A stretch of 64,000 bases of DNA. Origin: Monocercomonoides exilis PA203. Taxonomy: Eukaryota; Protista; Preaxostyla. Position numbers and translations under genes: made by a program. Shown piece after piece: positions 1 to 64,000 of the stretch (position 1 is the first letter of the stretch; each line of letters starts with the position of its first letter). The stretch covers positions 355,424 to 419,423 of the forward strand of contig LSRY02000064.1 in the NCBI GenBank assembly GCA_001643675.2, read 5' to 3'. Below the pieces are notes generated by a model. That model was not told where the DNA came from. It did no database searches and was given only the letters and a program-made list of their open reading frames with translations.

Positions 1-491
1 GCATCAGGATCATCTCCCAAAATTCTATCCACATTTGATGAACGCATATTTTCGGATGTCATGCAGTATTTCAACTGAAAGAGACGTGTGTGAAAAACAA
101 AATGCCAATTGATTTTAAAGATAATATTTCAATTCGTTCGTTTCAGTTGAAGAACCCCACCCAAAACAGCAAGTGCGCGAATTCAAGACAATATTCCACA
201 AAGTCTTGCATATATGTTTCTTTTCAACCTTTTTTTCTGTTTCTTTTTGAACTGTGTTGTTGAAATGAGAAACTGATAATGCAAAGAATTGGGAGATCTG
301 CTTATCTCTTCAGTCCGCTCTGCGATCATTTGTGAAAAATGGAATACCCAATTTATTGTGCTATTTGGCATGAAGTCTATTTTGAGATCATGTTTCTTTC
401 AAAAAAAGAATCATGAATAGATCAAAAACTCCCATATGGACGAGAAAAAAGGATTCCTGAGGGAAAAGAAGACGTTTTATCCCTTTGCAGA

Positions 492-3400
492 ATGGGCCCA
501 CATCCACAAAAAATATTGACGTTTGTCCTTTTGATTTCTTCGATTGTGAGTTGCAGTGCAGCGGGTGATCAGGAGCAGTTTGTGGGATACAAACATGAAA
601 AAGCAGAAACAAGAGCAGAAAAAGGAAAAGTGAGGAGATCCAAGAACCAGCCATGTTTGCTCAGAAATGAAATTGTGAGTGATTGGCACACAAAATATAA
701 GGAAGGAGGAGAGGAGAAGAAGAAGATGCACTCGAGCGTTTCTGAATGGATTAATGGATTTGGCAACAGCAAAGAGGCAAAAGGACAGAGCCAAAGAAAT
801 GAAAAGCAAAAAGAAGGAAATTCGCAACAAAGTGGAAATTTATATTCACTTTGCACAATAGGTTGTTTTCAGAGCCATTTTCTTCTTCTGAATTCCACAC
901 TTCTTCTGTTGTCTATTCAGCTGAATTCTCCAGGAGAAGAGGCAATGGTCTCAATTGGAGGAAAATCAGTTTTATTTTTTGAAGACTGCGAGATACGTTA
1001 TGAGGACGAGTCAAAGAGATCTCCGATCGAACTGCACACTGGCTCAGCAAGCTTTGTGAACATATCGCTTATTATTGAAGGGCAAACGCCACTCTTCCAT
1101 TCTCTTGCCTTTTCACCAAACGATATTTCTGTTGGCAGGACCAGAGCTGTGTCAATGATCCACTCAACATTTTCATCTGTGTTGCTTTCACCAACCCCAT
1201 TTTTGTGCAACGGGCCTTTATCGAGCATCTCGCTATTCAAGTGCACTTTCTCAAACATCACCAAAGCTACACCAGCAAAATCATCAAGAGGATCTGAGAA
1301 TGATTGTTTCACAAAAATTGATAGCTGCTCATTTGTTTCCGTGGAGGATGCGATTTATGGGGGAGTTGTGGATTCGATGTATTGCCCTCTGTCTTCGCTT
1401 CTTTCTGTGAATAATTCATATATCAGGTGCAATCGTCTGAGATTCACAGAAAACGAAGGAAGGAGGCAGATGGGAAGGCAAGTGCTCGGAAATGGGACAC
1501 ACACATTTGAGAGCTGCGAGTGGAGTGGATGCAATGCCACAAACGGAGCAGCAATATATTTGTATGATCAGCCTCAAGCATCTCTGAACATTTCGAATTG
1601 TATTTTCGACAAATGCACAGGAAACGAATCATTCGGTGGAGCTATTTCTACATGCAATATCTTAGGTTTAGTAATTGTGAAAAGCAATTTCACAGAATGC
1701 AAAATAGAAAAAGAAGGGGGAGGTGCAATTTATGCTGTTGTTGTGTCAACATTTTCGAGATTATTTTCTTTGCATTTCTTGAAATGCATTTGTGAAGGAC
1801 ATGGAGCAGGATTCTTTTTTGACAAGTTCAACATCAGTAGGGGAAATGATACAACCTCTGGAGCAATAGTGGAATGCACTTTTGACAGTAATGATGCAGG
1901 AAGAGGGTGGGGTGGAGCCTTTCGAATTGATTATTCACCAAAAGGTTTCTCTGTAAGATCCTGCAATTATTTGAGATGTGTTGGAGGAAAGGCTGGAGGA
2001 GCAATAACAATGGAACAACTTGAGTTTCATGATCAGAATCCAAGTTTGATATGGTTCTGTATGCTTCATGAATGCTTCACAAGAGATGCTGAACTTGATG
2101 ATTATAAGGGTCATGATGCTTATTTTTTTGATCCTTTATCCAAACGACTTTTTCAGACACCATTTGTTGAGTCATACACAACAAATTTAAAACAGTATCG
2201 AGTCACTTACAACAATAATAGCTGGAATTATCCTGATGAATGGATACCAATTGGGATTCATATCAACCCATGCTTCATTGGAGTCACAGGCAATGATAAT
2301 GAAGATCTTTGTGGATTAGAGGAAAGTCTGCCATGTAAGACACTTTTTCACTCAGTTGAGAAAAGCAACAGACAATGTTCATACGGAATTGTATTATTGG
2401 AAGGGAATCACATTTCTGAAAGAGAAAGTCTAAACATTAGGGAAAAAGAGATATTGCTCAGGGGAACAAGCAGAAATCGCACTGTTCTTCACTCTTCTGG
2501 AATTGCATCTCCGGATTCTTTGCTGTTTTCTGTGTCAACAGGCTCACTTTTGTTGGAGTCATTCACCATCCTGCACAACCATCAGTCGCCATCGATGCGA
2601 ATACTGGTGATGATCTCGTCAGAGGGGGAGTGTGGGTTGGATGATATGTGTGTGTATTCTCCTGAGTCGCAAACTCAAGTCGAGTTTGAGTGCTCGATGT
2701 TTGAGGTTGATCTGGGGCGTTTCTGGGTGAGAAACAGCCGGATTGAGAGATTCAAACTGTCTTCGGTGCTAATTGCTGATACGCTGCGCTCAGCATCAAC
2801 AATGGTGCTATTTGGGAATGTGACATTTGGTTGGATTGAGAGGGTATCAGGAGGAGGGAGTGTTGTGAACATGAAGATTGGTGATGGGGAAGGGGTTCGT
2901 GTGGAGAATGTGAGTGTGAATAACTGTTCGAGCGTGGGAGGAGATGGAGGTGGGATGAGGATAGAGATAGGAGATGGAGGATGGATGAGGCTTGGGGAAG
3001 AGAGGAGTGGAACAGAGATTTGTGGGTGTCTGGCAGAGGATGGGAGAGGCGGGGGGATAGCAGTGGTGATGGAGAATGCATTCTCATCGATGGTGCTGGA
3101 GAATGTTGTGTTCAGAGAGAACAGAGCCGTTTCAGGGAGAAATGTGTTTGTGATATCCCCGGATCTGGGGGTGAGTGTGTCGAGGGAATCATTCAAGTTC
3201 TTTTCAGGAGAAGCGCCATTTGGGGCAGAAGATGCAGCTGGGGTGGAAGTGGAGGCTCCTTTGGTGGTAATTCCGCTGGTATATTATCTGATGGAGAGGG
3301 AGGGGAATGTGAGTGTTGGAAGTGGTGGTGTGGATGTGGATGTGTGTGGGTTTGGAGCGTATCCATGCCGGACAGTGGGATATGGGGTGAGGCATCGGCA

Positions 3401-6400
3401 GCAAGAAGGAGGAGTGAGGCAGGTTGTGGTGCTTTCACCGTTCAAGCTGGAGGAGAGCATTGTAATGGGAGAGGATGCAGGGTGCATTGTCGGCGGGGTG
3501 GAGGAGAAAACTGTTGTGGAGGTTGTTGGAGATGGGAGAGGGAGGGGAGGAGTGATTGAGCTGAGGCGAATAGCGATTGTGAAGGAGATGAAGTTTGCAG
3601 TGGGAGGAGAGCTCCAGGGAAATGAAAGGTGTGTGGTGTACGTGAACAGCATCGGAGCGAATGTTTCTGTTCAAGATTGCATGTTTGTTGGGAAAGAGGT
3701 GGGGAATGAGATTGGATATCGGATAATGTGTTTGGAGAATGGGGAATGTTCAATCACTCGAGTGAGCGTTGAGGATGTGAGGTTCAGTGGGGTGGAAATT
3801 GTGGAGTGTTTTGGGGGGCAATCTGTTTTGAGCATTGTGAATATGAAAACGAGGAATGTTGGAGGAGCTTTTGGAAAGGGGCTGATCTCAGGAGAAAGGA
3901 TGCTGGGGGTGGAGATGAACAGCTCAGATTTTGTGTGTGGGGATGAATGCTTTGGAGGGATGGTGAGCGTGGTGCATGTGAAGAGAGCAGAAATGAAGAA
4001 CTGCACAGGAGTTGGGATTGGGAAGGGAGAAGGGGATGGGGCAGTGGTGAGAGGAGTTGTATCCAATGGGGAAGTGCTGATGATTGAGGGAGGTGAGATG
4101 AGCGGAGAGTGTGGAAGAGGGAATGGAGGAGGTGTTGGAGCTGTTTTGGAGGATGGAGGGAGGATGGAGTTGGGGATGGATTGGGGAGTTCGGATGAGGA
4201 ACTGCAAAGCGCTTGGAAGAGAAGAAGGGAAAGGGTTTGGTGGAGGTGTGTATATTGATGTGAGAGAAGGGGCAAGTTGGTTTGTGTTGAAAGGGATTGA
4301 GTTTGAGGGATGTGTTGCAGAAGCATCAGGAGGAGAAGTGTTTGTGAAGGCAATGGAGCTGAAGGGTGTTATTACAAGGGATTCAGTGGGATTAGCAGTC
4401 GAAATGATAGGGGAGACGAAGTGGACTGGTGTGGAGGAGGCCGACAGCATGTTGTTCATTCCTCTGTGCATCTATCTCCTCCCCACCCCAGAAGAAATAT
4501 ATGTGAGCAACGTCGAGGCATCCAATCACTCACATTGTGGAATAGTCGAGTTTCCTTGTTTGACAATGAAGCACTCCCTCACAAGACAAACAGGAGAAAA
4601 GAAAATTGTTGTGAATGGAATGATATTGATGAGTGATGAATTGGCATTTGCTGGACAGAAACATGAAATCAGAGGAAATGATGATCAGAGTGGTTGGACA
4701 GTTTCTGATACAACCACAGAAACAAACACAGCAATGGTGACAGTTGGAGTGGAAACAGTGCTTTCAGCACTTATCTTCTCTCTTCCATCTTCTCTTCCTC
4801 TTCACCAGACTTTCGTTTCATCTTCGTCACATTTGACTCTGTCTCATTGCTCTATATCTCTTCAAGATCCTTCGTCTGAATTGGCATGTCTATTCTTATC
4901 TGTTGATTCTGGTTCGTTGGTTATTGATTTCTTCTCTGCTTCGTCAATCACCTTGAGCACAACTCCATTGATTTCATTGTCTGGAAGCGGAACAAATGCG
5001 GAGTTAATGATCACCACGTGGTTGAACATGACGAACTGCACTTTCACAGAAATCGAAAGAGCAGCTGGAAGTGGAGGGTGTGTGAGCATTGGCAACAGCC
5101 ATGATGATAATGCAAACACACAAATAAATATTGAAGAGTGTGTTTTTGATGGATGCTCTGTGCTGGATGATGGAAGCAGAGGAGGGGCTATCGATGTGCA
5201 GATGAAAGGAAACATTCAAATGAATATTATTTCATGCACATTCACAGGATGTTCAGCACCAGCTGGAGAAGAAGGGAAAAGTGGGTTTGGCGGAGGAATG
5301 GCGCTGAAGTTGATTGATGGCGATTCTTCATTTGTGATTTCATCTCCTGTTTTTGATACAGACAAGCCAAATGCTGCGAGATATGGAAATAATCTGTTTG
5401 TTGAATCATCCAACTTGACAAAGAGCATCACAAATGACTCGCTCCCATTTGTGTCTGAGCATCTGGCTGATATTTCGTTGGATTCATTGAGCGGCTTTGA
5501 TGGAAGTGATAAAACGAATGCCATCCCGCTGGTCTATTTCTGGCGAAGATTTGGCTCAGAGATCGTTGTTGGGGGTGATGGAAAAGATGTGTGCATTTGT
5601 GGACTTTCAGATTATCCTTGCCTGTCAATCGACCATTCATTCACGAGATTGCCTGAAGGAAACGAAAGGAATATCAAGATCAATGGAAAAGGAATTCTTC
5701 AAAAGAGTGTTGATATCAGTGGGGTGACGATAAAATCGGAAGATAACGATGTGTGCTCACTGGAGTGTCTCTCATCGCTTGAAGGATCAGAAGGAGCAGC
5801 AATGAAGATTTGTGGAATAACCAATTTTGAATTGATCAAGTTTGTGATTCCTTCTTCATTCATGAGTGGAGTGAATTATTTGATGCATGTTGAATCAAGC
5901 GAGGGATTGTTGACTGTGAAGGACTGCTCATTCACAAAAAATGAAGAAAATGATGTGGAAGAGATTATGAATTATGGGCTGATCAAAGCAGATGGAGGGA
6001 CAGTGGTGTTGGAATTGGTGTCAATTCAATCACTCGGCTTTTCACATGATGTTGTTTCTGTGTTATCAACAACGATTTTGAACATTTATAATCTAACGAT
6101 GAAGAGCATTGAGCTGGAAGGAGCAAGCGGATTGAAAATATCAAAGAGTTCAAGAAGAGAGAAAAATGAAGAGGAACAAGATGTTCTCATTGAATGGAGT
6201 TCATTCGAAGAAGTCACTCAGAACACAACAGATGATATTCCCATCATTCGAAATGACAATGATGTTGAGCCTTTGAAAATAGTGATGCGAAACACAACGA
6301 TGAAGAAGTGTGGAGGAACGAGGTGTGGAAAGGGAGGAGGGATGTTTTGCATGTTGAATGAGGGAGGAAGCTTTGTTTGCTCGTTTTGCACGATTTCTGA

Positions 6401-9400
6401 GTGTTTCTGCTCCACCACAGGAAGAGGTGGGTGGCTGTTTCTGGAGTGTTCCTCAGTGGCTGAGCATCCTCTGAGCTTTGTGCTGTCGAATCTCACCTTC
6501 AAAGACAACACTGCATTGAGAGGGAGAGATGCGTATGTTCGATGCCACTCAATCGAAACACAGATAGTTGATGAGCAGTTCTTGCTGGATTTCAGAGCAC
6601 CTTTTGTGAAGGAGCTGGCGATGTGGGGCTGTTCAACAGACTCGTTTGAGGGGGAAGAGGATCTTCTTCTAAGGGTTGTGAAATACCAGAGCGAGACGAT
6701 ATTTGTGTCGGCTTGTGCAGAGAATCACTCTGATTTCAATTCCTGTGGAGAATTGCATGGGCCGTGTGAGTCATTGAATGTGGGAGTGAAGCACATCATC
6801 CCGTCGTCGTACTCGCAGCTGTTGATATCAAAGGAAACAGCGATGAGAGGGAAATGCAGCATTCACAATGTTGTTGTCCATCCTCTGGAATCTCCTCCAG
6901 CTGCTTTGGTGCATCTGAGCTTTGCAATTGTTAATGATGCAGGAGGTGTTATCACAACATCAGGGAAAGTTCGGGTTGAGAGTGTGAAATTCGACTTTGG
7001 CCAGTCGTTTTCATTTTCAGGCAGTTCTGTTGTTCATGAAACAAGTGGCCAACTTTCCCTTTCATTTGTTGATTTTTCATCAGTTGGAGGGTCAAACAGC
7101 ATTCAACCTGTTGTTCTCAACTCATCGTTGCTGAGCATTGAAAGTGGAATTGTTCATGTTGACAACTGCTCAGTGTCACTCCTTTCATTCAAGAAGCCTT
7201 CATTTCTGTTGAGTGGAGATGAGATTTCGTTGACGAATGTGAAACTGGAAGAGATTGAATCAACAGCAGATGTGTTTGAGATTGGCAGTTGTGGAATAAT
7301 GTCCATTAATGGAGTATCTGCAGATGGAGTGAAGCTGTCAGATGGTTGCATCCTTGCAATTGGCAGTTCATCTTCAGGAACAATATCTGTTGGAAGCTCG
7401 TCATTCGACAACTGCTCAAGGAATTCAGAAGGAGCATCTGTTCTTTCGGCTTCTTCAACCTCTGCTCATTTTGAATTTTCAAACTGTTCCTGCACAAAAT
7501 GTTATTCTCTGTCTGACAAAGGAAGGGTCATGGAAGTGATCAACATGAAAGATGCTTATTTGAATATGTGTGAGTTTGAAGGTTTGTTAACGAGCAAAGC
7601 GTTATTGGAGCATGAAAATGACATGAAAGAAATATGTGAATGGAATGGATCGGTTGTCCATTCAACGAATTCAACGATGGTGATGAAATACACAACTATT
7701 TCAAATGCTTCATCAGGTGGATTTTCGGTGTCGGCTGGCGATGTGACAATCGAGAAAGGAGAGTTTTTGAACAACAATCCTTTCATCGAAAAATACCCTT
7801 CTCTTCGTCGAAACATCATCTGTTCAGATTCTGCCTCACTGACCATTTCGAGCTTGAAAGGTGGAGATGGACTGATGCCCAATTCTTCGTTTTGGATTTT
7901 GAATGATGGATGCACACTTGGAGGAATAGCAGGAGAAAGACCATCGTCTTTCTTCATTCCCAGACTGGAAGAGGTTTCTGTGAATGAAAGTGGAAGCAAG
8001 ATTTTTATCCAATTCAAGGGATCTCTTTTTGTGCCATGTGACTTGTCTTTCAGACTTGTGTATAAAACAGGGGATGTGGAGTTGGTTGAGACATATCGTT
8101 TTGAGGAAGACAGTTTTGTATCAGAAAATGAAGTGATTGGAAGAGTTCCATCAGAAAATATTTCATTGGCTTCAGATGAAACAGAGGTGTCAGTGACGAT
8201 TCTGTTTGGAAAGCAATCGGCAGAGACATTTCCGCTGATTCTGAAAAACAGAAGTGAACCCAAAGGAAATGGAGATGAAAGGATTGTTGAAGGAAGAAAA
8301 GAGGGGAAATCGATATGGCCTATTATTGTGATTATCCTTGTTGTGATATTATTGATTGTTCTCATCGGATTTATTTTGTTTGCTATCCGATGGAAGAAGG
8401 CAAAGAACGAGAACAAAGATTTGAGAGAGATTGTGAATGAAACAGTGAAGAAGGATCCAAAAGCATTTGAGATGGTGACGATGGAGATGTCACCAGAGGA
8501 GCAGTGGAGGAGAGCAGAGAGGGAAGCTGAAAAGAAGAACGAAGAGAGGATGAAGAAGAGGGTGTACGAGAAAAGCTTGGGACACTCCGAGTCATCGGAG
8601 CATTTGTTGAGTGAGAGTGGATCGACTGAATACATCCTTGGAAGAGATTCAGACAAGATTCCAGAATGGATGTTGGAAAAGGTTGAAGAAGAGGAAATTA
8701 GAAAGCAGGCTCCATCACCATCCATTTCATCCACCTCAACCACAGACACTTCAGACACAGATTCAACATTTGTTCGTGGAGAGGATCTATGCCCAACCAC
8801 CTCATCAATGTCAAATCTGGTGGATGCAATGGCATGTTCTTCGCCTCATGAGAAGCTGATTGTGGATCTTCGAGACTCGTTGTTCATGTTGCTTCATGGA
8901 AAGAATAAGACAAAGGAGATGGCAATTGGCACGCTTCAGGAGAGAGAATATACAGCTGTCCAAATCCTGTTCTGGGTGGCGAATGGAGCTCTCCACTCGT
9001 TTGATGAATGTGAGGTTCCACTTCAGTCGCTGACAAATCTGAGTCCACACATTGTGTTGTTCTCAGAACACATGGTCATTTGTGTTGCAATGCATTCTGA
9101 TTGTTCTTCTTCAGATTCAGACTCATCCTCGATATCTTCATCTACTGTTGTGACATCTACCAGTGATGATGGTGATGAAAGAGATTCTCTGCCCTCATCA
9201 GCTTTTGAGGATGAGGATGCCTTCAGAAAGGAGTGCCTGAGATGGAAGGCACCTGAATTGCTGAATGGCACAAAGAAGCGTGCGACGAAGAAGACAGTTG
9301 TGTTCTCGATTGGGATGATGTTGTGGGAGTGCCTGACACTCAAAGTTCCATTTGGGGAGTATGAGGCAGAGGTGGCAGGGCAGAAGATAGTAAATGGGGA

Positions 9401-9623
9401 AAGGCCGTGTGGAGGGGAGAGTGAGGCAAGTGGGATGCATGAGATGGTGAAGGGATGCTGGAGGGCAGAACGAGGGGAAAGGGTGACGTTGATGTGGGTG
9501 AAGCGGGAATTGTTTGGGCATTTCCCAGGAGAAGCAGCGGCGATGACGATGACGGATGCAATTTTATATGAGGAGAGCAAAGACAACATCTCGAGCTGCG
9601 AGAGTCTTGTGGAATATTTTTAA
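492..9623 (+). CDS. Giant single-pass receptor-like protein, paralogue A (signal peptide, GGA-repeat beta-helix-like head, 5 Cys-motif modules, TM, pseudokinase)
   Basis: 3043-aa uninterrupted ORF. Hydrophobic N-terminus (KILTFVLLISSIVSCSA), GAAI/GGAI/GGAF repeats, five CGxxxxPC-type motifs (Cys codons at ~2310, 3345, 4536, 5598, 6744), TM WPIIVIILVVILLIVLIGFILFAI followed by RWKK, kinase C-lobe motifs RWKAPE / VFSIGMMLWECLT / GERP without HRD or DFG. Confidence 0.9.
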   Translation: MGPHPQKILTFVLLISSIVSCSAAGDQEQFVGYKHEKAETRAEKGKVRRSKNQPCLLRNEIVSDWHTKYKEGGEEKKKMHSSVSEWINGFGNSKEAKGQSQRNEKQKEGNSQQSGNLYSLCTIGCFQSHFLLLNSTLLLLSIQLNSPGEEAMVSIGGKSVLFFEDCEIRYEDESKRSPIELHTGSASFVNISLIIEGQTPLFHSLAFSPNDISVGRTRAVSMIHSTFSSVLLSPTPFLCNGPLSSISLFKCTFSNITKATPAKSSRGSENDCFTKIDSCSFVSVEDAIYGGVVDSMYCPLSSLLSVNNSYIRCNRLRFTENEGRRQMGRQVLGNGTHTFESCEWSGCNATNGAAIYLYDQPQASLNISNCIFDKCTGNESFGGAISTCNILGLVIVKSNFTECKIEKEGGGAIYAVVVSTFSRLFSLHFLKCICEGHGAGFFFDKFNISRGNDTTSGAIVECTFDSNDAGRGWGGAFRIDYSPKGFSVRSCNYLRCVGGKAGGAITMEQLEFHDQNPSLIWFCMLHECFTRDAELDDYKGHDAYFFDPLSKRLFQTPFVESYTTNLKQYRVTYNNNSWNYPDEWIPIGIHINPCFIGVTGNDNEDLCGLEESLPCKTLFHSVEKSNRQCSYGIVLLEGNHISERESLNIREKEILLRGTSRNRTVLHSSGIASPDSLLFSVSTGSLLLESFTILHNHQSPSMRILVMISSEGECGLDDMCVYSPESQTQVEFECSMFEVDLGRFWVRNSRIERFKLSSVLIADTLRSASTMVLFGNVTFGWIERVSGGGSVVNMKIGDGEGVRVENVSVNNCSSVGGDGGGMRIEIGDGGWMRLGEERSGTEICGCLAEDGRGGGIAVVMENAFSSMVLENVVFRENRAVSGRNVFVISPDLGVSVSRESFKFFSGEAPFGAEDAAGVEVEAPLVVIPLVYYLMEREGNVSVGSGGVDVDVCGFGAYPCRTVGYGVRHRQQEGGVRQVVVLSPFKLEESIVMGEDAGCIVGGVEEKTVVEVVGDGRGRGGVIELRRIAIVKEMKFAVGGELQGNERCVVYVNSIGANVSVQDCMFVGKEVGNEIGYRIMCLENGECSITRVSVEDVRFSGVEIVECFGGQSVLSIVNMKTRNVGGAFGKGLISGERMLGVEMNSSDFVCGDECFGGMVSVVHVKRAEMKNCTGVGIGKGEGDGAVVRGVVSNGEVLMIEGGEMSGECGRGNGGGVGAVLEDGGRMELGMDWGVRMRNCKALGREEGKGFGGGVYIDVREGASWFVLKGIEFEGCVAEASGGEVFVKAMELKGVITRDSVGLAVEMIGETKWTGVEEADSMLFIPLCIYLLPTPEEIYVSNVEASNHSHCGIVEFPCLTMKHSLTRQTGEKKIVVNGMILMSDELAFAGQKHEIRGNDDQSGWTVSDTTTETNTAMVTVGVETVLSALIFSLPSSLPLHQTFVSSSSHLTLSHCSISLQDPSSELACLFLSVDSGSLVIDFFSASSITLSTTPLISLSGSGTNAELMITTWLNMTNCTFTEIERAAGSGGCVSIGNSHDDNANTQINIEECVFDGCSVLDDGSRGGAIDVQMKGNIQMNIISCTFTGCSAPAGEEGKSGFGGGMALKLIDGDSSFVISSPVFDTDKPNAARYGNNLFVESSNLTKSITNDSLPFVSEHLADISLDSLSGFDGSDKTNAIPLVYFWRRFGSEIVVGGDGKDVCICGLSDYPCLSIDHSFTRLPEGNERNIKINGKGILQKSVDISGVTIKSEDNDVCSLECLSSLEGSEGAAMKICGITNFELIKFVIPSSFMSGVNYLMHVESSEGLLTVKDCSFTKNEENDVEEIMNYGLIKADGGTVVLELVSIQSLGFSHDVVSVLSTTILNIYNLTMKSIELEGASGLKISKSSRREKNEEEQDVLIEWSSFEEVTQNTTDDIPIIRNDNDVEPLKIVMRNTTMKKCGGTRCGKGGGMFCMLNEGGSFVCSFCTISECFCSTTGRGGWLFLECSSVAEHPLSFVLSNLTFKDNTALRGRDAYVRCHSIETQIVDEQFLLDFRAPFVKELAMWGCSTDSFEGEEDLLLRVVKYQSETIFVSACAENHSDFNSCGELHGPCESLNVGVKHIIPSSYSQLLISKETAMRGKCSIHNVVVHPLESPPAALVHLSFAIVNDAGGVITTSGKVRVESVKFDFGQSFSFSGSSVVHETSGQLSLSFVDFSSVGGSNSIQPVVLNSSLLSIESGIVHVDNCSVSLLSFKKPSFLLSGDEISLTNVKLEEIESTADVFEIGSCGIMSINGVSADGVKLSDGCILAIGSSSSGTISVGSSSFDNCSRNSEGASVLSASSTSAHFEFSNCSCTKCYSLSDKGRVMEVINMKDAYLNMCEFEGLLTSKALLEHENDMKEICEWNGSVVHSTNSTMVMKYTTISNASSGGFSVSAGDVTIEKGEFLNNNPFIEKYPSLRRNIICSDSASLTISSLKGGDGLMPNSSFWILNDGCTLGGIAGERPSSFFIPRLEEVSVNESGSKIFIQFKGSLFVPCDLSFRLVYKTGDVELVETYRFEEDSFVSENEVIGRVPSENISLASDETEVSVTILFGKQSAETFPLILKNRSEPKGNGDERIVEGRKEGKSIWPIIVIILVVILLIVLIGFILFAIRWKKAKNENKDLREIVNETVKKDPKAFEMVTMEMSPEEQWRRAEREAEKKNEERMKKRVYEKSLGHSESSEHLLSESGSTEYILGRDSDKIPEWMLEKVEEEEIRKQAPSPSISSTSTTDTSDTDSTFVRGEDLCPTTSSMSNLVDAMACSSPHEKLIVDLRDSLFMLLHGKNKTKEMAIGTLQEREYTAVQILFWVANGALHSFDECEVPLQSLTNLSPHIVLFSEHMVICVAMHSDCSSSDSDSSSISSSTVVTSTSDDGDERDSLPSSAFEDEDAFRKECLRWKAPELLNGTKKRATKKTVVFSIGMMLWECLTLKVPFGEYEAEVAGQKIVNGERPCGGESEASGMHEMVKGCWRAERGERVTLMWVKRELFGHFPGEAAAMTMTDAILYEESKDNISSCESLVEYF

Positions 9624-10473
9624 AGAAGCAGATGAGGAAATATCCAGAAAAGGAATTCAAAACAAATTGTGAATCTGCTTCTGAAAGATTGAAAATTCGA
9701 AAACAATGCAAGGGAAAGAAAATTAAAAGGGAACAATCTTTTTTCTTTGGAGATAATGGACAGCATGAGAATGGATTGAAATGTGCACTTATGTTCACTG
9801 GGAAAAATAATTGAAAAATTTGTCTTTTTCTGTTTTGTTTGTTAAAAATTTGAGGCAGTTAATTTTAATAAAATGGTGATGGATTTTGAAAAGGATCATT
9901 GGATTCAATGAAGAGTTTGATGAAATTGCGAAATGATTGAATTTTCTTTTTCAAGTAATGTTTGCATTTTTTTAGTGAAAATACTCTTTCAATGAGAGAG
10001 TGTTGTGTTGATGGATGCAATGAACGATTTAAAAGAATATATTTTTAAGTGGTTTTGACAAAAGGATCGTTTGAGTGAAATGTGGAGCTTTTTGCTTTGT
10101 TGAACAAGGTTTTCGCACGTATTCAAAATACCAATTGATTTCACATGTTTATTTCGCATTTCAATACGTTTATGAACTTAGCATTTTGCTATTTAGAAAT
10201 TAACTGGAGCTTTGCTTTTTCTTTATGCTTTTGAATATGTATTTATATTTATGCTTATATTTATGTTTATATTTATTCAGAAATTGAAATTGATATTTGA
10301 ATTAGAATTTATTTTAATCTGAAATGACATCCATTTTTTCGCATAAATTTCGCATCTAACTATTTATAATGTTTGTTGAGTCTGACACATATTTTGCTTA
10401 AAAGCAATTTTACAATAATCACAATATTTTTTAGAAAAACTTCAAAAAAATTAACTAATTAATGAGTGAAAGT
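9624..10473 (+). repeat. ~850-bp non-coding 3' flank duplicated at 57372-58222
   Basis: Near-identical sequence from AGAAGCAGATGAGGAAATATCC to GAGTGAAAGT follows the stop codons of paralogues A and C. Confidence 0.92.
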
Positions 10474-11008
10474 ATTGAATATGGGACAGAATTCTTGCAT
10501 TTATGAAAAAATCAATGATTTGTTCCAAACTTTTCTGCAATTGAATAATTATAATTCTAACAATCTCGTGCAAAATAAAATACAGAAATATAAAAAAGTT
10601 GAGAAAAATCTTTAAGAGCATTGTGTGGAACAAAATTCATAAAGGAAAAAATATCGTCCCATATCTCTTTGAAATAAGTTTTTGACCACCATTTCTTTTT
10701 CGGGCGTTATAAAATACTCGTTCTGAACGTTTTACCAACAAATTTCCATTTAACAAAAAACAAATAAATGTCTTCATTATCGCGAAATATTTATAAAAAA
10801 AAAAATAAATCCACAAGATAAATAATAAAAATATGAAATGCGCAATAACAAAAAGAGCGAAAAAAATGAATAAAAATCGATTTTTCAACAAAACTACAAA
10901 ACGAAAAGTATAATTTATTAAAAATAATTTAACTTAAACAAAGTGAAAAAAATATTTGCTTTGAGTGAAAAATTTCCTATAAATATGAAAAAGTTCCATT
11001 TACCTTGA

Positions 11009-12547
11009 TTATCCGTTCATCTTTGCCAACTCATCCAACATTTGGCAATATTTATCAAAATTTTTTGTTGTTAATTTTTTCGTTGAAACAGCTTCTGCAA
11101 TAATTGAAGGAATAATCCAAAACCCAGAATCACAAAGAAAACCATTTTTTTCTTCGTACATTTCAATTGCAGATTTGTACATTCTAAAATCGAATAATGC
11201 AAATGAAACATCAACTTTATGACCATTCAAAAGTGCTTTTCCTTCATTATGGTTGATGTCTGAATTGTCAATTGTACTTTCATCCAATTCTTCAATCAAA
11301 GATGTGAAAGCAGATTTTGTTTTCGGCTCTAGTTTTTTTTGATCGATCATATTGTTGCTCTTTTCGCTTTCATTATCAAAAACTGACTCAAAAAATTTCT
11401 TCATTTTCTTGCCTTTCTCTTTCTCAATATGTAATTGTACAATTCTTTCATGGTAGCTCAAAGCTTCGTTCCCAAATGGCGAATGCTCTGCAGCTGTCTT
11501 CAAATAATTCTCTTCAGCTTCACATTGAGGGATTTCACCGTGTTGCTCATTCTCACTTTTTTCTTGCTCCTCTCCTTTGATCGTTGGATAAACTTCTTCA
11601 TTTTTTTTATCTAAAGGAAACATTACAGAAGAAGATGAAGAAGAATGAGGTGAAATGACTTGATAAGCTTCTTCCTTCGAATATCTGCTCGTAACTCCTT
11701 CGCCCAATGTATTTTTATTTTTGTAAATATCCTTTTTGCAGTTTAAGCTTTTCTCTTTATCGCAAGACCCAAACCATCGCAAGGAAGAAAAAATAGTTTG
11801 CTTTTTTAAATTATTCAAAGTACAATCCAAGTTAGTGTTTCTAATTCCAACAGAGTCAAAAGAATTCATCATGTGATGAATTATTGTTGATGTTAAGCAA
11901 GCTTTATATTTGGGATTATTACAGTAATATGCGGTGCTGGAGTTTTGATCTGTAGCTGTTGTTATGGCCATAACATTTATATCTTCAGGTAATAAACCAT
12001 CAAATAGACTTGATGAATAGGCTGAATCAACAAGAATAACAAGTTTTCTGAACATTTTCTTTTCATGCATTTTCTTGAGTATTGAAATAAGTTCATCTGC
12101 ATATAAATGAGGCCCATTTGGAAAAGATAGAAATCCAGGAGCACCTCTGTCGGAAAAGAAAATAAAAACATCGTCTTCCTGATTGCTTTTAAGAACTTTT
12201 TGTCCGTGCAATGAATCTCCCAGTAAAACAGACTTAAAAATTTGTGCATTAACGTTGTTTTCTCGATATGATATAACATCGCTTCCGAGAGAAACGTCTG
12301 GGCCATCTGGTTCATTAAATATTTTCCCTGGAAATGGATTTTGCCTGTTAAATGCAATATCATCGTGCACCATACAAATGATATTTTCATTTTTTATTCC
12401 ATTTTTTAACAATAATGAATACATTCTGCCAACATCAGATTGATGCCTGTAATTAGAAAATCCTTTTGAACCCGAAACTAAAACAGCCCAATTTATTCCA
12501 TAATTTACAGAAACAAATATGCACAACAGTGGCACCCATGTAATCAT
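11009..12547 (-). CDS. Legumain / peptidase C13 homologue, predicted catalytically inactive
   Basis: Signal peptide from ATG 12547, WAVLVSGS..NYRHQSD, DDIA..NPFPGKIFNEPDGPDV. The catalytic DHG reads DRG and EACESGS reads DSAYSSS. Confidence 0.9.
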   Translation of the reverse strand: MITWVPLLCIFVSVNYGINWAVLVSGSKGFSNYRHQSDVGRMYSLLLKNGIKNENIICMVHDDIAFNRQNPFPGKIFNEPDGPDVSLGSDVISYRENNVNAQIFKSVLLGDSLHGQKVLKSNQEDDVFIFFSDRGAPGFLSFPNGPHLYADELISILKKMHEKKMFRKLVILVDSAYSSSLFDGLLPEDINVMAITTATDQNSSTAYYCNNPKYKACLTSTIIHHMMNSFDSVGIRNTNLDCTLNNLKKQTIFSSLRWFGSCDKEKSLNCKKDIYKNKNTLGEGVTSRYSKEEAYQVISPHSSSSSSVMFPLDKKNEEVYPTIKGEEQEKSENEQHGEIPQCEAEENYLKTAAEHSPFGNEALSYHERIVQLHIEKEKGKKMKKFFESVFDNESEKSNNMIDQKKLEPKTKSAFTSLIEELDESTIDNSDINHNEGKALLNGHKVDVSFALFDFRMYKSAIEMYEEKNGFLCDSGFWIIPSIIAEAVSTKKLTTKNFDKYCQMLDELAKMNG

Positions 12548-12776
12548 GTTCAATTTCTTTCTTTATAATTTTCAAAAATTCACCAATATTTTGATCTGCA
12601 GTTATAATTATTTTCTGAAATTGATAATTATTAAAAACAATCCCATACGGTTATAAATTGAATTTGTTAACCAGCAATAGACTCTTTATCATTTCATGTG
12701 GATTTTTCATTTTCGAAGTATATGCAAGATCTATTAAGATCGAAAACAGAGACTTTTGCCTTAATCCATTTGAAAC

Positions 12777-15210
12777 ATGGAAACGCAAGCATCTGTTACT
12801 AATTATATCTCTCGAAGAATTGAAGTCCTTGTGTTGATTGTTGCTTCAATACTGGCATTTCTTCCTCGTCTGCTGTCAGTTTTGAGATACGAAGCAGGTT
12901 TGATATTTTTTCATTTAACAAAACATTAAATGAAAAATGTTGATTTTCTATTCCAAAATTACATTGCATCAAATGACTTGATGATTTTTATTTGCGTAAT
13001 ATCGCTGATTAGTTATTCATGAATTTGATCCATATTTTAACTATCGTTCGTCTCAATATCTTGTTGACGAAGGTATCTACAAGTTCCACAACTGGTTTGA
13101 TGAGCGTGCATGGTATCCTCTCGGTCGTATTGTCGGAGGAACAGTTTATCCAGGACTTATGTGGAGTGCTGCTCTTGTGTACAAATTTATGGAATGGATT
13201 GGGTTTCCAGTTGATGTAAGAATTTCTTGCATTTTAGTTTCCCCAATATGGGCCTCGATGACTGTTCTTGTTACGTATGCCCTCACGAAAGCTGTGTGGA
13301 ATAGGCATGCTGCACTTATAGCAGCAATGCTTGTTTCAATTGTTCCCGGATATATGTCACGTTCAGTTTCTGGTTCATTTGATAATGAATGCATTTCTAT
13401 TTTTGCATTGCTTTGGGTATTTTATTATTGGATTCGATCAGTCCAAACTGGTTCTATGTGGATGGCACTTTTATGTGCAGGCGCTTATTTTTATATGGCT
13501 TCGGCTTGGGGAGGATATGTGTTTATTATTAACCTTATTCCTTTGTATGTTCTTGTGATGTTGATTTTTGGCCGTTATTCACGACGTCTTCATATTGCAT
13601 ACACATCGTTTTATGTGATGGGAATTCTTTCATCAATGCAGATCCAATTTGTTTCATTTATGCCCGTGCAATCAGGAGAGCATCTTGCATCATTTGGCAT
13701 ATTTGGACTGATGACGTTGATCGCTTTTCTTTTATTCTTGTACCGCTCTATGAGCAGAGAAGACTTCATGAAAACTTTGAAAGTTGGAGCATCTATCCTT
13801 GGAGGAGTAGCCTTTGTTGCAATGATTGGTTTGTATTACACTGGATATATCACTCCTTGGACAGGAAGATTTTACAATTTGTTGCATCCAACGTATGCTA
13901 AATCTCATATTCCCATTATTGCATCTGTCTCCGAACATCAGCCAACAGCATGGCCTCACTTCTTTTTCGATCTGCACTTGAACTCGCTTTTGTTTATCGC
14001 AGGAATTTACTTTATCTTCAAAAAAGTTAAGGAAGAGAAGTCAGTTGCCACAGCAGAACACGATCACGATGCTGCGGAGGTTGAGGCGAGAAAGGAGCAA
14101 GCAGCAAAGAATGATGGATTAATGTTTGTTGCTGTGTACAGTTGTGCTTCGCTTTATTTCTCAGGCGTGATGGTTCGTCTTATGCTTGTTTTGGCACCTG
14201 CCGCTTGCATCGTGGGTGCTATTGCAATTTCTGAGATTCTTTCCGTTATTGCTCGTAGAGCAATGAGATTTGCCAATGGTTCACGCGTTGGTTTGAAAAA
14301 TTCAACAGATACTGCAACAATCAACAGCACCATTACTAAGAACGAAGCAAATTCTGTGACAAAGAGCATCAATTCGACCGAGTCATCTTCAGCGTCTCGA
14401 AGCTCATCAGATTCGAATCGTCTTCCTATTAGAAGAACAACTTCAAAGCCAAAAAGCTTGATTTCTCTTCAGACAGTTCTTCCGTTCGTATCCTTAGGAA
14501 TTGTGAGCGTATTTTTGATGATTTATGGCCTGCATTGCATATGGGTGACATCAAATGCATACTCATCACCTTCAATTGTGTTTGCGTGGTATACAAATGA
14601 TGGAACTCGCGTGATGATTGATGATTTCAGAGAGGCATACTCATGGCTGCGTCACAACACAGACGTGAACGCTAAAGTGATGTCATGGTGGGATTACGGG
14701 TATCAGATTACTGCGGTTGCCAACAGGACCGTCATTGTGGATAACAACACCTGGAACAACTCACACATTGCTACCGTTGGTACAGCTATGTCATCAACAG
14801 AAGAAGACGCATGGCCAATTTTGCAATATCTTGATGTTGATTATATTCTTGTGCTGTTCGGTGGAATGAGCGGTTATTCTGGCGATGATGTGAACAAATT
14901 CCTGTGGATGGTTCGTATTGGTGGCGGAGTGTTCCCAAGAATTGTAGAGGCAGACTATTTGAGCAAGCGGGGCGAGTACCGTGTTGACAGCGAGGCTGGT
15001 CCAGCGTTCTTGAATTGCATTTTGTACAAAATGTGCTACTACAACTTCGGACAGATTACCACACGTGCTGATAAGCCAGCCGGGTTCGATCTTGCAAGAA
15101 ACCAAGTCATCGGAAACAAGGATATCTCATTTGAACATCTGGAAGAAGCATACACAACTCAGAGATGGATTGTGAGAATTTTCAAAGTGAAGAAGGAAGA
15201 AACTTTCTAA
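12777..15210 (+). CDS. STT3: Oligosaccharyltransferase catalytic subunit STT3 (exons 12777-12897 and 13013-15210)
   Basis: Splicing GTTTGA..GATTAG (12898-13012) restores [22 protein letters not shown]. Also SVSEHQP, WWDYG, DNNTWN and DDVNKFLWMVRIGG motifs, and many TM helices. Confidence 0.96.
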
Positions 15211-15611
15211 TATCGTTAAACACATTCTTGAATCAAATCTCTCCATATTTTTTTTATCTCTTTTTGATCACATTATTTGCCTTGCGTATCATGTCAACAA
15301 TATTTGAACTTATTCTATTTTTCTTTGATGATTTAAAATAGTGAGCCTTCTATTTCCAGTCATTATGTTTATTTTTATTTCTTCAATTTGGAAAAAAATT
15401 ATTTTTTTTAATAAATATAATGTAAGTTACAAAAAGGTGAAAACAAACTGCTTCAACAGTTTGCTGTAATTGCTTGCCATTTGAAATTTTTGGCTTTTTA
15501 TGTTCCTATTCACAATCACATAAAAATTAAAAAAAAGTTATAATTTTTGCTTTCTCAGTTTTCATAGGTTAGCATTTAGCACGTTCCACCTTTTTGACAA
15601 ACTTTGACAAT

Positions 15612-17310
15612 TCATAATTCAGGAGAAGAAGGAAGCGAGGGTGGCTGTGAATGAGGTGGTGAAGGAAAATCTTCAGATGCTTCATCCTCAAATTCAGCAT
15701 CAATCTGATTTTGCATTTGCTGGACTGGCTGATATCCTGCAAATATTCCTGAAAAAGGAGCACTGACGTTTGAATCTGAATTTTTGTGTTGATTTAACAG
15801 TGAAGGAATTACAAAAGCAGGAGGAGCGCTTCTATTTTGATTATAAGGACAAAAATCAGAAAACTTTGGTCTGAACATTTTTGGATCAAATTCGGATGAA
15901 ACAGATAATGAAAGACCATTCGATAAAGCAGAAGAAGCAGAATCATTATGAAATGATGCAAAATCGAGAGAAAAATCAGACTGATTCAGTGAGGATGATG
16001 ACGAAGATGATAAAATTGAAGATTTTGATGATTCATTCGCTTCTGTTTCAGACGGCAAAGAGGAAGAAGCAGCAGACTTTCGTGGAGCAAGCAGATTTAC
16101 TCTTTTGAGGAATTCCTTTGAATGTTTGTATTTCTGGTAAAGCGCTGATGAAGGTGTTGGAGGCAGCGGAAACCTGGGCTTCCTGAGGATAACCAGTGCT
16201 GAAAATGGTGATGATAGAATAGACTCGCCGTTTGCTGGTTGTGTGTTGTGCTTTTGTGTTCCTTCAGGCAAAGGCAGTAAAGATGTTTGTGCATAATTTG
16301 ATGTTATAGAAGCACTGCTGTTTTCTTTACTGCTGTCGAGCAAAAAAGCTGGAGGGATTTCTGGATACACAAGCAGCGGCGATGAAGGCTGCTCCAAATA
16401 AGGCTCGTCGTCTCTCATTCGGCGCTCGGCTGCTCTTTCCAACTCGGCAAAAAGAGGAGATAGAGTATTTGATGAATGGTTTGGTGGAAGAAAAAAATGA
16501 CTGCTAAAGGAAGATGGTTGTGCTGTGCTTTGGTAAGGGGGTGCGTTTAATGGCAAGGAAGATTGAAGATTTAATGAAGGAAATTGAGATGGGCAAGGGT
16601 GATGTTGAGATGCGAAAGTTGGATGTGGAAAAGGTTGGACGTCTGAAATAATTGGGGGTGGAACAAGAAAAGGATAAGGCATTTGAAACGGAAATGAGTC
16701 ATTCAAAGGCGCATTCACCGGAAAAGTATTGACCGGTAAGAAATATGAAGGAGAATCACTAGGAGGTGCAGAAGCGAGAGGAAGAGGATTAAAGGCACCA
16801 GAAGGAATAGGTGGAGGAAGAGGCTGGAAGGAGATTTCAGAGAAGGAAGGTGGGCGTGATTGTTCGGCTTGTGGTAAAACAAATGGTTGTATAACATGAG
16901 ACGAGGAAGAATTAAGTGTATTTTCTTGGATGGAATCTAAATGTAACATAGCTTCATTGCCTGTTGTATACTCTGTGCTTATTTTATTCATAGTCGAATT
17001 ATTAGTGCAATTTTCGAGAATAGGTACTCGAGATGCATCAGAATCCGTTTGCATGAGATTCGCATCAGTAGAAGAAATTAATTCCGGGTTAGGAACAGAA
17101 AGTGGAGGGAAGAAAGAAAGTGGAGGAGACAACGGATAACTCATTGAAGAAAAAGAAGACGAAGAATAGAAAGGATCTGCACCAGTAGGAAAATTATCGT
17201 TTTCCGTTGGATGATACAACAGCTCATTTTGACTGTTTGAAGGATCAATCTCTTTGGGATCTGCACTTTCGTCAAAAGAAAAGGAAAAAGAGGAAGAGGA
17301 AGAGGAGGAG

Positions 17311-17345
<35 letters not shown>

Positions 17346-18647
17346 GGATAATGAAGAGAATAATGATGAAGACAGCGTGTCTGCCAGATAGCCCTTTTCT
17401 ATCAGTTTCTTCAGTTGTTGCTGCTGCTGCATCTCTCGTCTCTCTTCGTCTTTCTTCAGAATAAGCTCCCCTCTCTCACGCGGAGTCAAAAGTCTCCTCT
17501 CCTCTCTGCGCTGCGCCTTCGCCAGCTGCTTCAGAAGTTTCCTTCTCCTCGCCTCTTTCTCCTTTGCTGCAAGTTCTGCATGTTCCAAGTCGTGCAGTTC
17601 GCACTGCAGCTCTTCCACAGTTTTTGGTTCAGTTGCCTTTTTCTCACATTCCTTGCTGTGTTCTCCTCCTCTCTTTCTTTTTCTGTCTGTTTCGTTGTCT
17701 TTTTCTTGACTCTCCTTTTTTGTGGTGTTTTCGTTTCGTAGATGTTCCTCTTCAGCGTCGTCCCACATTTTCGCTTCCTCCTCGTCTTTAATGTGCCACT
17801 TGCGAAGCCAAATTCCAAATTCCTTGTAAAAATTGACCGAGCTGATAATTTCGTTTCTAATGATAAGGCGGCTCTCCCGTTTCATCTTCCTTTCCTTCCA
17901 TTCCATTTCTTTGGCCAATTTTGACAGTTCAATATCTGGATCAAATGAATCATCAGATTCTGTGCATTCTCCAGCAAGGCAACCAGATTTCTGTACCGAT
18001 GCTTCTAATAAAAGCTTCTTCCTCTCCTCAAACCGCGCCCAATCGATTTCCAATTCTTTTTCCGCTTCTCTTCTAGTCATGTCGTCTTTGCGCCATTTTT
18101 CTGTTACTCTGGACGCAGCATTTCTAACGTCCATGGAACTATCTGCATACCTGTATGATCTATTATGCATTGCAGAAGATTTTTCAAAAAGAGTGATATG
18201 AGAAGGGCCAAATTTAAAAGGATCTTGTAATTTGGATTTTGTTGTTGAAGAAATAAGAGTGGAAAATGATTCTGTTGAAAGCTTATCAGAAGAATCAGAG
18301 TCTTCAGAATAGTCATTATCCAAACCACTTACAGAAATTGAAAAAGGAACTTTCGAGGACTCTGTAAATGAAGATGAGCAATCAAGAGAATTTAAAGGCT
18401 TTTCATGAATGGATTGTGGTTCAAAACGAAAAATTGAGGATGTTAACTTGCTATATTCGTTTGACTTTTCATTCTCTAAAAAGAATAAAGAGCTAAAAAT
18501 GCGAAAGAATTACTTATTTTGCACACCACCACACAAAGAAAATGGCTTTGAATAAGAAGAAGATGAATTTCTTTTCAATGAAGTGTGAGAATCACTAAAA
18601 CTCTGTCGCCTGTCATCCGATAAAGAAGTGTAATTATATTGCAACAT
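15612..18647 (-). CDS. Hypothetical protein: charged coiled-coil region, poly-Ser tract and Pro/Ser-rich disordered C-terminal half; 5' end uncertain
   Basis: The 903-aa ORF continues open upstream to a single in-frame TAA at 18510-18512. An in-frame ATG lies at 18647, so a short intron near 18476-18530 is required. Confidence 0.65.
17281..17350. repeat. (GAG/GAA)n trinucleotide tract encoding poly-Ser on the minus strand
   Basis: Visible run GAGGAAGAGGAAGAGGAGGAGGAG... Confidence 0.9.
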
Positions 18648-19681
18648 TGTATACGACTGATAGCGCAAAGATTCTAAAAATTTATAATTACAACAATTGT
18701 CTGATGAATTTTTTTGATTTTCTGTTCTCTTTATATATATGGAAACGGAAAAAAATGTTATCTATAAGTTATCCTTAAACAAATGTTTAATTGTTTTCAA
18801 ACCATGTCTGTAAAGCACATTTTCCGAATTTACATTATCTAAAAATGAAAAAGGTATAAAGGTTTATCTGAGAAAATATATATATTTGTTCATTATTTTT
18901 ATATGTGCATGCATGGATGGACGGATGTGGAAATTTTGTAACTCTGAGGAAATTGAAGTTTTTTCACGAATAAAAGAGAGAATAAAAAAACTCTTTGTTT
19001 TTGCTAATGATTATTTTAAAAAAAAGAAAAGCATGATGTCAAAGTGATTGTGTGCAATGAAAAAAAAAATTTGTAATCCAGCACGGCTGAAAATGGAACC
19101 TAATTTGCAATGTCAGTTTTTATTGGGTTGCAGTCCAAAAAACAAATTTTTAACAAAATTGAAAAAAAGATTTTGTGTTAAGGATGTTTTTATATTTGAT
19201 TATTCTGGCAAAAAAAGTGTTTTCAAAGCTGAATGGAAATCATTCACTCTTCATTTCATCCAACACGATTTATTATTGATGATCGAGGTGGATGGAATTC
19301 TCTTATTGCGAATTTTTGCTGTGTGAAATGAAAATTTTAAAAAATATTAAAGTAAACGAAATAGAACATTCCAGCAAACAAATTTCAATACAAAAATAAC
19401 ATTCTGTGCTCCGGTTAGGAAAACTCCATGAGTTCAAAGGAAAAAAGTGAAAGCCTCATCATGGCTCGGGACGAAGAATGCAGCGAATGACAATCCACTC
19501 CCGAAAGCATGAATATGATCGGCAACGCAGTTTCTTCTCAATGAGACATTAACAAAGGAAGGAATTGTTTTCAAATGAACATTCAATTCTTCTTGCCAAT
19601 ATTCTCTTGACACTACTTTTCAATTCTCCAAGCTTCTCAAATACATTTTATCATATGAAAAAAAGAAGAAAAAAATCAGTA

Positions 19682-22600
19682 TCATTTTATCCGAGTGAAG
19701 CTCCCATTTGTGTCTTCGCTGTCTGCCTCTTCACATCTCGATCCATCTCCAATATCCAACGCGTCTGATGCGGTCACAAACATCGACCCCATCGGGATCT
19801 TCATGAACAGCTCACGTTTCACATCCCCCAATGTCACCCGCTCATCCCAACCCTGCACTACGCACTTCTCCTCCAACATCCGAAGACTGCTCCCTCCCAT
19901 CTTCTCCACCTTCGGCCGCTCTCCATTCACTATCTTCTGCCCTGCCACCTCCGCCTCATACTCCCCAAACGGAACTTTGAGTGTCAGACACTCCCACAGC
20001 ATCATCCCAATCGCGAACACAACTGTCTTCTTCGTCGCATGCTTCTTTGTTCTATTCAGCAATTCAGGTGCCTTCCACCTCAAACACTCATTCCTGTTAT
20101 CCTCTTCATCTTCAAACGCTGATGAGGGCAGAGAATCTCTTTCATCACCATCATCACTGGTAGATGTCACAACTGTTGATGAAGATATTGAGGATGAGTC
20201 TGAATCTGAAGAAGAGCAGTCAGAATGCATTGCAACACAAATGACCATGTGTTCAGAGAACAGCACAATGAGCGGACTCAAATTGGCAAGTGACTGAAGC
20301 TTGTTCTCCATTTTATCAAACGAGTGAAGAGCAAGATTCGCAACCCAAAATAGAATTTGGGCAGCTGTCATCTCCCTCTCCTGCAGAGTGCCAATTGCCA
20401 TTTCCTTTGTCTTATTCCTTCCATGAAGCAGCATGAACAAAGAATCCCTCAGATCCACAATTAACTTTTCATGAGGAGATGAACAGGCAATCGCATCCAC
20501 CAGATTCGACATTGATGAGGTGGTTGGACATAGATCCTCTCCACGAACAAATGTTGAATCTGAATCAGTCGTTGAAGTGGTCGAGGTGGATGAGATGGAT
20601 GGTGATGGAGTCTGCTTTCTAATTTCCTCTTCTTCAACCTTTTCCAACATCCATTCTGGAATCTTGTCTGAATCTCTTCCTAGGATATATTCTGTTGATC
20701 CGCTCTCACTCAACAAATGCTCCGATGACTCGGAGTGTCCCAAGCTTTTCTCGTACACCCTCTTCTTGATCCTCTCTTCGTTCTTCTTTTCAGCTTCTCT
20801 CTCCGCTCTCCTCCACTGCTCCTCCGGTGACATCTCCATCGTCACCATCTCAAATGCTTTTGGATCCTTCTTCACTGAATCATTCACTATCTCCCTCAGA
20901 TCTTTATTCTCAATCTTTGCTCTTCTCCATCTGACAGCCAAAACAATAATGACTACAAGCAGTATTATACAAACAATGCATGCAATAATCACAATAATAG
21001 GCCATATCGATTTCCCCTCTTTTCTTCCTTCAGCAATCCTTTCATCTCCATTTCCTTTGTGTTCACTTCTGTTTTTCAGAATCAGCGGAAATGTCTCTGC
21101 CGATTGCTTTCCAAACAGAATCGTCACTGACACCTCTGTTTCATCTGAAGCCAATGAAATATTTTCTGATGGAACTCTTCCAATCACTTCATTTTCTGAT
21201 ACAAAACTGTCTTCCTCAAAACGATATGTCTCAACCAGCTCCACATCCCCTGTTTTATACACAAGTCTGAATGACAAGTCACAGGGCACAAAAAGAGATC
21301 CCTTGAATTGGATAAAAATCTTGCTTCCACTTTCATTCACAGAAACCTCTTCCAGTCTGGGAATGAAGAAAGGCGATGGTCTTTCTCCTGCTATTCCTCC
21401 AAGTGTGCATCCATCATTAAGAATCCAAAGCGATGAGTTATCCTTCAATCCATCTCCGCCTTTCAAGCTCGAAATGGTCAGTGAGGCAGAATCTGAACAA
21501 ATGATGTTTCGACGGAGAGAAGGATATTTTTCGATGAAAGGATTGTTGTTCAAAAACTCTCCTTTCTCGATTGTCACATCGCCAGCCGACACCGAAAATC
21601 CACCTGATGAAGCATTCGAAATTGTTGTGTATTTCATCACCATCGTTGAATTCGTTGAATGGACAACCGATCCATTCCATTCACATATTTCTTTCATGTC
21701 ATTTTCATGCTCCAATAACGCTTTGCTCGTTAACAAACCTTCAAATTCACACATATTCAAATAAGCATCTTTCATGTTGATCACTTCCATGACCCTTCCT
21801 TTGTCAGACAGAGAATAACATTTTGTGCAGGAACAGTTTGAAAATTCAAAATGAGCAGAGGTTGAAGAAGCCGAAAGAACAGAAGCTCCTTCTGAATTCC
21901 TTGAGCAGTTGTCGAATGACGAGCTTCCAACAGATATTGTTCCTGAAGATGAACTGCCAATTGCAAGGATGCAACCATCTGACAGCTTCACTCCATCCGC
22001 AGATACTCCATTAATGGACATTATTCCACAACTGCCAATCTCAAACACATCTGCTGTTGATTCAATCTCGTCCAGTTTCACATTCGTCAACGAAATCTCA
22101 TCTCCACTCAACAGAAATGAAGGCTTCTTGAATGAAAGGAGTGACACTGAGCAGTTGTCAACATGAACAATTCCACTTTCAATGCTCAGCAACGATGAGT
22201 TGAGAACAACAGGTTGAATGCTGTTTGACTCACCAACTGATGAAAAATCAACAAATGAAAGGGAAAGTTGGCCACTTGTTTCATGAACAACAGAACTGCC
22301 TGAAAATGAAAACGACTGGCCAAAGTCCAATTTCACACTCTCAATCCGAACTTTCCCTGATGTTGTGATAACATATCCTGCATCATTAACAATTGCAAAG
22401 CTCAGATGCACCAAAGCAGCTGGAGGAGATTCCAGAGGATGGACAACAACATCGTGAATGCTGCATTTCCCTCTCATCGCTGTTTCCTTTGATATCAACA
22501 GCTGCGAGTACGACGACGGGATGATGTGCTTCACTCCCACGTTCAATGACTCACACGGCCCATGCAATTCTCCACAGGAATTGAAATCAGAGTGATTCTC

Positions 22601-25600
22601 TGCACAAGCCGACACAAATATCGTCTCGCTCTGGTATTTCACAACCCTTAGAAGAAGATCCTCTTCCCCCTCAAACGAGTCTGTTGAACAGCCCCACATC
22701 GCCAGCTCCTTCACAAAAGGTGCTCTGAAATCCAGCAAGAACTGCTCATCAACTATCTGTGTTTCGATTGAGTGGCATCGAACATACACATCTCTCCCTC
22801 TCAACGCAGTGTTGTCTTTGAAGGTGAGATTCGACAGCACAAAGCTCAGAGGATGCTCAGCCACTGAGCAACACTCCAGAAACAGCCACCCACCTCTTCC
22901 TGTGGTTGAGCAGAAACACTCAGAAATCGTGCTAAACGAGCAGTCGAAGCTTCCTCCTTCATTCAACATGCAAAACATCCCTCCTCCCTTTCCACACTTC
23001 AACCCTCCGCATCTCTTCATTGTTGTGTTTCGAATCGCCATTTTCAATGGCTCATCATCATTGGCATTTCGAATGATGGGAATATCATCTGTTGTGTTCT
23101 GAGTGACTTCTTCGAATGAACTCCATTCAATAACAACATCTTGTTCCTCTTCATTTTTCTCTCTTCTTGAACTCTTTGATATTTTCAATCCGCTTGCTCC
23201 TTCCAGCTCAATGCTCTTCATCGTTAGATTATAAATGTTCAAAATCGTTGTTGATAACACAGAAACAACATCATGTGAAAAGCCGAGTGATTGAATTGAC
23301 ACCAATTCCAACACCACTGTCCCTCCATCTGCTTTGATCAGCCCATAATTCATAATCTCTCCCTCATTGTTTTCTTCATTTTTTGTGAATGAGCAGTCTT
23401 TCACAGTCAACAATCCCTCGCTTGATTCAACATGCATCAAATAATTCACTCCACTTGTGAATGATGAAGGAATCACAAACTTGATCAATTCAAAATTGGT
23501 AATTCCACAAATCTTCATTGCTGCTCCTTCTGTTCCTTCAATTGAAGAGTGACATTCCAAAGAGCACACATCGTTATCTTCCGATTTTATCGTCACCCCA
23601 CTGATATCAACACTCTTTTGAAGAATTCCTTTTCCATTGATCTTGATATTCCTTTCGTTTCCTTCAGGCAATCTCGTTAATGAATGGTCGATTGACAGGC
23701 AAGGATAATCTGAAAGTCCACAAATGCACACATCTTTTCCATCACCCCCAACAACGATCTCTGAGCCAAATGTTCGCCAGAAATAGATCAGTGGGATGGC
23801 ATTTGTCCCATCATCTCCATCAAAGCCGCTCAATGAATCCAACGAAATATCAGCCAGATGCTCAGACACAAATGGAAGTGAGGTGTTTGTGATGCTCTTT
23901 GTCAAGTTGGATGATTCAACAAACAGATTATTTCCATATCTCGCAGCATTTGGCTTGTCTGTATCAAAAACAGGAGATGAGACCACAAATGAAGAATCGC
24001 CATCAATCAACTTCAGCGCCATCCCTCCGCCAAACCCACTTTTCCCTTCTTCTCCAGCTGGTGCTGAACATCCTGTGAATGTGCATGAAACAATATTCAT
24101 TTGAATGTTTCCTTTCAACTGGGCATTGATAGCCCCTCCTCTGCTTCCATCATCCAACACAGAGCATCCATCAAAAACACACTCTTCAATATTTATTTGT
24201 GTGTTTGCATTATCATCATGGCTGTTGCAAATGCTCACACACCCTCCACTTCCAGCTGCTCTTTCGATTTCTGTGAAAGTGCAGTTAGCCATGTTCGACC
24301 ATGTGGTGATCATTAACTCCGCATTTGTCCCACTTCCAGACAGTGAGATCAATGGAATTGTGCTCAAGATGATTGACGAAGCAGAGAAGAAATCAATAAC
24401 CAACGAACCAGAATCAACAGATAAGAACAGGCATGCTAATTCTGATGAAGGATCTTGAAGAGAAATAGAGCAATGAGACAGAGTCAGTTGTGACGAAGAT
24501 GAAACGAAAGTCTGGTGAAGAGGAAGAGAAGATGGAAGAGAGAAGATAAGTGCTGAAAGCACTGTTTCCACTCCAACTGTCACCATTGCTGTGTTTGTTT
24601 CTGTGGTTGTATCAGAAACTGTCCAACCACTCTGATCATCATTTCCTCTGATTTCATGTTTCTGTCCAGCAAATGCCAATTCATCACTCATCAATATCAT
24701 TCCATTCACAACAATTTTCTTTTCTCCTGTTTGTCTTGTGAGGGAGTGCTTCATTGTCAAACAAGGAAACTCGACTATTCCACAATGTGAGTGATTGGAT
24801 GCCTCGACGTTGCTCACATATATTTCTTCTGGGGTGGGGAGGAGATAAATGCACAGAGGAATGGCCACACTCGTGTTTCCATTGTCATATCCCCTCACTT
24901 TCTCAAGAGAATCCAATGAATCTGTAACACATCTGATGTTTTCTGATTTTGCCGTTTCTTCCAGATTGGGTGAAAGGACAAAGATATCATTCCCCCATTT
25001 AGCTGTGTTTGTTCCAAAAGATGAGGATATCAGGAACTCAGAATTTTCGTTCAATAATCGAAGAAGTATTCCACCCCCAAGACCATTGGAAGCTGAGCAA
25101 AAGCACCCATCAAAGGTCCCGCCTTTCACTCTCACTTCATTTTCATTCCCAACACATAGCATCATTGATCCTCCGTCAGTAGATGTTCCGCTTCCACATC
25201 CTTCAAAAAAACAAGAATTCATATCAATGTTTGCCTTATCGTTCGAAAACAACATCACAGCTGCTCCGCTCGTTGTTCTCTCAATCCCATCAAACGTGCA
25301 TTCTGATAGTGTTAATGAAACTTCATTTGTTAAAGAAAGCGAAAACAATGAATTTGTGGAAATTGTCTTTGCCAAGTTCACATGTTCCATCTGAAACATC
25401 CCATTCTGCACATTTATCAGCTCTCTCGTGAATGCTATTTCTGTTGATTGCCCACTTCCAATAGATATATTCAGTTTGTTGATGCTCATTCCTCCTGCTC
25501 CACTTATCTCAAACAGCCTTGATCCACGATTGTTTGAATGGACTGGATCATACACAAGAACAAAGTCTCTGGTAATTAATGTGCCTGTTGAGACTGAAAA

Positions 25601-27487
25601 AAGAGACAAACCAGATGTTTTAAATTCTATTTGAACTGTTGAACTCAAATCACTCCGGCCATATATTGTGAAAGAGTTTGTTCCACAATCCACACTTTTG
25701 GTTTCTGTAATCGTTCCCGAAAACACCTCAATATTTGTTACAAAATCTGGAATGAGTTGCGTGAGGCAACGGCTGATGGTGCAACATGAATGGATTTTAT
25801 CCAACCCACATGCAAATGTGTCACGACCTTTTTGCTGTAAATCAATCGAAGAAACAAATCTGGTATTTCCAAAATCGTTGTGAAGCCATTCGCTTCTATC
25901 TGCAATTTTTGTGAAATCAGAACTGACTCTGTTTTCTGTTTGTCTTGTTGAATAACAGCTTGAATCAATATTGTTTTTTGTTGAAGAATGAAGAGCAATA
26001 TCGTGTCCTCCTTTTGCACACAAATTATTGTGGAAAAAACAGTAATAAAATAAAATTCCGTCATTATTTGAATAAATATTTTGGCACACAGCGCCACCTC
26101 CGCACATTGAATGGCAATTGCAGAAATGGCAGTTTGAAATGATAACTTTATCCACAGGACCCCAATGCAAAATTGCTCCCCCTGCTCCATCGGATGAACT
26201 ATTACATTGACAGTCATCAAAAAAAGAATTAATGATACAATTTTTCTGTCTTTGAGTTTTTGTTCGATAAACGTATATTGCCCCTCCATCGTCGCCCGAA
26301 GAACAGAAATTAAATGTGCAATCATCAACCATTGATTGAGTGTTGATGTTCTCTGTCTTTATTCCTCCACCACCACTATTTGTTTTAGAAGCTGTAGTGC
26401 ATTGAATAAATATGGTATGGATCACAATGCATTCTGCGATATTTAATGCAAATATTCCACCTCCATTTGATGAGGATGCGTTGCATCGTGCGAATGACGA
26501 ATTTTCAACAGTAAGAATGGCATTTTCATTGTCATGTACAAAAAGTGCACCCCCTTGTTCGGCTGTGCAATCAGTCCATTCGCACAATGAAAATGTTTGG
26601 CTTTCTGTTGTGTTCATTTGCTCTTTTTTCTGAAGGGCATTTGTTTCTCTTTTTCCGTTGCTTATTGTCGTGTTTACACAGACAAATTTCTCTGAAGAAA
26701 GCGATCCACTCGAGATTCCTCCTTCAAAGACATTCACACAAGAATAAATGAGGCAGTTCTTTATAGAACTCAGAAAACATGAATGGGATATCTGATAATC
26801 ACTGTTCTTGTCATATTTCACAGACATGTTCCTGAAGGCACAGTTGGAAATCTCTTCACTTTTGCTCTTTCCAGACAATAGGAAATAGTCTGATGATGAA
26901 ACAGTCAGATCTGCAACGGTGGAATTTCTCAAAACAATAGAATTTGAATCATCAGATGAAAATATGAGACTGGAAGGATTCAGATTCTTTTGGGAGATCA
27001 AAGTCATGTTTGTGAAACAGATTGACCCACTTTGCAAAAGAATCGGAGATTCCGATTTTTGGTGGGAAATGCAGGAATCCATCGTTAGAGTTGATTTGTC
27101 TGTTATGAGCACACATGTTAAAGAAGAATATTCGACTGCTATATTTTTCAGTCCAATTGAAGAATTAGTGAATCGTAAAAATGTGAAAATCACTGAAGAA
27201 ATTCCAAACTTCCGTCTTTCCACGCCAGAGTAAGTGTTTTGATCGTTATCGAGTTGCTTATCCGTCCTTTTATGATATTGTGCATTTACTGATTTGATTC
27301 CTTGTGAGTTAAATTGGGTATTATTTAAGTTTATCAAAGCACTAATATCTTTGTTCTCCACAAGAAAATTTAGTGGAATATTTTGTGTTTTCGTTGGAAT
27401 GACAAGGAGGAAGCTTTCAAAAAGAAGGAAGACAAGATTCATTATCAGGAATAAAATGAATGTTCTGAAGAAAAATATTATATTCAT
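19682..27487 (-). CDS. Giant single-pass receptor-like protein, paralogue B (4 Cys-motif modules, TM, pseudokinase)
   Basis: ~2600-aa uninterrupted ORF (first ATG 27487). Hydrophobic N-terminus, GGAL/GGAI repeats, modules CGLDKIHSC, CGIVEFPC, CGLSDYPC and CGELHGPC. Segment 24863-20985 is near-identical to A 4457-8335. Confidence 0.9.
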   Translation of the reverse strand: MNIIFFFRTFILFLIMNLVFLLFESFLLVIPTKTQNIPLNFLVENKDISALINLNNTQFNSQGIKSVNAQYHKRTDKQLDNDQNTYSGVERRKFGISSVIFTFLRFTNSSIGLKNIAVEYSSLTCVLITDKSTLTMDSCISHQKSESPILLQSGSICFTNMTLISQKNLNPSSLIFSSDDSNSIVLRNSTVADLTVSSSDYFLLSGKSKSEEISNCAFRNMSVKYDKNSDYQISHSCFLSSIKNCLIYSCVNVFEGGISSGSLSSEKFVCVNTTISNGKRETNALQKKEQMNTTESQTFSLCEWTDCTAEQGGALFVHDNENAILTVENSSFARCNASSSNGGGIFALNIAECIVIHTIFIQCTTASKTNSGGGGIKTENINTQSMVDDCTFNFCSSGDDGGAIYVYRTKTQRQKNCIINSFFDDCQCNSSSDGAGGAILHWGPVDKVIISNCHFCNCHSMCGGGAVCQNIYSNNDGILFYYCFFHNNLCAKGGHDIALHSSTKNNIDSSCYSTRQTENRVSSDFTKIADRSEWLHNDFGNTRFVSSIDLQQKGRDTFACGLDKIHSCCTISRCLTQLIPDFVTNIEVFSGTITETKSVDCGTNSFTIYGRSDLSSTVQIEFKTSGLSLFSVSTGTLITRDFVLVYDPVHSNNRGSRLFEISGAGGMSINKLNISIGSGQSTEIAFTRELINVQNGMFQMEHVNLAKTISTNSLFSLSLTNEVSLTLSECTFDGIERTTSGAAVMLFSNDKANIDMNSCFFEGCGSGTSTDGGSMMLCVGNENEVRVKGGTFDGCFCSASNGLGGGILLRLLNENSEFLISSSFGTNTAKWGNDIFVLSPNLEETAKSENIRCVTDSLDSLEKVRGYDNGNTSVAIPLCIYLLPTPEEIYVSNVEASNHSHCGIVEFPCLTMKHSLTRQTGEKKIVVNGMILMSDELAFAGQKHEIRGNDDQSGWTVSDTTTETNTAMVTVGVETVLSALIFSLPSSLPLHQTFVSSSSQLTLSHCSISLQDPSSELACLFLSVDSGSLVIDFFSASSIILSTIPLISLSGSGTNAELMITTWSNMANCTFTEIERAAGSGGCVSICNSHDDNANTQINIEECVFDGCSVLDDGSRGGAINAQLKGNIQMNIVSCTFTGCSAPAGEEGKSGFGGGMALKLIDGDSSFVVSSPVFDTDKPNAARYGNNLFVESSNLTKSITNTSLPFVSEHLADISLDSLSGFDGDDGTNAIPLIYFWRTFGSEIVVGGDGKDVCICGLSDYPCLSIDHSLTRLPEGNERNIKINGKGILQKSVDISGVTIKSEDNDVCSLECHSSIEGTEGAAMKICGITNFELIKFVIPSSFTSGVNYLMHVESSEGLLTVKDCSFTKNEENNEGEIMNYGLIKADGGTVVLELVSIQSLGFSHDVVSVLSTTILNIYNLTMKSIELEGASGLKISKSSRREKNEEEQDVVIEWSSFEEVTQNTTDDIPIIRNANDDEPLKMAIRNTTMKRCGGLKCGKGGGMFCMLNEGGSFDCSFSTISECFCSTTGRGGWLFLECCSVAEHPLSFVLSNLTFKDNTALRGRDVYVRCHSIETQIVDEQFLLDFRAPFVKELAMWGCSTDSFEGEEDLLLRVVKYQSETIFVSACAENHSDFNSCGELHGPCESLNVGVKHIIPSSYSQLLISKETAMRGKCSIHDVVVHPLESPPAALVHLSFAIVNDAGYVITTSGKVRIESVKLDFGQSFSFSGSSVVHETSGQLSLSFVDFSSVGESNSIQPVVLNSSLLSIESGIVHVDNCSVSLLSFKKPSFLLSGDEISLTNVKLDEIESTADVFEIGSCGIMSINGVSADGVKLSDGCILAIGSSSSGTISVGSSSFDNCSRNSEGASVLSASSTSAHFEFSNCSCTKCYSLSDKGRVMEVINMKDAYLNMCEFEGLLTSKALLEHENDMKEICEWNGSVVHSTNSTMVMKYTTISNASSGGFSVSAGDVTIEKGEFLNNNPFIEKYPSLRRNIICSDSASLTISSLKGGDGLKDNSSLWILNDGCTLGGIAGERPSPFFIPRLEEVSVNESGSKIFIQFKGSLFVPCDLSFRLVYKTGDVELVETYRFEEDSFVSENEVIGRVPSENISLASDETEVSVTILFGKQSAETFPLILKNRSEHKGNGDERIAEGRKEGKSIWPIIVIIACIVCIILLVVIIVLAVRWRRAKIENKDLREIVNDSVKKDPKAFEMVTMEMSPEEQWRRAEREAEKKNEERIKKRVYEKSLGHSESSEHLLSESGSTEYILGRDSDKIPEWMLEKVEEEEIRKQTPSPSISSTSTTSTTDSDSTFVRGEDLCPTTSSMSNLVDAIACSSPHEKLIVDLRDSLFMLLHGRNKTKEMAIGTLQEREMTAAQILFWVANLALHSFDKMENKLQSLANLSPLIVLFSEHMVICVAMHSDCSSSDSDSSSISSSTVVTSTSDDGDERDSLPSSAFEDEEDNRNECLRWKAPELLNRTKKHATKKTVVFAIGMMLWECLTLKVPFGEYEAEVAGQKIVNGERPKVEKMGGSSLRMLEEKCVVQGWDERVTLGDVKRELFMKIPMGSMFVTASDALDIGDGSRCEEADSEDTNGSFTRIK

Positions 27488-28210
27488 GATCAATAATTTC
27501 AAATTTTTTTATTAAATGCCATAATAATAATTTATTACTGAAAAAAATCAAGGTTCCAAAGAATTGAAGGATCAATATTTTTGTATTTGATGATATGGGG
27601 AAAAATATTTCTCTTCAGGCATATTCATTGAAAAATGATGCACTTTTCATTGATTTTCTAAGTTCAAAAAACACAATAAAAATGGGTCCATTTTTTGATA
27701 TACGCAGAATGACATTAAACTTCATGTTATGATTTCACTGATGCCTGTTCACGGATATGAAAATCAAATTTATTTTGAAATCTGAGAAAGCGAAATAAAG
27801 TTATGAGTGAAGCAATTATTTTGTGCTTTGTGTATAAATGCTTGATAGATCGTATTTTTCCCCATATAGCATAAAAAAACCTTCTTCTCTGTTGATTAAT
27901 ACAAAATATCAAATATCTTTGAAACAAAATATGAAATTTCTTTGCATTATTTCATTTCTCAAAAATTCAAATATCTTGTTATCAAAATTGTTATCTTCAA
28001 ATATTTATTTTTCTCAAAGAACATCTCGTTAAAAATAATTAATATTCTTTTCTAAAAAAATGACGTTGTTAGTGCTCTCTAGTCTATCCTCGAAAAAAAG
28101 TGATTTTGCTGATTCAATTTGAATGTTTTCCTTTTCAAATATTCCATTAAGCTTTTTTTTTAAGAATATATTTCATTTCCTCTTCTCTCTCTTGACTCTT
28201 TGATAGGGAC

Positions 28211-29244
28211 AACTTTTTTAATGGGACTTTTTTCTTTATTGGCACTTTTTTTGTTTTTGCATGCCAATCATTCAAAAAAGCTCGATGAACCTCAACACTT
28301 GGATGAGGGTGTTTATAAAACAAATACATTAAATTACCTGTTTGTTTTTTAAATTATATTTATTTTTCGTAGAGATATAGCAATTTTTTATTTATTTTGT
28401 AGTGGCTTTTTTCAGCCGAAGAAGCGTTTCACAAATTTTTGAAATACATTTTTTAAAACTACTAGCATTATCATTTTTATGTTTAATATCTTAAGTTAAG
28501 CAACTTGTTTTTTCTTCATTTTTTCACATTTCATTTTTTAATCAACATGCGAACACAAATTTGAAAATTTCTTTGCTATTAAAATGAAGTGTTAAAAATT
28601 AAAATATGGGTAATTATTTTTGAAAAGTCGCAAATGTTTAATTTACTAATAAATCAAAAATTTCATATCTTGATCAAATTTCGGTTCCCGCTCATGCAAC
28701 TTCACCAAAGCGGAGGATGTAATTTGACAATGCTATTTGATACATTCCTGTGAAGTTGCATGAGCGGGAACCGAAATTTGATCAAGATATGAAATTTTTG
28801 ATTTATTAGTAAATTAAACATTTGCGACTTTTCAAAAATAATTACCCATATTTTAATTTTTAACACTTCATTTTAATAGCAAAGAAATTTTCAAATTTGT
28901 GTTCGCATGTTGATTAAAAAATGAAATGTGAAAAAATGAAGAAAAAACAAGTTGCTTAACTTAAGATATTAAACATAAAAATGATAATGCTAGTAGTTTT
29001 AAAAAATGTATTTCAAAAATTTGTGAAACGCTTCTTCGGCTGAAAAAAGCCACTACAAAATAAATAAAAAATTGCTATATCTCTACGAAAAATAAATATA
29101 ATTTAAAAAACAAACAGGTAATTTAATGTATTTGTTTTATAAACACCCTCATCCAAGTGTTGAGGTTCATCGAGCTTTTTTGAATGATTGGCATGCAAAA
29201 ACAAAAAAAGTGCCAATAAAGAAAAAAGTCCCATTAAAAAAGTT
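28211..29244. repeat. Long inverted repeat / palindrome: arms 28211-28705 and 28750-29244 (495 bp each), 44-nt centre
   Basis: The right arm is the reverse complement of the left by inspection (AACTTTTTTAATGGGAC...CATGCAACTTCAC / GTGAAGTTGCATG...GTCCCATTAAAAAAGTT). The same peptide MYLFYKHPHPSVEV appears on both strands. Confidence 0.95.
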
Positions 29245-30060
29245 AACCCTGAACTTATTCGTTGAAAGTTGGGGAATACAATACTCATGGTACGTAGTTC
29301 ACACAATATTGTTCCATCAGAATCAAATTTCAGCTTTGCAATGAAGTTGTTTTGCAAAAATGTTTGGCATCTCAAAAATAATTACAAGTATATATCTTTC
29401 ATCTTTTGCATGCAGATGACAGATTCCCAAAAATGTTTAAAATTTTCTTCTTTTTGTTTCAATGTTTCTTTTTTGTTCATCCTTTGATTATTTGGAAACG
29501 GACTTGCTTTTCAGATTTTTCTCTTTGAAGAACAATAATATCTCAATAATTTCTTCCTCATTCTTTTGTCCAGTCCAATTTCTCATTCTCATTCACTTTT
29601 CTTTTCTTTTCTTTTCTTTTCTTTTCTTCTCTTCTCTTCCTCCCATCAACATCTTCATCATCTCCTCCACTTCATATTGAAATTGATAGTTTTCTGTCCT
29701 TATTCCATCAGCTTTCACTGCCAATCTTCAGTTCTCTTCCCAAAACTTCTTCTTCTCTTCCTCCAATTTTTTGTTTCTCCTCTCTGAATCTCTCAGCATC
29801 TTCTTCATCTTCATCCATTTCATGTCTTTCTCTTCATAATGCTCAGAAGGCTTCGGCATCCTTTACACAAAATACGAGAAAAATCACTTTTATGAAGAAA
29901 CAACACATTTTCTTCAATTTTTTCCATTCTTTTCCTCATTTCCTTCATCATTTCTTCTTTTTCTCGTTTTTCTTCTTCCAATTTGAGTTTCACTATCTTT
30001 TTAGCTTCTTCAATCGACATCTGTTCTTTTCATTTGTTTCTTTTTTCAGAAGAAGAAGAA
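29245..30060 (-). pseudogene. Probable decayed coding fragment (E/K-rich), ending at the palindrome arm
   Basis: Protein-like stretches (MSIEEAKKIVKLKLEEEK..., CQTFLQNNFIAKLKFDSDG...) broken by stops and frameshifts. Confidence 0.35.
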
Positions 30061-30487
30061 GAAAAAGAAATAACAATTTTTCTTTCTTTTTCTCTCTCAC
30101 AAGTTAAATCGAATAATTTGAAACTGAAAGAGGAAATTAAAATCAGCGTTTTGAAGATAAGGCATGGATAATGAAGAAGATAGTTGAGTGCATTTGAAAA
30201 GAATGAAAGTTCCACTTTCTATCAATGAAGGTTGGAGAAATTCGTTTCAGAAGGTTATTTCTGAAGAAAAAATTATGATTATGCAGATTTATTGCTTTTC
30301 TTTTTGACATGCATTGCATTATTTTCCAGAAGTTTTGAAAAATAGTCTTTTTAACAAAACAATTAAACGGTTTGCTTTCAATTTTGTGAAATGATAACTT
30401 CAAAAAAATATTTAAATAAAAATAAAATAAAATAAAAATTGATAAATAAATATTTTTGAATTTCAATGCACTATTCGTTTCATTTCC

Positions 30488-31997
30488 TTAAGCATTCACG
30501 AAATAATCAGAAACATTCAATGATAATACATAAATAACATATGATCTGTTCAAAAAATCAAACATTTCATGAAAGCCAGCAATGATATCTTCATATCCTT
30601 CTTCCTCCATCTTTTCAAATATCTTTCTTTTCAATTCTATTCGTTTTGTTTCGTCCGTTTCTCCATCATCCTTCTTTTCTTTCAATCTTTCTGAAATATC
30701 CAAAAAGAAATTCAAACAATGAGATATATTTTCATCATCCAAAGTTGATTGATTCATTTCCTCCAAAAATACATCCATAACACCTTCCTTCTGCAAAACA
30801 TCAATTTCCATATTTTTCTTGTCTGATGCATTTCTCAAAGAAATAATGCATACATGGCTTATATCTGGGTGATCATCTCTTGATGCTTGAAATACTTGAC
30901 AAATGCTTCTGATAAGCCCAGAGCATTCTTCGTTCCACAATGTGCACGAGGATATGAGTTTTTTTATTTCAAGGAGCCATCTCTCGATAACAAGCATTTC
31001 CTTCACTTCCTTTTCTCCTTTTCCCTCTTCTTTTCTCTTCCAATTCACGCTCTTAAACATATCTTCGATCTCTCTTCTTGCCTCCCTTGTAAAATGCAGT
31101 TCGTTCACAATCACTTCTTCCAAGCTTATGTTGTTGAAAAATCTGTTGATCAAAAACTTCCAAGAAGATTGATAGGCAAGTTGGGTGAGGTTGTGATGTT
31201 CCTGGTGATATTTGATGATTTCTGATATCTCATTCAAATACAATTTTTGTTCAATTTTCTAATTTGAAAAAATCAGGAAAAAATGCAAAAGTATCAAAAT
31301 GGAAATTGAAATGCTCATACAGTTCCATCATCAATGCAATTAAAACATAGCATTGCTATTTCCACTTCTTTTTGAGTTTCCTCATTTCCCTCTTTCTTCG
31401 AGGCAACTTTCAGAAGGCAATGCACAACGATTGAAAGCAATTCATCAGGAATGCTTTTATCGCAAAGCAAAAGATAACATTCACAAAAATCTGCCAGTAG
31501 CTTTTCGTTCTTTTCTTCATTTTTCTTATCTTCATCAACAAGCATTTTCTCAAATCGATCACTCAAAAAAGATACACTGAATGCATAATCAAAAAAGCTT
31601 TTCAATTCATTGCAAGAACCAGCATTCTTCAACAACAAGATTACATTTACCATCAAAAGCTTCTCTTCTTCAATCATTTTATCAATTTTATAAAATTGTT
31701 CTTTTGTGAAAACAGATCTAAATTCTTTTTCATTCATTTCATCAACTAATCCATTCATCTCTTCGATTTTCTGCATTTTCTCATCTTCTCTGCAACCTTC
31801 TAGTTCACAAAACATTTCTTCAAATCAACTTCAAAAACAAATAATTTGCTCAAAACTGTTTAATCCAAATAAAATGGCAAACTTGTAAACTGTTCTGTTC
31901 TGGCCTCAATCAAAATTTCATCTTCAGTACAATCATCTTCAGAACAATCATCTTCTGAATTGTTATCTTCAGAAATATCATCTTCTGACAAATCCAT
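30488..31997 (-). CDS. Lineage-specific helical E/K-rich hypothetical protein (exons 31997-31883, 31817-31321, 31258-30488)
   Basis: GT-AG introns 31818-31882 and 31259-31320 join ATG 31997 and the 166-aa and 251-aa ORFs in frame. The N-terminus carries five 15-nt tandem units (S/T-E-D-D/N-x). Confidence 0.75.
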
Positions 31998-32739
31998 TCT
32001 GTTTGTTGCAAAAAAATATTCTAAAATAGGATCAAAGCCTTGTAAATAACAAAATAAAACACAAAAACAAACATCGTTGATTATCTAGCAGTACTAAAAT
32101 GATCGCAATAAAAACTGTTTTGTTTTTGTTATATAAAAAGAAGCGCAAAAGAAATTGCGAAGAAACTTCAAGAATTGTCCGTATGAAGTTAGAAATGGAA
32201 ATCTTTTGTTTCTTTTTGATCAAACCAATAAAAATTCTTTAAGAAGAAAAAGATTTCGATCATCTTTCACATTTTGTTAAATGAGTTTGTTTTCTATTTG
32301 TATGAAATTGGATCTTTCAATCACGCATATATGGTTATTGTCAGAAAAAAGAAAAAGAAATAAAACGATCAAATTTCATAAAACAACTGTCTTTTTCGAC
32401 TATTGACAAACAAAAATCAAATTAAAATTTTTGATAACAAATACCTGCCTGCTCAATAAATTATATATGATTAATAATTATTGTTTTTCAATTTTCTGTT
32501 TTTTTTCGAGACGATACATCAGATTTAATTATGCAAAAAGAAATTTTTTTTTTCCACTTGGTTTTTCATGACTTAAAAAAAAGAAATTTATTCCAATGGA
32601 GTATTTAATTGAGGAATATTATAATATTTTGAAAAAAATTTGATCATATCTCGAAGAACGAATATCATGTTATTTTAAAAATTCTTCAAATAAAAATGAT
32701 CAATATAACCATACATAGATTATTTTTTCATTTTTTTTC

Positions 32740-34527
32740 ATGGGACCAAAGAACAGCAAAGCGCAAACTTCAGAAGTGGAACAACATTTAACATGTTTGA
32801 ATTGTTATTTATTTTTTAATTGAAAAAATTCTTTTTTTTTTACAGCTTACAATCATCAACAAGAAAACACTTCTGTTCACGGAACAAATTCAGAAATTAT
32901 TCATGTCGAACAAGAAATTACACCAAAAGATCCCAAAGAATCACGCCAACAAGTTGTACGTGTTAATTTTGTTTGGAAACATGGAGCCGTAGACAGTGTC
33001 TTTGTGTCGGGTTCATTTAATTCGTGGACACACAAACTTCCATTGACCCATCAACCAATTCCAGATGTTGACGCAGTCGGTCCTTCAAAAGAAGATTTGC
33101 AAAACGGAGCATACACTTCAGAACAGTTAGGACTTCTTAAAGCTGATTATGAAAAATGGAATGGAGAACGTTATTCAATTTGGAAAAAACGTTGGACTGT
33201 GACAATTCCTTTAACCCAAGGGCAGTATTATTTCAAATACATAGTTGACGGGCAATGGCGTCATGATCCTCTTTATCATAATGGTGTCGATCCAAATGGC
33301 CAAGTGATAAACATATTATCAGTTGATCCAAATCTAACTGTTTTGAAAGATCGAGACGCAGAAAGTGGAAAAGAGTCTGAGCAGCCTAATAACAAGGATT
33401 TTAAGGAAATAGAAGCAGAAGAAGCAGAAATCAGCAAACCAAAGGAAAGCAAAGGAAGTGATGACAAAATTTTGGATAGTGAAAAGGAAACTGAGAAGCA
33501 AACTGAATCTGCAAAAGAAAAAGAAAATACAAAAAACACATACCCAGAGAATGAAAATGTTCGAGATGAAGAACCAGGCAGAATGACTCGCGCACATCGC
33601 CAGCACAGGGTGGAGTTTTCTCCTGCACATGCAAAAGAAGAGGAAAAAGTTGAATCAGAATCAGAATCAGAAGAAGCAGACACACTTGAACAAGGAGAGC
33701 CGCAAGAAAAACGCGAAATGCACGAAACCCCCGAAACCCCCGAAACCCATGAAACCCATGAAACCCACGAGCATCACACACACCGCCACATCGATGACGA
33801 TCGGGATAGAGAAAGAGACAGAGACAGAGATAGAGACAAGGGAGTTGATAGAGAGCGAGAGCGTGCAATGAGCAAAGAAAGAGAAAACCAGCGATGGAGC
33901 GATCGGCAGCCCGATGCAATTTTGTATGATTTTGCCAGTCCGCTTCCGCTTCCCTCGCTGTTTCACAGGATAATCCTTTCGAGAGAGCGAAAAGAAGGCG
34001 AAGAAGCCATTTTGCTTCCCATTCCCGATCATGTGACGATCAACCATTTGTATGTTGGGCAGATGAAGCGAAAGAGAGAAAGAGACAGAGAAAAGCAGCA
34101 GTGTGAAAAGAACACTTCATCCACTTCAGTTTCAATATCGTCATCTTCCCCACCGCTTCCCTCTCCTTCACAATCACCCATCTTCTCAAGCACATCACTT
34201 TCTTCTTCTATTTCGTCATCAACTTCTTCACCGACCTCACCAACCTCATCAAACTCATCCACTTCCATCTCTTTCCCGACATCTTCTGCTTCTTCGTCGA
34301 TTGTAACAAATAATCTTTCACTTCTTGCGATGACACTTCGCTTCAACAAAAAATATACAACTGTTATATATCTTCATGAGAATTCGCTAAGCAGCGAAGA
34401 GGAAGAGGAAGAAGTGGGAAGGCAGACGCAAATGCTTTTAGATGAACTCCTCCGCAAAAAGGCAGAGTTTATGACATGGCGTGTGAATGCAGAGTGGAGG
34501 AAGAGAAGAGAAAGAACCCGAACTTAA
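32740..34527 (+). CDS. AMPK/SNF1 beta subunit (exons 32740-32794 and 32846-34527)
   Basis: MG start (myristoylation-type). Intron GTTTGA..TACAG keeps frame. CBM48 (FVWKHG..VFVSGSFNSW..YYFKYIVDGQWRHDP) and ASC domain (LPIPDHVTINHLY..TLRFNKKYTTVIY). Confidence 0.9.
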
Positions 34528-35476
34528 GATTTCAAAGAATATTGCCATATTTAATTTAATTGTATTTTATTTATTTTAATTTCCACCTGCAATTTACAAT
34601 GGAAATTTGCAATATCAACTGTGGGAAAATACAGCAGGGATGAAGAGAGAAATATGGAAACTGCATTTTTTTAACATTTTACCTGAATGAGAGTAAACCT
34701 GATTTCTTTTATGGCTAACTGCCATGTATGTTATCAAGGTGTTGTGGAATTTATACAATTTTTATTTTTTGTTATAACCTGGTAGTTTTTTTGCATGCTT
34801 TTTAAATATTGCCATCACCTCCCCTTTCCTCCACCACTTCATTTCTCCTCAAACGTTGTTTCTGTTGTGATATTTATTTTTGTTGGCGATTTTTTATTTT
34901 TTTATGTTCTGTATTGTTTCTTTTGTAGAAGATATCTGATTCTTCAGATAATAGTTTGTTTTACATTTCATTTGGGATGACTTTTGAATTTGCATTTTCA
35001 TTTCATTTGAAGCGAAAGTTTTTAAGTTTAATTAAAAAAAAAAAGGAGAGAGATTTGAATAAAACGTGCTTGTTCATGATGAATTGAACGCACCTTTATT
35101 AATTCATTGACAGAATGAAGCATATTTAAAGATATGATTCAATAAATACAAACAGAAGTCAAATACACACAAATCGCAATCAAACAGATAAAATTCACGA
35201 GTATATTTCCATTTTAACTCTTCTCGAAATGCCTCATCATCGTCATTGCAATATGAATTCAAATCAGTCAGATATCTAATTTTTCAAACGGAAAATATAA
35301 AATTTTGAACACTCAAATAACAAGCTTTCAAGAAGTTATGTCATTTCAACAAAATTTTATTTTGCGAGCGTTTCTTTAATTCGTTATGCACTTGTCTTCC
35401 TACAAATGTTGAATGGACAAACATCTTCCTTTAAAACACGATATTGCTTCTAACAGGCAGAACAACTTAAATAAGT

Positions 35477-36328
35477 TCACTCTCTTAATTCATCAATGAC
35501 GCTTGATTTCCATATCCCCAAATTTTCTTTTATTACATCAAGCAGGCTTTTTGATTCTTCATTGTCCTTTGCATTCTGACTTTCATCAGTTTTTTCTGTA
35601 GAAAGCTCAATTTCTGCTTCTCGAAGTGCTTCTTCTACCAATGAAATTGCATTTTCCCTTTCTCCAAGGACATAGAAATAAAACACCGAAAAATTTAAAA
35701 CAAGCCCCAAGAAGGTGCTATCTATGGGTGACAATTCTTTTTTACCAGCTTCCAATGCAGATGAATATGCATTCAACGACTTCTGAACAGCCTCCTCATG
35801 TATCTTTTCTTCAGTAACTTCGCTAATGTATCTACAATAATCTCCAATACTGTTGCAAAAACTTTCCATTATCACTTAAAATAAACAAAAAATTTCATAC
35901 GTTGTTAAGCATGAAACGCGTGCTTCGCCTGGCTGAGCAGATGGAAGTAAATATTTATATACTAGAATAACAGCATCGTTACACAAATCCGTTATTTTTT
36001 CAGCATTTTTCACCCTTTGTTCTTGAGCTATCCGCGCAAAGTTTTCGTTAAACTGTTCTCGTTCATACTGCTCTGTGTTAAGGCATATATGCCAAGCTTC
36101 TTGATATTTGTTAATTAAATATTTATAAGCTGTGAACAGAAGAGTGCGTTCAACATGACCAATGTCAGAGCAATTTGAAACAATTTCTTTCATAACTCGA
36201 AGCATTTCTGTTTCAAAACAAATAATCAAATATATCTCCAAATAATATGAAATACCTTCATAATTTTCTGAGCTCTGGAATAATTTTGCAATATACACTC
36301 GTTCTTCTTTTTCTTGAAAAGATATCAT
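35477..36328 (-). CDS. Divergent 14-3-3 protein (introns 36208-36255 and 35850-35900)
   Basis: VYIAKL..ENYEEM, ERTLLFTAYK, GDYCRY, AY..A...L.P....LGLVLNFSVFY, IKENLGIW. Both GT-AG introns restore the frame. Confidence 0.9.
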
Positions 36329-36515
36329 CCTTTCCAAGAAATAAACAACCAATTACTTTTGGGAAAGATCAATAAAAATTAAATAAACTGGATATATAAA
36401 AGGCTTTTAACATTGGAATCTCATGAAAAATTGTGAAGTGCAATAACTCAAATAATGAAATGAACGAATGAGAAATATAGAGAAATAAACAAAGAAATGA
36501 AAGGAATTTCCATAT

Positions 36516-37499
36516 TCAAAAATTCATGAAATGAATTACTATTTCATTCGTTGTGCTTTTATTATTTCTTCTTCTATTTTTATATAATCTTTGTATGAAG
36601 CTTTTATATTGAAAGAAGGCATCTTTAAAAACGGGGGAAGAGAAGAAGCAATTTCCGTAAGCTTCAAAAATCAATAAAAATAATTCACATATAATTGAAT
36701 ACAATTGAAAAACAATGACATAAACAATAAAAATTCAAACATGTTGCTGTATATCCCCAATTTGAATCTGTAATTCAAAAAGATCAGATTTTATTGAAAC
36801 GCTTGCCTGTAGAAATTGACGTAAAGCTGTTCCATATTCAACAAATGCATCTTTCATATTATCCCCTAACTGCGAACCTAATTTATACACTCCTTTGACA
36901 TAATTAACTATCGCAGCCTTTTTATTGAATAAGATTGTATTAACTTCCTCAAAAAACAAAATTCACAAACTTGATTTCTTTCCATTTTTGATATATCAAT
37001 TTTCCTTCTTTCTTCAAGTTGATAAAAATATTGAATAATTATCGAAGGATCAATACTCCCTAAAAAGACGTGCAATTAAAAAAAAACATTTGCAACATTC
37101 ATACTTGCCCCGTGAATCTGATATTGCCAAAATTGCTTTAGCTCATCAGTGGGCGCTTGAACTTTATCAAACACAACAATCTAAAAGCAAAAACCATTTG
37201 ACAAAATTAGAAAATCTTAATTACACACAGGCTGATTTAAATAACGAGCATTTTGACGTCGCTTCTCAATCTCTTCTGGAGAAAGCTAAAATTTTGTTAT
37301 TAAGAGATGACAGTTGAAATGTTTCAAATTATTACCGTTATGAGCGAAACAAATTTTCAATTTTTATAAAAAGGCAACAAAAATTAGAATGATAATCAAA
37401 TTAACCACGAGGAACCTCCACAGGTTTTTTAATAGGTTGCCCAACGAATCCCCCTCCTGGCAAAGGCGATCCTGCTTCGCCTTCAGGTATATTTCCCAT
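36516..37499 (-). CDS. Small multi-exon hypothetical protein (MGNIPEGEAGSPLPGGGFVG...)
   Basis: ATG 37499 followed by several short coding-like blocks bounded by GTTT/GTAT donors and AT-rich acceptors, ending in ORFs 36735-36959 and 36516-36704. Exact exon chain not resolved. Confidence 0.45.
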
Positions 37500-37603
37500 T
37501 TATGTATTTTTCGATGGGTTAGATCAAAAAATATTTTTATTAATTTTTTTCAAAAAAAATTTTCTCTTCTTATAAAACACATAAACAAAAAATAAAAAAA
37601 CTT

Positions 37604-40600
37604 TTATAAAAAATATGAAAGAATTGCGTCTCCATCCAAATGATTGCGTGAGAAAAGAAGATTTAGCCTTTGCATCAATGCTTCACAACACTTTTTCCAT
37701 TCATTTGACTCTTCCATTTCTGCCGTAATCCGATGTATCATTCGAATAGAAACTCCAAACTGTCCTATTTTCTGTTGCTGCAATTGTGCGACTAAAAGAA
37801 GCCAAAGAAGTTGAACATCTAATGTTGTTGGATTTGATGTTGATCTTTTTCAACAAAAATTTATTCATGTAAGAAATATGCATAATATGAGTAATAATCA
37901 AATAAAATCATAAATTCATAAAAAATAAAAAGGAAACACTCATACTTCAAAAGACTAACAATCCCATTTTCCACGTCTAATAAAGATTCGTCTTCAAAAA
38001 CAACCAATTTTTCTGTTTTTGTACTGACGTTTTCTTCTTGTTGCTTTGGAAGCTCAGAATTATCGGTTTTTTGCGGAATTTTGAGTGAAAACTTCTTCTT
38101 TTTCTTCTTTCTCTTTCTTTTCCCAAGCAAAGATAAAGCAGTTCCGATTTTTTTAACTGAAAATTGCTTTCGTTCAGGTCTGGCTGAAGATTGAATAATG
38201 TTTGTTGACGTTGATGTCGATGATGCTGAAGAAGAAAAAGAAGAGGAAGAGGAAGAAGAAGAAGAAGAAATTGAAGAAGGTAACGATGAACCCAGAGTCA
38301 TGGACAACTGACGAGGAGGCTGTAAAAACAAAAGATAAAAACAAAATATTTATTTGAATATTTAATCAAAAATAAAACACAGTGAAACAAATACATTCAT
38401 AAAATACATTAAAAAAGTTTTAACCATTCAAATAGAAAGAAAAATTAATGTTAAAAAAAAAAATGCCTTATTTAAGAGAAAATCTGATATATTCACTACA
38501 TCTTCCAATCAACACATACCAAAGCCACTTTCAGCTTTCCGAACTGTACAGATGCGCCTCTGAGGTGCAGTGGCTGGATGTTCATTGTTTTGAACAAAGA
38601 GACAGCAGCAGCAGAAAGTGTGGCAATGTCTGCACAGCTCACTTCGTTCAGTTTCATTTGCTTTGTCTGTGAGGTCACTGCACCGTGGCCGAGGTACTTG
38701 CTCGTGGGGGCAAAGAGGGAGTAGCGGGATGAAGTGGAGAGAGAGGAGAAAGAAGAAGAAGAAGAAGAGGAGGAGGAGGAGGAGGAAGAAGCAGAAGCAG
38801 AAGCAGGAGGGACGTAAGAGGTATCAACAGTCTTCATTGCGTGGAGGGTGATGACACCAACACACGGATGGGGTATTTTGTAGCTGAGGAAAAGAGAAAG
38901 AGATTGGCGGAAGTCGTTTGTTTTGCTATCGATCTCAAGCACTTCATCTGCAGCTGACAGAATACGACGAGATGTTTCCTGAGGAATGAAAGCGCAAAAT
39001 AAAAAATTTATTTTGAAAGCATAACAATGAAAATGATGTTAAATCACAAGAAATAATATTATTTGTTTTATTTACAATAGAAAAAAGAATGAAAAATAAA
39101 GATAATAAAAAGAAAAAGAAAGAAAGAAAGATCGAAAAACAAACCTCCACCAAGTTTGTGATAAACTGCACCGTTTCCTCTTCAGATGTCAATCTTACTC
39201 CCCAGCTGATCCCTGCAGACACCGTCTTTGGCAGCCTCTGCCATTTGCTTTTTAACTCCTTCAACAAAACATTGCTATCTCCCTCTTTCATTCCAGCACT
39301 TGAAAGCTTCGCGCCTTCTTCTTCTCCTTCTTCTATTCCATCCATCTCCTCTTCAATTTCTCCTTCCACATACATGTTGTCTTCTGCTGTGGCTTCATTG
39401 ACAGATCTATCTTTCTCATTTTCTTGTTTATTGCCAATTTCTTTTCTTTGACTTGGCGATTTTGGAGTGTCTTTAGACTTTCCAGTGAAATTCAATGATG
39501 TCTGTGGTGAATGTGAGAAAAGATCTCTTCTGTCGATTCCTCTGCTTCTCTCAGAAAGCGTCCTTCCTGTTGGAATTGAGAGATATTTTATGAAATATGT
39601 TATAAATACGAATAATATCAAAAAAGAATTGCAAACATGAAATGATTGTGATTAAAAAAGAAAAAATTATAATTTTTTGAATGAAAACAGCAACATAAAT
39701 ACATCCAACAAATAACACACACCAATCTTTGCTCCAAAAAGTTTCACTAATGTTGCTTCTTGAATGCTGCTAAGTTCGCCAATTGTGTGAACATCCAGTT
39801 CTTTGTGCAGTCTGCGTTTGGTGCGATATCCAACTCCAGGCAGTTTCTAAATAAAACAATATAAAATTTATTTATTATTAATTATTAAAATGAGAAATAA
39901 AATTTTGTATAAAAAAAAGATATATTTTAACATTTGTGATAAAAAATTGACAAAAGAATCAGTAAAAAATACCTCCACAGGCATCGGTCCAATGACCTCC
40001 CTCATGTTCGTCTCTGTGATGAAGAACTGTCCATTGGGCTTCGCTTTGAACGTCGCCAGACGAGCGAGAAGGGGATTATTTCCCATTCCGGCACTGGCAG
40101 CACACTTCGTCCTCTCAAAAATAGCATCACGCATCTCCCTCACAACACGTCCGAACTGATTGTATGCCAAGGAAATATATTCTTCATACTCTGAGGTTGA
40201 ATGGACTTTTGATGGAAATAATTCTGGCTGCATTTGTTCTTTATCCTTTCTAACAGCTTGTTCAGTTGTGCTGCTTCTATTATCTGCTCCTCCTAAGCAG
40301 TCATTTATTGACGAAACAGCTTCGATTCTTTTAGCATAGCGATCTTCATCGCTTTCGTTTGCTTCAATAACACATTTTAGATCGATTTCATTCGTCTTCT
40401 GTTGAAGTTCATCATTCCTTTGTTCTGGGTTCTCTTCACTTGCATCACTCACCCCCTTCATTTGTTCCTTATCAACCTTTCCATCCTTTTCCTCATCATC
40501 CCTTTTCTTCATTTCCCTCGTTGCAATCTGCCTAGCCGTTCTCATCAGCACCATCTCCGTCAGCTCCACCGCCGACTCGTCGCAGCTGAGCACGCATATT

Positions 40601-43600
40601 CTGTCAGAATATTCTGCAAGTGTCTCACATATCTCCTCTGCTGCCTGCTGGTATTCGTTGAACTTGTACGGAACAACAATCAAGGACGGGCACAGCTCTT
40701 TCGCACTCTGAAGCCACATCCCGTTGTAAATGCCGTATGCTCGAGCGGCGTAGTTGGAGGAGGAGACGTCAGCTGTTGAGGACTTGATTCATTTGAAAAT
40801 CGAATTATTTAATTAGAACAATATTTTTCATTTGTTTGAAGAAGAAAGAAAGAAAGAAAGAAAGAAAGATTATTTTGAATTTTTTTTTAAAAAAAAGAAA
40901 GAAATATAAACAAACAGAATTATCTCCTTTTGAGTGGCACACAACAACAGGCTTGGACGAAAGGGATGGATCGGATCGACAAGAAACAGAAGCAAAAAAG
41001 CAATCCTAAGTTCGAAAAGAAACATTTTATATGTTATTTTCTGTAAAAAAGTTTTTTAAATGAACAGAACAAACCTGAAATAAAAATTGTAGTTAATTAT
41101 TGGTTTCAATAAATGAATAACAGGAATGTTAAATGATGATGTTAACTGTTTTATAAATCATACCATATCAATATGTGCAATAAAATGAAGCTTTATTTCT
41201 TTCAAAAGCATTTCATACGCAGCCTTTGTGCCTTCTATTAACCTTTCTTCTTTCTCACATTTTCCTTCTTCTGCTCCTTCCACACGATCTTTGTCATCCA
41301 CCTTTTTCGAATTCAGCATTAATTCTCTTCTCTTCATTCGCTTTTCAACAATCTGTCTTTCTGTGAAACTTGTCAGCTGTATCTTCCACTGCGACATGTG
41401 GCTCAGCCGCGAATTCAGAAAGTATTGCTGAACGAATGATTTTTCAGCTGCCACTGGCAATTCGCGACTGACAGCAATTTTTGGTTGTTCAAACGGAATC
41501 TGTGCTTGATTCAACGTGTCTGCTTGACCATCCTTTTTTTCCTGAAGCTGCTCTTGTCGCTGCATAGAATTGTACTTTTTCCTGATAGAAATCAATTTCT
41601 TTTTCAATCCTTGCCATCTTGCAGTAAAATGCGCCTTTCCCACAGATGTTGTTTTTTCTTCTTTTTCTTCATTGTCTTCTTTTTTGAATAGCTCATGTTG
41701 CTTTTCACATTCATCTGCTCCTTTTTTTTCATTTTCAAAGCTGACTTGTTTATCTTCTGCGTTTTCAGTAATCATCTGAATCGAAGAAATGTCATTTTTT
41801 TTTCTATTTTCACTTTCAGCTTCTTTCTTCCAGCGCTCTATCAGCAAAACTTGATCCTCTTCTCTTCTTTTTGCCTCTAACTCTTCCTTTTTAATCTCGT
41901 TTACATCTTCAATTGTCAATAAAGGCCCAAATGCTCTGATTAACTGAAACGGAATGTTGCCTAATGAATTTACTGATCGCTGTTCATCAAATAACCGTTC
42001 TGATTGCTGCTTCTCTTTCTTTTTTTCCTCTTCTTTCTCAATAGCAACGTTTGATTGAGAACGATCAGAATTTACAAAAATCCTTTCTTGTCTCTTCTTC
42101 TTTTTCTTTGATCTTAAGGCAGAAAAGTCTATTGAACGATAGCTTTCTGTATCTTTGATGTCAATGACTTTGGCAGGTCTCATTTTGAATAAGGCAGGAT
42201 GCTTCAAGTATTCCACATACACGAACTGTGATTCTTTGATAAAATTAAAATATTTAGCAGGTTGCATAAGGTCATCTGCATCATATGGAGAAGCTTTCAA
42301 ATATGTGAAATTACACTGATTTTTAAGAGTCTCGTGCGATGTTGATTTACAAATAAGAGAAGACAAGCTTTTTGAATTTGAAGAATTTTCAGCTTCAAAT
42401 GGTTGCTTTTGTTTATGATAAATAGAATCTAATATCCAACTTGAATAGATCACAGGAAGAGAGGCATTCTAAAAAATATTATTTATCACTTAAAAAAGAG
42501 TCTATACTTCAGGATGGTTGCAATTATCCAAATCACAAACAATTGCCGTAATGGCTTTGTTGAAGGTATCATAAATTCCACCGCCAAAACTTTCTATAAG
42601 CCTTTTTTAAATAATAAAACAAAAGCAAACAATATAAAAATAATATTCAAAAATGCAAACTTAGAAAATTTATTTCTATCTGCCACTTTTAGATAATGAA
42701 GATAAAAACATTCTCCTGAAAAAAGCACTTGATCCTTCCAACTATTTGGATGAATATTGGAAACATTTATCATAAAATAAAAATATGGGCTGAATGAAGA
42801 ATAATTTTCATCTTGCAATTCATTGTTTTGCTATTTTTATAATTAGCTATTAGGCAGAAGGTAACAATACACCACAACCCAAATTCATTTTAATTGTGTT
42901 CCACATGTTGATATTCGTTGTTTTATAACATTTTCGGTAACTTCCAACTCCGGGTTTTGAAGAAAAACAAAAATGAATTTTCATAGAAAATATATTATTT
43001 TGGGTCAAAATGTGAATGAAAAAAATAAATTTATCGCAATTCAAACTCGGATGCATCTGCTCCATCGCCCGCTCCTAAAGAATCAGATTCATCTTCAGTT
43101 TCTTCATCATTTTCATTTAAAACTGGTACATCACTTTCATCAGATTCTTCGGTTTCATCTTTTTCGGATTCATCAATTTCTTTTTCAACATTTAAGGGCT
43201 TATAAACGAGTAATTTTTGAATGAAATCTTCAAATTCAAGTGTTTCTGATCTTTTTCCAACAAAGCTAGTCACAAAGTCATCAATGTATTTTTCTTTAAT
43301 TCCATTTCTAGGAAGAGATTTTCGAAAGCTTGACCAAGTGCTTTCAATCAAATTTGTGCAAATGCCACTTTCTGGATCCACGAAATTGTATTTGTGACAA
43401 ACAGTGTGATGATCATAACCTAAAGATGACAATGAGCTGTAGGCTTTCCACTCGTCTGAGTAAATAGTTGATCCTGGAATCGTGTTATTTTCGATAATCG
43501 GTATTAATGTCTCTTTTTTTCTGTTTTTCACTCTCACAATCAAACATTTCCCTTTCTTTCCATCATGTTTTCTTTCTATCATTCCAAATAACCATATCTG

Positions 43601-44303
43601 TTTCTTTCTCCTTCCTTTTCGAAATTTTCTTTTTCGAAGAATTGCTTCATCTATTTCAATAATTATTCCCGGGCCACCAAGCTTTTCGAAAGATGTTGAA
43701 CCGTAATCAGCCATGCATGCTCTTCCAATTGAATAAAAGCCGCCAACAGTTTGTCTTGAAACATCAGTCAATAAGCTGCACTGATATATTTCTATGTTGA
43801 TCCAGAAACATAAAAATATCATCATAATTTTCTCTATTGGTATTTTTGAATTTTTCAAAGGAGTCAATCCTAACAGTGAGCAGTATTTTCCGCATCTGTA
43901 GCACCTGTAATTTCTGCAATTATCTCGAGATTCTATGGAGAAATTTTTCCTGCACTTAGGGCATCTTCTGTTCACTGCAAATGGCATAAATCTCATTAAC
44001 CAATTCCACGTTGCTTCATTATCTTGGAACAGTTTTGTTTTTTGAAAAATATTTGATTTGCAATCCGGAATGTGAGACATCAATGCGATCAAATATGATC
44101 CATCCCATATAAAGTGGATATTTTCCCAAAATTTAAAAATTTTATTTCTCACAAACCCGGAGGTTACATATTATAATTCTTTTTTGTAAATGAATAACAA
44201 GTAATTATCTGCTATAATAAATAGGTTTTTGATTGTGGTGTATTGTTACCCTCTACCAGCTATTATTTAATGCTCCAATTATAACATCTTTTGCAGAATT
44301 CAT
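37604..44303 (-). CDS. REV1: Y-family translesion polymerase REV1, multi-exon
   Basis: BRCT (LFSGECFY..KLIESFGG..VIYSSWILDSI), N-digit YFLNSRLSHMSQWK, HIDM|DCFFASV, SSNYAARAYGI, LSCDES, ARLATFKAKPNGQ, LPGVG, KYLGHG..LRGASVQ. C-terminal domain (STSNPTTLDVQLL..EWKKCCEAL) ends at TAA 37604-37606. The first micro-exon 44303-44286 is inferred; the alternative start is ATG 42773. Confidence 0.9.
42853..44257 (-). mobile_element. Merlin / IS1595(IS1016)-type DNA transposon, 1405 bp
   Basis: 25-bp TIRs GG(C/T)AGA(A/G)GGTAACAATACACCACAA at 42853-42877 and 44233-44257. 8-bp TSD AGCTATTA at 42845-42852 and 44258-44265. Internal transposase ORF. Confidence 0.95.
43031..44080 (-). CDS. DDE transposase, ISXO2/IS1595/Merlin type
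   Basis: CPKC..CYRC zinc ribbon, HTH-like segment, IEIDEA, RKGR, TIYSDEWKAY, HHTVCH..FVDP, TNLIESTWS, acidic tail. First ATG 44080, no stops. Confidence 0.93.
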   Translation of the reverse strand: MSHIPDCKSNIFQKTKLFQDNEATWNWLMRFMPFAVNRRCPKCRKNFSIESRDNCRNYRCYRCGKYCSLLGLTPLKNSKIPIEKIMMIFLCFWINIEIYQCSLLTDVSRQTVGGFYSIGRACMADYGSTSFEKLGGPGIIIEIDEAILRKRKFRKGRRKKQIWLFGMIERKHDGKKGKCLIVRVKNRKKETLIPIIENNTIPGSTIYSDEWKAYSSLSSLGYDHHTVCHKYNFVDPESGICTNLIESTWSSFRKSLPRNGIKEKYIDDFVTSFVGKRSETLEFEDFIQKLLVYKPLNVEKEIDESEKDETEESDESDVPVLNENDEETEDESDSLGAGDGADASEFELR

Positions 44304-45269
44304 TTTTCTAATTCATTTTTAAATATTTTAGGTTTTTGCAAAAATAATTTTAACATTATTCAAAATAGAGCAAATATACAATAACAACACAACATTAGGA
44401 AAAAAATTGCAAAAAAATCAAAAACCCTGATAAATGTTCCGCTTGCAGCTTGCGTTCTCTTTTTTAGTCAAAATTCTCCCATAGCAGATATCCAATTATC
44501 ATTTTCCATCCAAGCTCTATTGGTTACTATGCACTTTGCAAATAAAAACTTCATTCAACAGATTTGGTTCTTTGAAGCCTCTGCTCGCGTTCAAAGGCTC
44601 TCCTTTCTGAACATTGCACCAAACATTTCTGCTCCAATGATTTTGTGCAGCATGTCATAAATTTAGCATTCCAAAAAAAAAATAAAGTCACTTGTGCCCT
44701 TTATGCCTAAAAAAATGCTTTGTTCTCAAAAAAAGCATGATTTCCACCTGAATTCTGGTCTGGCTTCGCTTCAGAGCAAAACATAAGATTGAAACATTTT
44801 AAAGAGACAATTGAAGCACATGCCACTTTTGCTTGCAAATGAGCGAGAAATCGCCAGCTCAAATAATCAAGCACAATTGGAAGACGGGCAACATCTAAAA
44901 TCCTTTAACCCTTCTGATTATTAGATTGCCTTCATTTTCTTTCGAGATCATCCACTCCATCATCTTCGTCAAAAGCATTATCCAATCGATAGCAGAATTG
45001 TTATGTTCAAAGCACCTTTCATGCGAATTTGAGAAACTTTTGACTCCAGTGCAAAACAAAGATTCATAGAAATTGAAGAGCGTATTCCCATCAGCCATAA
45101 GTTAACCTCGTTATCCTCGGCATTATCGATTTATCTGCGAATTACGATTTTTGAGAAAAATGTCGCCGAATATTATAATGGTTTGAATGAATGCTATTAT
45201 GGCTGAGCAGATCCTCTATTTTTATTTGATTTTCGTTTTTTCATTGTTTCTTGGTTGTTCTAAGAAATT

Positions 45270-48200
45270 ATGATGCCCAGCAGATATCATTTGTTTTTAT
45301 TTGCTATTGCTGTGCTGTTTGTACGTGAAATTGATGCAGAAATTGTTTCAAAAGAAAATGAGGATTTATTATTAAAAGGCGAGTTGATTACAGATTCATC
45401 AAAAGAAAAAGGCAGATACACTGAAATCAAAAATAATTGCAAGCCTGAATATTCGAATTATCGGAAACAGAGAGGAAAAGATGATGGTGGAAACAAAAAT
45501 CAAGAAATTGGTAAAAAGGCAAACCAGAAGAATGGATTCAACGAAATGATTGACTGTTTTATATGTGAAGGGCTGATTGAATGCAGTACTTTGAATTCGC
45601 ATTTTGTGGTGCTCAACTCGACATTGGAAGCGTGCTGTGTGCTATTTGTGCAGAAAACTTTGAATGGGATGGTTGAGTTGATTGGAAATTCGGTTCTAAA
45701 AATTAAGTCCGTCTTGATCGATTTTAACTCGCAATCAGAAGTGTCAGCGTTTGTGGCCAGAGGAGGAGAAATCTATTTTGAAAGTATAAGTGCTTTACCA
45801 ACTGGCCTGTCTCGACCAATCCAATCATTTGTGGCCAATGAACAAGATGGAGATGAAAGCACTATTAAAGTGTCTTTTGTAAAGAGCACACTGAGGCAGA
45901 TAAGCATTGCTTCTTCTTCATCATGCTTGGTCCAGGGCTTGGCAGGGAATGTCAACATTCATGAATGCTGTTTCATTAATGTGTCTCAATGTATGAAACA
46001 AAAAAGAAAAGTTACGTTGCCCCAAAGCCAGATGAAATGGGTGAAATGCGAAGTTGAGAACAGTGAATTCGTTGGATGCGACAATCCGCAATATGGAGCA
46101 GTGATTGTTCCCACAGAAGAAACATTGAAAATGAAGAATTCATCATTTGAGCGTTGCACGATAACACACACACCGGTGAATGGATCAAGAAACTCTTATT
46201 CGTCTGGAGATGTTGTTGCTTCGTCTATCGTTTTTTCTGATATGACAAGCAAAATCGAACCATGTTTGGCTATATATGCAGAGAAAACAGCAACATTAAT
46301 AATTGACAGCTGTGTATTTAGAAATATCAGTTCGAATATTGATAGAAGTCTGTATGGCGGAGCAGTACACCATGAAGGAAATGGCTATCACAAGTCCAGA
46401 GGATGTAATTACACAAATTGTTCATCAAAATATGCAGGCGGTGCTCTGAATATCGAGACAAAAGGAGATAAATTCGTTCAAAGTTGCATCATTATTGGAA
46501 GCAGTAGCATGCATTACTCTGGCGTCTTTCTGAATTTTGTTTCGAATAATTCGATATTCAATAACAACCTTGTTCGAGAATGCACTGCAAGTAATTATGG
46601 TGCTGATGCTGGAGTATTTGTTGGAAATAACACAGCAATTTTTTCTGAATGCAAATTTTCCTCATGTATTTCCGACAATTATTGTGGAACTTTATCGTTT
46701 GTGTGGCTAGAAGAAGGTTCTTCAGCAGGAATTGTTTACATATATTTCTGTATATTTGATAACAACACAGTTAAAATGAAGGACGGGGGATGTGATATAG
46801 GATCGTGGAATGGCTCTTATTATATCAACAAAGTGGTGAAGGAATCATTTGTGTCCTCATTTTCATTGAGCACACAATCAGTTCGGGTGATGATTGGAGG
46901 AATAAATCACACCGAATGGCTTCCAAATCCACCTATTGAGAATCTTTTTGTGCATGTTTCATCGGTGCTTGGGGATGACAGTCGGAGTGGTTGTGGATGC
47001 GAAGTGATTCCTTGTCAGTCGATCGGAAAAGGAGTGTTTCAGAGAAAGGATGGTCAGTGGCTGATTGTGAGTGAGGGGGCATATTCACATGATTGTCTTC
47101 CTGTGCTTGACATGAATGTTAATTTGAATGGAGGGAATATGGAAACATCAACGCTAACCTCTTGTGGAACAGGCAATGGGAAGGCGCTGTTTGAAGTGAC
47201 AACAGGATCGTTGGCGATTGAACATTTCAAAATTGTCCACTCAAGTTCAGAGTCAGACCCTGGCTCGTCAGTTGCTGCGATGAGTGGAAATGGAAAAATG
47301 GAGCTGAGCGATTGCGAGGTGCGCTCAAAAGAGGAGGATTCGGTCCCATTTACCAAATCGATGATTGTTGTGGAACAGGGTTTGGCGACTTTCCGCTTTG
47401 TCGGATTCATGAATTTCAGGAGCTCAAAGCAATTGATATCATTTTCATCACCAACAGAGATATCTGTTGAAGCAGTTGAGTTTCATTCGATTACTCGGAC
47501 AATTGGGGATGGTGCAGTGCTTGAAGTGAATGTGAAGAGCGGAGAGGAGCTATCGCTGAACAACATATCATTTGACAAATGCAAGAGCTGTGGAGGAAAT
47601 GGGGGAGGAGTGTGGGTGGAATTGGAGAGAGGAGGCACATTTGAGATGGGGAATACGAGTGATGTGAGCAAGGGGGTGAGGATGAGGGAGTGTGAGGCAA
47701 TGGTGAATGAGAATACAGGGAAAGGTGGGTGTGGAGGAGGGGTTTATATTAATGTTGGGGATGGGGTAGATTCGTTTGTGCTGAAGAGGGTCCAGTTCGT
47801 TGGATGCATAGCAGTAAAAGGGAAAAGCTTGTTTGTGAATGCAGAGCAGTTGAGTGGGCTGATCAACAGAAATTCGATTGGGTTTGATCTTGTGCAATCT
47901 GATTTGGAAGAACTGAGAGGGAGAGAGAGCTCGATAATGGATGAGGGAGCGAGTGTACCGCTTGTGGTATTTCTGTGGACAAATACAACGAGTTTTGGGC
48001 ATGTCGGGGGAAAAGATGGAGTGGATTTCAGCAGGTGTGGATTTGAAGAGGCACCATGCTCATCGATAAAACAGGCGATAAACGTGTGGTTTTCTGAGAA
48101 GAATAGATTCATCAAGATCCAGTCACCGTTTGTTTTGAGTGAGGAGCTGAGTGTGAACAGTTACGAATGGAATATCACAGGAAGCGAACCAGAAACACAA

Positions 48201-51200
48201 GTGGAAGTGGAGAGCAGTGGAAATGGGGAGCAGGAAGGAGTTGTGGAGACGAGTGTGAAAGCATGGATTGGGGATTTGAGTGTGTGCGTGGGAGATGGAA
48301 TGGGGGTGTATCAGGCAGTGGTGGTGTGTCGAAGTGGGGTTCTGAGTATGAGCAAGTGTGGGATGAAGGGAAGCGTTGGTGTGGTTGGGCTGAGCTTTGC
48401 GAAAGTGGTTGGAGGTCAGGTGGAAATATCAGAGATGGGGATATCAGCCATTGAATTTGGGGAAGCATCTGTGCTGGTTGCAGGAGGAGGGAGCAGAAGA
48501 AACAGCAGCAATGATGGAAGTTGCTGTTTGAAAGTGAATGACTCTGTGTTTGAGCAGATAAGGATGAGGGATGGGAGTGTTGTGAGGTGTGGAGATGGGG
48601 TAGATGTGAATGTGAAGAACTGCACATTCACGAGGGTGAGTCGCACAAGCGGAAGCGGAGGGAGTGTTTGTGTGGAGGATGGTCAGAGCACAAAGGAGAC
48701 AGCTGTTGTGGTTTCAGAAAGTGAATTTGAGGAAAGTGTTGTTGAAGGGGATGGGGCAGGAGGAGGAGGAATCTGGGGGAGGGTTACTGCAACAAGAAAG
48801 GTGGAAATTGGATCTTGCACATTGAAGGGGTGCAGAGCACCGAGTGGAGAGAAAAGGGGGTATGGAGGAGGGATGTATCTGGACGTTGTGGAAGCGAGTG
48901 CTCCCTTTGTGGTTGCAGCACCACAGTTCACAGGAGAGAATCCGAATGCTGCGAAGGAAGGAAATAACTTGTTTGTTGTGTCACCGAATCTGATGGTGAG
49001 CATGAGCAACAGCACACTTCCATTTGCAGCAGAAATGGAAGGGATGGAGTTGGATTCGATGCGAGGATTCAATGGATCTGATCGGAGTGAGAGTATCCCG
49101 CTGATCTTGTATTTCAAAGAGGTGGGATCGAAGATATATGTGTCAGGGGAAGGAGGAAAAGATATAGCAGTTTGCGGGTTTGATGAATATCCGTGCAAGA
49201 GTGCTGATTATTGCCTGGCGAGGCTGGGATCAAAAGAAGAGAAACAAGTGGCTGTGAAAGGGAGCGTGACAATGGAAAGGGAAATTGATCTGAGCGATGT
49301 GGATATTCGGGGAGAAGGTGAAAGGAGAGCAGAGATGGATGTGATTAGTGTTGTGGAAAGGGTGAGTGGGAAGATGATGAGATCTCAGGGAGTGACAAGA
49401 ATTCGCAAGCTGGATATTAAATTGCCTGCTCAACTTGGGAATGGGATGAGTGCTGCCTTCTATTCATGGGCTGTGGGAGGAGAGTTGAAGATTGAGGACT
49501 GCTGGATGGGGATGAAAAGTGGGGAGGCTGAGGAGATTGGGTATTGTTTAATATGCGCTGAAGGGAAAGTGCTGAGCTTGAATTGGGTGAGGATTGAGGA
49601 TATGAAGTCATCCCAGCCGTTATTCAGTCTGAGCTTAATCCCCATTGCTGCAGAGGAGGAGAGAGGAAACAATCGGTCTATTGAAATAAGAAACAGCTCA
49701 TTTACAAGTGTGACAATACCCGCAAATGATTGTGTAGCACTTTTTGGATCGAGGATTGAAGTTGGTCTTGAGATGGAAGAATGCAACATTTCTGATGTTG
49801 TGTCTGAGGGGAGCGGTGAAGGAGGGGCAATGAAATTCGTTGTGGAGGGATTAGGATGGGTTGAAGTGATGAAGTGCATGATTGATGGATGCAAGGCAGA
49901 GACAACAGCTTTTGGGAAAGGAGGAGGAATATACGTTGAGTGTGGAAGAGGATTTCCAGTTTCTTTTTCAGAGATAGTGTTTGAGAGATGTGATGCTTAT
50001 TGTGGGAAAAACATATTTGCGAAGGGATACAAGTTGTGGAGTGATATTGAGAAATCAAAGTTGAATGTGGAAATACCATTAGAAAAGGAGAGATTGAACG
50101 AGTTTGTTGGATATGATGAGGAAGAGTCAGTGTTGGTTCCGTTGGCAGCGTTTGTGGCAGTGTTGGAAGGGAAGGGATATGTGGGAGGAGAAAGTGGGAT
50201 AGATTATCCGAAGTGCGGAAATGAGTGGTTTGCATGCAAGACAATTGGATATGTGGGGGAATGGCGGTTCAGAGGCGAGAAGGCGGATGTATTGCTGCAG
50301 AATACGTTTTGTTTCAGAGACCTGATTGTGCTTGATGAACAAAGTTTTGAGATTTGTGCTCAAAATGAGGGAGGCGAAGTTAGAGTTGAAGGAGGAGGAG
50401 GCGGCGGAGAAGGAAGTGGGCTAATTGAAATACAGAGCAACGTGCAGCTGGAAAAGATGGCTCTCGTGCTACCATCAGTGTTTGAGCCTGTGGCGAGAGA
50501 GTGCCTGTTTTTGAGCAAGTCAGCATCTCTGATGCTTGAAGAGATGGAGATAAAGATGGAGGCTTCCGGACAGGGATGCAAATATTGGATAGTGAAGAGC
50601 GTGGGAGGGAGTGTGAAAGTGAGAGGGATGGTGATAAGAAGGGCTGAGTTTACTGGGGCAGGGGTGATTGAGATGAGTGGAGCAGAGGTTCTGGGAAATG
50701 TGAATGGGCTTGTGATGGAAGAAATAAAGATGAAAGGTGTGGGAGGGCTGGTAGTGATGAAAGGAGGTGCGAAGGTGGAGGTGATGAACTCTTCTGTGAA
50801 GGAGGCTACGTTTGAAAACCATTGTGGAATGAGCTTGGAAAGAGGAAGTGGATTGGTGATGACAGAGTGCAACATGAGTGGAGTCAAGAGAGAGGGTGGG
50901 GATGGAGGAGGGGTGGCTGGAGTGGTTGGAAGCGGGCAAAGAGTGGAGATGAAGGGGTGTGTGCTCAAGACGATGGGATGCTCTTCGTCTGGATCTGGGG
51001 GAGGAAGCGTGAAGATGGTTGTGGAGAAAGGAGGAGAGTTTGTGTTTGACTCAAACGAGGTGCGTGAGAGCAAAGTACCAGCACTTGAAGGGAATGGAGG
51101 AGGGGCGCATCTGACGCTGGAAGACAAGGATCTGAGATATTCGATGAAGGGATTGATTCTTGAAGAGAACGACGCGAAATACGGGAAGGACGTGTATCTA

Positions 51201-54200
51201 GTTTGTCCATCACCGAGAGAAATTGTTGATCCTCAGCTGTGGAGTGGGAGCGCATCAAAGGAAGAAGAGGAGAGACGAAAGTGGGTGGTGGATCCAGGGG
51301 ACGAACGGATGAACATGACTCTGTTGAGGTTTCTGTTTCCGCTGGATGAGGATATTATTTATGTGGATGAAGAATTGGGGAGAGAGGTTGATGGATGCGG
51401 ATCGAGTGTGAACCCCTGCAACGAACTGGGATATGGATATGGGAAGCTGGGAGATGCGAAAACAATCCTGCACATCCAGTACAAAGCGAAACTTGTGAGC
51501 TTGATTGAGAGAGCAGATGCAAAGCTGACGATTCGAGGGGAAGAGTTGAAATCTGAGCTTATTGTTGAAGAAGCAGGGCGTGTGGTGCTTAAATCTGGAA
51601 CACAGTCAACGTGGTTGACTTTCCAGAACGTTGTGTTCACATTGCATGGAAGTGGAGGAGAATATGATGATGTGATTGTGGGAAATGTGGGGCGAGTGTG
51701 GATTGTGGGCTGTGAATTTGGGAGCAAGAATGGAACTCAGGCTGAGTGCTCGAGGTGGATTGTTTGTGGGGGAGGGAGCAGTGTACAGATTGAGAACTCG
51801 ACTGTTGGAGCGCTTGAGTTTGTTGGAAGAGGAGGACTGTGCAAGATAACATCGGGAAGTGTGGTGATGGTGGGATGTTTTGTGGAAGATGTGAAGGGAA
51901 AAGAGAACAGTATGATTATGTGTCAAGAAGGAGCAAGCGTGTGTGTGAATGGAACAACGATAACTGGATGCGAAATGGGGAGCGGAGGACTGATAGAGGC
52001 AAGAAACGCATCGACTGTGGAAATTTTGGAGGGAACAAAATTTGAAGGATGTTCATCTGATTCAGGAGATGGAGCATGCCTTCACTGTGAGGTTGTGGGG
52101 AGCAGGAGAGTTGCAATAAAGAATGCAGTATTCAAAAGATGTATTGTGAATGAAAGATGTGGAAGAGGAGGAGGGATTTATCTGAGGTTGAAGGATGATG
52201 TGGAGAGTGACATAGAACTGTCTGGTCTCGAATTTGGAGAGAACATTGCTTTTGCAGGAAGAGATGTGTTTGTGGAGTGCGAAGAGCTGAACAAGTCAGT
52301 GAAAGCGGAGAGACTACAGATTGAGATGTTTGATACAGATGGGAGGCAGATTGCGTTTATGGAAGGAACTGACAACGGAGCTTTTAATGGGCTTGTGGTG
52401 GATCTTGGACTGTTTTTATTTCAGTATTGCTCAGGAACAGTTGCCGTGTGCAGCCAGACAGGCATTGATATTGCGGGGTGTGGAAGAGCAGAGATGCCAT
52501 GCAACACTTTCTGGTCTGGGTTTCAGCATGTGAATTGGCCAGCTTCAGGGATGAAGCAGATGGTGCTTGAGGGGACAATGAGTGTCCGCGACACGTTTTG
52601 CGTGTCTTTGCTGAGAATTGTTTCGTCAAGTGATGAAAAAAACTGTGTTATCCACTTTGAGGCAGATCTGGAAGCAGTCGAGGGGGATGAAGTGTTTTTG
52701 GCATCAGAAGATGCTTCTTTCAGTGGCATTTCATTTGTTATTCCATCAGCATTTGCACCAGAGAGAGTCTGCTTGGTTTTACTGGATCCAGAAGCAGCAT
52801 CCTTTGCAGAGTTTAGTTTCAAAAACTGTTCATTCCAGTATGTCGAATCCGTGAAAGGAAATATAGCAATTGGGTATTGCTTGATTGAAGCAAAAGGAGG
52901 GATGGTTGGGATAGAGAACTGCACATTTGGAAACTTCTTATTTAGCACACCTCCACTTGTATTTTTATCTGCCGCAACAATCGATGGATGCACATTTGAG
53001 TCGATGGAAACACCAAATAGCAAGCAAGGAGGAGCAATAAAAGTGAATTTTGGAGCAAATTATCAGCTCATCGTAAAGAAGACGAAATTAATAGGATGTG
53101 GATGTTCAATGGAGGAAGGAAAGGGAGGAGGAATGTATGTGGACTGCACGGAATCAACAGCTGACGAGCCATTTGTGTTTGAAAACATGATGTTTGAGAT
53201 GAACAAGGCGTTTGCAGGAGAAAACATTTTTGTTGTGAGTTCGTGCTTGAACAGGACAGTAACAGAGCGTTCATTTCTGTTTAGCTATGAGCAAACGAGC
53301 ACCAATGGAAAGGAGTTTATGGGGAGTGATGATCAGTTTGTCGATACAGATCTGCTGCGTTTCTTGGTGTTGTACAAGAGCAGTACGATCCATGTGTCAT
53401 CAAGTGGAGCGGATGTGAAGCGTTGTGGAAGTGAGGCTGAACCATGCCAATCGTTCTGGAGCGGAATGAGCCATATTGTGAGAAATGAAAGTGGGATGGA
53501 AATTGCTATAAGTGGAGAAACAACAGTTGCTGATGAATATGATGTTTCAATGCTCAGGATTGGATCATATGGGAGTGACGCAGGAGAACAGTTGAAAGGG
53601 AAAGTGATAATTGTCGGAAAACAGAGTGGCAGGACAGGAGGATATTTTGTGAACAGAGAAAGATTGGAAGTAGAATTGATTCACTTTGTGATAAGAGCGC
53701 AATTTGACAGTTTGTCAAACTGCGTGATTGTGAACGAGGAAGGGAGATTAGAAGTTAAGAAGTGTGGAGTTGAGATGAGGGATGTGAACGGTGATGTGGC
53801 TGGATGCAGTTTTGTGGAGATGAGGAAGGGAGAATTGAATGTGGAAGGGTTGGAAATGGAAGCATCGGTGATCGAAAAGAGTGTATTTGTGATTTTTGAA
53901 GAGTGCCGATGCAAGTGCAAAGGGTTGAGCCTTCTTGCAACAGAAATAAGGAGAGGGTGTCTGTTTGAGATTGCTAATGGGTTGGGCAGAGCAAACGAAA
54001 GAGGCAAACTTGAATTGAATGACTCTTCATTGAGCATGATATCGAGAGGAGGCAATGGAGGAAGCGTCATCCATATTGGTGCAACGGGAGGAGGAGCTGG
54101 AGCGGATAATGTGAGTGAGATGGATGTGGAAGTGAGCAATTGCGAATTTGTTGATTGCAAGGCAGAAGCAAGCATGGGTGGGGGAGTGATGTTTGTGTGG

Positions 54201-57200
54201 CTGAGGGAAGGAGGAGCGCTGAGGGTGAGAGACACAACAATGATGAGGTGCAGCTGTTCGAGTCAGGGGAGAGGAGGAGGGGTGTATATTGGAACAGATT
54301 TAGGAGGGAAGCTGGACTTTGTGTTTGAGAGGATGGCGTTGAAGGGGAACACGGCTGGGGTGGGGAATGATATATATGTGCGGTGTGTGAACATCAGTCA
54401 GCAGATCAACGAGACTCAGTTCCGGTTCTCTCTGAGAGAGAGCGATTACTCGAGGAGGAATGCGATCTTCGGATGTGACACGACAGACCATGTGCTGGAC
54501 ACGGATCTGATGGATTTCATCACGATATACGAGAGCGACATGATTGTTGTGTGTTCGTTGGATGAAAAGAAAGGGAAGGACGCTCGGCAGTGTGGAACAG
54601 CAAAATTGCCGTGTGTGAGTGTGGGATATGGAGCGCAGCATCTGACGAATGAGCTGATGAGCGTGATGCTTGTTGATGAGGTATCGGTGATAGAGGGAGA
54701 AGTGAGTCTGAAGAACATGACTCTTGAGTCGCGATCAAAGAGCACAGCAAGAGTGGAGGTGGTGAATGGGATGGAGCAGACAAGGGAGTGTGTGATTGAG
54801 GTTACAGAGCATGTGGTTCTGTCATTTGTGAGATTTGAATTTGGAGAACGGATGCTGAATGGGTACTCGGTGTTTATATCTGTTGTGAATGACAGTGTGA
54901 GTGTGGAAAATTGTGTCTTTGGAGCGTTGGAACCTTCTGCAACATTGTGTGTCGTTCCATTCTGTTTAATCCATATAACTGCAGGAGAAGGATTGATAGG
55001 TGGATGCAGTATTTGTGGGCTATCATTTTCTGAAGCAATATTTGAAATTGAGCACAGCTCATTCACAATTTCATCTTGCAACTTCACAGAAATGGAATGC
55101 AGGAATAATGTTGTGAGGCAATGCGAGGGGAATCTGGCTGTGAGGAACAGCTCGATATCGATAAAGGATGAAGAAGGAACTTGTGAGGCAGGAGTGAGTT
55201 GTTCATCAGTTTCGTCAGTTCAGATGGAGTCATGCACGATTAGAGGGAGATCCGTGGAGAATGAGAAGGGGTGTGTTGTTTCATTTGTGAAGTGTGGAAA
55301 TGTGAAGATTGATTCGTGCTCATTTCTGGGAAGCACAACTGGAAGTGAAAAGGAGAATGGTTTCAAGGGAGATGCAGACATCTGCTTGTGGAATGGCTCC
55401 ATTGTCAGTGTTGATAATTGTGAGGTGTTGATGAAAGATTCCACAATATCGAATTCATCAGAAGGTGGAATCACAATTAGTGGAGGAAATGTGAATATTG
55501 AGAAAGGAGAGTTCATTGACAACAATCCATCGATTGAAGGATATCCATCATTGAGAAGAAACATCATCTGTTCAGATTCTGCCTCACTGACCATTTCGAG
55601 CTTGAAAGGTGGAGATGGACTGATGCCCAATTCTTCGTTTTGGATTTTGAATGATGGATGCACACTTGGAGGAATAGCAGGAGAAAGACCATCGTCTTTC
55701 TTCATTCCCAGACTGGAAGAGGTTTCTGTGAATGAAAGTGGAAGCAAGATTTTTGTCCAATTCAAGGGATCTCTTTTTGTGCCGTGTGACTTGTCGTTCA
55801 GACTTGTGTATAAAACAGGGGATGTGGAGCTGGTTGAGACATATCGTTTTGAGGAAGACAGTTTTGTATCAGAAAATGAAGTGATTGGAAGAGTTCCATC
55901 AGAAAATATTTCATTGGCTTCAGATGAAACAGAGGTGTCAGTGACGATTCTGTTTGGAAAGCAATCGGCAGAGACATTTCCGCTGATTCTGAAAAACAGA
56001 AGTGAACACAAAGGAAATGGAGATGAAAGGATTGCTGAAGGAAGAAAAGAGGGGAAATCGATATGGCCTATTATTGTGATTATTATGGCAATAATTCTCA
56101 TAATTGTTCTCATTGGATTTATTTTGTTTGCTATCCGATGGAAGAAGGCAAAGAACGAGAACAACGATTTGAGAGAAATTGTGAATGATAACATCAGAAA
56201 AGATCCGAAGGCATTTGAGATGGTGACGATGGAGATGTCACCGGAGGAGCAGTGGAGGAGAGCGGAGAGAGAAGCTGAAAAGAAGAATGAAGAAAGGATC
56301 AAGAAGAGGGTGTATGACAAGACGATGGAACATTCAGAGTCATCAGAGCATTTGTTGAGTGAGAGCGGATCAACAGAATATATCCTAGGAAGAGATTCAG
56401 ACAAGATTCCAGAATGGATGTTGGAAAAGGTTGAAGAAGAGGAAATTAGAAAGCAGGCTCCATCACCATCCATTTCATCCACTTCAACCACAGACACTTC
56501 AGACACAGAATCCACATTTGTTCGTGGAGAGGATCTGTGTCCAACCACTTCATCCATGTCAAATCTGGTGGATGCGATGGCCTGTTCATCGCCGCATGAA
56601 AAGCTGATTGTGGATCTGAGAGATTCGTTGTTTATGTTGTTGCATGGAAGGAATAAGACAAAGGAAATGGCAATTGGCACTCTGCAGGAGAGGGAGCAGA
56701 CAGCTGCCCAAATTCTATTTTGGGTTGCGAATCTTGCTCTTCACTCGTTTGATGAAATGGAGAACAAGCTTCAGTCACTTGCCAATTTGAGTCCGCTCAT
56801 TGTGCTGTTCTCAGAGCATATGGTGATCTGCATTGCCCTCCACTCTGACTGCTCTTCTTCAGATTCAGACTCATCCTCAATATCTTCATCAACAGTTGTG
56901 ACATCAACCAGTGAGGATGATGATGAAAGAGATTCTCTGCCCTCATCAGCGTTTGAAGATGAAGAAGATAACAGGAATGAGTGTTTGAGGTGGAAGGCAC
57001 CTGAATTGCTGAATAGAACAAAGAAGCATGCGACGAAGAAGACAGTTGTGTTCTCGATTGGGATGATGTTGTGGGAGTGTCTGACACTCAAAGTTCCGTT
57101 TGGGGAGTATGAGGGGGAGGTGGCAGGGCAGAAGATAGTGAATGGGGAAAGGCCGTGTGGAGGGGAGAGTGAGGCAAGTGGGATGCATGAGTTGGTGAAG

Positions 57201-57371
57201 GGATGCTGGAGGGCAGAACGAGGGGAAAGGGTGACGTTGATGTGGGTGAAGCGGGAATTGTTTGGGCATTTCCCAGGAGAAGCAGCGGCGATGACGATGA
57301 CGGATGCAATTTTATATGAGGAGAGCAAAGACAACATCTCGAGCTGCGAGAGTCTTGTGGAATATTTTTAA
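45270..57371 (+). CDS. Giant single-pass receptor-like protein, paralogue C (8 Cys-motif modules, TM, pseudokinase)
   Basis: 4033-aa uninterrupted ORF with signal peptide. Module Cys codons at ~46992, 48036, 49173, 50214, 51396, 52479, 53424 and 54591. From ~55558 it is near-identical to A (from ~7810) and B. Confidence 0.9.
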   Translation: MMPSRYHLFLFAIAVLFVREIDAEIVSKENEDLLLKGELITDSSKEKGRYTEIKNNCKPEYSNYRKQRGKDDGGNKNQEIGKKANQKNGFNEMIDCFICEGLIECSTLNSHFVVLNSTLEACCVLFVQKTLNGMVELIGNSVLKIKSVLIDFNSQSEVSAFVARGGEIYFESISALPTGLSRPIQSFVANEQDGDESTIKVSFVKSTLRQISIASSSSCLVQGLAGNVNIHECCFINVSQCMKQKRKVTLPQSQMKWVKCEVENSEFVGCDNPQYGAVIVPTEETLKMKNSSFERCTITHTPVNGSRNSYSSGDVVASSIVFSDMTSKIEPCLAIYAEKTATLIIDSCVFRNISSNIDRSLYGGAVHHEGNGYHKSRGCNYTNCSSKYAGGALNIETKGDKFVQSCIIIGSSSMHYSGVFLNFVSNNSIFNNNLVRECTASNYGADAGVFVGNNTAIFSECKFSSCISDNYCGTLSFVWLEEGSSAGIVYIYFCIFDNNTVKMKDGGCDIGSWNGSYYINKVVKESFVSSFSLSTQSVRVMIGGINHTEWLPNPPIENLFVHVSSVLGDDSRSGCGCEVIPCQSIGKGVFQRKDGQWLIVSEGAYSHDCLPVLDMNVNLNGGNMETSTLTSCGTGNGKALFEVTTGSLAIEHFKIVHSSSESDPGSSVAAMSGNGKMELSDCEVRSKEEDSVPFTKSMIVVEQGLATFRFVGFMNFRSSKQLISFSSPTEISVEAVEFHSITRTIGDGAVLEVNVKSGEELSLNNISFDKCKSCGGNGGGVWVELERGGTFEMGNTSDVSKGVRMRECEAMVNENTGKGGCGGGVYINVGDGVDSFVLKRVQFVGCIAVKGKSLFVNAEQLSGLINRNSIGFDLVQSDLEELRGRESSIMDEGASVPLVVFLWTNTTSFGHVGGKDGVDFSRCGFEEAPCSSIKQAINVWFSEKNRFIKIQSPFVLSEELSVNSYEWNITGSEPETQVEVESSGNGEQEGVVETSVKAWIGDLSVCVGDGMGVYQAVVVCRSGVLSMSKCGMKGSVGVVGLSFAKVVGGQVEISEMGISAIEFGEASVLVAGGGSRRNSSNDGSCCLKVNDSVFEQIRMRDGSVVRCGDGVDVNVKNCTFTRVSRTSGSGGSVCVEDGQSTKETAVVVSESEFEESVVEGDGAGGGGIWGRVTATRKVEIGSCTLKGCRAPSGEKRGYGGGMYLDVVEASAPFVVAAPQFTGENPNAAKEGNNLFVVSPNLMVSMSNSTLPFAAEMEGMELDSMRGFNGSDRSESIPLILYFKEVGSKIYVSGEGGKDIAVCGFDEYPCKSADYCLARLGSKEEKQVAVKGSVTMEREIDLSDVDIRGEGERRAEMDVISVVERVSGKMMRSQGVTRIRKLDIKLPAQLGNGMSAAFYSWAVGGELKIEDCWMGMKSGEAEEIGYCLICAEGKVLSLNWVRIEDMKSSQPLFSLSLIPIAAEEERGNNRSIEIRNSSFTSVTIPANDCVALFGSRIEVGLEMEECNISDVVSEGSGEGGAMKFVVEGLGWVEVMKCMIDGCKAETTAFGKGGGIYVECGRGFPVSFSEIVFERCDAYCGKNIFAKGYKLWSDIEKSKLNVEIPLEKERLNEFVGYDEEESVLVPLAAFVAVLEGKGYVGGESGIDYPKCGNEWFACKTIGYVGEWRFRGEKADVLLQNTFCFRDLIVLDEQSFEICAQNEGGEVRVEGGGGGGEGSGLIEIQSNVQLEKMALVLPSVFEPVARECLFLSKSASLMLEEMEIKMEASGQGCKYWIVKSVGGSVKVRGMVIRRAEFTGAGVIEMSGAEVLGNVNGLVMEEIKMKGVGGLVVMKGGAKVEVMNSSVKEATFENHCGMSLERGSGLVMTECNMSGVKREGGDGGGVAGVVGSGQRVEMKGCVLKTMGCSSSGSGGGSVKMVVEKGGEFVFDSNEVRESKVPALEGNGGGAHLTLEDKDLRYSMKGLILEENDAKYGKDVYLVCPSPREIVDPQLWSGSASKEEEERRKWVVDPGDERMNMTLLRFLFPLDEDIIYVDEELGREVDGCGSSVNPCNELGYGYGKLGDAKTILHIQYKAKLVSLIERADAKLTIRGEELKSELIVEEAGRVVLKSGTQSTWLTFQNVVFTLHGSGGEYDDVIVGNVGRVWIVGCEFGSKNGTQAECSRWIVCGGGSSVQIENSTVGALEFVGRGGLCKITSGSVVMVGCFVEDVKGKENSMIMCQEGASVCVNGTTITGCEMGSGGLIEARNASTVEILEGTKFEGCSSDSGDGACLHCEVVGSRRVAIKNAVFKRCIVNERCGRGGGIYLRLKDDVESDIELSGLEFGENIAFAGRDVFVECEELNKSVKAERLQIEMFDTDGRQIAFMEGTDNGAFNGLVVDLGLFLFQYCSGTVAVCSQTGIDIAGCGRAEMPCNTFWSGFQHVNWPASGMKQMVLEGTMSVRDTFCVSLLRIVSSSDEKNCVIHFEADLEAVEGDEVFLASEDASFSGISFVIPSAFAPERVCLVLLDPEAASFAEFSFKNCSFQYVESVKGNIAIGYCLIEAKGGMVGIENCTFGNFLFSTPPLVFLSAATIDGCTFESMETPNSKQGGAIKVNFGANYQLIVKKTKLIGCGCSMEEGKGGGMYVDCTESTADEPFVFENMMFEMNKAFAGENIFVVSSCLNRTVTERSFLFSYEQTSTNGKEFMGSDDQFVDTDLLRFLVLYKSSTIHVSSSGADVKRCGSEAEPCQSFWSGMSHIVRNESGMEIAISGETTVADEYDVSMLRIGSYGSDAGEQLKGKVIIVGKQSGRTGGYFVNRERLEVELIHFVIRAQFDSLSNCVIVNEEGRLEVKKCGVEMRDVNGDVAGCSFVEMRKGELNVEGLEMEASVIEKSVFVIFEECRCKCKGLSLLATEIRRGCLFEIANGLGRANERGKLELNDSSLSMISRGGNGGSVIHIGATGGGAGADNVSEMDVEVSNCEFVDCKAEASMGGGVMFVWLREGGALRVRDTTMMRCSCSSQGRGGGVYIGTDLGGKLDFVFERMALKGNTAGVGNDIYVRCVNISQQINETQFRFSLRESDYSRRNAIFGCDTTDHVLDTDLMDFITIYESDMIVVCSLDEKKGKDARQCGTAKLPCVSVGYGAQHLTNELMSVMLVDEVSVIEGEVSLKNMTLESRSKSTARVEVVNGMEQTRECVIEVTEHVVLSFVRFEFGERMLNGYSVFISVVNDSVSVENCVFGALEPSATLCVVPFCLIHITAGEGLIGGCSICGLSFSEAIFEIEHSSFTISSCNFTEMECRNNVVRQCEGNLAVRNSSISIKDEEGTCEAGVSCSSVSSVQMESCTIRGRSVENEKGCVVSFVKCGNVKIDSCSFLGSTTGSEKENGFKGDADICLWNGSIVSVDNCEVLMKDSTISNSSEGGITISGGNVNIEKGEFIDNNPSIEGYPSLRRNIICSDSASLTISSLKGGDGLMPNSSFWILNDGCTLGGIAGERPSSFFIPRLEEVSVNESGSKIFVQFKGSLFVPCDLSFRLVYKTGDVELVETYRFEEDSFVSENEVIGRVPSENISLASDETEVSVTILFGKQSAETFPLILKNRSEHKGNGDERIAEGRKEGKSIWPIIVIIMAIILIIVLIGFILFAIRWKKAKNENNDLREIVNDNIRKDPKAFEMVTMEMSPEEQWRRAEREAEKKNEERIKKRVYDKTMEHSESSEHLLSESGSTEYILGRDSDKIPEWMLEKVEEEEIRKQAPSPSISSTSTTDTSDTESTFVRGEDLCPTTSSMSNLVDAMACSSPHEKLIVDLRDSLFMLLHGRNKTKEMAIGTLQEREQTAAQILFWVANLALHSFDEMENKLQSLANLSPLIVLFSEHMVICIALHSDCSSSDSDSSSISSSTVVTSTSEDDDERDSLPSSAFEDEEDNRNECLRWKAPELLNRTKKHATKKTVVFSIGMMLWECLTLKVPFGEYEGEVAGQKIVNGERPCGGESEASGMHELVKGCWRAERGERVTLMWVKRELFGHFPGEAAAMTMTDAILYEESKDNISSCESLVEYF

Positions 57372-58222
57372 AGAAGCAGATGAGGAAATATCCAGAAAAG
57401 GAATTCAAAACAAATTGTGAATCTGCTTCTGAAAGATTGAAAATTCGAAAACAATGCAGGTGGAAGAAAATTAAAAGAGAACAATCTTTTTCTTTGGAGA
57501 TAATGGACAGCATGAGAATGGATTGAAATGTGCACTTATGCTCACTGGGGAAAATAATTGAAAATTTTGTCTTTTTCTGTTTTGTTTGCTGAAATTTTGA
57601 TTCAGTTAATTTCAATAAAATGGTGATGGATTTTGAAAAGGATCATTGGATTCAATGAAGAGTTTGATGAAATTGCAAAATGAATGAATTTTCTTTTTCA
57701 AGTAATGTTTGTATTTTTTTAGTGAAAATACTCTTTCAATGAGAGAGTGTTGTGTTGATGGATGCAATGAACGATTTAAAAGAATATATTTTTAAGTGGT
57801 TTTGACAAAAGGATCGTTTGAGTGAAATGTGGAGCTTTTTGCTTTGTTGAACAAGGTTTTCGCACGTATTCAAAATACCAATTGATTTCACATGTTTATT
57901 TCGCATTTCAATACGTTTATGAACTTAGCATTTTGCTATTTAGAAATTAACTGGAGCTTTGCTTTTTCTTTATGCTTTTGAATATGTATTTATATTTATG
58001 CTTATATTTATGTTTATATATTTATTCAGAAATTGAAATTGATATTTGAATTTGAATTTATTTTAATCTGAAATGACATCCATTTTTTCGCATAAATTTC
58101 GTATCTAACTATTTATAATGTTTGTTGAGTTTGACATATATTTTTCATAAAAGCAACTTCACAATAATCACAATATTTTTTAGAAAAACTTCAAAAAAAT
58201 TAACAAATTACTGAGTGAAAGT
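57372..58222 (+). repeat. Second copy of the ~850-bp 3' flank (matches 9624-10473)
   Basis: Direct comparison shows only scattered substitutions and indels. Confidence 0.92.
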
Positions 58223-60654
58223 GTGATTATTTTATCAATAATATTTTTAATTCATTCATGTATGTTTGTATCATGCACCAAAAATAATTCAAAATAATTA
58301 ATTTTTACAATAGTTTTTTGAAGAAACTATTTTTGTTTTTGTATTATATTGTTATTTGTTTCGAAATTTGAAAACTCATTCTCCTTAACAATCAGATCAC
58401 ACAGAAAAAATGAGTTGAGAAAAGAATGTTTTTATTCAGGAAAAATCAAAAAAGAAATTCATCAGTTTGTTTTCATTTGAAACTTTCCATAAATATTCAA
58501 TAACCTATTTTTCATAATTGATATAAATCGATATTTTAATTTTAATTGGAGTTGGGCTATAAATTCACTCTGACCTTTTTTAATAAAACTCAGAAACAAA
58601 GCAGGTTTGCTTCGGAATAATGCTCCTCGATGAAGATTATTGAACACGATTAATGGGTGTTTAAAATGGGAACTTAGCTAATACATTAATTCGTTTTTGA
58701 CACTATAATCCGTATTGGAAATGAAAGAAGAACCTTATTGAATAACAATCAAAGACATCTTGGGAAATAATTTTGATCTTGCTTATTGGAAAGAAAGAGA
58801 AAAAAATATGATCACAGAGTTTGAAAAGAAACCGAACTCGTCCAACACAGTCCGGAGCTCTTGATTCTGTACAGATGAAAAAGGAAAAGAAAGAACGACA
58901 GAGGAGAAGATCTTGTAAGAGATCGAGCGAGTCCGAGTCGGATGCAAATTACATTGACATGATCGCGAGAAGGAAGCAAGGACAGCGTGAGAAAGGAAAT
59001 CGCATATATAGCCGGATGAAGAGACTGGAGGATGAAGATGACAGCAATTGGGATTCCAAAGACGAAGAAGAGCAGGAAGAGGAAGAGAGGTCGCAGATAT
59101 TTGTCAGAATTTTCCTTGTCGAATGGCTGACACTCTGGAGGCAGGCGGGAGAACTTAAACACTTTATAGTGTTATGAAAAGCTTTCTCAATTTGAATGAG
59201 TGATGACATCCTTTAAACCTTTATCCCGTTGAGTGAAAAGGAATTTTTAACTGGACAAATGAATGAAATTTGAAATGCCTTTGTTAGGAAAGCAATCACA
59301 GCTCAGGAAAGGAAGGACTTTCCCGAAGCGATCCGAGTAATTGAATTCCTCCAACTTGTTCTCGAATAGGGCTTAAAAGCAGCCAAAGCGATTATAGCCC
59401 TCACAGCAAAGGAGCTGAAGAAGACACAGCAATCCGAGGAGGAGAAAGAGCGGCTCAAAGGACTGTTCTGTGCGTACGCCCTGATAGCCGACTGCATCAG
59501 TTGCATTAATTTATTGAAAGTCGTGCTTTAGTCAAACTGGGAGAACGTGAAGGGGTTCCTTGAGGGAGGAAAGTCCAAAGAAATCCTAGAGAGCCTGAGG
59601 AGGTTGGTGGAAAGCACTAGCTTTTTTCGCCCAGAGGGGGATGTTCCAGGGTACGGAACATCCCCCGCTTCTCCCACAGCCTTCGGCCTTGTCTCAGCTA
59701 GGAGCGGACACTCAAGGAGGTTCAGCACAGGCAGGAACGCTCAAGGCTTCGCCTACAGGTAACTCCAAAAGCACGGCTTCGATTGGAGCTTCACGAATTT
59801 CAAGGAAAGAAGGAGGTCAACACAAGTCTTCCCACAGAACGCCCCAGCATCAGCTGGGAGAGTGGCCTCGATCACAGTTCCCCTCCCCCCAGCTCCCCCG
59901 AGGATACAGGGAGGATCAGCAACAGGGACAGCCCCTGGATCGAGCCAATGTGCCCAGAAAAAGCGAGTGGGAAGGAGGTTGCACTTCGCCGCGAGACAGA
60001 AATAAACGGAATGCTATCGAATTCCGAGAGAGTGACAATGCAACAGGGAATCTCACCCAATCGAGAGATGGATACGATAATGGAACCCGTGGGAGATTGC
60101 GAGAATATCGTAGAGGGATTGAGCCCGTTTGATCAAGAGATGAGGAGAAATCAAGAGATCTCGAGAGATCACGAGAAAGGATCATGAAGAGAGAGCATTG
60201 AAGGAGACTCCGTATATCCCCGCAAGACTAAGCAGAAGAACGAGCAGAAATCCGAGAAGGAGGAAGAGAAGGGAGCCTTGAGAGCTTCTGGGACTATTAT
60301 CGAGTCCCCAATTGGGATCGCCCTGGAGGTGAGCTCGAAGACAGCTATTGCAGATACTCTCGAAGGAGAAGTGAATACACAGATGCGGTTTGGCCACAAG
60401 ATGCCAGGAGAAAGGGAGAGGATAGTGATTGGACCACCGAAAGAGCCACTTCCTGGGAGACTGGTTAACAGACAAAGCAAGTGGAAGGAGATTGGTAGAG
60501 ATAAACAAGTTTGCCGTGGTTTAAGAGCTCAATGGATGAGCCCCCATCCCAAATCTCACTCGAGGAGAGAAAACGCAAGCAGGAGTTTCGGGGGACGACG
60601 GAGATGAGGAACAATTATTCATCCCTCTTGCCGGAGGAACTGATAGACTGAGCG

Positions 60655-62420
60655 GTGAAGCCCATACAGAAGTCGGAGGTGAAGTGGTTCAACCCAACAT
60701 TCATGGTGATAAAGAAAAACGGAAAGTGGAGAAAGATCAAGGACTGCAGGGCGCTCAACGAGGAAGTGCAGGGAAAGCATTTCAAGATGGATTCCCAGGA
60801 GACAGTGGTGGAACTCCTGAAGGAGAACGATTGGATGACCACTCTGGACATATCGGGTGCATACCAACATGTCAAGGTGGACGAGCAATTCAGTCCCTTC
60901 CTGTGCTTCAGCTTTCAGAAGCAATGCCATTCTTACGTAGGGATGCCTTTTGGAGCGCAAGATGCGCCCAGAGGATTCACAAAGATAATGATACGAGCAG
61001 TGTCTTATATCAGAGAGAAGTGAATAGCGAAGCTAGAAATACTCTTGAACGATATTTTCCTCATGCATCCAGACAGGGATGCGTTAAGATTGATCTCGCA
61101 GGAGATAGCCCAGTTCCAGTGGAGTCTGGGCTGGATACTGTCGGAAGAGAAATTGAACTTGTAATCAACAAGGAGTGTGGAGTTCCTTGGATTGCTTTGG
61201 AACTCGGAAAAGATGGAAATGACGCTCCAAGAGAGGAAGAGAGTGCTGCTCCTGGAGGATGTGCGAACCTGGATAGCACTGGCAAAGAAGAGGAGGAGAC
61301 AAAAGACGAGAGACTTAGCAGCACTCCTCGTGAGGTTGAATTTTGTGAGGTTACAACACCCACCAGCGAGCTTGTGGATGAAGCGCATGCAATACATACT
61401 GAGGCAGGCAATAGCCCGCGGAGGCTGGAAGGGAACGGTGATAGTCAGCCCAATGATACTGGGAGAATTAACACACTGGAGAAAGATACTACAGGAAAAC
61501 AGACCAAGGAGTCTGAAGAGAAGGAACAGACCAGCGGTACTAACGACGGACGCTTCAGAGCTGGGATGGGGTGCAGTGCTAACAATACCGAGAGAGAACA
61601 AAGAGGAGAAGATATATGTCCACGGAAGTTGGACCATCCAGGAGAGCGCGTTTGCGATAAACGAGAAGGAGTCCAGAGCAGTGTTGAAGACTTTAGAAAG
61701 GAAAGGAGCATGGCTGAAAGAACAGAGGATAGATCATATTTGGTTGAATACAGACAACATGTCCACGAGATGGACAACACAGAAGAAGAAGGGAGAACCA
61801 TCTCTCATTCCAACACTGAGAGCATTAGAGAAGAAATTGAACAGCCTGGACATAAAAATACAAACAGAAAATATCCCGGAAGCACAAAACACGGAAGCAG
61901 ATGCACTCAGCCGGATGGCGAGAGAACAGGACAATGCACTGAGGTGGGAGAAAGTCGCAGAGATATTGCAAATAGTCGCACCGAGAACACAAGATATTAC
62001 TTAAGGACCGATTGCACCAGTACAATGCGGAAGAACTTGGAAACTATTTTCTCTGAGAAGGGAGAGATAGAAAGAAATACCAAAAGAAGAGATAGTGCGA
62101 GTCCATCCGTTCCTGAGAATCATTGGACGGGTGCTGAAAGAGAAGATGAACGAAGCTCAGAGGGAACGGACGATTCTGATTCTGCCAGCCTAGCGGGTGC
62201 AGACCTGGACCCCGCGACTGCAGCCTGGGCATTCGACAAAGACCCTGGGGACTTTTCAGGAGTGCATGATTCCGGGAGCGAGGATGAGAAGGGAAGGCTG
62301 GAAACTACCCCCAGGGGAGGTGATATCCGTCACACTGGAGAGGAAAATATTCCAGGAAGGTGCCTCTTCCTCACATGGGGAGAATACGTTGGAGCAAAAA
62401 ACATTGCAGCAGCAATTCTG
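60655..62420 (+). pseudogene. RT-RNase H-(MT-like) pol frame of the DIRS element, with premature stops
   Basis: KKNGKWRKIKDCRALN, HFKMD, TLDISGAYQHV, GMPFG..APRGFTK, YLDD degenerated to LLND, EFLG, TDASELGWGA, TDN, NTEADALSR. Stops at 61021, 61162, 62002 and beyond. Confidence 0.9.
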
Positions 62421-63647
62421 AAAAATCAAAAGAGTGAAAGAGATACGTGGAGAGCGCTACGAAGAATAAAGCAGTTTTTTGATAGAGAGAGCATGAATGA
62501 CACTGACACCCTCACATCCAGAGATGCCAAGTGGATTATGGCAGAGTTAACCGAAACGCAATCAAGCTCTAACCTGTCAAGAGGAGTGATATATCAGACG
62601 GTACGGAAAGTGCTTGATAAAATAAATCTGTTTAGAGAGATAAAGATTGATGGGAAGGACATAGAAATATTTTAAAAGACTTATGTGGGAGAGAAGCTGA
62701 GAATGGTCAAGCGACACAAATTAATGTGGGACTTGACAATCATCACGAAATGGGCAGAAGCCACCCACGATATGACGGACCCACAGATCCTCCAAAGGAG
62801 AGCTCTCATCCTGACCATGATCTTTGGAGTTTTAAGTCCAGCAGAGCTGGAAAGAATGAGAAGAGAGACAACGAAATTAAAAGATTATACAATACTCACA
62901 CAAGTACAAACCAAAACATCGGGAAGGGAGACGGTAAAGGTTATTATATATACACACCCCAATTCACGTATCGATGCAGCAGGGGAGCTCCAACGTTGGT
63001 TAGAGTTTACAAAGACAATTTTTCAGAATGAACAGGTGTGGTCTGACATAGAGGGGAGCGGGCCTTCAAATTTGCAGAGAATAAAGGAAGAACAAACAGC
63101 TATTCTTAGAGAGAACGGAATACCTGAAACTTTCACGGGGAACTCTATAAGACACGCAGTGATTACACACTTAGCAAGACAAGAAGGAGCGGACTGGAAG
63201 GCTATCAATGCTTATGCGAGATTGGCCTCGGGTTCGAGAGTGGCCCAGGAATATTACACCGAGCTACCAGTTCAAGACACGAGATGGATCCTGGAGACGA
63301 TCTGCGGCCCAGTACCCCTTGTAGGAAATGGAGACAAGTTGGAGAAGGACAGCGAGAAAGAGAATATAAGAAATGAGAATACAGAATCAGGAATAACGGA
63401 ATATTCAGGAGAAAGTTTGCAAGCTGGAGGAGAAGTGGAGGTGAGCAAGAGGAAGAGATCGAAGAGACGAGGGACTATTCGAGATAAGAGTTTACGGCAT
63501 GAGAGCGAAATAGCTGAACAACCCGAGCGTTGGGGAACACCCTTCATAGTTCCCAGTAGCGAAAGCGAGCTTACGGGAGAGAAGGATCCAACTCCGCTGA
63601 AGAGGAGGGGAAAAGATCGGAAGAGGCGTAGCGGAAGAAGTATTTAA
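60684..63647 (+). pseudogene. DIRS overlapping ORF3 with C-terminal tyrosine recombinase; one in-frame TAA at 62673
   Basis: The 663-aa and 320-aa ORFs are in the same frame (offset 2001). YR boxes are degenerate: LSPAEL (for R), QTKT, NSIRHA (HxxR), ARLASGSRVAQEYY. Confidence 0.82.
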
Positions 63648-63766
63648 CAGATAGGTAATGACACTGAAGAGGCAAGGGCCAAATCTATGTCGCCTCAAAG
63701 ATATACCAAGAGGGAGCGGGTATAGACCAGGAGGTTTGCACCACTATACGCACGCTCTCAACTCAT

Positions 63767-64000
63767 CCGCCGCACTAGATGGTGCTGGAAAGGGGGTTTT
63801 TGATCACACATACGGAGATAAAAGGGATTTCGAGACTCATTATTGAGGAGTAAACCTGTCTCACTGCGTTCTATCAATTCGCAAAAAAGCTAATCTATTA
63901 ACGCAAGGAGCAGGTTTACTCCTCAATAATGAGTCTCGAAATCCCTTTTATCTCCGTATGTGTGATCAAAAACCCCTTTCCAGCACCATCTGTGCGGCGG
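63767..64000. repeat. Inverted repeat / fold-back downstream of YR: left arm to 63858, right arm from 63911, running off the window
   Basis: CCGCCGCACTAGATGG...GAGTAAACCTG versus CAGGTTTACTC...CCATCTGTGCGGCGG, with two single-base indels. Confidence 0.92.

Follow-up and report, generated by a model that had tools for sequence, protein, structure and literature searches.

Variable outer and conserved inner parts characterise two kinds of large family, plant receptor-like kinases and variant surface proteins such as VSG, VSP and var, both of which conversion and the swapping of domains have shaped; the former mostly keep whole kinase domains, and the latter, as variant antigens, have exclusive expression and switching as their defining traits. 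In the gut protist Entamoeba, the EhTMK family comprises ~90 genes encoding a signal peptide, a CXXC-rich ectodomain, a membrane span and a complete, partly active kinase domain of the TKL group, and includes many truncated copies (PMC2880585). The Pmp proteins of trichomonads and Chlamydia carry GGA(I/L/V) and FxxN/FxxC repeats on the coils of a beta-helix, and isolated non-catalytic kinase C-lobes that bind proteins are known as KIND from Spire, v-KIND and PTPN13 (PMC3415841). In Monocercomonoides exilis, the largest gene family has been published as 'protein tyrosine kinases', with 332 predicted members, 320 of them TKL (PMC6759080), and this family overlaps the 'unclassified repeats' of the nanopore assembly (PMC8767320). 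The available text of these two genome reports describes no ectodomain, membrane span, catalytic loss or mosaicism for its members.

Here, we analysed a 64,000-nucleotide stretch of the M. exilis PA203 genome (the window), whose end is the end of its contig and which contains three large genes designated A, B and C (Table 1). Each consists of a single open reading frame without introns or internal stops, coding for 3043 (A), 2601 (B, counted from the first ATG) and 4033 amino acids (C), and no alternative genetic code is needed to read them. The common plan comprises an N-terminal hydrophobic stretch interpreted as signal peptide, a head, 5 (A), 4 (B) or 8 (C) modules as counted by their Cys-cap motif (spacing 316–396 aa), one membrane helix (residues 2605–2634, 2159–2188 and 3596–3624, respectively) located about 410–440 aa before the C-terminus, and a shared tail that is 91–93% identical among the three proteins. 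Thus, the first-pass annotation, which had proposed three intronless paralogues of one plan with a nearly invariant cytoplasmic domain, is borne out. In A, B and C, Pfam matches were limited to the latter half of a kinase domain, plus one Beta_helix match in C. The annotated model of gene B omits its first 220 aa and 366 internal residues.

Table 1. Features of the window (positions count from its first nucleotide).
Feature	Position	Strand	Remark
Gene A (MONOS_5693): signal peptide, head, 5 modules (types 175-176-7-5-6), Ig-like domain, membrane helix, pseudokinase tail	492..9623	+	
A head, N-terminal beta-helix domain	561..2261	+	alignment with modelled B head
A modules 1-2, types absent from B	2262..4442	+	19-25% identical to B module 1
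A modules 3-5 and stalk	4443..7955	+	94-98% identical to B modules 2-4
A juxtamembrane beta-sandwich, Ig-like by secondary structure only	7956..8294	+	97-99% identical across A, B, C
A transmembrane helix	8304..8393	+	
A cytoplasmic linker, Ser/Thr/Glu-rich, predicted disordered, nearly invariant family-wide	8394..8807	+	
A kinase C-lobe-only pseudokinase; two-strand hairpin replaces N-lobe; G-loop, HRD, DFG absent	8808..9521	+	
A 3' flank	9624..10473	+	96.6% identical to C 3' flank
Housekeeping neighbour	11009..12553	-	
Housekeeping neighbour	13159..15210	+	
Gene B (MONOS_5690): head, 4 modules (types 1-7-5-6), Ig-like domain, membrane helix (20924..21013), tail	19682..27487	-	
B head and modules 1-2 as three separate right-handed beta-helix domains	23810..27370	-	model, pLDDT 85.5
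Inverted repeat	28205..29250		
Acidic ORF pieces	30488..31815	-	
Housekeeping neighbour	33004..34527	+	
Housekeeping neighbour	35876..36352	-	
Housekeeping neighbour	38944..42453	-	
ISXO2-like DDE transposase	43031..44152	-	
Gene C: head, 8 modules, Ig-like domain, membrane helix (56055..56141), tail	45270..57371	+	
Arm of 8.5 kb inverted duplication	55443..63932		mirror is the start of contig C60, 99%
DIRS-like retroelement	~58900..63900	+	
RNase H-like frame of DIRS-like element	61177..62004	+	
Tyrosine recombinase frame of DIRS-like element	62685..63647	+	
Hairpin at contig end, centre of the palindrome	63790..63979		

To characterize the ectodomains, AlphaFold2 models were built with 84–88 family sequences. 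They predict a right-handed parallel beta-helix with a capping helix, i.e. the pectin-lyase-like fold, for the head and for each modelled module separately (Z 20–27), as had been suspected from the repeats. In the model of the B head and its first two modules, residues 72–497, 499–829 and 844–1184 align as three separate beta-helices (Z 20–25), whereas the last module of A (pLDDT ~85–95) was compared together with the stalk and matched right-handed beta-helices such as AlgE4 (Z 27.4, rmsd 2.8, 312 residues aligned), PL6 lyases, tailspikes and the PfbA adhesin. An all-beta sandwich of ~95 aa precedes the membrane helix. Each head contains 2–4 GGA(I/L/V) and 3–5 FxxN motifs, FxxC being as common as FxxN; the Chlam_PMP model of Pfam gave no match, and Chlam_PMP clusters lie near in the Atlas. 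A variable basic loop at residues ~300–330 of the heads of A, B and C, between two conserved segments, could be a protease cleavage site.

The tail had been taken for a pseudokinase, and this identification could be sharpened: it is a kinase C-lobe lacking the N-lobe. According to the models, the disordered linker is followed by helices D–I of a kinase C-lobe, and the strands ahead of helix D are limited to one hairpin. Correspondingly, the Pfam kinase match begins at profile position 102–167, and an N-lobe with Gly-rich loop and VAIK lysine was not found, while a C-lobe fold with APE and helices E–I, nearest to TK/TKL, is present. Foldseek matched the tail to TrkA, BTK, RIPK1, ILK and CTR1, and phmmer to Src, CSK and TAK1; comparison of four tails with the Pfam KIND model gave no match up to E = 5. 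None of the 112 aligned tails has a G-loop, HRD or DFG, and HRD and DFG are also missing from the distant metagenomic relatives P0216 and P0219. Judged from these sequences, the tail is predicted to be unable to bind ATP or to catalyse. Its dN/dS of 0.08–0.10 indicates strong purifying selection; it seems to be a separate, independent instance of a kinase reduced to its C-lobe and maintained in this way.

The family is large, as the first-pass annotation had anticipated. In the assembly searched (82.3 Mb, 101 contigs), a 24-base degenerate tail pattern matched 862 times as compared to 0 for the reversed control, and a stalk pattern matched 577 times (control 23). These counts point to a family of at least 860 predicted giant membrane proteins, occupying by rough estimate 5–9% of the genome. 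The published 'tyrosine kinase' family almost certainly consists of the same genes, its count in the accessible text being 332 vs. at least 862 here; a few members are annotated as Tyr or Ser/Thr kinases. The tail copies are dispersed, with a median gap of 66 kb among the matches listed. Open frames of at least 2500 aa were present in 72 of the 103 closest copies, where the longest frames range from 2500 to 4100 aa and fall into size classes near 2600, 3050, 3300 and 4100 aa. In about 30% of these 103 copies the open frames are shorter than 2500 aa, and many copies may therefore be broken. Outside M. exilis, a word-based search of low sensitivity yielded only metagenomic relatives, namely P0216 and P0265 with the same plan and P0219 and P0232 with the tail. 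L031 (Logan SRR13490893) and L032 (JGI 3300038763) are distant relatives (tail identity 25–28%) with a membrane helix and the same half-kinase, and L031 carries modules too. One Preaxostyla cluster is present in the Atlas.

Comparison of the three genes revealed how members differ. A tract of 4958 bp is common to A and B (94.8% identity). It starts abruptly at position ~4457 in an IPL motif that ends a module, and upstream thereof their proteins are only 19–25% identical. Hence, the change from foreign to B-type modules in gene A coincides exactly with a module boundary; the third-position G content is 0.34–0.43 in modules 1–2 as compared to 0.20 downstream. The EukProt model of gene A, which we take to stem from an earlier 454 assembly, differs by one residue, and the chimeric gene is therefore probably no artefact of a single assembly. 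From position ~9300 onwards, A matches C instead, including 850 bp of 3' flank, a similarity that, like the tract common to A and B, is absent from the first-pass annotation. In the region between these two points, informative sites among A, B and C alternate in tracts (174 like neighbours vs. 79 expected; 0 of 20,000 shuffles). The Ig-like domain is nearly identical in all three proteins, yet the last module of C is only 22% identical to that of A. A close kinship of this module with that of the 4-2 lineage was considered and dismissed, as the two are only about 40% identical. The modules of C are 94–98% identical to those of MONOS_107, located on another contig, except near the stalk.

A set of 121 paralogues, biased to tails close to that of A and based on partly wrong, often truncated gene models, displayed module-type strings such as 1-7-5-6, 1-13-11-12, 3-9-8-10, 3-15-9-8-10, 3-18-4-2 and 16-14-17-4-2. 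In this set, type 1 precedes 7-5-6, 13-11-12, 54-7-5-6 or 46-13-11-12, type 3 precedes 9-8-10, 15-9-8-10 or 18-4-2, and 16-14-4-2, 16-17-4-2, 14-17-4-2 and 16-14-17-4-2 all occur. No type appears twice in any string of these genes, which rules out tandem copying of modules within a gene; their number changes by insertion of other types. In 23 of 29 mapped switches, the switch point is no more than 150 aa ahead of the next cap, where ~7 are expected, the events being not fully independent. This zone is the conserved Gly-rich module end, and the switch points are spread over it rather than confined to one site, as expected of homologous recombination. A fixed recombination site is thereby dismissed, and no V(D)J- or VLR-like recombination signal was found at the junctions. 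Tails and ectodomains have separate histories: tail dS is ~1.0 both within and across ectodomain types (0 of 156 pairs saturated), whereas last modules across types are 25% identical, with 61 of 156 saturated. On a quick tail tree, ectodomain types change 25 times (minimum 4, shuffled 39). Pairs of different type with C-termini more than 85% identical make up 14 of 76 on the same contig as compared to 0 of 3843 on different contigs. By these sequence comparisons, tails are patchworks exchanged among genes of the same contig and decoupled from their ectodomains. Simple whole-gene duplication is ruled out by this decoupling, the tail tree and the tracts among A, B and C. Taken together, the proposal that recombination alters these genes holds for module content and extends to the pairing of tail and ectodomain, providing a clear case of domain shuffling combined with local tail homogenisation. 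The codon choice in the stalk motif, which is common along a contig (C1 and C7 vs. C2 and C5), is another sign of local homogenisation.

Neighbouring copies are arranged in a characteristic manner. Among the 96 tail matches listed, all seven pairs closer than 10 kb are oriented tail-to-tail. Such pairs recur 3.5–9 kb apart on contigs C1, C6, C7, C9, C36 and C50, and three of them have identical scores with partners of unequal open-frame length. Arm-to-arm conversion within these palindromes would homogenise tails and could provide a route for tail exchange. An 8.5 kb palindrome is centred on the hairpin at the window's end, its other arm being G000:C60:1-8478; in this mirror, the tail of C follows a module of A/B type, with a gap of one base close to where they meet. 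The palindrome centre may be where the two contigs connect; lying at a contig break, the palindrome is possibly an assembly artefact. A second, perfect inverted repeat (501-nt arms, 44-nt spacer) located 700 bp upstream of gene B had no match among 32 genomic loci compared and is either a foldback element or an assembly artefact. Furthermore, the window contains a DIRS-like retroelement with interrupted frames, of which at least 20 further copies exist elsewhere at 77–83%, and, 1.1 kb upstream of gene C, an ISXO2-like transposase of the IS1595/Merlin type. The housekeeping neighbours include a legumain-like C13 peptidase and exons of a Y-family polymerase, according to Pfam, and STT3-like, AMPK beta-like and 14-3-3-like genes by inspection only. 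Two acidic, helical-looking ORF pieces without clear Pfam family possibly represent another repeated family.

The heads were initially regarded as unique and as candidates for diversifying selection. They look unique among A, B and C, being only 17–21% identical, but the B head shares 48–60% identity with the heads of further same-type genes, and heads are thus typed rather than unique per gene. Within a type they are the most diverged part (dS 1.1 vs. 0.5 for inner modules). Their dN/dS, averaged over the head, is 0.19–0.35 and gives no sign of average diversifying selection; purifying selection acts all along the ectodomain.

We favour, with moderate confidence, a reading in which the germline encodes a repertoire of receptors that would bind, probably, gut microbes or glycans and whose non-catalytic tails would serve for docking, and rank it ahead of four alternatives. 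Outside, these single-pass proteins would expose a head followed by 4–8 beta-helix domains, each with its own cap, carried by an Ig-like stalk; inside, the conserved linker and C-lobe would most likely dock a common partner, so that many binding ends may converge on one non-catalytic output. Diversity arises by ordinary homologous recombination: through crossovers in the Gly-rich module ends, paralogues exchange, gain or lose entire domains, and short conversion tracts among chromosome neighbours homogenise stalk, tail and 3' flank. M. exilis grazes bacteria on an unknown basis of prey selectivity (PMC12308965), and the beta-helix fold commonly binds polysaccharides; therefore, bacterial or gut glycans would be the likeliest ligands, for prey capture, adhesion or sensing. 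Display at the plasma membrane is not a given, since Trichomonas Pmp fusions reside mostly in ER/Golgi or lysosomes (PMC6701047). A more far-reaching and rather doubtful version holds that beta-helix domains recombine continuously within cell lineages, helped by the tail-to-tail palindromic pairs. With a restricted subset expressed per cell and all members signalling via one common partner of the half-kinase, such a combinatorial recognition system would generate clonal variation in prey or host recognition.

Antigenic variation, the analogy drawn in the first-pass annotation, appears unlikely. It would imply a coat family of which one or few members are expressed at once. By switching, or by conversion of the copy in use, cells would escape host antibodies or predators, and the constant tail would control trafficking or feedback. 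Hundreds of dispersed copies that are variable outside and constant inside and diversified by recombination, active conversion among neighbours and many truncated copies that could act as donors fit this idea, and Entamoeba offers a precedent in TMKB1, a family member that is selectively expressed (PMC2880585). However, no expression site or cassette array was seen, conversion is strongest in the intracellular tail and 3' flank, which is the opposite of what coat switching needs, and the dN/dS of the heads likewise argues against it. Positive evidence for the analogy did not emerge, as nothing points to programmed switching and crossovers scatter across the module ends. It is also quite unlikely that the proteins are mainly coat or glycocalyx spacers, that is long N-glycosylated, disulphide-stabilised rods anchored in the cortex by their tails, whose diversity reflects largely neutral turnover. 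The 33–49 sequons per ectodomain, a Cys content of 3–5%, purifying selection throughout the ectodomain and the protein-binding capacity of a lone C-lobe exemplified by KIND (PMC3415841) agree with such a role, but ~176 module types at ~25% identity exceed the diversity a spacer needs.

The structural matches raise the further idea of membrane-tethered lyases, hydrolases or depolymerases that degrade bacterial capsules or gut glycans, given that the best ones are epimerases, PL6 lyases and phage tailspike depolymerases. This we consider improbable: identity to these enzymes is just 6–14%, and a common fold by itself shows no function. The residues conserved across 176 module types are structural (Gly, Cys, Phe, Asn) and form no catalytic pattern; only two Asp are conserved in more than half of the types, both in end motifs, so that no shared enzyme site is evident, a comparison across types from which single types or heads may differ. 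Selfish or neutral amplification, i.e. a repeat family that has multiplied through segmental duplication, palindromes and conversion and is mostly devoid of function, is very improbable. Although intronless, dispersed copies overlapping the 'unclassified repeats' (PMC8767320), inverted tail-to-tail pairs and many broken copies would suit it, the tail dN/dS of ~0.09 at dS ~1, which reflects purifying selection, and the long open frames in 72 of 103 copies weaken this explanation. In addition, the unit contains no transposase or terminal repeat, and a distant metagenomic relative has the same plan with modules, membrane helix and kinase remnant.

Thus, the largest gene family of a model amitochondriate eukaryote is re-identified as predicted giant beta-helix membrane proteins with a half-kinase tail, not tyrosine kinases. 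On the receptor reading, its members would be candidate receptors by which this flagellate may choose among bacterial prey. Like EhTMK, the family is an expansion in a gut protist combining signal peptide, ectodomain, membrane span and a TKL-related domain, with many truncated copies; unlike EhTMK, it has chains of beta-helices and a C-lobe-only remnant. Its heads carry a few motifs resembling the repeats of trichomonad and chlamydial Pmps, and the trichomonad proteins also have a membrane span. However, the family lacks the autotransporter barrel, the C-termini of A, B and C consisting of membrane helix and kinase remnant, arranges several capped domains in series and carries a kinase-derived tail in place of the short endocytic tails of Pmps. 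The tail resembles KIND in being a lone C-lobe devoid of catalytic residues, a likeness that is probably convergent; the M. exilis tail, unlike KIND, is nearest to TK/TKL, keeps APE and the helix G region and belongs to a membrane protein. Similar to plant receptor-like kinases and VSG, VSP and var, the family is large, variable outside and conserved inside, with conversion and domain swapping, but its half-kinase differs from the mostly whole kinases of plants. Taken together, it resembles the expanded transmembrane kinase-like repertoires of protists; what sets it apart from them is the chaining of beta-helix domains, a tail reduced to the C-lobe, and domain shuffling, which the sequence comparisons demonstrate.
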